Below are positions 1 through 64,000 of a stretch of DNA of 64,000 nucleotides, piece after piece. Positions within the stretch are counted from its first letter, which is position 1, and each line of letters starts with the position of its first letter. Both the position numbers and the translations under genes were made by a program. Below the pieces are notes generated by a model that saw only the letters and a program-made list of their open reading frames with translations, was not told where the DNA came from and made no database searches. The stretch spans positions 8,435,241 to 8,499,240 of the forward strand of contig OZ316899.1 in NCBI GenBank assembly GCA_973895155.1, given 5' to 3'. This DNA comes from Marsupella aquatica (Eukaryota > Plantae > Marchantiophyta).

Positions 1-434
1 GCAAACAGGCTCCCCCCCACCAAGGGGAGAGCCCAAGTTCAAGATGAACAGAAAGAGGACCGGTCAACTTCCCTAGACGAACATTACAAGTAGGATGAAG
101 AAGACGCAACGGCCAAACCTTCGACCACTGCGGCAAACACGTCAAGTGCAGAGCGCCGTTGACTTAAAGGGAAGGAGGTGGCCGATCCTTCGGAGGACGG
201 GTTGGACGATGACAACTCCGACGCAGAAGGAAGCAACGACGATCCTGAAGCTAAATTGGAGGAAGAGGGTCAGGATCCAAAAGAGGAACTGATCTCAACC
301 TTGAGAGGGTTGAACGCGGAACCAGAGGATGACGTCAAGCTGGAAGTCATCGTGGATAATTTGACCAAGGAAAACCAGGGCAATGCGGGTGATGCCTCAG
401 CCCCGAGAGGTCATGGTGCTCACAAGACACAGGG

Positions 435-1346
435 GTGTCACCAAAATCCACAAGAGAACCTAAGGACAGGCGACCCGCAAAGGAAAGACGGTTGGAGGAC
501 CGTCCTCATACAACTCGCAAGGACCCAGCCGCTGAGGACGGTCTGGGTCCGTTGACTCAAGACCAACAACTCATTTATGAGCAGTTGGAACACAACAAGG
601 GGGCCCAGATTAAGTACTTGCTTAGTCTGGGTAGTCAGAGTGCGACGCATTCCGAGGGGGGAATGGTAGTTGGACGGAGTATGTTCCAAGTGAACCAGCT
701 ACCGACTCCTCCAACTTACGACGGGGCCTACAAGCAGAGTGGACAAAAGTTCCTGAGTTGGCTCTCCACAATGGAGATTCATCTCCAAGCGTGTGTTGAG
801 CGTCCCACTTGGGCTACCTCAGCCGCTCCTTACCTAAAGGACTATGCCTTGACTTGGTACAAGTCTTGGAAGAAGTCGCGAGAGGACTCCTCCTTGCCAT
901 TAACTTGGGAAAACCTGGTTGAGGGACTCCGTGCTCATGTCACCACTAAGTACCCGGAGCGGCACACTCAAAAATGTGTAACGGAGATGAGCTCCAGGGG
1001 TGATATCCAAAAGTTCATCACTTATTACCAAAACCAGTTGGCGTGTATCCCAGCGGGGCAAGAGACCCTACATACACAACTTCACAACTTTATAGTGAAG
1101 CTCCCGCCGTTGCTCAGGGAAAAGTTACAGGAAAAGCGTCATGAGTTCAAAACGCTTTCTGACGCCTTTGACAAGGCCACTACGTTGGTGAATAACCGAC
1201 TGGACTTGGCAAAGGTGGGTGGCAAGGGATCCGAGGGGGAAGTTGGGAAAGCAAAAGGTCCCGGGAACAAGCGTAAGCAACCTGAGGGGGCGGGGGCCGC
1301 TGGTTTGGATCCCCAGCCCCAAAATGGAGAAGCTAAGCGCAACTAG
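435..1346 (+). pseudogene. Gypsy gag (retrotransposon capsid-like); an acidic upstream part (ORF 178-555) is probably frameshifted
   Basis: PPTYDG...FLSWLSTMEIHL...YLKDYALTWY...LTWENL is a typical retrotransposon gag pattern. A stop separates it from the downstream zinc knuckle. Confidence 0.85.
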
Positions 1347-1430
1347 AAGACCGGCAATTTCAAGAAAGGAACCTCATCGGCATAGAAAGCAAAGAAGCAG
1401 GCACTCACGGAGCAAAGGCGGGCTGAAGGT

Positions 1431-2324
1431 TTGTGCTTCACATGTGGTGCCATGGGCCATCAAAGTAAGGATTGTTCCACAAAAGGTGGCAAGCCAAGCG
1501 GAGATGGTGGAGGGCAGAAGAGCATTAAGGTAAGTATCGCTCTAACTGAACCCTTAGTAGCTAACAAGGTCCCTATAGGGGATGTTCCTGCCGGAGAGAG
1601 GGTGTTGTTGCAAGAGAAGATACCTGAAGTTAAGACAATGGATCCTGAAAAACTGATTTTTGAGAATGTCACTTCTAACGGTAATCTGGGTGTTGCTTTG
1701 GTGGATACAGGCGTGACCGCCTGCTTCATAAGTGGGCAGGCGGCAACACGTCTTGGGGTGGATGTGCAAGAGTTGCTACAACCATTAGTGTGCAAGTCTG
1801 CCAACGACACAAAGGGGATAGTGTTGAGAGTAGTACATAGACTTCGAGTAAAGGTCATAGGCGAACAACAAAATTTTGTTAGTCAGGAGATGTTCTACAT
1901 TCTAGACGGTCTAGCCGTAGACTTCATTTTGTTGGTAGGTTATCTCAGAAAGCACAATGTTATCTTGAAACCGGGGGGTGAGGTGCTCCATTTTCCCAAT
2001 AAGGGCGGTGAGCCCATCGTTGTACACGAAGTTACCAAAAATAAAGAAAGATTTCTCAAAGTAAGTAAAGTGTCATGGGTGTCTCCGTGTGTATCAGCGA
2101 AGCAATGGTGGAAAGACTTCAAGGGTGGACATGAATGTTTCTTCTTTCATCTCCACCCAACTAAGGAGGCTGCGTCGCAACCAAAGGTCAAGTCAGCTAA
2201 GGTCGGGCCCGACTGCGGTCAAATTCCTGAAATTTTAGAGGAATTCAAGGACATGCTCTCGCAGAAGCTACCTAAAGGTTTACCCCGCAAAGAAAAGTGG
2301 ATCACCAAGTTGAGTTGGAGCTAG
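1431..2324 (+). pseudogene. Gag CCHC zinc knuckle plus aspartic protease
   Basis: CFTCGAMGHQSKDC (CX2CX4HX4C) and the ALVDTG active-site motif. Confidence 0.9.
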
Positions 2325-2402
2325 GTTCGCCTCCTCAGGCTAAAGCTCCTTACCGTCTGAACTAGGTTCGCCTCCTCAGGCTAAAGCTCCTTACCGTCTG
2401 AA
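2321..2402 (+). repeat. Perfect 41-bp tandem duplication that frameshifts pol
   Basis: ctaggttcgcctcctcaggctaaagctccttaccgtctgaa occurs at 2321-2361 and again at 2362-2402. Confidence 0.95.
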
Positions 2403-2415
2403 CCTGAATGAGCGA

Positions 2416-3784
2416 ATGATGTTGAAGAACGCCTTGGAAGAGTTGATCGACCAAGGGTTCATTCGCCCTAGTAAGAGTCCTTACGGGGCGTCCGCGCTGT
2501 TTGTGTCCAAAAAGGATGGTACTTTGAGATTGTGCGTAGATTACTGGGCTCTCAATAAGCAGACGGTAAAGAACAAGTACCCGTTACCTCATATGGATGA
2601 CCTCTTCGATTGCTTCTTCGGGGATAAGAAGTTTTCAAAGGTGGACTTGCGGACTGGGTATTACCACATCCGCATGGCTAAGGAAGCCGAGAATAAGACC
2701 GTGATGCGCACAAGTTTTGAATCCTATGAGTTTTTGGTTATGCTGTTCGGGTTGTGTAATGCAACCACAACGTTCATGAAGATGATGAATACCATCTTTC
2801 ATGACTTGTTGGACCAAGAAGTGGTCGTCTTTATTGACAACATCCTAATCTACTCGAAAATGTTGGAGGAACATGAGCAGTTTCTCAGAGAAGTGTTCTC
2901 TTGCCTTCGTAAAGCTTGTCTCTTTGCTAAACCTAGCAAGTGCGAGTTTGCGATGAACAAGACTCAGTTCCTCGGCCATACCTTTACCCCAGAAGGGATT
3001 ACGCCTAGTCAGGACTAGCTTAAGGAGATCAAAGAATGGGAGCGCCCGTCCAATGTAAGGCAGGTTAGAGCCTTCTTAGGATTTACGGGGTTCGATCGGA
3101 GATACATGAAAGACTATGCAAGGATCACGAGGCCCCTAAATGCGCTAACGTTGAAAAACAAAGTTAGTGTTTGTGTGGACATAGGATTGCAAGTTAGTAT
3201 TCCTAGAACTTAAGCAGCTAATGATAATGCCGTCGGTTCTAAAGTTACCTGAGATGGGGAAGCCATTCAAGATTTGGACAGACGCAAGTGATTATGCCAT
3301 TGGCGCCTATCTTCATCAAGATGGGCGTCTTGTGGCCTTTGAGTCGTGTAAGTTGAAAAATCATTGGATCACACCAAAAAGGGAAATGTATGTTGTGATC
3401 TATGCGTTGAAGAAATGAGAGATTTACCTTAAGAACGGTCCCAAGGTGGTAATCCACACAGATAGCTTGTCGGCCGGGTACTTCAGTTCTAAGCCAAGGT
3501 TGAACCCCAAGGAAATGCGCTGGCAGATGTTCTTGGCGGATTTCAATTTTGAAGTCCGTCACGTTCCTAGGAAGACAAACACGACAGCCAACGCGTTATC
3601 GCGTATGGACCAACATCATGTCAATGGGATCACGATGCTCAAATCCAAGTGGCCAAAGGTTCTGGCCGTGGCGTATGGAGATGACAGGTTAGCTAAGGAA
3701 TGGCAAAGCAATGGGGGTAGCCAAGGCAAGGTAAGGCACGTATCGTTGGGGTTGGATACGACGCATAATGTTCAGTTATGGTGA
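2416..3784 (+). pseudogene. Gypsy reverse transcriptase plus RNase H (stops and frameshifts)
   Basis: RT motifs [28 protein letters not shown] and VFIDNIL (YxDD degenerate); RNase H motifs WTDASDYAIGAYL and NTTANALSR. Confidence 0.93.
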
Positions 3785-3799
3785 TACAAGCAGAGGCGT

Positions 3800-4678
3800 G
3801 TGTACATACCAGAGTCTCTAAGGTTAGAGGTTCTGCAAAAGTACCACGACTCGCCTTGGGGAGGGCATGGAGGACAAGCCGCTACGTATCGCAGCATGTC
3901 ACGAGATGTGTATTGGCCAAACATGAAGGAATCGGTCCTTCAACACGTGCAAAGTTGTTACTTGTGCCAAAATAACCGAATGGTCTATAGGGCAAAAGGA
4001 GGACTACTGCAACCCTTACCAGTAGCTGCGGCTCCATGGGAGTCTATCTCCATGGACTTCATTGTTGGGTTACCTGAGTCCCACGACAGTAACTTCATCT
4101 TAACAATTGTGGATTGTTTTTCCAAGATGGCGTATTTCTTGCCTACTACAAAGATGGTTTCGGCCCAAGAGGTTGCCGGTCTAGTGTTTGACAATGTCTT
4201 TCGACAATGGGGATTGCCATTGCATATCCTGTCTGATCGCGATACCAAGTTCACGGGCCATTTTTGGAAAGCGTTGTTCCGGTTATCCAGAACGGACCTG
4301 ACTAAGGGATCAGCGTATCATCATGAGACAGATGGCCAAATAGAACGGGTTAATGGTATCGTGGAGGACTACTTGCGTCACTTTGTGATGGCCAATCAAA
4401 AGATTTGGGCAAAGCATTTAACAATGGCCGAGTTTAGGTATAACTTGACCAAGCATTTGGCGACGGGGTTTGCGCCGTTTGTGTTGGCCATAGGCAGGAC
4501 GCCAAGGGCGCCCTCCTGGTTTATAATTCCGGAAGCTTGGCAGACGGAAAGCATGGTTCCTTCAATGGACGATTTTATTTGAGAGCGGCTACCAAGGGTA
4601 TGACTCTTGCCCAAAGTTGGTACAAGGAGCAAGGGGATAAACATTGACGCCAGGTAAGCTTTGAAATTGGGGAGAGCA
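3800..4678 (+). pseudogene. Gypsy integrase (HHCC plus rve core), cut by the CACTA
   Basis: YHDSPWGGHGG...CYLCQ, WESISMDFIVGLP, SDRDTKFT and TDGQIERVN. Confidence 0.93.
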
Positions 4679-4691
4679 CACTAGTAGAAAA

Positions 4692-5420
4692 CAATGTATT
4701 TTATGACCAAAACAATGACTATTAATCAGGTCTTTTTAACAAAACAATGACGCAATCGTTCTCGTCTTTCCAGACGCGTCACAACGGACATTTTGGTCAC
4801 CGTCCTTTTGGACAAATGACGCTAAAAAAATGTGGTCATTTCATACTATCCTAAATGACAATTTATATGATATGGTCATAAATGTTGAACGGTCCAAAAT
4901 GACGACACAAATCACCATCGATGGTCAATTGTCGTTTACCGGCGATGGTCCTCATACTCAATCACACAACGACACGTGGCAATAAAAAACAAAGAACATT
5001 GGTCATTTTGGACTTGTCCAAAATGACATACATTATATAACAAATCAAATAGTGACACATGGTTCAAAGAGGATTCACCATTTGGCAATATATTTGGGTC
5101 ATTTTGGACGTGTCCAAAATGACTACGGTATAAACAAGTCATATTGAGACACGTGGTTCAATTGGGAGGAGACACATAAAGATACACATTAGTCATTGAT
5201 GACATGTCTTGAATGACATAAAGTGAGTCATAGTGGACTTGTTTATAATGACCATGAGAACGGTCATTGTATATGTCATTCTTTGAATCATTTAGTCTAT
5301 GTCTTTAATGACCAGAGTTGAGTCATATTGGTCACAAAGATAGTTGTGGATAATGACCATTACATCAGTCATTCAGGTGAAGTATTCAATGATTTGGAGA
5401 AATTCAAATTTAAGTGATCA
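4692..5420. repeat. CACTA subterminal region dense in ATGAC/GTCAT motifs
   Basis: Many aatgac/gtcatt motifs in both orientations; the same motif saturates the opposite end (~21300-21660). Confidence 0.85.
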
Positions 5421-5727
5421 TGATAGATAAAACTTCATGTCAACCAAAAATCATACATTACAAAGCCATTCAATAGATTTGCTGAATGAAAACTTAAAGA
5501 AACATTTGATATATATCACAAATCCAATTGACATTCATACAAGATACCTTCATAAGTCTCACAGTAACTATTGAACTCAATGCAAATTTATGAAACAAAA
5601 TTACATTGACATCAATAATATTAGATTGTCAATTGTTACAACCTGACATACCAATCACTCTGCATGTTTATAGAAAAACAGAGCTATCATTCTATCATGT
5701 CTAGTGTTTCTTGACAGAGTGCTATTT

Positions 5728-8626
5728 CTATTGCTTCTTAAGCAATCTAGAGTTCCATAGGGCATTCATCCCTTTCACATCAGATAATTTAGACTGGTTC
5801 TCCCCTGCATTGGCAAATGGCAATGCCACATCTACAAACACTTCAATCACACGCACTCGCAAGAAAGGGCTTTCAAAATCTGCACAATGAAACTTATCTT
5901 CTCCTGGCACTATCTAAACTTCTCCTTATCTAAACTTCTTCTGCCACTATCATGGAATTGTCCACAACGCTCTTCATCTTCACCAAATCTCCTCTTGCAA
6001 ACTGTGAACAACACATTTTGTTAAAAATGCAATAAACAGAAATTGAAAGATAGAAGAACACTCAAATCAAACACACATTTACCTTTGCAATGGGGTTAGG
6101 AGACTGCATTGGTTTCTTCTGTGCAGGTGATGCATTTGCTGAGGATCCTTTCTTCCTTTTCTTCTTTCCCTTTCTAGTTGATGGAGTGTCATCCTGCTCA
6201 CTTGGAACAGGAGTTTGTTTTGGCAACTCAGATGATTCTGGGGTTACATCTGGTGTCAACTGAGTTGACTTATCCTCTGGCAACTGAAAGGCATCTGAAA
6301 TGGCTTCTTTGGGCAACTTAGATGGCAAAAGGTTCACTTCCAATTCAGTTTGCTTCAGAGTACTGTTAGCTATGTCAGTTGGTCTTCCCTGCGACACAAG
6401 AGGCTTCCCTAATGATGCTGTCATAAAACACACAGTCACAAAAGAAATGCATAAACAAACATGTATACACCAGCAACATATAATCACACTAAAAACATGC
6501 AAGAACATTATAAACATGCAATGACATAGACACATCACAATAATTACATTGAATGGACAGTGTATACATGATAGAGAATTTTACCTTCATTATCGCCTGA
6601 AAAAGTAAGAGATTGCTTTCTACTACCTTGTTTGGTAGCTGTAGTCAACTTACCGTGACTAGGCACAACTGTTGGAACTTGTGCATTGCTGGTGTGATGT
6701 GCCATCCACGTAGTCATCATGTTTGTCAACTCCCTCACAGTGCCTTTCAACTCAGCGACATCCAATTTCACAGCCCCAATGGCAATGATCTCTTCTTTTG
6801 AATGTGGGGTCTGTAAATGAACCACAAACCAACACAACATTCTCACTGTCAAACTTACAAATGACACAACACTATGTCAAATGGAGAATGATGTACAAAT
6901 CAAATTGGTATGACAATACTCACAGCTGATCCATGTCTGTATCCTTGCCCCAGTAAGCTAGCACTTTTACCCTCCCCACTTGCCAATGATGGGCTCACCT
7001 TTGCTCCCACAAAACTACCAGTCTAACCTTCTGCACTTGCCAATGATGGGCTCATTGTCACCTTTGGCAATGAACCTTGACTACCATGGTTTACTTTCAG
7101 GTCAGATATACTTGGGCTTGATCCTCTCTTCTGCTTCTGTTCAAACACACAATGAATGAGAATCACAGAGTCTATTTTCATCAAGATTCACAAACAAGAC
7201 AGAATTGATAGTGAAAATGATAGACAATTTACCATTCTCTTTGCTGCTGCAGCATGCCCTCCTCTTCCAAAGTGAGAGGTATCTTGCACTCGTGCTCTTT
7301 TATCAGTCATCTGTTTACTCAAAGATATCAATGTTGGACTGGTAAAATGAGATACCAAAGCTGCCCATTTCTTTGGATCAACACCAGATGGCCCAGGTTT
7401 GGTTGGATCCTCATTGCAAACTTTCTTCCAATAAACATGCATTTTATGGCGCTCTCTCTTCAATATGCCACGACAATGACTCTGGAATTTGGTGTTAATA
7501 AATTCCCCACCCACATACTTCCACTCAGCTGGCATGTTATTCCACACTGTGGTTGTATGAACTTGTGGATGATCAGTCCATTTTGGCTTTGATACATCAA
7601 AGACTCTGAGTATGTTGCCACGAAGTTCCTCCAGCCAGTATTGTTTGTTGCCATCAGAATCATCAATATCATTGTCATAAATCTGCATTTCACAGACAAT
7701 GTCAATTCATAACTCTGGAATTTATGCAGAGTCCAAGTTTTATACACACAACAACAGAGAGGAATAGATTTGTCTAAATCTACGTTCAAAAAAAGTACAA
7801 TACTCACTTCAATGTGTTTGGGCAAATCTCCGTGATCCCTTCGTTGTTTGGCAGTATTACCAAACTGCTTCTTAGCATGCCTTCGTTCCCTGCGCATCTA
7901 AGAGGCCCCGCCTGCAATGCACACACATGCATTCAATCAAAAAATATGTACATGATTGAAAAGTTGAGCAAATGCTCTTGCATATGCATGACGAGCAGAT
8001 TGTGTATTACCTGAAGATCCTCTGGAATGTAGTACATCAGATTGACCTGATTTGCCTTCAGATGCTGATGGAACCACTAAACAAACACAACACCAAAGCA
8101 CTTCAATTAATTTCATCTCCAAGTAGAATATCAACTTCCAAACACACCTGAAAAGTAGAACAGTACAATCCACTCACTTTCATATAAGAGTCTAGTGTCT
8201 GGGTCTTTCCAACATCTCACCAGCCCACCTCCACCAGGCCCAGTCTTCTTAGGACCACGATTTTGTTTCTGTACCTACATCATGGACAACGTAAGCATAT
8301 CAACATATAATTTGAAAAAGGGACAAGGATCCCTTCCTATTAGGATGATGAAGTTCAAGCATTACCTGTTGTTCACTCTCTGGTATTGACCCTCCAATGT
8401 CAGAATCCTCAGTGTCATACTCAAAAGGAGAACCATAGCCATCATCACCACACTCTGCCATGTTCACCTTGGTAACTTCTGACAGTCTAGAGCTCCTCCT
8501 CTTTGGCAATGTTTCAGTTGAAGTACCTTTCACCAAAGCAGACTTTCCTCTCTCTCGTTGTACATGTGTGGTTGGGCCTCTAAGGAACAAAGCAATCATC
8601 AACATACACCAATGCAGATCAAACAT
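5728..8626 (-). CDS. CACTA TnpA-like multi-exon gene (Transposase_24-like domain plus C-terminal Tnp1-like exon); exact exons uncertain, possibly pseudogenised
   Basis: Exon ~7230-7688 reads GPSGVDPKKWAALVSHF...RARVQDTSHFGRGG; terminal exon reads RVRVIEVFVDVALPF...ALWNSRLL. T-rich GT-AG introns lie between the exons. Confidence 0.75.
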
Positions 8627-9004
8627 ACATGCAAAATGAATCTACAACACCGTAACACTAGTACTTATGTACAAGATCCATACTAGCATGAGACCAATCT
8701 GGAATATGAAAACAGAACATGAACCTGACAACTTCATCTACTGAATCAAATTTGCAACAGACATATTAACACACACATTAGCATGCAGCCTGGCCCCAGT
8801 CCTAGATCATGCATAATTTTGACATTATGCTCTATGTTCCGCTTTCGGGCCTCCTCATAAGGATTCATAGAATGTGACAACCCCTGCAATCTTCCTTTCA
8901 CAGGCTGCATTCACCAACTGCACAAATGGGTAAACCATTAGTTTGATTTCATATGTAGTCCATACATGTAGTCCATCTATGGACTTCACACACCTAAAAC
9001 CTAT

Positions 9005-12000
9005 TCACTGCTTAGGCCTGCCCTTTCTTGCAGATCCCTCTGCATCTCTGCCTCGTTTGGGACCAGTACTTGGTCCTAGATTTGCTCTGGACCTACAGGC
9101 CTTAGCCAATTTGATGTGTAATTTGGCATTGTTTTCCATTGTAGCATGGAAATCAACGTCTGTGTAATCACCTAACACCCTTGTGGACCTGGATTCTTTG
9201 TGGAGGATTGTTCTCCATGCTATCCCCTTCTCATTGGGGTGGAAGAAAACCTGCTCCACTTGCTTTGGGAAAATGTAATCCATTTTCTTGGACACACCCA
9301 GTTCTCTATGGAAATTCACCTGCCAAAGACCAGACTTGGAATACCTCATACTGGCAGAGGATTTAGGAGTCCATGATGGATCTGCCCATTTCCCTTTGAA
9401 AAGAATCACCTCTTTCCTCAAGCTGTCGTAATTCAGTACCAAGATATCTGTCAAGGCCCCTACATATTGTATAGATTCTTCTATGGTTGCACCAGACTTG
9501 TCCACTCGCTTCTCAGTGAATGTAGAAGCCATCCCAGAATCAAAAGTGCTGAAAGCACCAGAATCACAATCACTCAAACACCCCAAGGATGGAATAGTCC
9601 TCCAATGGTGCCCATAGGCTCTGCATGCCCTATACAATCGTGCCTTCAAACTAGGTGGTGTGGAGTATGCAGATAGTAATGACCACTCAGACTCTTTCTC
9701 AAAATTATGGGTATTGACTAATATTTGAAACCATTCTCTGAAAGGTGGCAATTCTTGGCGGTCAGCTGGAAATTCCACTGGTTTTCTTTGATTGGCAGGC
9801 TTCCTCATCCATTCCTTCCGGAAATCCACTCTTTGTTTGGTAACAATCTCATTGGTAGCATCATACATCCTGCATGGCAACAACAACACTGAAGACATTA
9901 GTGCACGATCCACCATGAATATACAAACACAATGGGGCAACATAATTATGATCCATATGCCTAAGGATAGGAGGGTTTAGGGTTTATGTACCTGTACCAT
10001 GGAGCCACTGTCTCTTCATTCTCCAATATATAATGATGCATGGCCATCATTTCAGACCAATCCAAAGTTATCACCTTTGCAGCCCCTTCCAAAACAATGC
10101 CTGCAACGCCAGCATCTTCCTCCAACTCCCAGGTTCGTTTTCCCTCTCCCTTTGCATCAATCATGTATTCAGAAAGGAATCCCAAAGACTCATCTAATAC
10201 ATAGCCTTTAGCCATAGAAGCCTCTGGACGTGCCTTGTTTCGTACATAACCCTTCAATACCTTCAGGTTCCTCTCTATTGGGTACATCCATCTGCCTGTA
10301 ACTGGGCCACACAAGTCTAATTCCTCCACTAGGTGAATCATTAAATGGGTCATGACATCAAAGAAGCTTGGTGGAAAATGGATTTCCAAAATGCACAGAG
10401 TGAATGCAACATCCATCATCAAATTCTCATACATTGAAGGGTCCCACACCTTCGTACAAATCTGGCGATAGATATTGCTCACCCTAGCTATGGCCAAGCA
10501 AACCCCTTCATCAAGTAATCCCATTGTTGCTAGAGGGAGAATCTGTTGCATGAGTTGGTGGAAATCATGTGATTTCAACCCAGAGAGTTTCTTGGATTTT
10601 GTAACACACTTTGCCAAAGAACTTGAAAAACCAGTGGGCCCTTTCAAGGTCAATAACACCTCCAAGAACCTTGTTCTTTCCTTCTTGCTCAAGCAATATG
10701 GGGTTGGGGGCATCAACAATTTGTCATCGTTATGCTTGGGAGCTGGATTGGGTACAAGCCATAGGTGTTGGCGCACCTGTAAGAGCTTCATATCTTCTCT
10801 CACAGAAGGAGTGTCCTTGGTCCCAATGATAGTGTGCACAATGTTGTGTGCAAGATTGTTCTCACAGTGCATGGGATCTAGACAATGGTTAATGAGTAGT
10901 TTCTGCAGTGGACACACAATTCAGAAATTAGGGCATTGATACAACTTTTGGCATCATTGGGCAGTAGTTTGTTCAGTAGACACAATTCATAAATTAGTGC
11001 ATTGAATACAACAATTACAAAATCTGGGCTACAGGAAGTATATGAAGAGAATATATTTCAAAGTCATATGAAGAGATTGCAGAAATTCATTGTAGTAGTA
11101 TGGAGTCTTACATTCCAATAGGGCAACTTGTACAGACCAGTAGCCCTCTTCACTCCATGCACCTTTATGGGGCATTTCTCATCCTCAACCTTGGTTCCTC
11201 CCTTCTTCAAATATTTTGTTGTCTCGTCTCCCCACTTCTTTCTATCAGAGCTTGTCATTCTACACGGTGCAGGTCGACTCTCAATTGCACCATCAAAGTA
11301 TTGTGCACTGTCTGGTCTACGAAAAAGATGCCTTGCTGCTAACCGTTGACGGTGGCCACTATACTCTAATTTCTGCAAGTGCTTAGAACCACATGCCACA
11401 CATTTTGGCCCACAGATGACACATCCTTTGTATCCAGAGTGTTGTTGTCCAGATATTAAACCATATGCAGGGTAATCATTGATTGTCCACAGTAGCACAG
11501 CCCTAAGGTTGAAGTGTTGAGACAATCCTGGGCGTGGCAATTTGTCAAAGCAGGGCACTCCTTTCTTCCACAACAGCTCCAGCTCCTCATAGAATGGGCC
11601 CAATATTATGTCCAGCTGTTCCTCTGTTATTGAATCAGGTCCTGGAATCAGCATAGCTAGCATGACAAAGAACTTCTTGGTGGTAAGTCAAGGAGGTAAA
11701 TTGTAATTCAACAACAGTATTGGCCAGGTAGACCAAGTTGTGGAATTATTCCCAAAGGGATTCACCCCATCAAGTGCCAACCCAAATCGCACATTCCTTG
11801 GTTCAGCTGCAAATTTCCGATCAATATTTGTATCCACATGCTTCCAAGCCTTTGAATCTGCTGCGTGCCAAACCATGTTGTCTGTGCTTCTATTCTCATG
11901 ATGCCAAGTCATGAGTTTAGATGTACCAGTAGTGGCATACAATCTCTTCAACCTGGGAATTATAGGGAAATACCGCACCACCTTCCTTGCCTGTAATGAA

Positions 12001-12971
12001 TTCCCCACTCTCTTCATCTTGGGCTGCTGACACACTGAACAATTTTCTAACTTGGCATTCTCACCCCTAAAGAGCATGCAACCTTTCTCACAGACAGGGA
12101 TTCTCTCATAATCCAAGCCAAGCTTTCTCAATAGCTGCTTTGCAGCATATAAGTTCTTGGGCAGATTATGCTCTGCAGGCATATCATGCTCCCCCATCAA
12201 AGACAACAACGCATTCACTCCTTTGTTTGAGAATCCATGGCCATGACAGATGTTCAGCAGAAGCAACATGAATGACACAACATCTATTTTGCTGCCTGGG
12301 AACAAAGGTTGCATTGCTGCATCTAAAGATAACTGTGTAGGATCAGTCTCCACAGGAGTTTTGGAGGTTTCAAGGGGGTTTAGAGGATGGGCACCTCCTT
12401 CACTCTCATCATCCCCAAGTACAAAATCCAAGTCAAAACGGTCCTGATCATCTAGTTCATGCTCAGGGGATTCTTCACTGGTTCTCAGCAACGTTTCTTC
12501 CAATAGAGCCCTGATATGTTCTTCGACATCTATAGTTGGATGTTCTTCAACATCCACAGTTGGATACTCTGGAACATCTACAAATAAATGTTCTTCAACA
12601 TCTACAGTTGGCTGTTGTGCACAGGTTGCCTGCTGAAGGTTTGCTACCCTCAATGCCTCAGGGCCATGTTGTGACATGTAGTCAGCACCCCACTCTTCAT
12701 CAGAAGAGTCTTGTCCCTCTCCCACCCACACTCGACATGCAGGGTACCGACCATGTTTAATAACGTGCAGTCTAGCAGTATTCCGATTAGTCCTATAATT
12801 CCCTTTGCAGTTCACACAAGGGCAGTACATCTTATGGTCCCCACTCTTGTGGCAAGCCTTCTGTTCTCGAACCCACAAAGCATCATCACGATGTTGTACT
12901 CTAGCTGGATGGAAGAGCAACAACTTTGGAGTTCTACCCACACCTAACGTATTATGTGGCAATTGTGCCAT
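9005..12971 (-). pseudogene. CACTA TnpD transposase (Zn motif, Transposase_21, DUF4218, DUF4216), intron-containing, with one premature stop at 11688-11690
   Basis: MYCPCVNC...HVIKHG, RNVRFGLALDGVNPF, NYNLPP*, LLWTINDYPAYG, LDPMHCENN, LSGLKSHDFH, FPPSFFDVMTHL, RWMYPIER and QVEQVFF. Confidence 0.95.
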
Positions 12972-13571
12972 GCTAGCTTGATTGAAATTGTATTCAAACT
13001 ATGATTTTCAAACTGAATCAGTGTAACATGCATACAAAATTGGGCCTACCGTCACAGTTGTACAACCAATGCCAACCACTGTCCAATTGCTCAAACCCAC
13101 AGAGCCCAGTTTCTCAAATCCACTGTAGTGAGGCACCTTCTCCTTCTTGCATACAAATAGAGCATCACATACAGTGTCATCAGAATGATACTATGAACGT
13201 AAAGCTTTGTGCCTTCATCATTTCCAATATTTGTTTGCCTATTAGGAATGTGAGCAGACAGGTTTGGAATAAGTAATGTTTGTGACACCAGTGACAAATT
13301 TACAAGTGAGGTTTAGACATCAACAATGACCCGAGTCACACTCAAAGCACATGCATGAAAATCGGAATCCTACCCTGGAAAAGATAGTAAAGCTGATTTC
13401 TCAAAATTAATTGCCTCAATCCGCAATGCACTGTCGTAGAGTGTGTATACATGAGGAGTTCATCAAACTGCATATAAATAGTCCACATGTTTTAGCACTC
13501 TGAAAATTGTTTAAGTCCACGTGAAACCATCAAAAAGCTCTATCTCAAGTTTGTGTTCCATCCAGCCTCAA

Positions 13572-14231
13572 TCAAATCCAAGATATGTGGCTCCTAGCAG
13601 GAGTGCCTAGTGTAGGGTCAATGTCATGCTCAGGACAGTAAAACATCCCCTTCTTGGGCTGCCCATGCGTTGAGTGATCCCAAATTGTTCGATCATGGGC
13701 AAATCCCCTATGCTGGATAAACAGCAGGCAGTCCTTGTGCCATGCCTTAGGACACCTCATGCACTGAACCAAAAAACCATTAGCCCCATCATTGGGCCCT
13801 TGTCCACAAGTAAGACAAATATGGAGTCCACATGATGCTGTGCTAGGAACCAAACACTGCCGACAGTAAAACCGGGCACAGAGAGGGTCTGGACATTTTC
13901 TTACCTCTTCACCAATTTTTCCAAACACATGGCACTTAAAGCAAGAATGTTCATCATTCTTGCAATCAACACAAAGCCATTCTCCAACATGGCCATCAGC
14001 CAGGGATATAGTTGGGCATAGCCATTGCTGACCCAAAGGACAGGAAACATTCTTATGGAAATGTCGGTGGCAAGGCCCATCACAAACAATGAGATCCCCT
14101 CCCTCATCACAAATCGCACATACATGTAGACTATTCTGGTTAATCTCAATGTCTGAATATAAGGCCAATTGAGGTGCTTGAGAGGATTCACCTCTGCAAT
14201 GATTCATGGCCTTCTGCTTATTGCGAGCCAT
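13572..14231 (-). CDS. Intronless EDM2-like composite PHD-finger protein (219 aa) with an H3-tail-like N-terminus, carried by the CACTA
   Basis: ATG in accATGGCT context at 14231. CAICDEGGDLIVCDGPCHRHFH...CGLHICLTC...CMRCPKAWHKDCL...YCPEHDIDPTLGTPARSHI matches the EDM2/NSD-type PHD array as I recall it, including the EDM2-like YCxEHxIDxxLxTPxRxH tail. Confidence 0.88.
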   Translation of the reverse strand: MARNKQKAMNHCRGESSQAPQLALYSDIEINQNSLHVCAICDEGGDLIVCDGPCHRHFHKNVSCPLGQQWLCPTISLADGHVGEWLCVDCKNDEHSCFKCHVFGKIGEEVRKCPDPLCARFYCRQCLVPSTASCGLHICLTCGQGPNDGANGFLVQCMRCPKAWHKDCLLFIQHRGFAHDRTIWDHSTHGQPKKGMFYCPEHDIDPTLGTPARSHISWI

Positions 14232-15300
14232 GGTCCTACACACTCAGACCCTACATCAGATTGTGAAACAAGAAGGAATAACAGGGTGCAGCGTGACACA
14301 AAAGAATGAGGGTGCAGCATAAAATATGACATGTAACCACAAGGGAGCAGCATAAACCAATGCTTTATGGATGGCAAAGCACTAGGACTGAGCAACGCAA
14401 ATAACCTTGGCCTATGATTGGAAGCAATCACAAATATTGCAACCTGTATGCCTTCGCCTGCTGTCCAGCAGTGCTCACTCACCCTGCCTTTTTTAAATCT
14501 GTAAGGGCAACATAGAACAAATAGCAATTGAGTTTCAGCAAAGCATTGGTTCTCAAGTTTTAAAATGGACAAACTTGTTTCATTGTCTGCCTTGTGCACA
14601 GTAGGCTAAGACCGATCAGGGCAAATAATTTATATATTCAAGTAGTGAGAGCTACAAAATTTGCTGGGACAGTTTTCTAGTTCTGGATCCTGCTGTGCTT
14701 TATATACAGCAACAACCTGAATTCAATTTTTATAGACCAGCTTTTCACCACGGCTACAACTTCAAAACAATCACACAATGAAATCATGTAGAGGCATGAA
14801 GTAAACATGGGTCAAGGCTGTGAATAAAGTTCTCACCTTGTCCCTGCATAGCATTGGGAAATTCTACCCAGAGTCTAAAGCGGGAGATACCCAGGCAATG
14901 ATCCATCCCAAGTTGCGTCAGGTCTAGGAAGGTTAGTACTCTCCTAATGTGACAAGACTTCTTCTGGATCATTCTCTGTAACAAAATTTATTTGTTTGAA
15001 GTAAACGACTGAAATCATTTGATGGCAAATTCTCCATTTGGACTCTGTGGACAGTGGGGTATAATTTTGTAAGACATTCCCACTGAACACAACGAACACA
15101 ACAAACATTGCCAAACTCCATGAACTTACTAGCAGATTCTATGTTCAATTAGGCAGCATTAAATAGACTAGCCTTCCACTCAGGCAGAAACAATCCTGGC
15201 CCACTCGGGCATTAAACAGGGTCGATCTTGTCCTTCCTGTGTACGCCTCAATGCTTATTGTATGTCATTCTAACAACATTCTTCATTCGTTTACTCAAAG

Positions 15301-15485
15301 GATTCTATTATTGGACGAGAGCATCACGAAAGGAGCAGATATAAGTAAAGTTGGTGGTAGCTGATGATGAATGATCGACTGATGTTATAATCCAAGGCGA
15401 TGACGAACAAATCGATCGTCTCCGACGAGAATTGGGTCTCATGGAAAAGGGCATGGTTTATGTGAAGGGACTGTTAGAAAAATAG
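15301..15485 (+). pseudogene. CCB1: Captured terminal exon of a CCB1-like gene (cytochrome b6f heme c-i assembly factor)
   Basis: After an AG acceptor at 15299-15300 it reads (G)FYYWTRASRKEQI*VKLVVADDE*STDVIIQGDDEQIDRLRRELGLMEKGMVYVKGLLEK*. This matches the recalled plant CCB1 C-terminus (YYWKRASRKE...QGDD...EKGMVYVKG). Confidence 0.82.
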
Positions 15486-15989
15486 GTTCTCATAATTTTG
15501 GTGACAAGTTCAGGCAGAAGGTGGCTTTTAGAATTATAGATTTATCCACTTCAACTTATGCACACCACATGAGAGGGGACGACTGTCTAAGGTCGTGCAG
15601 AACTCCTGCCAAGGACATGAGCACGTTTTTGTTCAATTCGGCGTTGGAACTCAAGCAGTACCATTCAGAGGGAAAATGACAATCAAACAATTGATAGGGA
15701 CTGTTGGAAATCAACAGCAGACAGAATGGAAAACTCGGAAGAACTTGTGCAAACTCGAGCAGTCAGAGAGAGAGCTCTAGAGAGGGACCGAGAGGTTGAG
15801 GTAATAGTCTTGTGGCAATCGAAGGGTTTGGAACTTAACATAGCAGACACAAAAAATGTATGCTAAGCAGGAGGAGAAACAGAGCAATAGAGCAACATAG
15901 CAAGAAGGCAGGGGTAGCATAGCAAAAGGAAAGAGTAAATTGAAACTATGAAACATAGCCAGATTGAAGGGGAAGAAGCGCACAACCTC

Positions 15990-16320
15990 TTGCAGCTCCC
16001 GTAGCTCCTCCCGTAGCTCCCAATGTAACCTCCCGCAGCTCCCGCAGCACGTTGACAAACGGTGAGACCTCCCGCAGCTCTTCCCGCAGCTCCTGCCTGC
16101 TGTGACCTCCCGAAGCTCCACCAATGTGACCTCCCGCAGCTCCACCACTCCTCTGCAGCTTAGTTATCCCCAATCACAGCTCGCAACTCCTTCCCAATGA
16201 ACCCTAAACCACTCCTCGCAGCCGAGCTCACAGCTTATGACCCGTAGGTTATCACCAATCACAGCTCATCGCCCTTTGCTGAGGTAGCCTCCCGCAGCTC
16301 CTTCGTAATGTATTGTCCCA
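15990..16320. repeat. GC-rich short-motif array (acctcccgcagctcc variants) on the 5' side of the CACTA genes
   Basis: Repeated cc(t)cccgcagctcc / ccgtagctcc units. Confidence 0.8.
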
Positions 16321-17779
16321 AGTCTCCTCCTCACCCACTAGTTATCATCGATCGCACGTCGTCGCCCTTCGCAGCTTTCTGAGACATATAGCTCCAACGC
16401 CAAATGCTCCGCAATGTTGCGCGACACTGCAACAATGGATTGGAGCTCTTCCGTGGTAGTAGCTCCCAAGTCCTACCGGCTCACCCTAAGCTTCCTACTC
16501 CCCTGACCGCGCGCAGCACCCTGATACAGTTTGTGGGAAGAAACGGAGTGCGCACTCCACAAAAGCTGCCTCAACTCGCAATTGAACTCAAATGCGCCCC
16601 GCACTCCATGCACATTGCCCACCGCCACATTCCTTTGATGAAAACGCGCACCTCAACCACAAAAACCCTACATTTCACGACTTGTGCTCGACTCGACATT
16701 TGCCGTTGTGCACCTCCAATGCAGATTTGTCGACCACTTTTGTTCCGAGGGCCTACTACAAGAACGCGGGAATTGGAGCACAATGTTGATTGTATGATCC
16801 AGGGTGTGATCTCAGCCGTTGGCACTTGTGTAGGTGCCAAAAATTTAATACCTCTCCACTAGGTTGGACAATTTAATACCTCTCCACTAGGTTATAAACT
16901 TAATACCTCTCCATTATTGGTTTGCAAAAAACCCAATGAAGGTTATGGTATATCCAATTTAAAGAGAGTCCTAAAGGTCATGGCTGTTTGTGTAGGTGCC
17001 AACAAGAATGTTAAGGACGCATGTTATATATAAAAAATGATGCCCGCAATATAAAAGGTCCTTTTGGACCAAGGGAAAACCTTGGTTTTCTAACTTGGTG
17101 CTCTAGAGTTATGGCTCAAAATCACATTGACACTAAACCCATAACCCACCCCTCATTTAAACAAATTAATCCTTCATGGGAGGTGAGGGTGTTGTGGATT
17201 ACATTAGTGTAATTAACTATGTACCGGCCATGGTTTTTGGGTGATAGGTTATGTCTGCAAAAATATATGCATGCATGAACACAATTTTGGACTACCTTAT
17301 TAGTCTCACCATATGATAGTGATACTCATCCAAATGTTAGCATTTAATAGCTTTCCACTCGTGACTCAATTGAGAGAAACCCTCAATCATGACTCAAGCA
17401 CATTTATAGGGCAACTATTAGTTTCATATAGACATATGTATAGTATGTGTACTTTTGTACATGCCCTTGCCAGCACCCTCGTCTAGGGCCCACTTCACGG
17501 GCCCCTTACATGCTGCATGACCACTACATATGAGGCTATGTTGTCTAAGAGTTTTTGAGAGCATTACACCAAAGCATTAACAAGTGAGCCTTCCCATGAC
17601 TATATGACCTCCAATATGCCAACATTAATGGTTTCCAATATGACAGCGTGAGTGACCCCATGTTTAGTCCTCAGATTGAAGCACCATTTAATTCAAATGA
17701 CCCAATGAACTCCCTTGTACCTCCAAAGAGAACCCCCCAATAGCCTTTGTAAAGATCACATTTCCAGTCATTTGGTACT

Positions 17780-20630
17780 TCTGACCTCTAGTATGACAAC
17801 CAAGATTACCCTAATTTGAGGTGTTTTCATTAATGACCACATATGCAGTCAATTGCTCCAAATGACCTCCAATGTGACTACCAAAATGACCATTACTGTA
17901 GTCATTGGCATTAATGACACACATTATGTGAAAATGACCCAATGAAGAGTATCATACCTCTCGGAGTGCCCCCTTACAATTCCTTTGGAATTTAATAGAA
18001 TATATCCAAAATCCAAATATCGGCACAAACATGACATAGTTATATAGAAGGACATAGTCTTCCACTAGTATTGCACTATATACCTCTTGGAGAGACAAAA
18101 ACAATTTTTGTTTGCCTTTGGAACGGATGGTATGCATGCATGGTGACACTTTTGGCAAATCACTCCAAAGTCGTATAACTTGGGAGTGATTTTCCCCAGG
18201 GTTGCATCATCCCTTAAGTAATTGCAAAAACATGGCTCCAAAGTGCTCATGGTGCAACTAGTGGTTGGAGAATAGTGGGTATAGTACCCTGCACCTTGTG
18301 GAGAGGTTGCCACCTTCATGTAGGGCCCCATGGCACACTAGGGCCACCTTAAGCTCCTAGACCCAAAAGGGTCATTCTGATGGTCCATAATGACACCATG
18401 AGGGACCTCTATAATGACCCCATATGCAGTCATTTGGCACAAATGACTTCCAAAAGGACTGCCACAATGACCCTTACTGCAGTCTTTGGCATTAATGACA
18501 CAATTCCTCCAAAATGACCCAATGAAGATTACAACACCTACTCACAATGCACCGACACTATTCATATGCAAAATGGAGTATTCCCCATCCAAACACCGGC
18601 ACAAACATGACACAATTACATCACAAGATGACAACCTTCCATTGGTGTTGCACTACTTCTTGGAGAGACAAAGAAATGGTTCCATTTGCCTTTGGATACA
18701 ACGGTATGCATCCATGGTGACACTTTTGGCAAATCACTCCAAAGTCGTATGATTTGGAAGTGATTTCCCCAAAGGTGCATTGTGCCTTAAGTAAACGCAA
18801 AAACATGTGTCCAAAGTGTTTATGTCGCAACAAGTGGTTGGACAATGATGAGTATAGTGTCCCGCACCTAGTGGAGAGTTTCTCACCTCTATGTGGGGCC
18901 ACATGGCACTCTAGGGCCCACCTTCAGCCCCTAGCCCCAAACTGGTCATTTGTGCTTTTGTTTGATGACTGCATGGGGGACCACACAAATGACCACAAGT
19001 CTAGTCACTTGATTTATATGACATCCCATATGACAGTTTTAATGACTCTACTTGTAGTCATTGGCATTTATGACACAAATTTGTCTAGAAATGACCCAAT
19101 AAAGATTACACCACATCCTTGATTGCCCTGTCACTATTCATTTGCAAAATAGAATATTCCTCATCCAAACAAAGGCACAAACATGACACAATTACATGGA
19201 AGGATGATAGTCTTCCATTGGTGTTGCACTACTTCTTGCAGAGACAAAAAATGGCTTCATTTCCCTTTGGATAGGATGGTATGCATCAAGGGTGACACTT
19301 TTGGCAAATCAATCCAAAGTCGTATGACTTGGGAGTGATTTCCCCAAGATTGTATCATCCCTTAAGTAAACACAGAAATGAGATACCAAAGTGCTAATGG
19401 TGCAACTAGTGGTTGGAGAATAATAAATATAGTATAATTTGGCACCTAGTGGAGGGGTTGCGAGCTCTATGTGGGGCTACTTGGCACTCTAGCGCCAACC
19501 TCCAGCCCTTAGCCCCAAATTGGTCATTCAGGCTTGTCTTCAATGATTGCACTAGGGACCTTTCAAATGACAACAAGTCCAGTCATTAGACTTATATGAC
19601 ATCCCATATGACAGTTTTAATGACCCTTCTTGTAGTCATTGGCATTTATGACGGGCCATTGGTCACATATGACCCAACAAAGGCCCTAGTACCTTCAAAG
19701 AGAGCCCGCAATAGATTCCTTGCAAGGTTGGAATATTCCTCTTCCCTAAACCCGCACCCACACCATAAAGAGAAGCACGACTCCCCTGCCCATTCCATTG
19801 GTGCAGCACTACCTCTTGGAGAACCTAAAAACAACTTTTATTTGCCTTTGGATGTGATGGTATGCATGCACGGTGACACTTTTGGCAAATCACTCCAAAG
19901 TCGTACGACTTGGGAGTGATTTCCCCAAAGGTGCATCATGCCTTAAGTAAACGCAAAAACATGTGTCCAAAGTGTTTATGTCGCAAGTAGTGGTTGGACA
20001 ATGATGAGTATAGTGTCCTGCACCAAGTGGAGGGGTTCTCACCTCTATGTGGGGCCCCATGGCACTCTAGGGCCCACCTCCAGCCCCTTGCCCCAAACTG
20101 GTCATTAGTGCTTGTGTTTAATGACTGCATGAGGGAACACACAAATGACCACAAGTCCAGTCACTTGACTTATATGACAGTCCATATGACAAATTTAATG
20201 ACCCTACTTGTAGTCATTGGTATTTGTGATGCAAATGTTTTTAGAAATGACCCAATAAAGATTACACTAGCTCCTTGAATGCCCCATCACTATTCATTTG
20301 CAAATTAAAATATTCCCCATCCAAACACCGGCACAAACATGACACAATTACAACAAAGGATGACAACCTTCCATTGGTATTGCCCTACTTCTTGGAGAGA
20401 CAAAAAGGCTTCATTTGCCTTCGGATACGATAGTATGCATCTATATATGGGAACACTTCTGGCAAATCACTCCAAAGGTGTATGACTTGAGAGTGATTTC
20501 CCCAAAGCTAGGTGCATCATGCCTTAAGTAAATACAAGACATGTGTTCAAATTGCTAATGCCGCAACCAGTGGGAGGACAATGATGAGTATTGTGTCCCG
20601 CATTTAGTGGAAGGGTTATCAACTATATTA
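17780..20630. repeat. ~577-bp tandem array (~5 diverged copies) inside the CACTA
   Basis: The anchor tttggcaaatc(a)ctccaaag recurs at ~18151, 18725, 19300, 19881 and 20458. Confidence 0.92.
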
Positions 20631-20699
20631 ATGACTCTACAATTATGACCGGTGTCTGGAATAACTATTGAGTATTTTAATCTTCATATCTCTTGGGTT

Positions 20700-21310
20700 C
20701 TTTAATGACTCTATAAGTAGTCATTTATGCAATAAGTCCATAATGACTATATGTTATTGTAAACATTGATATATCGTGATTTTTAGATTGACCCTATATT
20801 TAGTCATTTATGCGACAAGTCTATAATGACAGTATGTTGTTGTAAACACTGATATATCCTAGTTTCAGTATTGACTTTGGAGTTAGTCATTTATGAGAGA
20901 AGTCCATAATGACGGTATGTTCTTGTAAATACTGATATGTCCTAATTTCAAGATTGACCCTAGAGTTAGTCATTTATGAGAGAAGTCCATAATGATGGTA
21001 TGTTCTTGTAAACACTGATATGTCCTAATTTCAAGATTGACCCTAGAGTTAGTCATTTATGAGAGAAGTCCATAATGATGGTATGTTCTTGTAAACACTG
21101 ATATGTCCTAATTTCAAGATTGACCCTAGAGTTAGTCATTTATAAGAGAAGTCCATAATGACGGTATGTTCTTGTAAACACTGATATGTCCTAATTTCAA
21201 GATTGACCCTAGAGTTAGTCATTTATGAGAGAAGTTTATAATGACGGTATGCTATTGTAAACACTGATATATTCTCATTTTCAGATTGACCCTATATTTT
21301 GTCATTTAAC
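20700..21310. repeat. 83-bp tandem array (~7 copies) in the CACTA subterminal region
   Basis: agttagtcatttat recurs at 20881, 20964, 21047, 21130 and 21213, with degenerate flanking copies. Confidence 0.95.
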
Positions 21311-21699
21311 ACCGTTGGTTAAAATGACGGAAATACATTTTTTGTCATTTATCACCGTTGTCCAAAATGACCCAAATAAATTTTTGGTCATTTCAATCAT
21401 TGTTCAGAGTGACTTTAATGGTGCTAAACACTGATTTATCATTGTTGTTATTAATTGCGTCATTTAAGACATGTGTCTAAATTGACCATTTAGGGAAATT
21501 GGGTCATTTTGGTCGCATCAGTCATTACAAACATTATACAAAATGACCCAAAAGTTAACATTTTGTCATTTCAGTCTATTGGTCATTGTGGACAGTCATT
21601 CTCCTGTCATTCTTTTTGTGTCATTAGAAATTTTGGTCATTTATTCATCTCCGTCATTGGGTGATTGGTTATAAAGGGCCCTATTTTCTTCTAGTGGCA

Positions 21700-22350
21700 T
21701 CTGGTTGTAGTTGAGACCTGAGCAATACCACGGGAACATAAGTAGGAAGCTGGCTCCCAGATATGCGGGGCCCTATTGCATCATACGATGGGCCCACAAG
21801 GATAATCCGGTTTTGGTGGTGTTGGATACACCCAAGGAAATGGGCGTGGGCAAAAGCTACCATGTTAGCCGGCTCAAGAAGTTTGTCAAAGACGATGATC
21901 CCAACTGGGATCAGGTCTTGCGTCCGAATGCCATGCTGGTGGAGGATGCTGAGGAGTTTGAGGTGGAGGCAATTCTGGACCCCTAGGCCTTCACTCCATG
22001 TAAAAGAAGTGGACCCCCTGCGATCGGGCCCTTTTCGTGTTTACCCCTTGTTATTTTTGTTTTACCATTAAAAGTTCCCCTATTACCGGTAATAATTATA
22101 ATTATTAGTTTAAAATGAAGAAAAACTACCCTTTGAGCGTTCACACGTCCTCCATGTATTAGTTAAGACTGAGGGCCCAGGGTTTTGGACCACCATTACA
22201 AACGCAAATTGGGGAGGCGAATCTTAGAGTATTTGGTGAAGTGGGCTGGCTACGACCAGGCCGAGAGTACTTGGGAGCCAGAAGAAAATTTGGGTAATGC
22301 CTGAGAGATCCTTGGAAGCTATCGTAAGCGAAGCGGCCTACCGCCATTGT
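21700..22350 (+). pseudogene. Gypsy integrase C-terminus (GPY/F motif) and chromodomain, split by a MITE
   Basis: KLAPRYAGPY; EEFEVEAILD|HHYKRKLGRRILEYLVKWAGYDQAESTWEPEENL after removing 21981-22190. Confidence 0.92.
21981..22182. mobile_element. 202-bp MITE, hAT-like (8-bp TSD)
   Basis: TIRs CCCTAGGCCTTCA and revcomp CCCTGGGCCCTCA (11/13). TSD ttctggac (21973-21980) vs ttttggac (22183-22190). Confidence 0.85.
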
Positions 22351-22756
22351 GAACTGGTACAGGCAGCTGTAGCTACCTTTGTGAGTTGTATCCTAGTTTC
22401 ACTCCTCTCGGCCTCTTAAGGATAAAGTCGGACTGCGTTGGTGCTAGAGGTTGTTGGGTGGCCGATTTACTTTTTGCGAGTGGAAGTCGACGGTGCCCGC
22501 TGGTTCAAACCAAAGGGGAGTACCCCAAGGGAAGGACAACGGGTCCGACGAGTTTGGAGTTAGCTTACCCGTTTGGACTGGCATCCTACTTGGATAAGTG
22601 GGATAGGTTAGAATTTCCTAAGTCTGGAATGCGCATACCAACCTGGTTTGCATCAGCCTTATGGGCAAACCATTTGTTACCTCATAAAAATTTTAAGGCC
22701 CAAAGTGGTCTAGGCGTGTTGGAACGTTTACTGAGGTCACGCGGACGTGACCATTT

Positions 22757-24228
22757 TTAAGGGGGGATGCAAGTCGCAGAACTCGACTACCTTAACACTT
22801 AGCTCCAGCGTCATTGACTCCGACGCTGAGCTCCCTTATGGTCCAGGCCCGGATAGGCCATTCGGGGAGGACTTAGCATGGGGAGACTTATGGCCAATGA
22901 GACATGGCACTAGCGAGGCAAGGACCAAGCTAGGGACACATACTAAGGACTTGGACTAGCTGATAGCTGGTCGAGTCAAGGGGAAATGGGCCGGGCTCAA
23001 GGATGGCCGTCCGGATCTCCGGATGGACTTTGAGTTCTGGGGGCTTGAGTGTGAGCTCCTCTTGGGCCCAAGGCCAATGGAAGTGACGCCATGGGCAATG
23101 GACGCTTGGGGCGCAAGTTATGGCCTGATCCGGGTTGGGCCGGTTGGGGGCCCCGAGCGGCGATCAGACCTGAGGGCCTAGGCATGAGCACTCGGTTGGC
23201 CCGATCACAACGGGCTAAGCCACTCCGCTTGCAGATGCCTAACGGGAAAGTTATGGGCGTTGCGAGTTGGTGGCGCGCCCATGCATTATGCGAGATAGGA
23301 TCCGGGTTGGGGGCCAAATGTTTAGGGACCAAAGCTGGTCCGGGGGTGGCAGGTCTCCAGAAGCATATATGAGGGGAGTGGTGTCTCCCTGGGGGCTAAG
23401 GGCGAGCCAAAGTCATGAGCCGCGGCGGTCGTGACACTATAAGAAACCGTCAAACGGAAATGGCGATATCTTCCTAACAGGAAGTCTGTTGGAGGACTTC
23501 TTGGGTGCATTGGAAAGCTCTTGAGGAGGGCCACGCCCTCCTGGGCTCAAATGGGTCTGGGGGCGCCATGGGTTCTCGTGGTTTGCAGGTGTTAGCTCGC
23601 TCGCTTGCCAAATCCTGCCGAAGAACAGCCAAGCCGCGTTCAGTCTCCCAAGGGAGCTTGCGTTGGGGAGGCAAGGCCAAGTAGGTGTGGAGGCTGAGAT
23701 CCAAGGGTGCTTGGCCCCTAGACCATCAGTGGGGCAAACCGGGAGTTGGTTGCTAGAGTCGGGGCCGTTCTGGTCCCGGCGTGTTGGGACAAGCTAAGCT
23801 ATTTGGGCCATGAGCATGTCCTGAGGTCAAGGCGGTAAGTTGGTGATGGATAGGTACGAGGGGGAACCCGGGCTGCGCCCAAGGAAGAAGTTGTTCTGAA
23901 CAAACAGTGGGCGTGGGTTCTGGTTCCGGCTTATGGCTGACCTATTTACCAATGTCTGTTGAGCTTGAGTTAGGATGCTAGACTTGGCGAGTTCTAGATA
24001 ATGAAGGGTCACTTACCGAGGTGCTTGGTTGCTTGTGCAGACAATGAGGGCCGTTGAGTAGCGGTCGTGTAGGTGAGCAAGTGCGGCTTCGTATGGGAGG
24101 GGCCGCGGGTGGTGCAAGGGGCACTAGGGTGCTTGCTCGAGGTATTCAGTGGAGACGTTCGGGCACCAAGGGCACTTAGGCGTGAGTGTTGGGATTGGTG
24201 AGGGCGCTGGGTGGCAAGGTCCACCACA
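22757..24228 (+). repeat. Gypsy PPT (aagggggga) and 3' LTR (TG at 22768 to probable CA at 24228)
   Basis: A purine tract directly precedes TGCAAGTCGC. The GC-rich block ends ...ccaccaca, 8 bp before an L1 ORF2 ATG. The right boundary cannot be confirmed without the 5' LTR. Confidence 0.7.
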
Positions 24229-24236
24229 AGTGAGAA

Positions 24237-24955
24237 ATGGATCCTTTTTGGACCTTTGCATCCTGGAACGTTTGTGGGCTGTGTGATCCTAATCGGAAGC
24301 ACATTGTGAAGGACTGGATTCGTTCTCTCCATTGTCCACTTATGGCTTTGGCATTACAGGAGGTGAAAGCTGATCAATTTCATTTAGATCTTGCATTGCG
24401 GGCTATTTTTCCAGGATATCAGTGTTTCTCATCTGCTCCTGACGAGGGGAAGGAAGGTTCAGCTATTATGAGGGTATGGCACCCGTGACAGAAAACAGGT
24501 TTCCTGGGAGCACCAAAATTTTTCCTGTTACCAGCAAAAAATTATTGTTACCATGGAAAAATGACAATCAAATTTTTTTTCTAAAAAGTCACATTTTTCC
24601 AAAAAAATTAATTACAACATTTTTTGGCTGGTTTTGGGCGCCAGCAAAAAAAACATTTTTTTTCCTGTTAACAGTTTTTGTTTCCTGTTACCAGTTTTTG
24701 TTTGCTATTACTGTTTGCTGTTTGCTATCATTTGTAAATACCTCCTATTATGATGCATCCATCAATGAAGGTTATTGCTACTGGACAGGTGGATAAAGGC
24801 AGAGCAGTGTGGGTACAGGTGGAACATGAGAAAGGGAACTTTGGGTTGATGAGTATCTATGCTCTGAATTGTTCTCGTGAGCGTGTCCTACTATGGAATG
24901 AAATTAAGGAAGTACTTCCGCATGATAGATGGATTCTATGTGGAGATTTCAATAT
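24237..24955 (+). pseudogene. L1-type LINE ORF2 endonuclease fragment, interrupted by a MITE and 3'-truncated
   Basis: ASWNVCGL...ALQEVK...GSAIM|MHPSMKV...WILCGDFN; colinear with the endonuclease of the L1 at 40709. Confidence 0.9.
24471..24744. mobile_element. 274-bp non-autonomous DNA transposon (hAT-like, 8-bp TSD CTATTATG)
   Basis: TSD at 24463-24470 and 24745-24752. Short imperfect TIRs (agggtat/atacctc) and repeated tttcctgtta(c/a)cag motifs. Removing it restores the L1 frame. Confidence 0.82.
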
Positions 24956-25409
24956 CCTAGTTTTGTTTTGACTAATATGTTTCCTATGAGTATGGTTATA
25001 CTGTGTCTATACTATACGACTGAGTTGGGTCTTTAATTTTCTCCAAGATGAGTTCTTGAGGTTCGTAAGGTCTTCAGCGTAAGTCGTCGGGGTGGGAGCT
25101 TGGCGTATGAGTGGTGTATTGTTAGGATGTCCAATCGAGTCGTCAGGTGCAGCTCGATTCGTTGTGTTGTTCCGTGTCTTTGAACATCCGTCTCTCAGGT
25201 GAGTCGCCTTCGCACCTTATTGTGGCCTTTGTGGTGGTGGCTTGTTAAGTGTTGGCGATCTGCATCACAATAACGGTGATGGACAAAGAAGGAAAGAAGA
25301 TGAAGTGAAATGTATGAACGGAGTTGTGAACCTCTAGTATGGGCTGTTGCTGTTGGGTCCGTTCGTCATTAGTTGGATTTTGCGTGCTGGCATTTGCAGT
25401 TTATGTGCT

Positions 25410-27180
25410 TTTTGTTAAGGATTGTATGTCCTGGCTTTCTTGGAGTAATATGGATAGCTTTTTCATACCTATTCCAGCGACGTGGTCTCTATGAGTTCCA
25501 GCAGGTAGAGGTTTTGTGAATATATCTGCCCTGTTATCCTGTGATCAAATCCATTCTACTTGTATGTTCTTGCCTTGCTGTTCTTACGTAAAGAAGAACT
25601 TGGGATCAATACGCTTGGTTCTTTTGGTTGTCATAATGCCGTTGACGATTTGGTCTATGCAGGCTTTGTTATCCTCATAGATTATTGTGGGTTTGGTTAT
25701 CTTCGACTTTCCCGTGCTGGTCCTGATGTGGTTAATGATACTTCGTAACCATAGGGCTTCTCTGCATGCCTCGTATAATGCTATGACTTCAGAATGATTT
25801 GATGATGTGGTTGTCATCGTTTGCTTTGTGCTACGCCAAGATATTGCAGTCGTGCCTTGCAAGAAGACATAGCCAGTTTGAGATTTTGAGTCTTGGGGGT
25901 CAGATAAGTATCCAGTGTCTGTGTATCCGATAAGGTTGTCGGGGCTGTCTTTCGAGAAGAAAAGGCCCAGGTCGGGGGTGCCTTGGAGGTACCTAAATAT
26001 CCTTTTGATGCCATTCCAGTGGCGGATTGTCGGTTGTGCGCTGTGTCTTGCAAGGAGACTAACTGAGAATGAGATATCAGGCCGTGTGTGATTTGCTAGG
26101 TACATTAGCGCTCCCACAGCAGATAGATAGGGTTTTTCCAAGCCTAATATAGGTTCGTGATCTTGTCTGCGTCTGAACATATCTTTTGCTGGGTCAAGGG
26201 ACCGGAGTTCCATTGGTGTGGAGACCGGGTGTGATAGGTGCATGTTGAACTGTTTGATAATCTTTTGTGTGTATGTTGATTGGTAGATAAAGGTGCCATT
26301 CTGGAGGTGCTCAAATTGTAATCCTAAGCAATATGTTGGTTCGCCCAGGTCTTTCATTTCGAACACTCCTTTCAGGGTTCTGATAGTCTCTTTGATAATT
26401 GTGGGTGTCCCAAACAGGTTCACATCGTCGACGTACAGTGCTAATATAATGAATTCGTCGTTCCTTTGTTTGATAAAGAGACATGGGGCAATATTGTTGT
26501 TGGTGAATCCAAGGTTGATCATCTCTATTTTAAACTTCTTGTACCACATTTTTCTGCTCTGTTTAAGGCCATTTATGGAGCGTAATACTTTTACGGCTAA
26601 TGTCGGTTTGTCAGATCCTGTATTTCCAGGGGTTTTCTTATGCTTGTCTTGTGTATGTCCACTGTGCATAAGGAGCATTTTAACCGTTTCATCAGGTATG
26701 ATCTTTCGTATACCCAACTTGATATCTGGGCTCAGGTTCTGGTACGTCTCCCCTTGAGTATAGTGTTTCACTCTCTGGATCAATTTGTGAGGTGCTTTCA
26801 TGTAAATGTCTGTGTCCAGAGTGCCATAAAGGTACGCAATTACCACGTCCATTAAATTGTTGATAAGTTTATGTTGTATGGAGAAAGTAATAAGGTATCT
26901 GTATGTGATCGCGTCCATGACGGGTGAATATGTGAGGTCATAATCCCTGCTTGGTATTTGTGTATACCCTTTGGCTACTAGTCTTGCTCTGTATCTTATT
27001 ACTTCTCCTTTCGCATTCCGTTTTCTAATGAATGTGAATCGGGATTCTGTGTAGTTGTTACCTGTGGTGCCGGTATAAGTGGTCCGAAGACCTGTCTTTT
27101 GATGAGGGCGTCCATCTCCGTGTTGATGGCCTCTTGCCATTTCGGCCAATCTGTTCTTTGTTGAGCTTCTTTCATAGTAA
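25410..27180 (-). pseudogene. Copia reverse transcriptase plus RNase H
   Basis: RYRARLVAKGYTQ, LALYVDDVNL, FEMKDLG, TRPDISFSVS, GYTDTGYLSDP, SSNHSEVIAL and IYEDNKAC. Confidence 0.95.
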
Positions 27181-27699
27181 GTGGGTCTGGTGTATCACTT
27201 TCTATTTCTTGTGCTATATGATATACAAACTTTTTGTTTATTTCTGTGGTCTGTCGTTGGTATATCTGGCCAGTGTTTTGATATTTGATCGAGATTTCTT
27301 CATTATCGTGGCTTTGGGAGTTTGTTGGTGCTGAGTGTACGATACTTAATGTTGTGACAGGATTTGTAGCCGGGGTTCTTTTCTGTCATGGATGGTTGTC
27401 TTTTGCTCCTGGGGGTCTTCCCCGTTTTGCTCTCGGTGCTGTTTCAGAAGCGGGGGTCTTGGAGGTCTGCACTCGTGCAGGTACATTGGCTGCTTCTACA
27501 TGTGACCTGGTCACGTTCGCTGCATCATTGAATGAGTCTGGAATTTTCTCTAGCATCTCATTGAGGTGGATGATTCGTCTGACTTCTTCATCTGCTCTTT
27601 TGGTTCTTGGGTCTTGGTGGATGAGGTTTAGATTATTCCAATTGAGGTTCTGTTGGATCTGGTTGTATAATGTTGCGTCTGTTGATAGTGTTGGGAATT

Positions 27700-29076
27700 T
27701 GTCTTCGTAGAAATGGCAGTCTTGGTGTCGAGCTTTGAATAGATTTGATGTGGTAGGTTCAAGGTATCGGATAATGGATGTGGAATCAAATCCTACATAT
27801 ATGTCGGGGTGTCTAGGGGGGCAATTTTTGTCCTTTTAGGTCCTAAGGTTGGGACCATAACTTTGCATCCGAATATTCGTAAGTGTGATAAATCCGGTGG
27901 CGTTCCTAATGCCAAATGATATGGGGTCTTTGAGTTATATGTAGACGGTCTATATTTGAGTAGTGTTGATGCATGTAGGATAGCATGTCCCCAGGCGGAT
28001 AGTGGTAAGTTCGAGTGCATTAACATTGGTCTTGCAACCATTTGTAGTCGTTTAATAACCAATTCGGCTATGCCATTTTGGAAGTGTACATGTGGGACTG
28101 AGTATTGGGTATCGATTCCAGCTGCCCAGCAGAAGTCATCGAAGGCTTTCGAAGTGAATTCTCCTGCTCCATTGACTCTTAGTATACGTGTGGGGTGCTC
28201 AGGGAACTGAGCTCTTAATTTTAAAATGTGGGCCAATATTCTTGCAAAGACCAAGTTGCGTGTTGAGAGTAGGGAGATCTGTGACCATTTAGTTGAGGAG
28301 TCAATGAGTACTAGGAAGTACTTGAATGGGCCACTAGGAGGGTCAATAGGGCCGCAGATATCCGCATTGAGTTGTTCTAAGAAGTTGGGGATTTTATATT
28401 TGGTTTTCGGGATCGATGGGCGTGTTATCATTTTGCCTTGCGAGCAGGCCATACATTGTGTCTTCCTGGCATTGGGTTTGGCCATCTTGGGGATTCCTGT
28501 GGAGTCTCTGATAATTCTGCTGTACATGTTAGTTCCAGGGTGACCGAGTCTGCAATGCCAGGTATGTGTTATGTCGGATGTGTTTTGTTCGATGTTGTAT
28601 GCTTGGATAGGAGCTGCATATAGGCCAGGTGGTATTAAGGGTAATATCTCCAAAATTTGTGGTATGCCTTCCTTGTCTTGGAGTATTTGTAGGGTTTCGG
28701 TTTCACCTTGTTTTTTTGTTCTCAATTGATATTGATTAGCGCGTATGTCTTGGAAGCTGATCAGGTTTTGTGTAGCTGTTGGGGCATATATTGCAGCTGC
28801 TATATCTATTTTGGTTCCTCCTGGGAGTAGAATTTTTGCTTTACCTTTGCCTTCTTCGATTTGGTTGGGTCCGGCGATTGTAGTTAGTGTTCTCGAGGAT
28901 GGGGTGATATATTTGAAGTATTTATTATGTTTTAGTATCGTATGTGAGGTTCCGCTGTCGATGATGCCTATATTGGGGTCATTAAATGGTGAGTGCTGCA
29001 GGTTTGGTGTGGCTGTATGTGTTTCTATTTGAACTTTGGTTTCTTTGTATGCTGCGATGTCCTCTTCGATTTCCAT
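27700..29076 (-). pseudogene. Copia protease, GAG-pre-integrase and integrase
   Basis: IIDSGTSHTIL, WHCRLGHPG...CMACSQGK, and ADICGPIDPPSGPFKYFLVLIDSSTKWSQISLLSTRN (Bianca-like signature). Confidence 0.93.
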
Positions 29077-29149
29077 GTAGTTGCCTTGTGGAGTGTGTCT
29101 CGTTTGGTTTCTTTCATTAGTATATCATTGTGCCTCCTAGTCTGATGCT

Positions 29150-30015
29150 TTGCAGTCTTTCCTAATGTGGCCTATCTTGCCGCATCTATAACATAGTTTT
29201 TGATGGTTGCTTGTGGTCTTGTTTTGGAGGTTTCACCATCTTCCCCTGCCTGAGTTCGGTCCACGTTTCCATGTGTTGCGAGGTGGTAGGAACGTACGAC
29301 TGCTCGACGGGTGGTATCGTCCTTGTCCCCTGAATTTTCCTCTTCCTCCCCTATATGTTGTTCGGCCTCCATTGTTTCCTTGTCTGTCGTCGTTATAGCT
29401 GCCATAATTTGCTTCTGGCCGATGGGGTGGTGGATCAGATCCTGCTGGTCTTTTTCTTGCATTATGAAGTGCTACGATTTGTTGTTTCTCTTCCACTAAT
29501 AAGTGGGCTATAAGGTCCGAATAAGTCATAAAATTCATATTTCGGTATTGGGTTCCCAGTGCTATGTTGGCTTCTGGGAATGTTGACAATGTTTTGTCAA
29601 TTCGGTCGTTATCGTTTACTAGGTGGCCACACATTTCAAGTTGAGATGTAATTCTAAATAATGCGCTGTTATAGTTTGCGATTGATGTGTGGTCCATGAC
29701 TCGCAGGTTATGCCAGTCCCTTCGTGCTTTGGGGAGCCATATTTCTCTCATATGATCAAATCTTGATTTGAGTTGGTCCCATAGCTTTCGTGGGTTTACC
29801 TCATTCATATATTCATTCTTCAGTTGTGGTGATAGGTGTTGTCTCAACAGGAATGCAGCTTTAGCTTTCTGTTTCAGAGTTAGATTTGCATCTGTATATA
29901 GTGTGTCGTCCAACTCTTGGGATGCAAAATATGTTTCGACATTTGTTATCCATGTCAAATAATTTGAACCATTGACTTTTAGTGCCGGCCAGAGCAGTTT
30001 CTCGACTGTATTCAT
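29150..30015 (-). pseudogene. Copia gag
   Basis: LKVNGSNYLTW...NPRKLWDQLKSRF...YNSALFRITSQL followed by an RGG-rich tail; a degenerate knuckle lies near 29150-29190. Confidence 0.88.
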
Positions 30016-30942
30016 CGTCGATTATATATTGGAGGCCGACTTGATGTCTTCTATAATTGTAATATTTTGCACATTGTTGGTTGCGGATCGGAATTTGATT
30101 TAATTTTGTCTCTGTCTTGTCTCAATCGTGTTTGATCTTGGCATTCACTTTGGATTTCTATTGGGTCTTTGATGTGCGAAAGAAAGGGATAAAAGAAATG
30201 GAGACTACGCATCTAAGAGATTGACTACTATGAGTAGGTAAAACAAATTCTGGAATCTGCTTGGTGGGTCAAGATTGGTAGTCTGGATCGCAATCAAGAA
30301 ACTCGACCACGCGGACTACCTCAAGGAGCATCAGTTGGAGCAGTTTTCTCACTTGCTATGGAGACCGTGCGCGGCCGGGCCCAAGGAGATTTGTGAGTTC
30401 ATCTCCAATTTTGACACTGACGCATCGACCACCAAGGTTTCAGGACAGACCTTATCACTTACAAAGCATCGGATGGCACAGATCTTCTGCCTGCCAACCG
30501 GGCCGGTGCCGGTTGAACTCCGAATTCGGGATAAGGAGTATACACCTCGGCACTTCAAACCCGAAGGTAAGACGGACAACGGATACAAGCAGGGGTCGTG
30601 CACCAACTTAATCTACATGGAGCGGCTTAACTTCATACGGACTACCCTACACATGATTGAGCCACGATCCGAGATCTCCCTCTGCATGATCGTGCAGGTG
30701 GAACAGTACAAACGGCGGAACTGGGCCCAATTCTTTTACCAAAGGTTCTCGGGGGAGCTTAAGCGGGCTCAGGGAGGTATGGCTATTGGGGGGAAGACTT
30801 ACTTGGGAAGTCATATCGCCATCATCCTTGCCTGGTACAAGGCACGGCGGGAGGCCAGAGGAAAGAATATGGCCACCTCAGCCCCGACTAATGTCACCCC
30901 CGCTCCAAGGGAGGCATCCCTGAGCGAGCGGACTATCGTGCC

Positions 30943-33900
30943 TGTGAGTAGTGGGTAATACCAAAAAACTGAAATTATTGAAAAAATTTGAACTTTTTAC
31001 GGTTTACAAACCTGCTGTTGCTATTAAAGTGCCAAGTGTAAACCTTATTCCAACTTAGTTACGAGTACTCTATTATGCGTTTATGCGTATACGAGTTACG
31101 GGTTTACGGGTTTACGGGTTACGCCAATACGGGTTACGGCCTACGCCTTACGCATTTAAGGAAAGTGTACGTTACGGCGCTACGGCTAACTTTGCAATGG
31201 GACTTAGCAACGGATCGGGGACTTCATACCTTGATAGGAATCAAGCATAGAGTTCAGGCGCTCACTCCTGTCTTTTCACCACCCCTATTCACTTGCTCTT
31301 TCCCTTTGAAAGCAACCTTTGGAGCACGCAAATCACTGTCGCAGCTATGACGAACCTGGGTGCTGAGGAACAATATCAAATTGAAGCTCTAGCAGTCTCA
31401 AAAGTAGTGGCAGCTCGTATACCATGAGCGCCTGATAGTCTTTCTAATTTACAAGACTCCTTACAGCACTTAGGATTGGAGCGCTTGCTCAAGATCCCCT
31501 GGAATGTCGAGCTCGACTCCTACTTGTAGGATTTTGTAAAGGGGACTATCATCCCGATTGAATTTAGGCGAACGATTCGAGCTCGCCCCAGCTTGTGGAC
31601 TGTTGAGCAAATTGCTTACGCCTTTGGATGCCCGTCAAAAGAAGAGGCGTTGTATTCCAAGAAACAGGACTTATCTACTCCATACTTCTCAGGAACTCGA
31701 AATTCCAAGAATGGTTGAAACTTGTCCCAGTGTACTTATCCTAAATTGAGAGTACTCATAGAATTTCTGGTACCCATTCTTCATCCGAAAAAGCCAACTC
31801 TCTATCTTGTGGCCTTGGCTAACACTATTGTAGCTGCTCACAGTGGAGCTATAAAAGTAAATTGGGCCCTACTTCTGTTTAATGTAATGAAGGATCAAGT
31901 AAGGAGCTTGGAAGCCGGGAGGACCACTTGCTTACAGAATTATCTCTCTCAGCTCTATTATGCCCATGACTGTTTACATCTTGAGGAAGAGACAGAGAGG
32001 GGGTTACTCCTGATTGACCTGGGTATTGAAGAAGAAATTCCCATGGAAGACATTGTACATGTCACCCCATTGAATTCGAATGATCAGAACGTTGAGGAGA
32101 ATGCTGATGTTCCTATGGAGGATACTTCATTAGAAGTCCCTACACATTCTCCTATGCATAGCAGGGAAGTCGATTACCATCCAATGAGTGATGAGCATTC
32201 TCCCAGTCGGACCATAAGTGCAGATCCACTAGACGACGAAGGAGTAAGGAGCATTCATCAACAAGACGATGTTGTTACACCAACTGATGCTACTCCTCAT
32301 GTGACCACCAGGTCCACTCCTTCGAAGGCAGAGTCGAATCAGCAGCTTATTGATAAGTTGACCTCTCTCCTCAGTTGCAGTGATGATGGACTATATGATG
32401 CTGTCAATAATTTGAGAATGGAGGCTGTTAGTTTGAGATCACCATTTCATGATCAGCTAAGTCCTATCAGAATGACCTCTCCCCCAAGATAACCAGCACC
32501 AATGGAGTTCGTGATCTGTACCCCTGCCCCTGTACAGCCCCCTTCCCTAGAAACAAGTGAACCTGTTCCAGTAGCAGGTAGTACCAGCTGTGTGGCCATT
32601 GTGGATGACTTGCTAGAAATACTTCAGTGTGAACCTTGACAGATAGCATCCGTGGTCAGCAACTTGATCCAACAATGTCCAACTACTAGTCCCATTCTTA
32701 GCCCAGATTCACGACGCTACAGTCTAGATTCCAACTACGAACCCACAAAAGGACCCACCTAGACTCGGTCACAGTATGAGCACCCTTACGTCAAAGAGGA
32801 TCTACCTAAAGACTCTGATCCACCCTCAGATGGTGAAACTTATAGATCTTATGATAATTCTCTTGAGTCTCCCCAAGGCAGGGATTTGAAGATGTTGATA
32901 CTGCCTTAAGATCCAATCCAAACTTAGTAGCAGTTGTCACCTCATCTACTCAAACACCCCAGAATGCCACCATCGAGAGTAGATACCCAAGACACCCAGA
33001 GTCCCAAGTGCACAGGTATGTGGAGACCTGTAAGATTATGCAGGCCAACAGACCACCGGTTGGAGAGTTCTGGAGATACTACTATCTCAAGAAGACAAAG
33101 GCAAGTTATATCTTCGACCTCGGGTGTTTTGGAACTTCCAGAGTGGAGATGGCATAATTTGATGAGTTCTGGACTGACTCTCTCTATTTCCGGCCTATTC
33201 TTGCTGTGATGCTACTTTAGGGTGATGTAGAGGTGGAGGATCCAGATTTAGTTCTGGCATATTTTGGAAATTTGGCAGCTTATGCCCTAGATTTTGTGGT
33301 TTCTTTTCTCATGCAGAGTAAGAAATCTACTTCTCCCCAGAACGCTTACCTTCCTCGAGAACCCAAGGTTACCCTTGTTTCAACCAGCTCATTTGCTGAG
33401 AAACAGAGGATCTGGAACAATGTCACCTCTCAAACTCTGGCCAACTTCAACCGATATTTCAGAGATGTCAAATGGAGGCTTCACCCTTTCTATTCCAGAT
33501 GCTGAACTCTGATGACTTCCTATACCATTATCCCCAAGTATATGCTACTACTTGTAATAACTATGATGTGATTGGGATATATAGAGAAGCTCTTCAAATA
33601 GACATATGTTATCTAAGGAAGAGAATGCCCCTGATGTATCCTGAAAGGCAACTGAGATGCCTACCCTACTCTCGAGGATCCCCACACCAGGCTGAACTAA
33701 TGGAAGTTATACAAAATCAAACTATCACAGCAGTGGAGCTACTCGAACCAGAAGACATCCGACAACAAGCTTGAGGAGTAGTCTAAGTGTTTTTAGTTAG
33801 TTTTAAGAATAGTGCATCTCTCCCTATTTTTCAAAATGTGTTCTAGAGCTTTAAAAGCTGTCATACTTCTTTAGTATATAGTCTGTACCTAGGAAAATCT

Positions 33901-34964
33901 GCTGGAAAAATCTCAGAGTTTTCTGACTTATAGTTAGGAAGTTAGAAATAGTTGAATTCGATAAGTTTTTAGTTGTACCGCAATTACGGATTACGGCTTA
34001 CGTTTTTATGCTTTTACGAGTTTACACCTTTATGCTTTTATGCTTTTACGGCTTCTTACTTAGCCATTTTCTAGCTTTCCACTTACTGAATTGCTATTTT
34101 GACTTTTTGAGGAGGATGAAGAGGCATGTCTCTTCGACCCTATGACCTCTTACTCTGTAGATTTTTACTATAAGACCCCTCCACCACTAGTGTAGTTTAT
34201 GGTTAAGTTATGCATTTTTGCCTCTTCTTTGTGTTAAACTAGTTGATCATGAATCTATGAGTTCGAGATCAGGTTTAACATTTGGAGAGACTTGCCTCCT
34301 TCTTGTGTTTCTATCTCTGATTAATAACACAGGAAGTAAAATTCCTTTTGTGCAAATCTTTGGAGTTGTGATGATAGATTCCTTTTGGTGACTCATTGTA
34401 ATCTCCTGAGTTCTTAGAGTTAACTCATTGAGTTTAAGCCTTATTGAAATTGATGGATTTTCTTTCGTGTTGCTTAGTACCATCTAAATGTTGAAGTAGT
34501 CGCTCTTTTAGATCTTGTCTGAGTACCACTTAGAAAGAAAGGATAAGACGTGTTGACGGCACTATAAAAGAGTATCTAGTAAGCATTTTAGATCTGAAAA
34601 GCAATATGGATTTGAATCCTTAAGTCTTTTCATTTTGACTTATATCTAAGGAGCAACCTTGGTCTATTCCAGACTCCCTTAGCATACTTTAAGATATTTT
34701 CCCTTGTGTTTGGTTAATCATTCCCTTTTCATTAATTTATGGTTATCCAATGTTGAGTTATCATTGAAAACTACTCACCGCTGTGGAGCGATCCTCAAAA
34801 TACCTTAGTAAAGTAATCAAACTTGATTACTATACGTGGAAAACATTTTAAGTCTATTATTGTTATTTAAATCTATCAAACCAACCCCATCTTGTTCTTT
34901 ACGGGAACGAATACCGAGTTTGAAGACCATTAAGTGTGTTTTTGGTTCTTCATAGCAAACTACA
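30943..34964 (+). mobile_element. 4022-bp TG..CA unit (giant solo LTR) with a perfect 5-bp TSD GTGCC and an internal degenerate ORF
   Basis: gtgcc|TGTGAGTAG...GCAAACTACA|gtgcc. I see no internal direct repeat pair. Its ends are homologous to the unit at 55783-57540. Confidence 0.9.
31347..33774 (+). pseudogene. LTR-internal ORF homologous to the N-domains at 30275 and 53050
   Basis: LGLERLLKIPW...IAYAFGCP...SKNG*NLSQCTYPKLRVLIEFL...VNWA; multiple stops and frameshifts. Confidence 0.7.
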
Positions 34965-36909
34965 GTGCCTCAGCCAAACCCCGAGCCGGAGGCCCCGACT
35001 AGTACTCCGTCACCACCTCTTGCTGAAATTCCATCGCCCCCTTTCGTCGAGCCTCCGCTACCCGTAGTACAGCCACCCCCAATCCCTCCACCACCTGAAG
35101 AAACCTTTCCTCCCCAGTGCAGACTACAGAGGAGCTCACCACCTCGCCCGAGGAACCACTGGTACCCGAGAGGATGGAGGACTACCAAGTAGCCCCGGGG
35201 ACCATGGCCTACGACCTGGTCCAGAAGTTTAGTCAAACTCTGTCAGGGGAGCTGGCGACGTACATCGGACAACAAGTCTCGGCATACTTTCAACCAGCCT
35301 TCTTCATGTTAGAGCACCAACCACGGATTGTAAGCCGCTTGGAAGAAGAACTCATGACGAAGGGGAATGAGATCGGGGGCCTCCAAATGCTGGTAGAACA
35401 CCTTGAGGAGGAGGCCACTACCCGCTGTGAGGAGTTAGTCCGCACCGTCAAACAGCGGGACGGACTAACCTAGGAGTTGAGCAGGGTGCAAGCGGATCTC
35501 AAGAAGCTGGACGACACCGTGCTTCAGTTGCGCTCGGAATCCTCGGCTCGGGTTACCAGCCTGACCGACCTCAACAACCAATTCCTACAAGCAGCTCAGC
35601 AGGTGGCTAGTCTCTCCGCCGAACGGGATAAATTGTTGGCGCAAGACCAGACCCATTGTGACTCCATCGACCAGCTCAACCTGGAGGTAGCACGGCTCCA
35701 GACAGAGGTCGATGAAGCTGCAAACGAGGCGGAGGAGGCTATGCGGGACAACAAGGCCTTGCAGGACCGCATTACCCTGCTCGTCCTCCAGCGGGGAAGA
35801 CCTGGGCCCACCTCTGATCAAGGCGGCTCGAGGTCTCGCCCCGACAGGGGGACAAACCCTGGTCCGACCATGGCTTGCACGTAAGAGGTGGTTAGCGAAG
35901 GGTGGAAGCAGGCGCCGCGCAAGGCGGTTCAGTCAGCGACATCTTTTGGTTAGGCGTTATGACAGAATAGCTATCATTAGGCGCTGATTAGCGGCACAGT
36001 AGGAAGAATTAGGACCGGATCAGTTAGGATCAGCCAACGTAGGATAGAGTCCATCAACGGACTAGATTTTGGTCAGTAGACTTAGCTGCTGCCATTCCGG
36101 TCAGCGCCCTTGTCGTCGATGGTCAACCGGTCAGAGGAGTGCGGCCGGCTAGTCAGAGGGTAGTTAGTCAGTAGGCATTACCCCGGAAGGTAGTATCTTC
36201 CGGTTCCTTTTTGCAACCGTAGTATTTAGGCTTCCCTTTCCGTTGTGGGAGGGGGAGAAGGCTTAGTTATCTCAGCATAAGAAAAGGCGAGGCACGGGGA
36301 GTCCCGGCCTGAGCAGGGTCAGAGCGCACCAAGGAGTGAGAGTCAAAGTCGAGCTTGCTGGGCAAGTGCGAGGCGGGGCCTCATAGAGACTGGGCATCGA
36401 CTGCCGTTGGGCCTGCTGACCCCCTTAGAAGTCGAGTCAACTATGTAAACTGATTCTTTGCTAAGTAAATGTAGTCTTTTCCCTCTAATGTTTCCGCGAG
36501 TAACTGGTGTTGTGTGTATGCTTTGTCTGGGCAAAGGCGCCATTTCAAGGGACGTACCGGGTGCAGACTAATGGTAGGGATTTCCACCCATTGCATGTCA
36601 CAAGGTTCTGTCACGCCGATGGCTTGAAAGCCCCAAGCTGGGAGTTAGTCCGAGTCACTAACTATGGGAATATTCCAGCGGTGGAAAACAAATATACCTA
36701 TGACTAGTACGAGTTGCGTGAGTGTTATACCAGTAAGTATATTGCCTTAGCCCGACTTAGGGCCAATCGAGGCCACTACACACCTCCTTGCCCAAACCCT
36801 CACCCCTACTGGTGGTCAAGGTTGCCCCATGGAGCTAAACTGGATTTAAGGCCTGGGTTAGGGGCGCGACAAAATGCTTAGCCTGTGTGACCCTAGAAAG
36901 CTTATTTTT

Positions 36910-39900
36910 TTAACCAGTAGCAGCCACCACTACAGTAAGGTGATCCAATGTTTCAGAAATGATCAGTATCTGATCAAAAACTCTTTTTTTGGACAAATCA
37001 AACGTCTGATCATTACATGCATTCCAGATAGCCCACAGAATCTGATATATCAAAAAGAGACAAAGTGTGCTCCAAAGGCTCTTCTCAAGCGATAAGAAGA
37101 TTAACTCTACCAGATTCCGATGTGGTTGTATGATAGTACCATTCAGCCAGGTCTGAGCTTCCAACCAACATCTCTGTGCATGTCTGCAGTTAGTGAATAG
37201 GTGGGGGATAGTCTCAATTCTCCCACGACGTAAAATGCAAATTCCATCCAACTTGGCAATTCTCACTGCTCTTGATCCAGAGAACAATCCCTGTGCCAGA
37301 ACCCGCCATAAAAAAGTTTTTGCTCTGGTGGACAGATCTGACGTCCAGACTGTCAACCAAATTTTGCTCCATTCTTCATCAGTATGGCTTACTTCCCATA
37401 TTTTGTTCAGCCTGAGGTGATTTGTTCCTTTAGGTCAAAGCATTTCGTAAACCCGCCAGTTCGGTAGGCCAAACTGTCTCATCCGTGTGTCCTTGTCAAG
37501 CCACTGCCATTGACAAGCGGGGGTATGAAATCCACTTCCATGGAAAGCAGTACCATGGACCATCCTGATCAGTGAAAGACATAAGATTTGATCTCCATCG
37601 GTAATGCCTCTCAAGCGGTTCAACCTGGTATCCAAGTGTCTCCAATCATCCACAGCAAGGGACCAAAAGTCCCCCACCCTCCTGATTCCTAAGCTGCCAC
37701 AAAGCCGGGTCAATGTCACAATGGATGCTTCAGGCAGATCATAAAAATCCTTAGAGCACCGACTCAGATCCTCCAAAATCCAGTGTCCAAGGATCGCCTC
37801 AGCACCGGGATGGAAGATCAAGTTTTCCCTAGCCAGTGCCCAAGCACCCCATAGTTGCCCTGTATAAGACAATTTCCCAAAAGATCATGGTGAACCTAGC
37901 AGCATTAGATCTGTCATAGAATAGTGGTTCCTGCGCACAAATCTGTAGTTTCTCCATTTTGTCAGTCGCAAGTTAACCGCAAAGAGTTTAGCCCACTCAG
38001 TCTCCGAATTATCCAAAGCCCCGGTGAACCACTTACAGAGGAGTGCATCTGAATGACTCCTAAAGTCCTTTAGGCCAAGTCCGCCATCTTGCACAGTTTA
38101 TCCCACGCCACCAGGGGTATCCTCTTACCCCTTGTCTTGTTAGTACCCCAAAGAAAATTCCTGCTTAATGCGATTAATTTTCTAGCCAATGCAGTCGGGG
38201 AGCGCAAAAACATCATGTGATAAATGGGTATAGCCTGCAAGACATGTTTAACAAGCAAGAGGCGACCAGTAAAAGAAAGAAATCGTGAGGATCATGTAGA
38301 CAGGCATGCGCTAATCCTGTCCAAGCAGAAGCCATGTAACTGTGCTTCTGACAGTCCAATGGGGCTCCCAAGTATTTTTGCACTATCCCTACTCACTGAT
38401 AACACACCCAGTCTCTCTAAGCCATCTAGGAATGTCATCCAATCCCAAAGGGATGACAATGGATTTTTTAAGATTGAGTTTTGCTCCAGTAGCACATTCA
38501 TAAGTGTTCAATGTGCTTTTAGCCTGTTCGAATGCTAGCTCAGTTATCGGGATGAACAGACCCATATCATCCGCAAAGAGTCGAAAAGAAATATTCAGAT
38601 CCTGAGTAATCTGAAAGCCTTGTAATCTGCCTGCCTTGATTTCCGCATTACAAAAATCCATTAGCGGTTGAGTCAAAATTGCAAAAAGTAACGGAGAGAG
38701 AGGGCATCCCTATCTCACCCCCCGGCTCAACTAAATATCTTCAGTCCAGATCCCATTTACTAAAGCCTTAGAGTACGCATTGCTTAGTAAAGACTTGACC
38801 AAAAAGATGAAATGAGATCCAATGCCCAGTAAGTGCATTGTTTCCCAGATGTAGGTATGGTCTACCTTATCAAAAGCTTTCTCAAAATCTAACTTCAGGA
38901 ATAGATCCGGTGTATTTGTAACGTTAATCCAATCATTCATCAGCCAAGTAAGGGAGATGTTCTCTAGAATGTGTCTGCCTGGAATGAATCCTGTTTGTTG
39001 TGGGCAGATCAGTTTAGAGAGCGACAATTTTAATCGCTGAGCCAAGAGCTTGGCAATGATCTTGTAAATGATTGTCAACATCGTGAGAGGTCGCCAGTCC
39101 CCCAGCCTTCGTTTATCAGTCTTTTTAGGGATGAAACGGATGACTCCCTCCTTTATCTTGAATGCCAGATGTCCCGTACGCCAAAAGTCCGATACCATGG
39201 CATGCAAGTCATCCTTCAGAAATTCCCAACATGCATGAATACCCTCCGCGATCATCCCATCAATCCCCGGAGCCTTGTCACAAGGTAAAAGTAGCAAGGT
39301 ACCGTGCAGCTCTTGTATCGAGGGAAGAGCCTCTAGTCTTCTGATTTCACTAGCCGTCAGTGCAAACCGAGTATGTTCACACAGTATACGTTGGGCAGTC
39401 AGCATGGCCGATACCTCCTCCGTAGAGAGCATCGGTGGTGCATATAACTCCTCGCAGTGTCTCTACACCTCCTGAATTACTGCCTGTTCTTCCCGGATTT
39501 CTCTTCCTCCTTCCACCACTAGGTAAGCCATGTTTTCTCTCTGCCGCTTTGCCTTGACGGTAGAAAAGAAAAACTTTGAAGTTTCTTCACCTTGGCCAAG
39601 CCATCTGATCCGAGATAGACGTCGACTATGATGTGCCTCCTGATCTCCATTTCACGTACGTTATCTTCCGTGTCCATGAAATTCACAGTGCAGGAGGATG
39701 AGTGATCCTCAACAATAGCTAATTTCAGCATGCATAGCCTATCCTTGATTAGCCGCATCTCTTCCTCCCGAGGTAGGGGTGCAGCTTGTAAATCCATATA
39801 ATATTTCCTTAGCCTTTGAAATGCCAGTGCGAATCTCAGGTGTGGATTGCTGGGGGGATTGTCTTCCAACCAAGCCCCAACAAGAAGTTCTACATTTCCT

Positions 39901-40709
39901 TGTTTCTGTAGGACCGCAGGATTGGCCTTAAAATATGTAGCCCGCCTTTGGTTAGCTCCATCCAGAATTGGTAAGGTAAATCTAAGGGTAAGGATCACTA
40001 GATCGTGATCAGAGAGAGCTGATGTCCCATTGTGTATAAGTGCCAAAACTTCCCCAGTCCAGCTCCCCTTCTCGCTAATGTAAAATCGGTCTAGTCGTGA
40101 CTGTATTAGTCTGCCATGTCTCACCCTTCTCCAAGTGAATTTGGATCCCGTAACTTGGCCCAAAATGCCCAACGCATCTTGTAAATCTAATCTGGTTGTG
40201 AGGAATTGCCAGAATTCTTTCTCACGTCCACAGATCAAGGGAGACGGACCAGTTGAGTCGCCCCGTATTTCTGTCATATTAAAATTGCCTCCCATGATCC
40301 ATCGATCCTGAGGAAGAGCATTCCAAAGATCATCCCATAGTAGCATCCTTTCACTAGTAGAGGAACGAGCATATACACAAATTAATCCAAAATTACCTTC
40401 AGTATGTTCCACTTGGATCCAGACCGCTTGGCCTTTATCCAGCGTGCCTGAAGTTAGCACCTTGAACATGGAATGCAGTAGAATGGCTGTGCCACCTCTG
40501 CCCTCATCCGGGAGAGAGTAAAAATGCTGATATGTAGGTAAAATAATCCTGAGAGCAATGTCCAATCTGAAGCTGTCAGCCTTAACTTCTTGGAGCATCA
40601 AAGCATCGAGAGGAGGTCGGATAGATGAAACCCATTTGGATACCACAATTTTTTGATTTGGGTCGCACAGGCCACAAATGTTCCAAGTGGCCACCTTGAA
40701 TGTTGTCAT
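36910..40709 (-). pseudogene. L1 ORF2 (endonuclease, RT, C-terminal zinc-binding region)
   Basis: ATWNICGL, SRLDRFY, LSDHD, KAPGIDG, WRPLTML, KLDFEKAFD, LFADD, GGLGL and ETIPHLFTNC. Confidence 0.95.
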
Positions 40710-40774
40710 GTAGATTCAAGTCGTGCAAACCACCTCCATGCTCCACCCAGAGGCTAAGCGCCACCACTCACAAG

Positions 40775-43500
40775 TCAGACCTTCTCCTGAAGGGGGCCCA
40801 CCATTGGCTCAGCAGGTACATGCTGCAGCGTCTCTTCAAGTGATTTCATCAAAAGGTTAGGATCCGGTGACCAAATCGACACTACCTTACCCGGGGAATC
40901 AACGCTGTGCATCACACCATCCGGTGGAATGGGGGAGGCCTCATTTGCGCCAGAGATCTCCGAGGTACCAGTCACAGGGTGCTGTAATTCTCTTCTTGCT
41001 TGCCGACCGGGGGTGCACCAACTGTCCTCCTCCTGCAAGTGATGATCAACAACAAATTGTAAGGCACGTTGATTTCTGGCCTTCTTTTTCCCCTTTGTCT
41101 TTTCGTCTAGTGGGGATCGCTTAGCCGATTTCCTTGCTCGGTCCTTTTTAACCGTTATGTGAGAGATGAATCCTTCATACTCCAACACCTCCATGTCAGA
41201 GGGCTTCTCTGCGACAGACAACCCGTCTCCTTCTTCCATTTCCTCTGAGGTTTCAATTCCGGACGTGGTAAATCAGGCTTCTCATTTGGCGCAGCCACAA
41301 TGAGAGGAGTATCAACAGCCCCATGTCCCGTCTGATCATCTGAATTGGTCAGCTTCTTATTCAAGCCCACTGAGGCATAATGCATAGATTGAAGGTCCTG
41401 CATGACCCCCGAGATAGCGACCGCACCAGCCCGAAGATGAAGAGCAACTACTCCCGCCCTTCCTTCATCCGTGCATTCATCTACCTCCCGCACAATTTCC
41501 ACCGAGGGGGGCACAACAATACCCCCCTCCACACTCCCAAATAAAACAAATTCCCCGATACCATTCGCCGGTGTAGGCACACTATTCACCATCAGTGGAT
41601 CACTAGTAATAGTAGGACTGTGGCGCAACTCCAACTTGCTCCACCACGGAACCAAGTGTCTCACCCAGAGCAATGGATCCAGTCGGTACCGCCTCGGCAG
41701 CCACCGGTGGGGCCAGATCCGGAAGATTGACGGGTACAGCATTCGTCGGGTCAACAATCTCATGTAATCTGCAATCCCGAGCAAGATGACCTTTTCTGTT
41801 GCACTTAAAGCAGTGGAAAGGGATATTTTTAAAGATAATAGGCTGCCAAATTGAGAGGTCCGCCTTAATCTGAACCTTCACACTCTGTGGTAGCTCCCTC
41901 TGAGTGTCCCATAGTATACAAACCCGATCCTGTGGATAAGAACTCAAATCATCCCCTTGGATGTAATGCAATATATCTCTAGGGAGGCTGCCAGCTTGCG
42001 ACGACAAGGTTCAAGAATAAGAGCCCTGAACGGGATCTCAATCCACACTGGCAGCAACGTAAAGGATTCATTCCAAATGTCAAAGGAGGGATCCCAGGGA
42101 AAAGTAAACACATATTTCCGGTCCAGAAACCAAGGGGCACCCGCCAATGCAAGGTCACGGTGCTCCAGATTTTTGAAAGCCACCAAGTAGAAATTCTTTC
42201 CCACAAATTTGATTTGTGTCACCGGCCAGTGCATCTCTTTGACAAAGGTTTTCTCCACCCAGAATTTGAAGGTGGGTAACATTGGAGCCCTATTAGTAAA
42301 GTAACACATCATGGCACAATTAAAGAGCTCCGTGATGCTAACCGCATCTTCCTCCAGGGACCATTCGATAGTCGTGTGCAATTTAGATGGCCAGTCTTGA
42401 ACAAAGAGGTCAGCAATGCGCCTAAGTAGAGGGACACAGGGCTGCCTCCGCTGCCAGCTTATCGGCCTCCACTGGGTTCCCCTGATCCGAAGCAGCATGC
42501 CTTACCGGAGTTTGCACAGTAGAGGCAGACCATTGCATTGCATTTGCGTTCCTGTCAGCAGATTCTCCAACAATAGTTGGCTCGTCCTCCATTCTTTCTC
42601 CAATGTCATCATGGAAAGTCGCACCAACGTGGTGTGGCCTACGACCTTCTAGATCATCCATCACTAATCCCTCCTTCTGCTCCTTGTCCTTGCGAGAGTA
42701 GCCATCAGAGTTATCTCTAGAAGGTCGAAGCCCAAACCAGCTCTGGACCGCCACAACAGGCGTGACTGAATAGGCTTATTGGTTACCCACAGGTCAAAGC
42801 TCATGGTTCCCTCCGGAGCGCACATCTTGTCCAGAAAATTGATGTTCCATCTCACGACGGGATGTATCATTGGAAGTGGACACCGGAAAAGAACATTGAG
42901 GTGGTCCCGACTAAACAGTAGGGTCCGCCCAATATCCAGCACCTCCCTCTGCATCGCGCCGAGAGGTCTTTTCTCTCAAAAAAGCCGGTCCAGCTCCACG
43001 GCCCTGATAGCCATAGTTTGGGCGAGTGTGCTCCATAAGGTACCAAATGTAGCCCGGTCTAGAGGAAAACAGCAATTCCCACCGTTCCAAAGGAAGAATG
43101 ATGCACTTTATAGGTGCAAGTTCTGATCAAAGATAGAGGATTGGCTAAAGTAGTAAATTTCAGCACTCCACTGGCATCCCAAGTTCTCATTGATGATGGA
43201 AATTAGATAGCGTTCAAGAAGAAAGATCTCACCTCCCCGCCAGAAGCTCCCCCTGATGATGATCCCAGGTGCAGACCCAAGTGCCGTGTATGCCAGGGAT
43301 AAATCAACACTTCAATCGAAAGCAGGTGACCCTCCAAACCAGAAGCTTATTTTAGCAGATTCCCTAAACCAGTCGTTGGTATCGAGATTAGATTACTCCA
43401 CACATAGCTTCTTTCACAACGCCCAGATGCTTCATCCGCATAAGCCTTTTTCACTCCCTCGACCACAACCACCAGCCACCTTAGGGTTGACCAAAACCGC
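40775..43500 (-). pseudogene. L1 ORF1 (DUF4283-like region plus CCHC knuckle), frameshifted; start approximate
   Basis: FYLVAF...ALAGAPWFLDRKYVFTFPWDP...LPVWIEIP and PFHCFKCNRKGHLARDC. Confidence 0.82.
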
Positions 43501-43775
43501 GGCCACGGGCCAAGCACAGTGCCCTATTCCTGCGGAAAAGTCCTCCGGATACCAAAAACTCACAAAAAAGCCCGGTTGATAGTAGAAACACCTCCGTCTA
43601 GGAGATAAGCAAGATTAGTACCTTTAAATCATCCAGTCCTTCAGAAAACCCCGACAAAGATCCACACCCTAGTGCTCGTCAGCTCCATTAGTACTCCGCT
43701 TCAGCTCCAATTAAGTCCAACCCAGGATAAACCTTAGTTAAGTCTACCTCAGGTTCAGTATCAACACACCTACCA

Positions 43776-45190
43776 TGTGTATATATATAAACCCTACTAT
43801 ATAGAAAGGAAGTGATTCTTTGCTTGGTGTAGTTTGACACGTTATCAACACGACTTTGCTAGACACATTTTTTTAGGAGATTCACTTGTTGAGCACTTAG
43901 GCATTTTTCTTTCTCTTGATACCACCTTCTCATGTAGATTGCAATTAGAACTTTTGAGAATTGATGGAGAATTGATGATACAAATCTGTTCAAGAAGGAT
44001 CGACTGCAATTTCACATATTTAAAATGAGTTTGCCAGAGTCTCCTCACATTGATTACACCAGATGCTACTTTGAGTGATCAAAATAACGGCCTAAAAATG
44101 GTTATTGGAGCAGAAATCACAACACAAGACATTGAGATCAAACCAGAAATTGAAGGATAGACAAAATCAATTAAGGAGAAAGCAAAGAGGGGGTAGAATT
44201 GCCCAATCTTGACAGATTACAACTCCACCAAATAATGACTTTACCCATCTACCAGGTCTCTTCTTCCTCTAAATCAAAACTTACAACATAAATTGCAACT
44301 TTACAATTTTCCATTGAGGAATAGCTCCATCACCCAAATTGAGAATCAGTTGAGACCTGAATATAAATCATGGCTACAAATACAATAGAGAAACTTCTCT
44401 TCCAAGCATTACATAAACATAGACGGCTCCAATTACCTTTCCCGGTCACTGGATATAGAGGCACATCATGCACCTAAGGACCTCCAGGATACCATACTAA
44501 CGGACAATGGGCCTACCTTACAACAAAAAGCTAGAGCTTTAAATCCTAATAAGACATCATTTGGCTGATTCCCTAAAAAGGCAATACGTGAATGAGTACA
44601 ACCCCTGCCTCTTATGGGATGAACTCCAATCACGGTTCAATCATACACAAACCATATTCCTTCCTGCAGCACGGTGTGATTGGGTAAATCTTTGAGTTCA
44701 AGATTACAAGACAATTGTTGATTATAATAGTGAGTTATTCCGCATTGTCTCCCAACTAGCCATTTGTGGCCAGCCGGTGGGAGATGAATTGCAAATAAAG
44801 AAAACCCTGTCTACATTTCACTCTACCAATCTGATACTGTCCACGCAATATAGAAATATGAAGTTTACCAAATACTATGAGCTCAACACATGCTATTAGC
44901 TGAAAAACACCAGACACTCCTATTACAAGATACCAACGAGACACCACTAGGCACCCTTCCCCCACAGCCAAACCCAAAGACTTACCTTACACAAAATACA
45001 TATGGAAATGCCCCTTGAGGAAGAGGCACTTTTTGGGGTAGGGGAACGTTTAGGGGAAGAGGAGGCTACCCCCAAAGAGGTACGTGGCAAAAAGATCAAC
45101 GAGGGGTCGAGGAAGGTTGAGATACAATAACTTCCGGAATCAGGGGAGAAGAGGCTCTGAATACCCACAAAGGAGAAGAGGCTTTCTAGG
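43776..45190 (+). mobile_element. 5' part of a second Bianca-like Copia (LTR end, PBS, leader, gag)
   Basis: ...tttgaca (43839) is followed by cgttatcaacacga, resembling the Bianca-type gttatcagcacg PBS. A gag homolog lies downstream. Confidence 0.75.
44370..45185 (+). pseudogene. Copia gag remnant, absent from the ORF track
   Basis: MATNTIEKLLFQAL...DGSNYL...LKRQYVNEYNPCLLWDELQSRF...YNSELFRIVSQLAICG...TQYRNMKF plus an RG-rich tail; colinear with the gag at 30015. Confidence 0.88.
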
Positions 45191-48100
45191 TGTTTTAGGG
45201 TTAGTGTATGTTTGTGAGGGATAGTCATATCTCTTTGTGTTGGCTCAAAGGTCTCATCTTTTGATGTGGAGCCTTTCAAGCACAAGCTCTAGCGGCTATG
45301 GTGTGGTTGTCTAGGTTGTGTGTACATAACATGGATTCCTTGAGGCTTAAGGTGTGTTTGGCTTGACATAAGTGTGTGATTGCATTGGGCAAGATTGTGT
45401 GTTTGATTGGCATCAATCGTTGTTTGATTGCTCTTGAAGATTACATCAAAAGGTTGGCTTCAAACTTTGTTGTGCGGACTGTGCAGACAAAAGTTTGATT
45501 TCATTTTGGTTTTGTTGTGGACAATTTGTGGTAGTTCGGATCGGGTGTTGTTCTTGAACGGATTGCTTGTATCTCAATCTGTTGCAAGTTGATGCGGCGC
45601 TTGCATGGAAGTGAAGCTTCAAGTTGTTGTTGCTAAGTTGTAGTTTTGGAGTTGTTGTCTTCGCTGATATGCATTGTTGCATCGTGGAGGACTGATTGTG
45701 TGATCGACAAGTGGATGTTGCTGTCAACAGTTGTCTACAAGATAGATGATGTCGTTTGATCCTATTTTGTGAAGGGAAAGTAGTCGGATGTGTGACTCTT
45801 TGTGGTTTTGATTGAGGCAGTTCAATTGGGAGTCCGACAGTTGATTATGTTTACAATTTTTGTAGGATGCAGTTCTGATTTGCATCAAGTTCCTTGTTGA
45901 TGGATAATACGTTTCTATGAAGGAAATGACATTGAATGTTGGTGAATTGTGTTGGCGGCGCGCGACGAGATAAGGCACCGCGGAGAGGCGAGGCGGCTAT
46001 GACTTAGAGCATAGAGGAAACGACAAATTGTGAATAGTGATTTGCCCGTCAATTGCGCCGTGTTTAGCGCATGACTTGAGCAAAGAGAGTCTTGGTGGGG
46101 AGGCACTCACAGCCCGTGACCTGTGGCCTCTTGCAGCTTGGCTAGCACCCACAGCCCACGGCCTGTGGCCTCTCATAGTTTGGTTTGTGTGGGTAGACAT
46201 CCACAGCCCGCGGTTTGTGGCCAATTCACCTTGGTTGTGTGGGTTGGCACCCACAGCCCACGACCTGTGGCCTCTCGCTGTTTGGTTTGCGTGGGTAGAC
46301 ACCCACAGCCCACGGCTTGTGGCCAATTCATCTTGGTTGTGTGGGTTGGCACCCACAACCCACGGCGTGTGGCCTCTTGCAGTTTGGGTTGCGTGGGTAG
46401 ACACCCACAGCCCACGGCCTATGGCCTTTCACGGTTTGGTTGCGTGGGTAGTCACCCATAGCCCATGGCCTGTGACCAATTCATCTTGTTTGTGTGGGTA
46501 CTGGAAATGGTTGTTTCAACATTTGGATGGTCCACCCATGGATGATTATCATGAGTTTTGGAAGATCCATTTGGCTAATATTGAGATATTGGTCACCCAA
46601 CTATGTGTCCATCACTTACGGCACAAGTGCAATTTCTCAACATGTTGCTCCAAGTGTTGCTTCTTCTAGTAGCACTAGCCAGAGTGACACTCCACCAACA
46701 TCCACCATTACTCCTACCAGTGCAATTGTGGGTGGGAGTGGAGTTGTGCCAATATTTAACCCTGTGGCAAAGTTCTTTGATGTGTTGAAGCATAACTACC
46801 AAGGTGTGAGAACTGATAAGTTGAAGTGTCTTCAAGATTTTTAGCGCAAGACTGGAGAGAGTCTACGCAAAGCATACACTCATATGTGAAGATTAATTAC
46901 AATCACCAAGGGAGTGATAGACGCCCAAGCAGTTTAATTTTGGATAGAGAGTTGTGGCGTAGAGTTAGAGACGCCATTCTATTGAGAGATTCAGATCCCA
47001 CATTGGTTGTTGTTTTTGCACTTGTTGAGAGCATTGAGAAGGTGAATGAGAAGGTGGTGACTTCCGGATTTGTCAAGGAAGGCCCACCAAAGGTTTCATC
47101 TACACCCACATTGCAACCTACTGCAAGGAAGAGCCAGAGGGAGAAGCTTACAACATGGGAATCTACTAGTCAGAGACTTGTGCCCTCCTATGCCGGACAG
47201 TAGTCAGGATGTTGGACTTGTGGTGGGGATCATGCACAAAGATATTTCCCGAATAATAGAGGGTCCAAGGGGCATCTATGCCTGATCAACGATTGCGTGA
47301 TCATTGTGGAGTTTCTGGTCACACCAAGGATAGGTGTTTTATACTCCATCCTGAACTACGACGGGGAGGATTGCGTACGTATGATTAGGGAAGAGGAGAT
47401 AGAGGTGGTTGCGGCCGAGGTATGCCACATGCAGGGAGACAAGGAGGTGATGCTCCTGCCACTACCATTAGATCCAAAGGATGCAAAAATTGCTCAATTG
47501 GAGCAACAACTAGCTGCCATGGCCAGTTATCAGGTTAGACCTACTTTTTGTGATGGAGCTTCTAATGGAGCTGTTGGAGACTTGGCTGCCATGGGATTCA
47601 TGTGTGGCACTGCCCATGTTGATGCATTGGCAGCTTTGACTCGAGGAGCAACAAAAGCCCTTGAGCCCCAAGGAGCAATGGTAGAGTTGGATCCTCAAAG
47701 GGGGAGGCTTGTTGTTAAACGAAGCTTCCCCAACCGTTTACATTGTTAGAGGCAGTTCACACTACCTCTATGAATCCGATTAAGACAAATCCAAGTGTTG
47801 ATAAGTTGGTAGAATCGGATGACGTTGCAACAGGGCTAGCAAATACCTTGCTAGGGGTGGCCACTAACATTGTGCGCACCCCATTATTTTTAGCAACGGA
47901 TATATTGGCATTGGGAGTTAGTTCAACTGAAGTGTTCAAATTGGCGGACACATTATGTGAAGACACTCCAGTTGTTGCTTCTCGTGTAGAGACAATGCAT
48001 AATTCTGAAGTTGTGGAATTGATTCCACCTATTGCTAGTGGTGAAACATGGCAAGCAATAGCGGCAAGGTTGATGGAGTTACCAGCACGCCCTGCATTTG

Positions 48101-48441
48101 AGAGAACTAGGTTTAAACCTAGTGTGGTATCATTGGATAATCGGAGTGGAAGCTTTTGATTAGTTGGGCCTTTTGGAGCGACATACCAACCAGAACGAGT
48201 GTTGCTGGATACTTGTGCTTAGCCCTTGATGTTGGGTAAGTTTGCGATACAAGGATTGGGATAGCATCCAAATGATTTGGAGTAGTGTCCCTTTCCCATT
48301 CAAACTTCATTGGGAGGACCTACACCCAAATAGCATATCACCAGACAAGCACTTGAACTTAGGATTCAAGAGGATCATCCAAAGGATAACTCGTGGATCG
48401 AGGCTCAAGCTATTTTGACTAAGGCTGAGTCATATGATGTG
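45191..48441 (+). mobile_element. Degenerate Gypsy-like remnant (LTR/leader, gag, two Zn knuckles, protease)
   Basis: A possible TG start at 45191. Gag-like FFDVLKHNYQGVRTDKLKCLQDF, knuckles CWTCGGDH and CDHCGVSGHTKDRC, and protease-like RVLLDTCA*PLMLGK near 48190-48240. Confidence 0.7.
46100..46500. repeat. 102-bp-period minisatellite (two ~51-bp subunits) with embedded GTGGGT-n4-ACCCAC hairpins
   Basis: cacccaca(g/a)cccac recurs at 46146, 46248 and 46350. Confidence 0.9.
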
Positions 48442-49277
48442 TGTCGTCGGGGTGGAGCACAGGGAAGCTAGCAACAAACCCAAGCCAGAATTATGCATCC
48501 AGACCAGTCTTCTCCCTTGATGAGTGTTGTGCTTGGCTTAAGGCGAGCAAACTAACGTTGAAAACTAGTTGACAATCCTCTTTTGAGGGAACCCTTCTAT
48601 AGCCCTGGGTTACCAGGCTTCACACCAATGTAGACTCATTACCAATAATATTTCCTACGACCCTTGCACTACTGCTACTGCATGGAAAGCCCCTTAGAGA
48701 TTCAAAGGACTTATCCACCATTGATCAAAAAGGGGTACCAAGGCACAGATTAATTTGCGGAAGACATGGCTATGCATAGTTCTTGTGGTCCTGACCTTTA
48801 GTTTTGGAGTCCTTTTTACAGGCTTTCGCACCCGACGTCCTATCATGATGGTATCCGGACTAAGTATAGGGCTATGAGTTTGGTCTGGGTTTATCTTGGA
48901 CGTCCACTCAAAGCACTCTACTTTGTTTGAACCTCCACCGGGGTACCTTTCCACTCTGACCGCGGGATCACAAGACAATACTCAATAGCAGAGGCAAGCT
49001 TTCCGACAATATCCAAACCACCCGGGGGATAGGGGAAAAGGGGAGACTACCTCTTTTCCCCCAACCACCCCCAGACAATGCGTACTCTACTCGGGGCAAT
49101 ATACAAAAGGCCTCCATCCGATGGGTGATTCCAGAGGATGTAGACAAGAGGTAACGTGTGGGGGTTAATTTCCAGCTAGACTCCTAAGCTTACCTTGACA
49201 TTGCAACTCTTCATCCTTACTCCTGTTGTAGGCGAGACACATAGTCATAAAATGGTCTAGCTCATCCGACCTTGACA
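48442..49277 (-). mobile_element. Probable LTR inserted into the protease remnant
   Basis: Termini tgtcgtcggggtggagc and gctcatccgaccttgaca are imperfect inverted repeats with TG..CA ends. No TSD found. Confidence 0.45.
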
Positions 49278-49506
49278 CCGGTTTGGACAGTCTACAATAC
49301 AGGGGAAAATAGCCTCTTGTTGTCACTATTGTTAGTATCCAAACCTTACTTCCTCAACAACAATCTCCACTGGGAATTCAACAAGGACTGACTTATCAAA
49401 ACCTAGCTTCTGCAATTTTGCTTGCAAGAATGCATGCCATGTAACTGAATAATGTTCTCCCCCCTTTCCACTTCAGTCCAGGGGTTTACATACTTTACAA
49501 TCTGTT

Positions 49507-50350
49507 CTAAGAATGGGGCAATGGCCACCTTGTTCCTAACAAGCTATTTCCTCTTCCTAACCTAGTTCTATTCGCCGATCTTTCAACCTTCTTGTAAAGC
49601 AGGCAACACCCAAATTCTCTTTCATGCGCGGCCTCCCACTCGGCTGCCTCTGTATCCCTTGCCATCACTGCATCAATTCAACAGCAAGCCCAGCGCTGGC
49701 AACGCAGCTCATTCCGCTATCTTAGGCATTGTTCTTCCCTTTCCCCCGGCGTCTCGCCTGCGATCACCCATCAGTTGCAGTATTCTTTGTAAACATTAGG
49801 ATCCCACTCGTCCTCCAGCTTGATTTCTTCATCCACGGTGTCAGGGTTGGGTTGGTGTACCATGAGGTACGCCCAAGTTGGCGCTGGTGGTCCTCCACAT
49901 CTAATTATGGGGTCCTCCCCCCTCAAAAACTCGACGTCAATTAATAGATTGTACATCCGTGCGGCTGCTGGCCCCGCATGACAAAACAACTTCCACATAA
50001 TGATACCTTTACACTGCATCTCCCCATTAAGATCCACGTCAACCTTGCCTGCTCGTCCGGATTGATCCACTACCTCAATTAAGAAATGCGCAAAACAATA
50101 CCACCAAAAGTAGCGGGGATCCGCAAGTGAATGCCCGAAAGGATATCGACCTGTAAGGGCATTTATCCATCGCCTGAGTTGAGCCAGAAAGCTTAATAGT
50201 GGGTCAGCCTCATGTTGGGGCAGCCGCATTTTGACCCGAGGATCATGCTGCCATATCGAGTGATATATAGCTATAGGGTTGGTCTCCAAGTATAGACCAA
50301 ACCCGTCCTCATCTATAAGTTCCCGGAAGAATTGGTGTGGTGTCTAGAAG
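49507..50350 (-). pseudogene. Orphan ORF of unknown function; frame continues past premature stops
   Basis: ORF 49771-50289 extends in frame upstream (HQFFRELIDEDGFGLY) and downstream through TGA/TAG stops. Confidence 0.5.
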
Positions 50351-53049
50351 GTCGCAGATCCAAAGTAATTTCTTAATCTATAATTATGTACACTTGCTTC
50401 TAACCATCTAATTAACCCTAAATCTCCGTAGGGGTTACCCTTTCCCAAAATGATGTCTTCTCCCAAATACCCACACGTAAATCAGCCGAATCAAAGGGAA
50501 ACTCGTTAGTTTGGATGGTATCCCCCACACAGGCCACTGCGACCGGATCCCTACCCACACTACAACACTACCTACACCTTTTGCAAACTTGAAAGCATTG
50601 CAAACAACAAAGGAAATCAAAGAAAAAAAACTCGCCTTTGCGAAGTATCGCGCATCGCAATAGAATCGCAAACTGTGAAGCCCAAAGGTTCACATCCGGT
50701 CTTTTGCAAGACCTTCGCAATGCCTTCGCAACTTGCAACACGAATAGAATCGGAAAGGACTCACATTTAAGCGACTCAGTGGGCGTCGCGATAGGCTTGC
50801 AATAATAATTGAGCAGTTCCATATTTGGGATTCCAGGAGTTTGGTAATATGTTTGCAATATTAAACAAATGGTAGTTATGCCATGAAGATCGCTTTGCAT
50901 TTGTGTGAAATTATGTGGTTCGCATAATGTTTGCGATACCTTCAGTATGGTAAATATGCGATTTGGGTTGTTCGCATAGGTTTTGCAAGCTGTCTTGAGG
51001 CTAGGGTTTAGATTTAGAGTTTTGAATTATGGTTGGGGTCTTGTTGTCCAACACGGAGAATGAGGTCTGAATCAAAATTGCTTTATAGAAAATTGATAGG
51101 TACACAAAAATTTCCTAAACCCTAAACCCTAGATGGGTGTCATATGACAAGCTAGGTCCCTATAAGACTACCCATATCAAAACTATATACTACACTAAGT
51201 AAATGGGCATCCCATGGGCACTACACCACCAAGCTCTAGAATGGGGTCCTCCTACTCCTTGTCGCCGGCCTCTTCCCCTTGTCCCTCTTGCGACGATCCG
51301 GACGTGGCACAGGAGGTGGTGCTGGCTGCTCCTCCACATCTGGTTCCTCCTCGTCCTCTTCCTCATCCTCTTCCTCCCCCTCCTGCTGGGAAACTCCTCC
51401 TACTGGTCCAGATCCACTAACTACCTCCTACCTTGGGCCCCTTTGTCGTGGTCCCCTCATTGTTCTCATCGGTGCTGCTGGTATCACTGGCATCCTCATC
51501 ATCCTGTTTGCACAGCACAACGCCAAATTGGTTTAGGTTTACGAAATGAAAAGATAAGTGGATTGGGTGGGAAAAATTGAAGGGGATACATGCACTTACA
51601 GTCGTCAACCCTGCGTCAACCAAGTCAAAGAGATGTTTGGCTCCATGCGCAGCTCCTATCTCCATCTCTTTTGTTGTTATCTTCCTGCGGTACCTCTTAT
51701 ACTACCACAACCAAACATTCCAAAACCAAAATCGATTGGGGTTAATATGCCATAAACCCAAGAAAAATGCATGGAGGTGCTAATAGGGTGCTCCCTAACA
51801 CAAAATTGGGCTCAATAACCCTTAGAGGAATTTTTAAACATAATACACACTTGCAAAACTCCCCGCTTCGCAAATTCAAATAAATTGGTTGTTTGCAAAG
51901 TAGTTTGCAAAGTGGGTTAGTTCGCAATAGCTTCGCATCTACAACTTTAAAAAATGCCATGATAGACTTTGCGAAACATTTGCGAAGCAACCCGCATCGC
52001 AAAAGCTTCGCAAACTTTGTTTTTAAAAAATTCCGAGAAATCTCTAAGGCACGCAATGTGTCAGGGTGACCTAAAGTACAAGGGAGGCCATAAGAAAGAA
52101 AGAAGAGGTATGCAGGGGGGCATTGCAGGTTTGGATAGCAATTGAAAGCAAGGAAACAGGAGCAGGGGAGGAGAGGGCCCACTCACAAAGTGTGCTTTGA
52201 GGCCGGGAAGTCCACCTTGGCCCATCTTGTGCGTGGTCTTGGGCCGTTTCCTGACTCGTTCAGCTGCAAGGATGAATTTTTGGGGTGGTGCCCCCACTTC
52301 ATCCACAATGTGCTGCATGTGAGACACCTTCTCAGCCATTGCCTTGAGGTCTCGGTCGGACTTCCCGGCCTTCTGTGCCTTGGCTTCCATCTCCTTCCAG
52401 AAGAGAAGGTTCTTGGCAGCTCTCATCTGCACCTCCACTTTGTAAAAGGCATTCCACATGTCCTCAGTGAATTGCAGTGGCCTCCTAGCTCACGTTTCTG
52501 TACTCCTCCAAGTTTGCCAGGTAGGCCCTTACCTTCTTCCTATCATGGTACCGTGCTTGAGACATTGAATTGGAAATTCTATCTGCAAGCCACTGTTCAT
52601 CAATCTCTGCTCCATTTCAAAATGAATCTTTGATTTGACTCATTACTTTCCTCTGGTCTGCCTTGCTGAGTTTCCCCCACTCAACTCCTCGTGCAAAATT
52701 GGAGCGCACCATAAGCCTGATAGTGCTCTTTGCCCCGGTGTAGGCCAGTTCAGTAGGAATTGTGATGCCTTGCCAAGATCATGAAGTAATAACTAAGCCT
52801 AAAAAATGGCTAAATAAGGATAGATAGAGAGTATAAGGTAACAATAAAGACCGATACCGATTTCTATGTGTAGATGATAAAGGAAAGGATCCAACGGTTG
52901 AGATCTAGTGGATTGGAGTTATGACCTAATCCATGCTTGATCACAAGGACCCCTAAGTGGCGGCTTCGGAGTAAGGTGACCAATACTCTGCCATTTCGCA
53001 TTCTCGTGCACACGGTTTTGGCATTGAGGAGCGACTATTAGTCGAGTGC

Positions 53050-56000
53050 ATGTGGTGGATTGGGAGATTGCGCAAGTTCTTGGCATTCGGTGGAATGAAC
53101 ACGGTGAATCAGGCAGGGAAGTTTTGGGGCTGTTTGCTTGAAGAAGCAAGGCAGATGATACCTACGTATGAAGACGTTGAGCCAGAGCGCGTAGCCAGAG
53201 AACGAGCGGAGCTTGTACAATTGTGGGGAATTCACAAAATGGCATTCGTAGATACGGAGGAGGTGTTGGAAAAGTTCTCGTGGACACCCACAAGTGCGAA
53301 GCTTGACGAATTGCTGATTCGGGAGAATAAGGTCGTGGGGATTAGAGAGGCAATCAAGAATGCAGGGCGGCCACTTTGGGAATTGAAGAGTCACACTGCG
53401 AAGTGGACGAAGGAAGCTATTCTTGGGGAGTATTCAGGCGCTGAAGAGATGAAGCGCAAGGGAAGTTCGGCATCCGCAACTCCAGCAAAGCAAACTAGGT
53501 CAGAGAGACCAATCAAGATGGAATCTGGGCCAGTTAGAGATCGGGCCGTAGAGGATAAAACCATGACAGTGTGGGCGGACAGGTTACTTGCCGATTTACA
53601 ATTACAGTTTGCAAGAGATGAGGATGAGGTCGTCAGTGCCGTCCAGGATAATAAATATGCAGGATATATTAATGACACTGGGTTGGAGGGCTTTGTCAGG
53701 TTGTCCTGGAGGATGGTAGACATACCGGATGAGGATCCGTTGGACTTTGTGGGATGCTGGGAGGCTTCTTCCAACACGACGCTGTTGTATGGAAAGGTGT
53801 TCAAACTAACACCTGCGCTTATCGAAGCCGTCTTTGCTTTACCAACAGGAAAGAAGACTAAGGTGGATCAGAGGAAGATGTTGTCGGATGACCAGTTCAG
53901 GTCATTTCTAGGGCCGTCCACTAAGAATGGGTTTTTTAGGAATCAATGTACCAACCCGCATATAGGGCAGCTGATTGATTTCCTGAGAGTCACGTTGCAT
54001 TGTACCTTGCCGAGAGCAGAAATCGGCAAAGCCCAGGTATTTTTGGTGGAGAATATTGATGCAAGCCGAGACTACAACGGCTATCTCTTAATGCGGTTGA
54101 AGAAGGCATTAAATGAAGAGAAGCAGAGTATTGGGGAGGGAGCAGTATCCAAACTACGGTACCATCTGCAATTACTTTGCCGATATGCAAGAAGCCAGTC
54201 TTTTGCACCGGTGTTGCCTATACAGGAGCGGATGCCGATCACTGCACCACTTGAGGAGGTGGAGGAGGGAGGAGGACAAGGAGCCTCTAAGCAAACAACG
54301 CCACGGGAGGAGGTCGGCAACACCGGCAACACGAGAACAGGAGCATTCCCCGATCAAGGAGCCAGAGGTAGTAACATATGATGTAGTGAGAAATCCGTTG
54401 CATCGGCCTACTCGTAATAATCCATATGCAGGCATCCAATTGGTCAAGAGGAAGATGACTACCAAAGAGAGAAAGAAATATGACGAGCAAATGGATTCAG
54501 AAACAGATGAGGAGGTAAGCCGAAGCCAGGAGAGGCCGGTATTAAGAGCTTCTAACAGAGCCCAAGTGGAGGGACCTGTGGAGGAAGGTCAACCAGCAGC
54601 AGCCCAACAATATTCGGAGGAAGAGATCGGGGGCTTTGGAGGAGAGGCCGGCATGCTAGGTAGTCAGGTTAATGTGGATGATTACGACGATGACTATGTC
54701 GATCACAGGGAGAGGCCGGTACCAGGAGTTAGAAAGATGGAAAGGTTTTGTAGAAGACTTCCCGTAGTCTTCTATGGCAAGCCGGAGGACCAGAAAACCC
54801 TAGAGTCTCCTCCACCGGACGTGACACCATTGGAATTTGACCAAATGAAGGAAGCCGAGGCAGGTCTGAAGGAGAAACTCGACGAGTGGAGGGCCCGAAA
54901 TGACATGCAGGAACGGCAGCTACCAAGCGGTGATTGACCGGAGGAAATAAGACGGCTTAGTGAGAAGCAGGCCGAACCTCTCACTGACTTTGATCAATTA
55001 CGGGCAGAAGCCTGGGAGAAACGGCCTCATTGGCAGATGCCAGTATCACATGGCAGGTCAAAATATGCCAGGGATCGGGCTAGGGAGTATGGAGACATGT
55101 GTGGACTGCTCGCCTTAGAAATCTTCGGCAATGAGTTAGAATCCGGACCATTTCTTAGAAAGGAAATGGTTGACCAAACAAGATTAGAGGAGGCAATGAC
55201 GTTGGAGCGATTAAAGAAAGAGGAGGTAATCGCTCGGCTTTGCTCCATGGAAGCCGAAGTTGCTAAGACAAAGTCTGGTCAACCAAATCAGCAGGATCTC
55301 TTGGCTAAGCAGCATGAATTGGAAGTGGCGAACAACCAATTGGAAAACTACCAATTGGATAACCAGCAGATCAAGGAAAAATTGACGAAGGTAGAGCTGG
55401 AGTTAGCCAATTCAAAAGTAGAAGTACAGGGTCTAAATCGCCAAGTCAAGAGGCTCAGAAAGACGGCTAAGGATCAGGCCACCCAGAGCAAGAAGGCCTT
55501 GGCAGAAGCCCAAAGGAAGTATGACAAGTTACTCGACCGGTTGGAGGCCATGCGTGAGAAGCATGATGACGCCATTTGCACAGCCGCCAATGATCACCTA
55601 AGCCGAGTCCAACAGATACGCAAAGAGCTTTAGGAGGAGCTAACCAGAACAAAGCAGGCATGGACGGACAAGGTCACAAAATTGGAAGGCATCAACGATT
55701 CCCAGAGAGCCGCTTTGGATAAGCAGGAGTTTGAGATTGTGCAGATCTTAAACGAGGAGCTCAAGACGGCCAAAGAGGAGGCTGTAGTATTGTATTAAGG
55801 ACATAAATCAGCATTTAATGCCTAAAACTCGGTATTCGTTCCCATGGAAGAACATGTTGGGAATGGTTTTCTATCAATTAACACTTATGAATGACTAAGG
55901 TGTCGAAAACACAAAGGTGAGCCTTTTACTATGGATGCTCAGCAAGGCATAGATTTAAATGTTTGCTTAACATTATAAATACGATTAACAAAATGGAATA

Positions 56001-58224
56001 AATTAACAAAACACAAGAAAATCTTGAGGTATGATGAGGGAGTCTGGAATAGACCAAGGTAACTCCTCAACAACACTTAATTTGTGATGATTTAAGGTGA
56101 AAAATCCGCAAGAACATTTCTGGAATGAAATACTTTACTAGGATGATTATTTAAATGCCATCAACATATCTTAACCTTTCCTTCCAAGGTACTCAGTTAG
56201 GATTAATAACCAATCACTTCAGCATCCAGTCGGTACTCCGAGTCACGAATAATGAACACCATCATCGTCAAACTAAAGTCATAGGTAATTGGTCAATAAC
56301 ATTCTTTGCATCCCGTGCAAAAGCAATGTCATGCCAAAAACTTATGCATCAAGAACTTAGAAATGTATAGCCTTCACCAATTAAGGAATCTATCTCCATA
56401 CATTCAAAAGATTTCATCATTTCACAAGGTTTCACTTCTCTGGTTTGATCTCCAACATTCAAACACAAGGAAGGGGGAAGAATTTCTTTGTATTAATCAC
56501 TCATGCAAATACAGAGTTTCTCTCTACAAAGTGAAGCCTTGTCATGCTGCAAATTTGCAACATAGTGCTTACATAATTCTTTCACACTTCAAATGACATA
56601 AATTCTACTTTATATAGGCTGGTAGAAACCCAAGGAGAGAGAAAATGAAAGGACATGCCCTTTCATGCCTCAAGGGTTCTTGAACTAAAGTAAAAATAAC
56701 AAAGGTGTGCTACAGTAGTACCTAAGGGTCACATGAGGGTTCCTGGTATATAAAACTAACCAAAAGGTATTGCAAATGTGAACTAATGTAAAAGTGACAT
56801 TAGGGTAAAACTAATGAATAGTGGCTTTGTCCTAATTTTAGTTTCTAAACCAAATATCAGTTTGAGATGAAACGTTCCCAGAGTATTCTCTTAGGTATAG
56901 TCTTCATGCTGGTAAAATCTCAGACTTTTCTGAGGTGCTTAGGTACTTCAATAAAATACCAAAAAGTACCGGAAATAAAGAACTACAGAAAATCGGAAAA
57001 AATTCTAAGTGTTGAAGGCATAAACGCGTATACACGTAAAAGCGTAAACTCGTAAAGACGTAATCGCAGTGCAACAAAAACTTAGCAGATTCAAACATTT
57101 TTAACTTCCTAGCTATAAGTCGGCTTGAGCTGAAACTTTCAGGGATGATTCTACTGCGTAATGACTACCTCCTGAAAAAGTATGAAACTTTTCTGACCAT
57201 GTGAACTATTTAACTAAAATATCAGAGATCGGCTGATCGTGGTAATTGCACACAGAGCTCATTTTTGATGAAGTGCTTTGGAGTCCGGTTCTTGAATCTT
57301 CTAGTCTGCATTGCTTCTCCAATGATGTCCAGTCTTCTTTCTTGGTAGCATGCAAAGAGCAAGGATTTATATGGCGATCCTTGTCCAATAGAGGCAATAG
57401 CCTCCGATGAAGCATAACATCAGGTAAAGTGTTCAGTTGATCTAAATTGCTACAAAAGGTAGCTATATTACACCTTTGAGTTAGAAAAAGTTCAAAATTT
57501 ATAAATTTTCCATCATTTCCAACTAATCTACTGCATTACAGAGGCGCTCCGGCTTAATGAGGAGGTTGAGGATTTATCCCAAGAGCTGGAGGAGGCCAAA
57601 GACAAGATGATTGGCTTGCAGAGGCGTGTAGATAACCAAACAGAAAAGTTGCGAAAGTATGTCAAAGCCGGGCACGGATCACCAACTGGACGGTCTCCCG
57701 CTAGTGGCATGGTCGTCGGGAATACGGAGATGTCGAAGCCAACATCTATTTTGTCAAGAGTAACTGGGGGTAAGGCAATGCAGTTGGTTGCGGATCTGGC
57801 CAAAACATTCATGGGGCCAACACGTACTTCTGGGGTACCCCATAAAGCCACGCCAGAAGAGGTCGAGAGTATGGCCGCCCACATTTGTGGGACTGTTGCT
57901 ACAAAGGCAGTTGTGGTAGAGATAAGTAATGTCGATGAACTTGGAGCTGCGGTAATAGGTTTAGACACCGGAACAGCCACCATGGACTACCAGAATGTGA
58001 AGCCGTGGAAGATCGATACAAAACATATTGGAGAGCGGGCTTGGATTGAGGAAATAAAGGCCATTGCTATCCAAGCCGTTTCCCAGGAGGATGCCGATGC
58101 AACAGCCGATGCCGGGGCCGACAAACCAGAACTCAAAGTCGAGGAAGCCGAAGGGGTCAAGCTAGAGCCGATGGCAGGAGAAGGTGCAGAGTCAGAAGAT
58201 TCGGACTTACCCCTTGTCACCTGA
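53050..58224 (+). pseudogene. ~1100-aa accessory protein (Transposase_32-like domain plus long coiled coil); frameshift, stops and a nested solo LTR
   Basis: GLEGFVRLSW...IEAVFALPTG...TKNGFFRNQCTNP; coiled coil at 55200-55780. The frame resumes AKEEA|LRLNEEV after the TSD. Confidence 0.8.
55783..57540 (-). mobile_element. 1758-bp solo LTR with perfect TSD GAGGC, related to 30943-34964
   Basis: gaggc|TGTAGTATTG...CTGCATTACA|gaggc. It shares aaactcggtattcgttccc, atttgaacttttt and gacttatag(c/t)taggaagtt with the 4-kb unit in reverse orientation. Confidence 0.93.
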
Positions 58225-61050
58225 CAATTAAGGAGGGCCAGTCATCGGTTGGAAGGAGGACGTGGCGGCAGGAGAAGGGCTTGGGCCAGAAGGGTGCGGC
58301 CGTTGTAGGATGGGACAGGGCAAGTAGCGCCCTGTCGGCTTAGGTAGTATTAGATGCTCGGTTCACACAGGGTTTCGGGCTAGTCAAGTTTTTTAGGTGA
58401 TAGTTTTTTAGTTGGATTATCGCGGTGGAAGGCCGTGAGTTGTGGTTAGGATTTCCGCCTTTTCCCCTGAATGCGCTGCAAGGATAAAAACCTGGGCAGC
58501 GTGGCTCGAGGGATTTTTCTTAGTCAAGACTCTAGTGTAAGTCAGTATTGCTAGCATACAGCTCTCGGCTAAATCTAGACCGCGGATTATCAGTAAACCA
58601 CAAATTTCCATGTCTGTGCAATTGTTTGAATTGAGTTGGTCTTGTTGCCTAGTTCGCAGATTCTTGCAATCATGGCGTTGTGTGTTGGGATACTTGTCGC
58701 TTGATCGATTTGAGTCAGTTAGAGCGATATTGTGAAGGTATACGATCGCATTGTCTTGATTAGAGACTGCCAAACCAAACTCTGAGAGAAAAGTGAGGAT
58801 TGAGAGTGTTTAGTCGGTGAAGTGTGGGTTGAGTCAGTCTGAAAAAGACCTTCAGCCGGCTTAAGAAATTAAGCCGTAGAGGTACATTCCGGGGGCGGAA
58901 TACAAATATACCTGTAGAAGTTAAAGAGGAATTAGGTGTCTCAGTTGTGCACAATTCACAAGCCCAGTGAAAGAATCGGTCCGGTAAGTGTGGATCGAAG
59001 GAGAGGATCGCATTTCCAAACCGAATAGCTGCCATACGGCAAGAGGACGGACATAAACGAGTGGTTTATGATCGACTGAGGGTAGTTCTTGGGGTTAGAG
59101 GTCTTGGAAAACGCGCCACAAGAATGCCTTCAATCAAGGCAATCATAGGCAACTTCTTCCTCTCTTCCTCCTTCTTTCGTTGCTCCTCCCGATGTGGTCT
59201 TATCTCATCTCATTCCTCTCTCCTCCTCTTCTTTTCTAGGGCAGCAGGTGAGACTACTCATGCCTTGGCCCTCTCCTCCTTCTTACGCTTCTTCTCTCTT
59301 GCCTTCTGTGAGCTGCACTCCTTTGCTCCTCCTCCCTTGCAATGTTCCCTGCAGCTACTCCCGTTTGCAAGGCTTGCCCTAGGATTGCACTCAAAGAAGC
59401 AATCCCTACTGGTGTAGTCAAATCTAAGCGGCTCAACTGTGCTACATTGAGGTGCTCAGCCATCAAATCGGTCCATCGATTCCTCTCCTGCTCCCCATTG
59501 CCTTCATTCCCATTGCCACTGTCACTCACCCCTGCCCCATCACCTCCATTTGCTCCACTGGAATCCATAGCTAAGCCACCCCCGAGCGCGCGTGAGCTCC
59601 CTTCTCCCTCCCTACGCTTGAAATTTGTCAAATGCCGCTGAGTATGCCGCGGCCGAGTGCTAAAGTACAAGCGGGAAAGACTTGCGAAGCAACCCATTTT
59701 GCAATTTGCGATTCTTCTCATTTCGCATGTAGTTTCTCAATTTTGCGAAACCATTGTGACGTGAAAGGCTTTGCAACACCTTTGCTCTCTCGCAGAAATG
59801 CTCTCGGGCTCTGTTTTTCTGAAGGTCGTGCGAAAGCAGATGCTTTGCAAAACTCAATTCTAATTTGTGATGGTATTTGCAAAGGAAGTGGCTTCGCAAG
59901 ACATTGGCAACTCGTCCTGGGGGGAATGTTGGTTTCATTTGAAAGGGTTTTTTTCAAAGGTAAGTGGACCCCTCTATACTCATATTTGGAATTCTTTTTG
60001 GCCATGTTTTGGGTGTTAGATAATACTTGAAGGCGGGTTTGAAGGGTTAGGCAGGTTAATGGGTTATGTATGGTGTTGGTTTAGGCTAAGGTTTGGGTTT
60101 ACATTAGTTTAGAAGAAATAATAAAGGTGTGGGATTTGGTTTACAAGAAATAAGTAAGGTTTGGGTTTAGGGTTTTAGGGTTTGGGGTTTTTAAATAGAA
60201 AGGTCTCTAGGGTTGAAGAAAGGTTTGGGTTTGTGTGTAAGTCAGATTTAGGTTTAATAGGTAGGATGCGGTTTGGGGTTGGAGGTTTGGATAAGACAAA
60301 GCAAGGTTTCATGAGATTTATATTGCAGCCTTTTGGGTTTAAGAGAGGTTCATTGGGTTTATGAATCAAAAAGGGATTGGCAAGGGTTTTGCTAACAAAG
60401 GAGGGGAATATATGATAGCTTGCAGGGTGCGGCACTTTTTGATGATTTGATACTAATGCATATGCATTGTGAGAGCCCGGGCATTTGAAAGGTAAACATT
60501 GCATGATCGGCTCAAGTGTTCATTTCATGTACTTAACACTTTTGGTTGCCACTATGTATAAAGGGGACATGTATATAGGGATGTTTGTTCTTGTCTGGTC
60601 CAGATTATTGTGCTTACATATACATGGAATGCTTGCAGCTTTTCCCTCATACTTTCAGATTGGGTTCATTCATTATCTTAGAGCCACAAGACCTATTGGC
60701 ACTGCTGAGCCCGGGTCTCATAAAGGTACCTTTTTTATTGCTATGGTCATTTTGGTTTGGGTTTCTTGTCATCATTATTTGGGAACTTTGATTTATATCA
60801 TTTTGTGGTATGTTTTGGTCATAACATGCCCATTTTAATTATATTTTGTTACAGGGGATATGTCTTCATCTTCTGAAATCTCCATCACAGACTCGTTCTC
60901 CTCTGATGAAGATACACCTCCTCCACCTCAACATCACACGACCAGTTCAGTCAAGGTGGAATCAAGTCAAATATACTCTGTCTACAATGACATCATCACT
61001 CATTTCAGACCTGTGACTTGGTACCCTCAAGTCCCAAGGTAGGACTTGTG

Positions 61051-61797
61051 TGTTTCATTTAGGAAAATAAATGCAGGGTTGTGCAAAAAAACTCCAAAGA
61101 CTCACCTGAATTTCAATGATCAGAAAGACCAGACCCCTTTCTATTCCAAAGCTAGGTGATCAACAATGTCATTTCTCAGCCAAAAATGGTTAACCTTGTT
61201 GTTAATTTCAGCTGTTGTAGCAAGGAACTCCAACCATGGCAAATTTCCCCTATTCACTCTTGTTGAAGGAACCCTTAAATATGGAGGAAAATTCTCATTT
61301 CTCTCATCCTCAACAATCATATTGTGGAGGATGACACAAGAAAGAAAAATATTTACTATGTTCTTTTTGTACCAAGGCCTGGCAGGCCTCTTCACTATCT
61401 CAAATCTAGCTTGGAGGACCCCAAATGCCCTCTCCACATCTTTTCTTGCTGCCTCCTAACATCTTGCAAAATGCTCAACTTATCAGACTATGGCATGTGC
61501 ACAGTGGATATGAACATGGACAACTCTGGATAAATTTCATCCACCAACAGATAAGCTTGTTTGTACTCCATACTATTGACATGGAAACTGACATTGGCCA
61601 AATCATTATGCAACCATTCATTTAGAAGTGGTGATCGGTCAAGCACATTCAGGTCATTATCTCCCCCAGCCAGCCCAAAAAAGGCATGCCAAATCCACAA
61701 TTCTTGATTAGCAATTGCTTCCAATATGATGGATTTGTTCTTGTCCTTGTCACTGTATTGGCCTTGCCAAGCAACATGACAATTCTTCCATGCCCAC
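61051..61797 (-). pseudogene. PIF/Harbinger transposase C-terminal fragment
   Basis: WAWKNCHVAWQGQY, IILEAIA..LWIWHAFFG, NDLNVLDRSPL, YLLVDEIYP, ERAFGVLQARF and CVILHNMIVEDER. Confidence 0.9.
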
Positions 61798-61937
61798 CTT
61801 GTGGTCCACCCCGTCAACTTTGTGAATGTTCCAGATGTATGGGTCAGGTTTCCCAAAAATCTTACATATGTGCCCAACATATTGAGAGATATGGGCGTTG
61901 TGGAAGTCATACGGCAAGGGCTTCTTCATCTCATATG
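61798..61937 (+). CDS. Probable N-terminal Zn-motif exon of the CACTA #2 transposase
   Basis: LCECSRC...CAQHIERYG resembles YCPCVNC...LHVIKHG of TnpD #1. It ends at a phase-0 donor ATG|GTAAGT. Confidence 0.65.
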
Positions 61938-62120
61938 GTAAGTGTTATGCCTTAGTTTTCCTACCCTATTCCCATTACTCAATGGTTGAAGGTTTTTAAT
62001 TTCACACCTACTTTTGTTTGTTTTGGTTTTGGTGGAATAGGTATCCAATAGGCCTAGAACTGCGGCACAAGCACCCTATGTCCCATCACAAGGTGTTCTA
62101 GATGCTATAGGCAATGAGCC

Positions 62121-62846
62121 TTGGGTCTAGCGGCAAGGGCCACTAGTCCTAGGGAAGTTGGGGTTGAGGCTATTGTCCCAAGAGGGAGAAAGCGTTCCAA
62201 GAGGCGGGCCGGAGGGGATACTGATTTGTACAAGGCAGTGGTTACGGGTAGGTGGGGTGGTTGTGAGTTCATTGGCAGATGTGTCCCTATCATCAAGGAC
62301 TGGGATCTTGAGACTCTTGGTTTGCCACAACAACTTTCCTACGGTGAGGAGGTAGAGGTTTGGGGTAGACGTTGGGTTATCAAACCTTCCACACTTGGGG
62401 ATAGACATGGCTATGGAGTTTTTGCCTGTGAGGACATCATTGTGGACGCCGAGAGTGGTAGAGGTGGACGCGGCCGAGAGGGGCCTACTTTGTTTCCTTA
62501 TGGTGGACCCATCTACAAGAGAAGACATTGGAACATGATCCTTGCACAACACCCTGAGTGGAAGACTTATGCATTGGACATGGATACTTTTGATGGAAAC
62601 ACTACAAGGTATAGTGAGCAGCGTGTCATAGATGGGGACCCCATACGGACTGGGAATATTGCTGGTTTCATAAACAGTACCGTGGGGACTCACCCTAAGC
62701 GTAAGCAAAATTGTGAGTGGGATTTCATTGAGGGTCCTCCGCCAGCACCTTATGGCCAGACATATCATCATGACCATTGCCTAGTTGTAGCGACGAGGAC
62801 CATTAACTCAGGGGATGAGTTATTTACTCACTATGAGTGGGATTAG
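62121..62846 (+). CDS. SET-domain (lysine methyltransferase-like) exon
   Basis: IKPSTLGDRHGYGVFACEDI, PYGG, IDGDP..GNIAGFINS, and VVATRTINSGDELFTHY*. No in-frame ATG precedes the domain. Confidence 0.88.
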   Translation: MGLAARATSPREVGVEAIVPRGRKRSKRRAGGDTDLYKAVVTGRWGGCEFIGRCVPIIKDWDLETLGLPQQLSYGEEVEVWGRRWVIKPSTLGDRHGYGVFACEDIIVDAESGRGGRGREGPTLFPYGGPIYKRRHWNMILAQHPEWKTYALDMDTFDGNTTRYSEQRVIDGDPIRTGNIAGFINSTVGTHPKRKQNCEWDFIEGPPPAPYGQTYHHDHCLVVATRTINSGDELFTHYEWD

Positions 62847-63020
62847 GGTTAAGTTAAGGGTCATAGGTGGTATGTTGCATATCAAATGACACTACATATG
62901 GCCTTTGGCCACATTTTGTATTTGCACCACAACCAATATTATTTCATTTTTGCACACCCCTAGCCCATTTTTGTGTGTTCTCTTTGCAATATAACTTTCA
63001 ATTGTTTGCTTTGTTTTTAG

Positions 63021-64000
63021 AATGTGCGACCCTCTCCAAATATGTTACCACGGAGATTGAGAGCAACATATCAAGAAATGGGTATGCCAGAAGAAGGACA
63101 TGGATCAGAGTCACACTCCTCATCAAGTGCTAGTGGAAGCAATAACCCTGATGAAGAGGTACCTCAGACGGATGAACAAGTAACTGATGACCAGGATAGC
63201 GCCATGGATGACATTATGGTTGATTGGTTTGGTGCCAACAACCCTGGTGATGACCTTCCCAATGAAGGGCAGGTGCCCCCCAATGATCCACGCCCAAGAC
63301 ATACCCCTGAGGGACAACGCCAATGGGAAGAAGCAGAGGAACATGCTCGAACACCTATCTATGAGGGTGCTCGTTTGAGTCGTCTTTCAGCCATCTTGGG
63401 GTTGATGAACCTACAGGCCAAACACAAGGCAAGCAATGCCTTGTTATCTGATATGTTTGCACTTTGCCATGACCTTATGTTACCCACTGAGAATGTGTTG
63501 TCAGCAACTTGGAAAGAGGCAAAGAGTGTTCTCTCATCTATTGGCATGGAATATCATATTGTTCATGCATGTGTGAATGATTGCATGTTATTTCATGGGG
63601 CCAATGCAAACATGACACAATGTACAACATGTGATAAGCCTCGCTATGACCCCAACATGCTAACAAAGAAGGTGCCAAGGAAGGTTGTTCGTTGGTTTCC
63701 CATCATTCCTTGGTTGTTGCACATGTATCGGTGTTCTGACTTGGCAGAGTTGATGGTATGGCATAAGACTCATTGATCAGAGTCTGGTGTCATGCGGTTG
63801 CCAGTTGACTCCCCTGCTCACAAACATATTGAGGCAACATGGCCAGACTTTGCACATGATCCTCGCCATGTGAGGCTAGGATTGGCATCTGATGGAGTTA
63901 GCCCTCATTCACTTGGAGGAAAGGGGCAACCTACATCAGTTTGGCCTATGGTTGTCATGAATTATTACCTCCCACCATTGCTATCCATGAAGAAGGGGTT
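63021..64000 (+). pseudogene. CACTA #2 TnpD transposase, running off the window; premature stop at 63774-63776
   Basis: IGMEYHIVHACVNDCMLF, CTTCDKPRY, KVPRKVVRWFPIIP, LMVWH, PRHVRLGLASDGVSP and WPMVVMNYYLPP. Confidence 0.95.

Follow-up and report, generated by a model that had tools for sequence, protein, structure and literature searches.

A window of 64,000 nucleotides from the genome of the liverwort Marsupella aquatica carries two CACTA elements, each with a chromatin-domain gene beside its transposase gene. Element #1 (4679–21696, minus strand) is complete, 17,018 bp long and nested in a Ty3/Gypsy integrase region, the coding sequence of which picks up again from 21711. It has CACTAG inverted ends (CACTAGTAGAAAA at 4679 and, on the opposite strand, CACTAGAAGAAAA at 21696) and is flanked by a 3-bp target-site duplication, GCA, at 4676–4678 and 21697–21699. 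Motifs of the GTCATTTTGG type are present at both ends, and a subterminal tandem array of seven copies of an 83-bp unit (20718–21308) lies at the 5' end.

The transposase gene of this element, TnpD #1 (9005–12971, minus strand), has its own ATG and encodes an N-terminal zinc finger. Its product matches Transposase_21 and DUF4218 past the Pfam cut-offs, and DUF4216 and Transpos_assoc below them. A premature in-frame stop at 11688–11690, already noticed in the original prediction, lies inside a single tblastn alignment to the transposase of locus L008, which spans it. Further downstream, a conserved ORF (7188–7688, minus strand) shares 33% identity with the ORF that follows TnpD in L008; a Pfam search with it gave no significant family, and it is possibly a TnpA-like second gene.

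The accessory gene of element #1 is an intact stand-alone ORF of 219 codons (13572–14231, minus strand) that encodes a triple PHD module of the EDM2/NSD type and ends 600 bp upstream of TnpD #1, within the inverted ends and the target-site duplication. The predicted layout, an open PHD-reader ORF upstream of a co-oriented TnpD, thus holds, with the orientation corrected to the minus strand. The reading frame is open over 13572–14243, with 14231 as its conserved start codon (ATG), in agreement with the homologues P0001 and P0002. The product matches PHD_NSD (1.3e-7) and PHDvar_NSD (4.9e-7) past the Pfam cut-offs and PHD-1st_NSD (3.5e-4) below its own; against the PDB, it matches NSD3 PHD1-3 at 1.5e-9. 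A Foldseek search with its AF2 model (pLDDT 79) returned PZP modules, the H3-tail readers of JADE1 and BRPF1, and NSD PHD5-C5HCH folds. An open ORF of 219 codons beside a TnpD of about 1300 codons with one stop is unremarkable by itself, and the weight of the case lies in the comparisons across loci.

A split SET gene in the second element

Element #2 (50558–64000, plus strand) is represented by its 5' part and continues past the end of the window. Its 5' end, CACTACAACAC, matches those of the copies in Calypogeia fissa (L001:5144) and Sphagnum (L002:3788), and is followed by subterminal motifs of the form TTGCGAAG...CGCAA and by conserved 5' segments at 51594–51707, 52167–52761 and 59142–59415. 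Between the last two lies an extra segment of about 6.4 kb (52762–59141) that is absent from the Calypogeia and Sphagnum copies and is probably a nested insertion; its large ORFs gave no significant Pfam match (one weak hit to Fez1 fell under the cut-off) and no PDB match.

The first exon of the SET gene is interrupted. Its first part (60860 to about 60934, plus strand) contains the start codon and a Ser/Asp-rich leader (MSSSSEISITD...PPPPQ) with N-terminal counterparts in P0003, P0041 and L002. It is followed by a fragment of about 0.86 kb from a Harbinger/PIF transposase (approximately 60935–61800, minus strand), recognized by Pfam Plant_tran in the ORFs 61488–61910 (2.5e-36) and 61141–61437 (1.5e-18). 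Homology to L001 and L002 starts again at 61801, and the second part of exon 1 (61801–61937, plus strand) encodes a CxCxxC...H zinc finger of the transposase-associated type, which hhalign aligns with the Transpos_assoc region of TnpD #1 (probability 86.6%, E 4.5e-6). Plant TnpD transposases normally carry such a zinc finger at their N-terminus. Exon 1 ends in phase 0 at the donor GTAAGT (61938).

Exon 2 (62041–62846, plus strand) begins after the acceptor AG at 62039–62040, encodes a linker and the SET domain, and terminates at a conserved stop (62844–62846). Since its entry frame runs into a TAG at 62127–62129 and the SET ORF (62121–62846) is in a different frame, a frameshift lies at about 62100–62126; in the homologues, exon 2 is one open exon. 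The SET ORF itself is open and matches Pfam SET with 28 bits (cut-off 22.4). The first TnpD exon (63021–64000, plus strand, cut by the window end) starts 175 bp downstream, open right after the acceptor AG at 63019–63020, so that the predicted position of the SET ORF just before a co-oriented TnpD was correct. The premature stop reported in this transposase was also found, at 63774–63776, where the Calypogeia copy is open. The description of both effectors as stop-free is accurate for the PHD and SET ORFs and fails for the SET gene as a whole. Both window copies are dead, with stops in TnpD #1 and TnpD #2 and a SET gene that is split and frameshifted.

The SET domain is atypical. In its NH(S)C motif, serine replaces the histidine of the Asn-His pair found in canonical SET enzymes, and the domain may lack activity or act on a substrate other than histones. 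A profile search recovered no solved structure by sequence, and the AF2 model was unusable (pLDDT 41).

Gene order, selection and origin in bryophytes

The PHD and SET genes belong to two unrelated CACTA (En/Spm) lineages of mosses and liverworts, here lineages 1 and 2. Linkage was counted in loci that carry the accessory gene. In lineage 1, PHD followed by TnpD occurs in four lines of descent (the window, L003/L004, L006/L007 and L008) at protein identities of 40–81%; in L008 an ORF with a BRCT domain lies between the two genes, which are thus not always adjacent. As a control, TnpD was found downstream in none of 30 other PHD loci, each with at least 2 kb of downstream sequence. In lineage 2, the order zinc finger, SET, TnpD is shared by the window, Calypogeia fissa (L001), Sphagnum (L002 and L097), L009–L011, L013 (Riccia sorocarpa) and L014–L016. 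Copies of this lineage are near-identical between Sphagnum species (95%, S. fallax versus S. jensenii); Sphagnum alone accounts for about 980 cluster members of the SET protein, the variants of which number hundreds and are spread over many chromosomes.

The exon structure of lineage 2 is equally constrained. The SET exon sits between the zinc-finger exon of the transposase and the TnpD exon, an arrangement that is new here, and all junctions are in phase 0. The GTAAGT donor of exon 1 is conserved, the SET and TnpD exons each open straight after AG in five lineages, and in all five the SET exon ends with a stop. In L009 and L014, conserved coding sequence precedes the first Met of the TnpD exon, and in Riccia the zinc finger and SET domain form a single continuous ORF. 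Because the SET exon lies between the other two, joins them in phase 0 and ends with a stop, we infer alternative splicing to either a ZnF-SET protein or a ZnF-transposase; at the sequence level, lineage 2 appears to be a single transcription unit.

The original prediction had named confinement to a single copy, neutral evolution and near-identity to a host gene as signs of mere capture. We found gene order kept in divergent bryophyte copies and dN/dS well under 1 (0.13–0.17 for PHD, 0.21–0.30 for SET), with no bootstrap replicate reaching 1 and dS among the compared loci ranging from 0.75 to saturation. The PHD homologues (81, 70, 43 and 40% identity) have start and stop in identical positions and invariant zinc ligands. 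Identity is 83% in the PHD ORF versus 72% in its spacer, and 83% in the SET core versus 54–59% in intron and spacer. In the tree, the stand-alone PHD proteins (n = 10) group in a single clade, separate from the EDM2-like proteins (SH-aLRT 98; stem length 0.83); the nearest host-type PHD proteins, in another clade, are only 35–42% identical. No host-type SET protein was recovered in searches with the SET sequence and profile, the profile search returning only bryophyte or metagenome proteins. The ends and duplication around the PHD ORF, the conserved order, the low dN/dS and the lack of a close host gene among these results all support the predicted status of the two domains as parts of transposons; this support does not extend to the anti-silencing toolkit of the original prediction, which is a candidate function. 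On these comparisons, we regard both ORFs as genuine accessory genes under selection, acquired long ago and not recently captured.

Possible roles on chromatin

CACTA elements do capture gene fragments, and the decay of both window copies would suit a Pack-CACTA origin in which PHD and SET are chance pieces of host genes without function for the element. However, order and ORF limits are kept down to 40% identity in three bryophyte genera, the splice architecture is conserved, dN/dS is 0.13–0.30, the PHD proteins are monophyletic and distant from those of the host, and no close host SET was recovered; a single capture in one recent family is countered by the dS values. We therefore reject passive capture as highly improbable. 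It is barely credible that these are host genes merely adjoining transposase genes, or domesticated host transposase-SET fusions: Sphagnum and Riccia annotations do call them ordinary ‘SET domain-containing proteins’, but the hundreds of variants on many chromosomes, the location within CACTA ends and the differing decay of the copies argue against it. The chromatin-domain genes are real working parts of these transposons rather than host-gene debris, with a putative effect on chromatin.

The best explanation, to which we give a probability of about one half, is that the accessory genes of the two CACTA lineages, with alternative splicing in lineage 2, serve anti-silencing in a broad sense. 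In lineage 2, joining exon 1 to exon 2 would yield a ZnF-SET protein of about 345 aa, and skipping exon 2 to join exon 1 to the TnpD exons would yield the transposase. Sharing the targeting domain of the transposase, ZnF-SET would be brought to the same DNA or partners, namely copies of its own element, where its targets would be lysines in chromatin proteins. In lineage 1, the separate 219-aa protein, a predicted H3-tail reader with no catalytic part, could serve as an adaptor or competitor on the element's chromatin. As the most likely net effect of these activities, we infer that copies of the family can still be transcribed and can still transpose under genomic silencing.

Insertion targeting and self-repression suit the anatomy equally well. 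ZnF-SET might be an alternatively spliced repressor of transposition that competes for sites, writes a repressive methyl mark and limits copy number, while the PHD protein promotes or stabilizes heterochromatin on the element. A common zinc-finger exon followed by mutually exclusive exons is the plan on which truncated repressors derived from transposases are built, the 66-kDa and KP proteins of the P element among them, and most characterized SET enzymes that act on transposons write repressive marks; yet the lineage proliferates well, as its Sphagnum variants and the near-identical copies of S. fallax and S. jensenii attest, and we consider self-restraint unlikely. Alternatively, the PHD protein, and possibly ZnF-SET, could tether the transposase to a given histone state and steer insertion to safe or favourable sites, much as RAG2, a separate PHD-bearing partner, couples a transposase-derived recombinase to H3K4me3. 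Such targeting would be consistent with the PHD finger of Rehavkus transposases (PMC6446971), with the similarity of the PHD model to H3-tail-binding modules and with the nesting of element #1 in another transposon. However, a single insertion is uninformative on preference, no surface for interaction with TnpD was identified and the BRCT ORF separates PHD from TnpD in L008, which leaves this role doubtful as well.

Comparison with known systems

A close parallel is En/Spm itself, in which one alternatively spliced transcript gives two products, TnpA and TnpD, and TnpA acts on methylation of the element. The bryophyte elements share its CACTA ends, 3-bp duplication and a TnpD with Transposase_21 and DUF4218, and would also share a single unit in which a common first exon and alternative downstream exons yield, besides the transposase, an accessory protein that acts on chromatin. 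Unlike in En/Spm, TnpD is preceded by the accessory exon instead of being surrounded or followed by it, the common exon is coding (zinc finger), and the accessory part, which bears no resemblance to TnpA, is a SET domain (a PHD module in lineage 1); the splicing is deduced from sequence. VANC of the Arabidopsis VANDAL (MuDR) elements is likewise an accessory ORF beside a transposase, and the bryophyte proteins would resemble it in acting on the chromatin of cognate copies; they differ in having no sequence or domain similarity to VANC, which works by binding specific DNA sequences and by a loss of DNA methylation.

With host EDM2 of Arabidopsis, EDM2-like proteins and animal NSD1–3, the transposon PHD protein shares the composite of PHD_NSD and PHDvar_NSD, plus PHD-1st_NSD under its cut-off; the 35–42% identity is to EDM2-like proteins of Marchantia and Selaginella. 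It differs from EDM2 and EDM2-like proteins in consisting of the PHD module alone (219 aa versus roughly 800–1600 aa), and in forming a separate clade encoded beside TnpD. A PHD histone reader with or inside a cut-and-paste transposase is also known from RAG2/RAG1 and Rehavkus, of superfamilies unrelated to CACTA. RAG2 is a kelch protein that ends in one PHD finger. In Rehavkus, the finger lies within the transposase (PMC6446971).

SET genes have been described in other DNA transposons, namely HarbingerS, Phytophthora MuDR and Helitron captures, and PAG2, a DNA methylase with a SET domain, is carried by giant Plavaka elements, of the CACTA superfamily, in the red alga Bostrychia (bioRxiv 10.1101/2025.02.11.637652; PMC12730594). 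PAG2 is thus a SET-domain accessory gene in a transposon of the same superfamily; unlike the bryophyte SET exon, it is described as an accessory gene and not as an exon that shares the transposase zinc finger, and the bryophyte SET domain is not paired with a DNA methylase. The HarbingerS, MuDR, Helitron and Plavaka genes come from another host kingdom or phylum and are likened here by description. Lastly, genes for TET/JBP dioxygenases are carried repeatedly by fungal KDZ/Plavaka and other DNA transposons (PMC12730594); these too bring an enzyme of epigenetic marks into CACTA-related transposons, with a different enzyme class and different hosts.

The two CACTA elements and their surroundings

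The chromatin-domain genes carried by the two CACTA elements of the window are real and conserved, and the structure of the ZnF-SET/TnpD gene in the second element is the main new point. Pfam scans of the large ORFs identified the window as transposon-rich plant DNA, of a bryophyte on the homology evidence, containing a Ty3/Gypsy element (435-4678, continuing from 21697), a Copia element (25584-30015), a LINE (38731-42498) and, besides element 1, what is probably another CACTA element (plus strand) at the right-hand edge of the window. Nothing in it resembles human DNA or a gene of a toxin or virus. Element 1 (4679-21696, minus strand, 17,018 bp) was delimited by its inverted ends and a GCA duplication. 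The termini, CACTAGTAGAAAA at 4679 and, on the opposite strand, CACTAGAAGAAAA at 21696, are terminal inverted repeats starting with CACTA, and the 3-bp target-site duplication, GCA, lies at 4676-4678 and 21697-21699. The Gypsy flanks (435-4678 and 21697-22100) form one integrase region with the cleanly duplicated GCA between them; the integrase reading frame, broken by element 1, picks up again at 21711.

The subterminal repeats of element 1 comprise an array of seven 83-bp units and GTCATTTTGG motifs at both ends. Its transposase, TnpD 1 (12971-9005, minus strand), has its own ATG and an N-terminal zinc finger; Transposase_21 and DUF4218 scored above the Pfam cut-off, and Transpos_assoc and DUF4216 below it. 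With CACTA ends, a 3-bp duplication, a TnpD-type transposase and subterminal repeats, element 1 is a CACTA (En/Spm) transposon. Two internal duplications were also noted. The N-terminal coding region of TnpD 1 contains a 24-bp sequence repeated four times in tandem (12516-12616), read as a repeated 'PTVDVEEH' peptide, and the long 5' region (18065-20278) includes duplicated segments that encode the same peptides in ORFs 18754-19122, 19596-19919 and 19994-20278.

The 5' end of element 2, CACTACAACAC at 50558, matches those of the related loci in Calypogeia fissa (L001) and Sphagnum jensenii (L002). Its subterminal repeats are of the form TTGCGAAG...CGCAA, the N-terminus of its TnpD is 30% identical to that of TnpD 1, and its sister loci carry Transposase_21 and DUF4218. 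On these features element 2 is probably a CACTA transposon too. The window stops before the 3' end of element 2 and its target-site duplication, and no 3' ends of SET elements were found within the 10-kb flanks. A block of approximately 6.4 kb (52762-59141), with long ORFs at 53050-54381, 54113-54937, 55037-55633 and 57607-58224, is missing from the sister elements. Pfam and PDB searches with the ORFs of this block gave no significant match, one weak match to Fez1 falling below the cut-off; the block is either a nested element or lineage-specific cargo.

A stand-alone EDM2-type PHD gene

The PHD ORF of element 1 (14231-13572, minus strand) runs open for 219 codons and is followed, after a 600-bp spacer, by the co-oriented TnpD 1; the original prediction had described an open ORF just upstream of TnpD in this orientation. 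It encodes three PHD-type fingers. PHD_NSD and PHDvar_NSD scored above the Pfam cut-off, and the PHD1-3 module of NSD3 (residues 24-150) aligned to the ORF at 1.5e-9. The Cys and His zinc ligands are invariant in 14 sequences, and an AF2 model built from 14 homologues (pLDDT 79) matched the PZP modules of JADE1/BRPF1, which are H3-tail readers, and the PHD5-C5HCH of NSD. The protein is an EDM2/NSD-type composite module with the PHD1-PHD2-variant PHD arrangement and complete zinc ligands.

An exhaustive profile-free search returned 376 relatives. The best were stand-alone proteins of 166-245 aa, and the next best were long EDM2-like host proteins (42% identity to Marchantia Mp1g03210 and Mp2g00350, 35% to Selaginella EDM2). 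The tree against host EDM2 that had been proposed as a check separated the two groups: among 131 PHD modules, the ten stand-alone proteins grouped in a single long-stemmed clade (SH-aLRT 98), with the host proteins apart. Orthology to EDM2 is ruled out by the 219-aa stand-alone form, the separate clade of short proteins and an identity of 35-42% to EDM2-like proteins.

The ORF is conserved as a gene. Its start and stop positions are shared among homologues, and dN/dS lies in the range 0.13-0.17 (upper bootstrap limits no higher than 0.27). Between the window and L003, a locus of the same lineage, the PHD ORF is 83% identical, compared with 72% and many gaps for the spacer. A member of the clade is followed by TnpD at every locus with enough flank: at L003 and L004 (PHD identity 81%, DNA identity 75%), which are collinear with window 14261-12781, at L006 and L007 (43%) and at L008 (40%). 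In the control set of other PHD loci, none of the 30 with at least 2 kb of downstream sequence had TnpD there. A metagenome scan with the PHD alignment gave 80 loci; the only member of the transposon clade, L017, has too short a downstream flank, and the non-clade loci serve as a negative control only.

The L008 metagenome contig contains a counterpart of window ORF 7188-7688. It also has a 271-aa ORF with BRCT domains (L008:3587-4402; Pfam 6.7e-9), placed after the PHD ORF and before TnpD, which makes a third accessory gene of chromatin or DNA-damage type in the PHD lineage.

A SET exon probably joined to the transposase's zinc finger

The SET ORF of element 2 (62121-62846) lies, as predicted, just before TnpD, whose ORF follows in the same frame from 63021. 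It matched PF00856 with 28.0 bits against a cut-off of 22.4; among homologous proteins, P0008 (22.9 bits) and P0038 (24.9 bits) passed as well and P0003 (21.7 bits) fell slightly under. Related proteins numbered 43 in a single-sequence search and 90 in a profile search; every one came from a bryophyte or from a metagenome or run assembly, and no host-type SET family was present among either set of matches. Identity to the window sequence is 79% in Calypogeia fissa, 53-80% in seven Sphagnum species and 31-44% in Riccia sorocarpa. Searches of PDB sequences with the single sequence and with the profile gave no match even at E 10, and an AF2 model from a 27-sequence alignment (pLDDT 41) was discarded for fold search.

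All loci whose flanks are long enough have the N-terminus of TnpD behind the SET ORF (L001 and L002; L009-11, 45% identity; L013 in Riccia; L014-16; L097 in Sphagnum fallax). SET dN/dS is 0.21-0.30. Between the window and the Calypogeia copy, the SET core (83%), zinc finger (77%) and TnpD exon (78%) are conserved, as against 59% for the intron and 54% for the spacer.

The exons were searched individually, and the spliced models used were the database's own, P0003 and P0008. Both of these annotated homologues carry an additional exon at the N-terminus, whose motif is GPPRQLCxCxxCxGQxSQKSYxxxQHIxRxGRH. The corresponding exon 1 in the window runs from 60860 (MSSSSEISITD...) to 61937, where the donor GTAAGT follows, and the AG preceding exon 2 is at 62040. 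Pfam gave no Transpos_assoc match for the exon 1 peptide. A profile-profile comparison matched its zinc finger to the Transpos_assoc region of TnpD 1 (probability 86.6%, E 4.5e-6), which identifies it as the finger that TnpD usually carries at its N-terminus. The same layout recurs in five lineages: exon 1 has a phase-0 donor, the reading frames of the SET and TnpD exons both begin immediately behind an AG, again in phase 0, and a stop codon terminates the SET exon. At L009 and L014 the first Met of the TnpD exon has a conserved basic peptide ahead of it (LPKRARQ, LSRRQRV), so that this exon appears to be translated from upstream.

The simplest reading of these joins is that element 2 is one unit that would yield two products, ZnF-SET and ZnF-TnpD, by exon choice. 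TnpA and TnpD of En/Spm are likewise made by exon choice, the splicing of the SET lineage being proposed here from sequence comparison. Unlike the other lineages, Riccia has zinc finger and SET in one continuous intronless ORF (L013:10258-11751), with TnpD-like coding from about 200 bp past the SET stop and a Transposase_21/DUF4218 gene model annotated 2.4 kb downstream. The Sphagnum fallax locus has no annotated TnpD model that could show the exon joins.

The window copies of both elements are dead. The premature stops originally reported in both transposases are confirmed: that of TnpD 1 (11688-11690) is in frame within an unbroken alignment to a related transposase, and that of TnpD 2 (63774-63776) falls where the Calypogeia copy is open. 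The accompanying claim of an open effector beside a broken transposase holds for PHD; for SET it is true only superficially. Exon 1 is split at approximately 60935-61800 by a truncated piece of a Harbinger/PIF transposase (Plant_tran, on the minus strand), and the entry frame of exon 2 meets a TAG at 62127, the SET ORF lying in a different frame. An apparent match to the Harbinger ORF in Calypogeia (L001) was rejected as a conserved Harbinger fragment; it is an antisense reading of exon 1, and arose because the minus-strand Harbinger ORF of the window runs on into exon 1.

SET methyltransferases are recognized by the motifs GxG, NH(S)C and ELxxxY. HGYG and ELFTHY are present and conserved in the transposon family; of the NH pair, N185 is invariant and is followed by Ser rather than His in the window and most homologues. 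Judged on these motifs, the full catalytic and cofactor set of the SET lysine methyltransferases is incomplete, with NS for NH, and the replacement of the canonical Asn-His by Asn-Ser counts against catalysis.

The Sphagnum SET clusters hold approximately 980 member sequences on many chromosomes, and Riccia sorocarpa has more than a dozen entries. In P0008, P0010, P0018, P0040 and other clusters, and in P0333-P0370 of Riccia, the transposon gene is annotated as 'SET domain-containing' or hypothetical. Hundreds of Sphagnum and Riccia 'SET domain-containing protein' entries are thus transposon genes that inflate counts of host SET genes, and they should be excluded from host chromatin genes. The S. 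fallax (L097) and S. jensenii (L002) loci share 95% identity across 6.5 kb that take in ZnF, SET and TnpD. Within Sphagnum, the family has either been active recently or is shared through recent ancestry.

Possible roles in chromatin and comparison with known systems

The PHD and SET genes are transposon accessory genes under purifying selection. Passive Pack-CACTA capture, the alternative considered in the original prediction, is ruled out: the genes occur in several divergent lineages and genera rather than in a single copy, the searches found no close host relative, and dN/dS, expected to lie below 1 for a working part, is 0.13-0.30 over both.

Their mechanism and the direction of any effect on chromatin are inferred. 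Placed on the transposase's own finger, a SET domain would be delivered to whatever that finger binds; for a free EDM2-type reader, the targets would be modified H3 tails. We favour a role in keeping the chromatin of the family permissive, because both lineages proliferate and because EDM2 lets transcription pass through heterochromatin. Self-repression by an isoform resembling a truncated transposase would fit the anatomy about as well, and so would steering of integration, as with the PHD of RAG2. A bolder, tentative reading has a probability of roughly three in ten: bryophyte CACTA elements would have twice, independently, built in a histone-mark module, in one case an alternatively spliced SET domain on the transposase's targeting zinc finger, acting as a transposon-directed writer, and in the other a free EDM2-type reader. 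Both lineages would be actively reprogramming chromatin at their own copies, and for the SET lineage there may have been horizontal movement between peat mosses and liverworts as well.

The last point comes from synonymous divergence. Among the SET exons of the window (62121-62846), Calypogeia fissa (L001:10330-11166) and Sphagnum jensenii (L002:10348-11145), dS is 0.78-0.95, which looks small for groups that diverged in the early Palaeozoic. Since the divergence is only of this order, the element may have passed horizontally between mosses and liverworts that live in bogs.

Bryophytes silence many transposons by H3K27me3, in addition to H3K9 and DNA methylation, so a transposon-borne writer and reader would offer a direct handle on the contest between element and host over silencing marks. 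SET genes are known in other DNA transposons, namely HarbingerS, Phytophthora MuDR, Helitrons and, as PAG2, the red-alga Plavaka elements of the CACTA superfamily (bioRxiv 10.1101/2025.02.11.637652; PMC12730594). Rehavkus transposases have PHD fingers inside (PMC6446971), and fungal CACTA-like elements carry TET/JBP genes (PMC12730594). In the literature searched, Repbase reports being outside it, we found neither a CACTA element of land plants whose SET exon shares the transposase finger nor one that carries a PHD gene of the EDM2 type. The functional paradigm is VANC, which causes sequence-specific loss of DNA methylation and reactivates cognate copies; sequence similarity between VANC and the PHD and SET genes is neither expected nor seen. 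To our knowledge, few transposon-encoded factors act on chromatin, and VANC alone is understood. To these the present elements add two further candidates from land plants, both of clear anatomy: a SET domain apparently delivered by the transposase zinc finger through exon choice, and a free EDM2-type histone reader.

What the first reader, a model, noticed from the sequence alone, without database searches (positions are those of the whole stretch)
30275..59120. Three solo-LTR-like units each enclose a homologous non-gag/pol ORF: LTR-encoded proteins?
Seen: 30943-34964 and 52761-59120 have TG..CA ends and 5-bp TSDs but no internal LTR pair and no gag/pol. The unit at ~30270-36871 ends similarly but lacks its left end. 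All three encode a shared domain: L-E-x-F/L...W, then F-x-(L/C)-P, then NG-x4-CT-x8-(D/E/N)F. Established: extra ORFs of plant LTR elements usually lie in the internal region, whereas LTR-overlapping ORFs are known from retroviruses (MMTV sag, HIV nef). Inference: either giant LTRs that leave the gene behind after solo-LTR formation, or an undescribed integrase-mobilised single-ORF element.
Basis: partly seen in the sequence, partly recalled or inferred. Interest (0 to 1): 0.8.

Follow-up and report, generated by a model that had tools for sequence, protein, structure and literature searches.

The report
Solo LTRs carrying VANC-like genes
Three decayed 4-4.6-kb insertions in what is likely a liverwort are most likely lone end-repeats (solo LTRs) of Athila-like jumping genes whose repeat grew to include an accessory gene, predicted to fold like the transposon anti-silencing protein VANC21, so leftover repeats would keep a gene that likely shields their own family from silencing.

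Summary
Observation confirmed, with corrections. A (30943-34964) is inserted inside C's reading frame. B (52761-59120) holds an unnoticed ORF-less 1,758-bp element D; B proper is 4,597 bp. Empty-site contigs show A, B and D are discrete insertions. No unit has an LTR pair or gag/pol. The shared ~190-aa domain is real; all three ORF copies are broken. A relative (L001) carries the same gene as a 3' extra ORF of a complete Athila-like gypsy element, between two polypurine tracts. A matches that stretch, from the first tract to the LTR end, in layout and size. Best reading: the LTR starts at the upstream tract and so includes the gene (inferred; I saw no element with two such LTRs). Two separate models match VANC21 (Z 7.3; Z 7.6 against 2.8 for the next hit). 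A, B and L001 each carry a family-specific CpG word. Function is untested. Unchecked notes of this scan already report ORF-bearing 4-4.7-kb LTRs elsewhere in this genome. New variant of a known kind; interest 0.65.

The parts
30943..34964 (+). Unit A, 4,022 bp, TG..CA; likely solo giant LTR, inserted in unit C's ORF
   Evidence: empty-site joints 30937>34965 (X1) and 30931>34959 (X3)
30938..30942 (+). Left TSD of A (GTGCC); right copy 34965-34969
31347..33774 (+). Decayed ~809-codon ORF of A; intact 808-aa relative P0004 aligns end to end (60-76% identity)
31407..31991 (+). Shared domain in A (VANC21-like predicted fold, modelled on the intact relative P0004)
31059..31176 (+). Array of TTACG(G) words in A's leader (8 within 150 bp); second array at 33984-34050
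33775..34964 (+). A's 1,190-bp tail: ordinary-LTR-like core; last 520 bp 66% identical to D; weakly similar to the L001 LTR
30242..30942 (+). Unit C, left part: 5'-truncated ORF with the shared domain (30284-30847)
34965..36871 (+). Unit C, right part: proline-rich linker and coiled-coil-like end of the ORF (to 35884), then a ~0.99-kb tail ending in CA
52761..59120 (+). Unit B, TG..CA, TSD GGAAT/AGAAT; 4,597 bp without D; likely solo giant LTR
   Evidence: empty-site joint 52756>59122 in 3 of 4 runs
53050..58224 (+). Decayed ORF of B (~1,120-1,140 codons without D); domain at 53623-54195, coiled-coil-like part behind it; AAGCCG word 18 times over the unit
55783..57540 (-). Element D, 1,758 bp, TG..CA, TSD GAGGC; sister of A without the shared ORF; likely an ordinary solo LTR
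   Evidence: empty-site joint 55777>57541 in 3 of 4 runs

Best explanation
A and B are discrete, multi-copy insertions, and with truncated C they are likely solo LTRs of Ty3/gypsy retrotransposons whose LTR likely begins upstream of the 3' accessory gene, so that the gene would be copied to both ends and stay behind after LTR-LTR recombination; its domain is predicted to fold like VANC21 and likely binds a short family-specific DNA word to oppose host silencing. Steps: (1) shown - integrase-type ends, 5-bp TSDs, empty sites, no gag/pol. (2) Shown in a relative - the gene is the extra ORF of an Athila-like element, lying between two near-identical polypurine tracts. (3) Inferred - plus-strand priming moved to the upstream tract (in A the tract-like word behind the stop is degenerate and not followed by TG), which makes leader, gene and old LTR one 4-4.6-kb LTR. 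(4) Predicted - VANC21/PMD-type DNA-binding fold. (5) Inferred, about 0.45 on its own - anti-silencing through the CpG word. B and C are placed by protein homology and layout only; their gag-pol partner was not seen. The copies in this window are dead.
For: Empty sites for A, B and D. L001: gag, RT, RNase H and integrase; pol stop at 3717, tract 1 ending 3770, gene 4222-6450, tract 2 ending 6573, TGTGATGAGC LTR start at 6574, LTR end 7564, PBS-like TGGCGCCGCTGCCGGGGA at 7576. Its gene groups with A's (support 1.0, clade of 15 of 80 domains). Layout of A against L001: total 4,022 vs 3,794; leader 404 vs 451; tail 1,190 vs 1,114. A's tail aligns to the L001 LTR (score 56, shuffle maximum 46). 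A and D share their start (42 vs shuffle maximum 30) and their last 520 bp (66%, E=3e-46). Identity by codon position 2>1>3 in 3 of 3 pairs. At A's 3 domain stops and one stop of B, the listed contigs carry another letter, and the intact relative P0004 has a residue at A's. Fold: VANC21 is the top hit of 48,161 chains for both models - C domain Z 7.6, rmsd 4.1, 185 of 194 aligned, next Z 2.8; A-type Z 7.3, rmsd 5.2, 204 aligned, next 4.9; Foldseek TM 0.51, next at most 0.20. ESM Atlas neighbours carry PMD or DUF1985. Words: A TTACGG 10 vs 0.4 expected, L001 GCGCTA 12 vs 0.3, B AAGCCG 12 vs 1.3; B has 18 on both strands against 13 in the other 57.6 kb. VANC targets are such dense family-specific motifs (PMC5735166, section 8).
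Against: I saw no element with two ORF-bearing LTRs, and no PPT or PBS next to A, B or C. The loose-end tables were cut (24 of 1,987 rows; 12 of 549). The one row at a unit end (13 contigs behind 59120, agreement 0.43) shows no recognisable PBS. In L001 tract 1 is followed by GG, not TG, so there the gene is most likely internal; the contig is a collapsed circle and cannot show where its LTR starts. A's leader does not align to L001's spacer (22 vs shuffle maximum 32), D does not align to the L001 LTR (36 vs 55), and the B and C tails were not linked to L001 or to the window's other gypsy LTR. Fold Z is under 8 at 10% identity; Foldseek E was 0.64, and the full-length A-type model gave no VANC row among those shown. 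C's word (GGACTA, z 5.0) is within the control range (top z 4.3-6.0). Most of B's words lie inside the ORF, and some can come from Glu-Ala codons; VANC21 motifs are mainly non-coding.
Confidence: 0.7

Rival explanations
1. The units are non-autonomous single-ORF retroelements without LTR pairs. They descend from the tract-1-to-LTR-end part of an Athila-like element and are mobilised in trans as one piece.
For: Only stand-alone copies were seen by me. No PPT or PBS was displayed at any unit end. The families have many diverged copies: 2,698-7,917 contigs laid on 51500-60000 (B, D and their host) in 4 of 4 runs.
Against: Reverse transcription needs a PBS, a PPT and a terminal repeat (PMC7264820, introduction); the units have no terminal repeat. 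D, of ordinary solo-LTR size, shares A's ends. Unchecked notes of this scan describe paired 4.66-kb copies around gag-pol (a lead only).
Confidence: 0.12
2. The gene is an ordinary internal 3' extra ORF, as in L001. A and B are one-off aberrant products (a rare integration primed at tract 1, or deletions), and C is simply the 3' end of a normal truncated element.
For: L001 has the short-LTR layout. Summed contig depth over A's first ~500 bp is far lower than over the rest. C has no left end, so it cannot be told from a truncated ordinary element.
Against: A has no second LTR start behind the gene, which a deletion between the 5' LTR and the internal region would leave. Two independent subfamilies (A and B, 26% aa identity) give the same TSD-bounded layout within 30 kb. 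D shares A's first ~100 bp, so A's start is a reused terminus.
Confidence: 0.15
3. The LTR reading holds, but the protein is not an anti-silencing factor. It is a nuclear accessory protein with another role (transcriptional activator of the LTR, integration or import helper), and the words are ordinary U3 enhancer repeats.
For: The fold is shared more widely: VANC resembles MAIN/PMD (PMC13547354, passages), and PMD proteins act against Polycomb at genes (bioRxiv 2024.09.27.615353, abstract). The function of extra ORFs is unknown (PMC7264820, parts 1-2).
Against: Each protein subfamily pairs with a different CpG word, and in L001 the word recurs in four clusters along the whole element, also far from the LTR, as VANC targets do.
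Confidence: 0.35

Closest known systems
Athila (non-chromovirus OTA Ty3/gypsy) 3' sense extra ORF: ATHILA PF03078, Transposase_32 PF20167 (PMC6317226, PMC11728184, PMC7264820)
   Same: Stand-alone accessory ORF 3' of pol in the relative L001; N-terminal globular domain plus coiled-coil-like region; 4 of 97 relatives hit Transposase_32 weakly (E 3.5e-8 to 0.006); 5-bp TSD
   Different: Here the gene lies inside a TG..CA/TSD unit without gag-pol, that is, likely inside the LTR; 0 of 3 window domains hit any Pfam family at E up to 10; the papers read place such ORFs in the internal region
VANC21 of VANDAL21 (MuDR DNA transposon; PDB 9LNK/9LNJ; PMC5735166)
   Same: Predicted fold over the whole domain; family-specific short words in dense same-strand arrays (A, L001)
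   Different: About 10% identity and no sequence-level hit; the host is a retrotransposon; words are 5-6-nt CpG words rather than YAGTATTAY; activity untested
Plant mobile domain proteins (PF10536; MAIN/MAIL; Ogre extra ORFs)
   Same: ESM Atlas neighbours carry PMD or DUF1985; VANC and MAIN are reported as structural homologues (PMC13547354)
   Different: No PMD hit in the three domains or in 97 relatives
Retroviral genes in U3 (MMTV sag, HIV nef; recalled, no call)
   Same: A gene overlapping the LTR is duplicated at both ends
   Different: Those are short; here the gene fills 60-75% of a 4-4.6-kb unit in a plant element

Membership tests
solo LTR | TG..CA ends with a 4-6-bp TSD | tested here: met
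   A and D perfect, B 4 of 5; C lacks its left end
solo LTR | discrete insertion with an empty site | tested here: met
   joints for A, B and D; not tested for C
solo LTR | no internal LTR pair and no gag/pol | tested here: met
solo LTR | the same sequence flanks gag-pol twice, PPT before and PBS behind | tested here: inconclusive
   no genome held; loose-end tables cut; collinearity with L001 is indirect
Athila / OTA non-chromovirus | gypsy order RT-RH-INT, no chromodomain, no extra RNase H | tested here: met
   for the relative L001 only, as far as Pfam shows; A-C have no pol
Athila / OTA non-chromovirus | PBS for tRNA-Asp just behind the LTR | tested here: inconclusive
   L001 has TGGCGCCGCTGCCGGGGA 11 nt behind the LTR; its identity as the Athila Asp site is recalled; PMC1142308 gives tRNA-Asp at 5 bp for Diaspora and Calypso
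Athila / OTA non-chromovirus | placement in an RT/RH/INT tree with REXdb references | not testable with these tools
   no reference set; liverwort Tat Z2 also lacks the extra RNase H (PMC13468544, passages)
Transposase_32 / ATHILA / PMD (Pfam) | score above the gathering cut-off | tested here: not met
   0 of 3 window domains; 4 of 97 relatives hit PF20167 below the cut-off of 45 bits
VANC anti-silencing proteins | VANC21 DNA-binding fold | tested here: met
   predicted only: Z 7.6 over 185 residues and Z 7.3 over 204; Z under 8
VANC anti-silencing proteins | encoded by a VANDAL/MuDR DNA transposon | tested here: not met
   the relative lies in a gypsy element
VANC anti-silencing proteins | dense family-specific target words | tested here: met
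   A, B and L001 (z 9.8, 7.8, 14.1; controls at most 6.0); C borderline; binding not tested
VANC anti-silencing proteins | sequence-specific binding and loss of methylation | not testable with these tools
   needs experiments
LARD/TRIM non-autonomous LTR elements | two LTRs around a non-coding or short interior | tested here: not met
   no terminal direct repeats

The most novel reading that the evidence does not exclude
Several liverwort gypsy lineages moved their LTR start upstream of a VANC-like gene. Every solo LTR is then a self-contained cassette of promoter, gene and binding sites that keeps de-silencing its family in trans after the host has deleted gag-pol. Solo-LTR formation, normally the host's way to disarm an element, would then seed the genome with anti-silencing genes, and each subfamily would co-evolve its own protein and CpG word.
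Probability: 0.35. Interest if true: 0.85.

Novelty: new variant of a known kind. Interest (0 to 1): 0.65.

Why it matters
Plant extra ORFs are described in the internal region, and their function is a long-open question (PMC7264820, PMC6317226). A gene inside the LTR survives solo-LTR formation. A VANC21-like fold paired with family-specific words gives a direct test of whether LTR retrotransposons have sequence-specific anti-silencing, so far shown for VANDAL DNA transposons (PMC5735166). This window adds three states side by side: ORF-bearing units from deeply split subfamilies, an ORF-less sister (D), and an outside relative with the short-LTR, two-tract layout. Together they suggest a simple route to giant LTRs by a shift of the priming site. 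Searches for a printed description found none relevant: searches gave 0 papers, one search gave 9 and one search gave 1, judged off-topic from their listings. The library lacks most subscription papers, and I did not read Steinbauerova 2011 or Wright and Voytas 2002; Repbase was not searchable.

Tried and rejected
No genome is held for this window, so paired flanks could not be searched. A word-based protein search with C's domain found nothing; the HMM search did. Scans for genomic context: viral contigs, 3 of 3 blank; prokaryote genomes blank; metagenomes gave 1 locus from 158 pattern matches. No context was found for a B/C-type gene. Sequence search of the PDB: nothing below E 0.27. Foldseek on the 808-aa model: no match at E up to 0.001. 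Contig depth of tail against ORF in A, averaged by hand (8 and 15 bins), was about 1.1 (X1) and 1.4 (X3); the first ~500 bp were much lower. The tool states that depth is no copy number, so this is not used as support. No RNA holder was listed, so expression is open. Rejected: short LTR pairs; PBS motifs at the unit ends; C as the LTR of the adjacent copia (no PBS-like motif at the junction); B or C tails as copies of the window's gypsy LTR at about 22770-23436 (scores within shuffles); D as a plain deletion of A (only 66-70% alike). dN/dS was not computed, because DNA of close copies was not available; codon-position identity was used instead. The VANC21 structure paper is not held. No supplements were read; Additional files 1, 4 and 5 of PMC6317226 may list elements with ORFs in LTRs.

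Full report
Setting. The window is a nest of plant transposons: gypsy, copia, LINE, CACTA and Harbinger-type ORFs. No genome is held. Among 20 clusters looked up, the only species named was the leafy liverwort Calypogeia fissa (4 clusters), so the host is likely a liverwort.

Observation. A (30943-34964) has TG..CA ends and a perfect GTGCC duplication. B (52761-59120) has TG..CA ends and a 4-of-5 duplication. A sits inside C's ORF: C's frame runs on across the site, and contigs join 30937>34965 and 30931>34959. B holds a minus-strand element D (55783-57540, TSD GAGGC), and B's frame also runs on across D. Empty-site joints exist for B in 3 of 4 runs and for D in 3 of 4. C's left end is lost at the leader of a copia element. 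No unit has a terminal repeat pair or gag/pol. Layout: A = 404-bp leader, ~809 codons, 1,190-bp tail. B = 289-bp leader, ~1,120-1,140 codons, 896-bp tail, 4,597 bp in all. C = ~540 remaining codons and a ~0.99-kb tail. All three ORF copies are broken.

The protein. The three domains are homologous. A profile found 97 hits among 1.84 billion representatives; one (P0044) is an unrelated repeat protein, which I dropped before the tree, and 80 domains of at least 120 aa went into it. None of the 97 carries a gag or pol domain, and 4 hit Transposase_32 below its cut-off. An intact 808-aa counterpart of A's ORF exists (P0004). Identity is highest at codon position 2 and lowest at position 3 in 3 of 3 pairs, which points to long purifying selection in the families. 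The C domain folds with pLDDT 92 and matches VANC21 at Z 7.6, rmsd 4.1, 185 residues; the next hit is Z 2.8. Foldseek ranks VANC21 first at TM 0.51, E 0.64. The A-type model gives Z 7.3, rmsd 5.2, 204 residues. The VANC21 lead came from earlier notes and was then tested here. A shared fold shows no function, and both Z values are below 8.

The element. One metagenome contig, L001, is a collapsed circle with a 123-nt end overlap of a complete gypsy element. Its order is pol, tract 1 (ends 3770, followed by GG), extra ORF 4222-6450, tract 2 (ends 6573, followed by TGTGATGAGC), a 991-bp LTR, a PBS-like site and gag. Its gene groups with A's (support 1.0). The Athila label rests on the domain order, the 3' extra ORF and a recalled PBS motif, not on a reference tree. 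The stretch from tract 1 to the LTR end is 3,794 bp (451 + gene + 1,114); A is 4,022 bp (404 + gene + 1,190). A's tail aligns weakly to L001's LTR (56 vs shuffle maximum 46); its leader does not align to L001's spacer. Behind A's stop lies AAGCTTGAGGAG, a degenerate tract-like word not followed by TG. D shares A's start and last 520 bp but lacks the gene.

Mechanism. By established knowledge the PPT fixes the 5' edge of the LTR. If the downstream tract decays and the upstream one is followed by TG, leader, gene and old LTR become one LTR. It is copied to both ends and left as a solo after recombination. This explains A without extra assumptions, and B has the same layout. It is inferred: I saw no paired copy, and the loose-end tables that could show a PPT or PBS were cut (24 of 1,987 and 12 of 549 rows shown). 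B and C have no identified gag-pol partner. Their tails share only a 33-nt motif with each other (42 vs shuffle maximum 36). C cannot be told from a truncated ordinary element.

Likely function. Each family is rich in its own CpG word: TTACGG in A (10 vs 0.4, one strand, arrays on both sides of the gene), TTACG clustered in D, AAGCCG in B (18 on both strands, against 13 in the other 57.6 kb) and GCGCTA in L001 (12 vs 0.3; its CGCTA core forms four clusters). Four control regions reach z 4.3-6.0; C's word (z 5.0) is not beyond them. VANC21 binds dense same-orientation motifs specific to its own family (PMC5735166: abstract and section 8 read). VANC is reported to resemble MAIN (PMC13547354: passages), and PMD proteins bind motifs to oppose Polycomb (bioRxiv 2024.09.27.615353: abstract). 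I therefore commit to sequence-specific anti-silencing as the likeliest role, at about 0.45; untested.

What is known. Extra ORFs lie in the internal region, mostly between pol and the 3' LTR (PMC7264820: parts 1-2 of 3 read). Non-chromovirus LTRs reach about 5 kb (PMC6317226: passages). A sunflower Athila extra ORF hits Transposase_32 (PMC11728184: passages). PMC1142308 and PMC13468544 were read as passages. Four searches gave no description of plant LTRs that contain such a gene. Eight unchecked notes of this scan report ORF-bearing LTRs of 4-4.7 kb in the same genome, several as paired LTRs with ORFs of about 1,120 codons. B's size fits those, but look-ups by sequence returned nothing, so neither the pairing nor B's identity with them is verified here.

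Verdict. The feature is real. It is most likely a set of solo giant LTRs carrying an Athila-type accessory gene with a VANC-like predicted fold (0.7 for the LTR reading). New variant of a known kind; interest 0.65.

Noticed in passing
window 55783-57540 (-): Element D: 1,758-bp TG..CA unit with TSD GAGGC, related to A at both ends but without the gene; it has a 126-bp internal duplication (63%) and a 109-codon stop-free frame near its start.
   Followed up: partly
window 13572-14243 (-): PHD-finger ORF (NSD-like PHD hits) directly upstream of a CACTA transposase at 9005-12998, likely element cargo.
   Followed up: no
window 62118-62846 (+): SET-domain ORF (E 3e-6) next to a Harbinger-type Plant_tran nuclease at 61141-61925 and ahead of a CACTA-like ORF at 63021; possibly a transposon-borne histone methyltransferase domain.
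   Followed up: no
window 50500-52760 and 59121-60100: B's host is itself a multi-copy repeat that by eye is rich in TTCGCA/TTTGCG words, perhaps another element with its own word array; not counted.
   Followed up: no
window 17830-21310 and 46095-46500: Tandem arrays with periods of about 580, 83 and 50-100 bp.
   Followed up: no
window 24960-30240 (-): Copia element without recognisable LTRs; its integrase motifs look Bianca-like (recalled label); its leader is fused to the truncated unit C.
   Followed up: partly
L001 1-10852: Complete Athila-like element with two near-identical polypurine tracts around the extra ORF, a stop between the protease-like region and RT (at about 814-816), and 8-bp-periodic AGCGCTAC clusters at four places.
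   Followed up: yes
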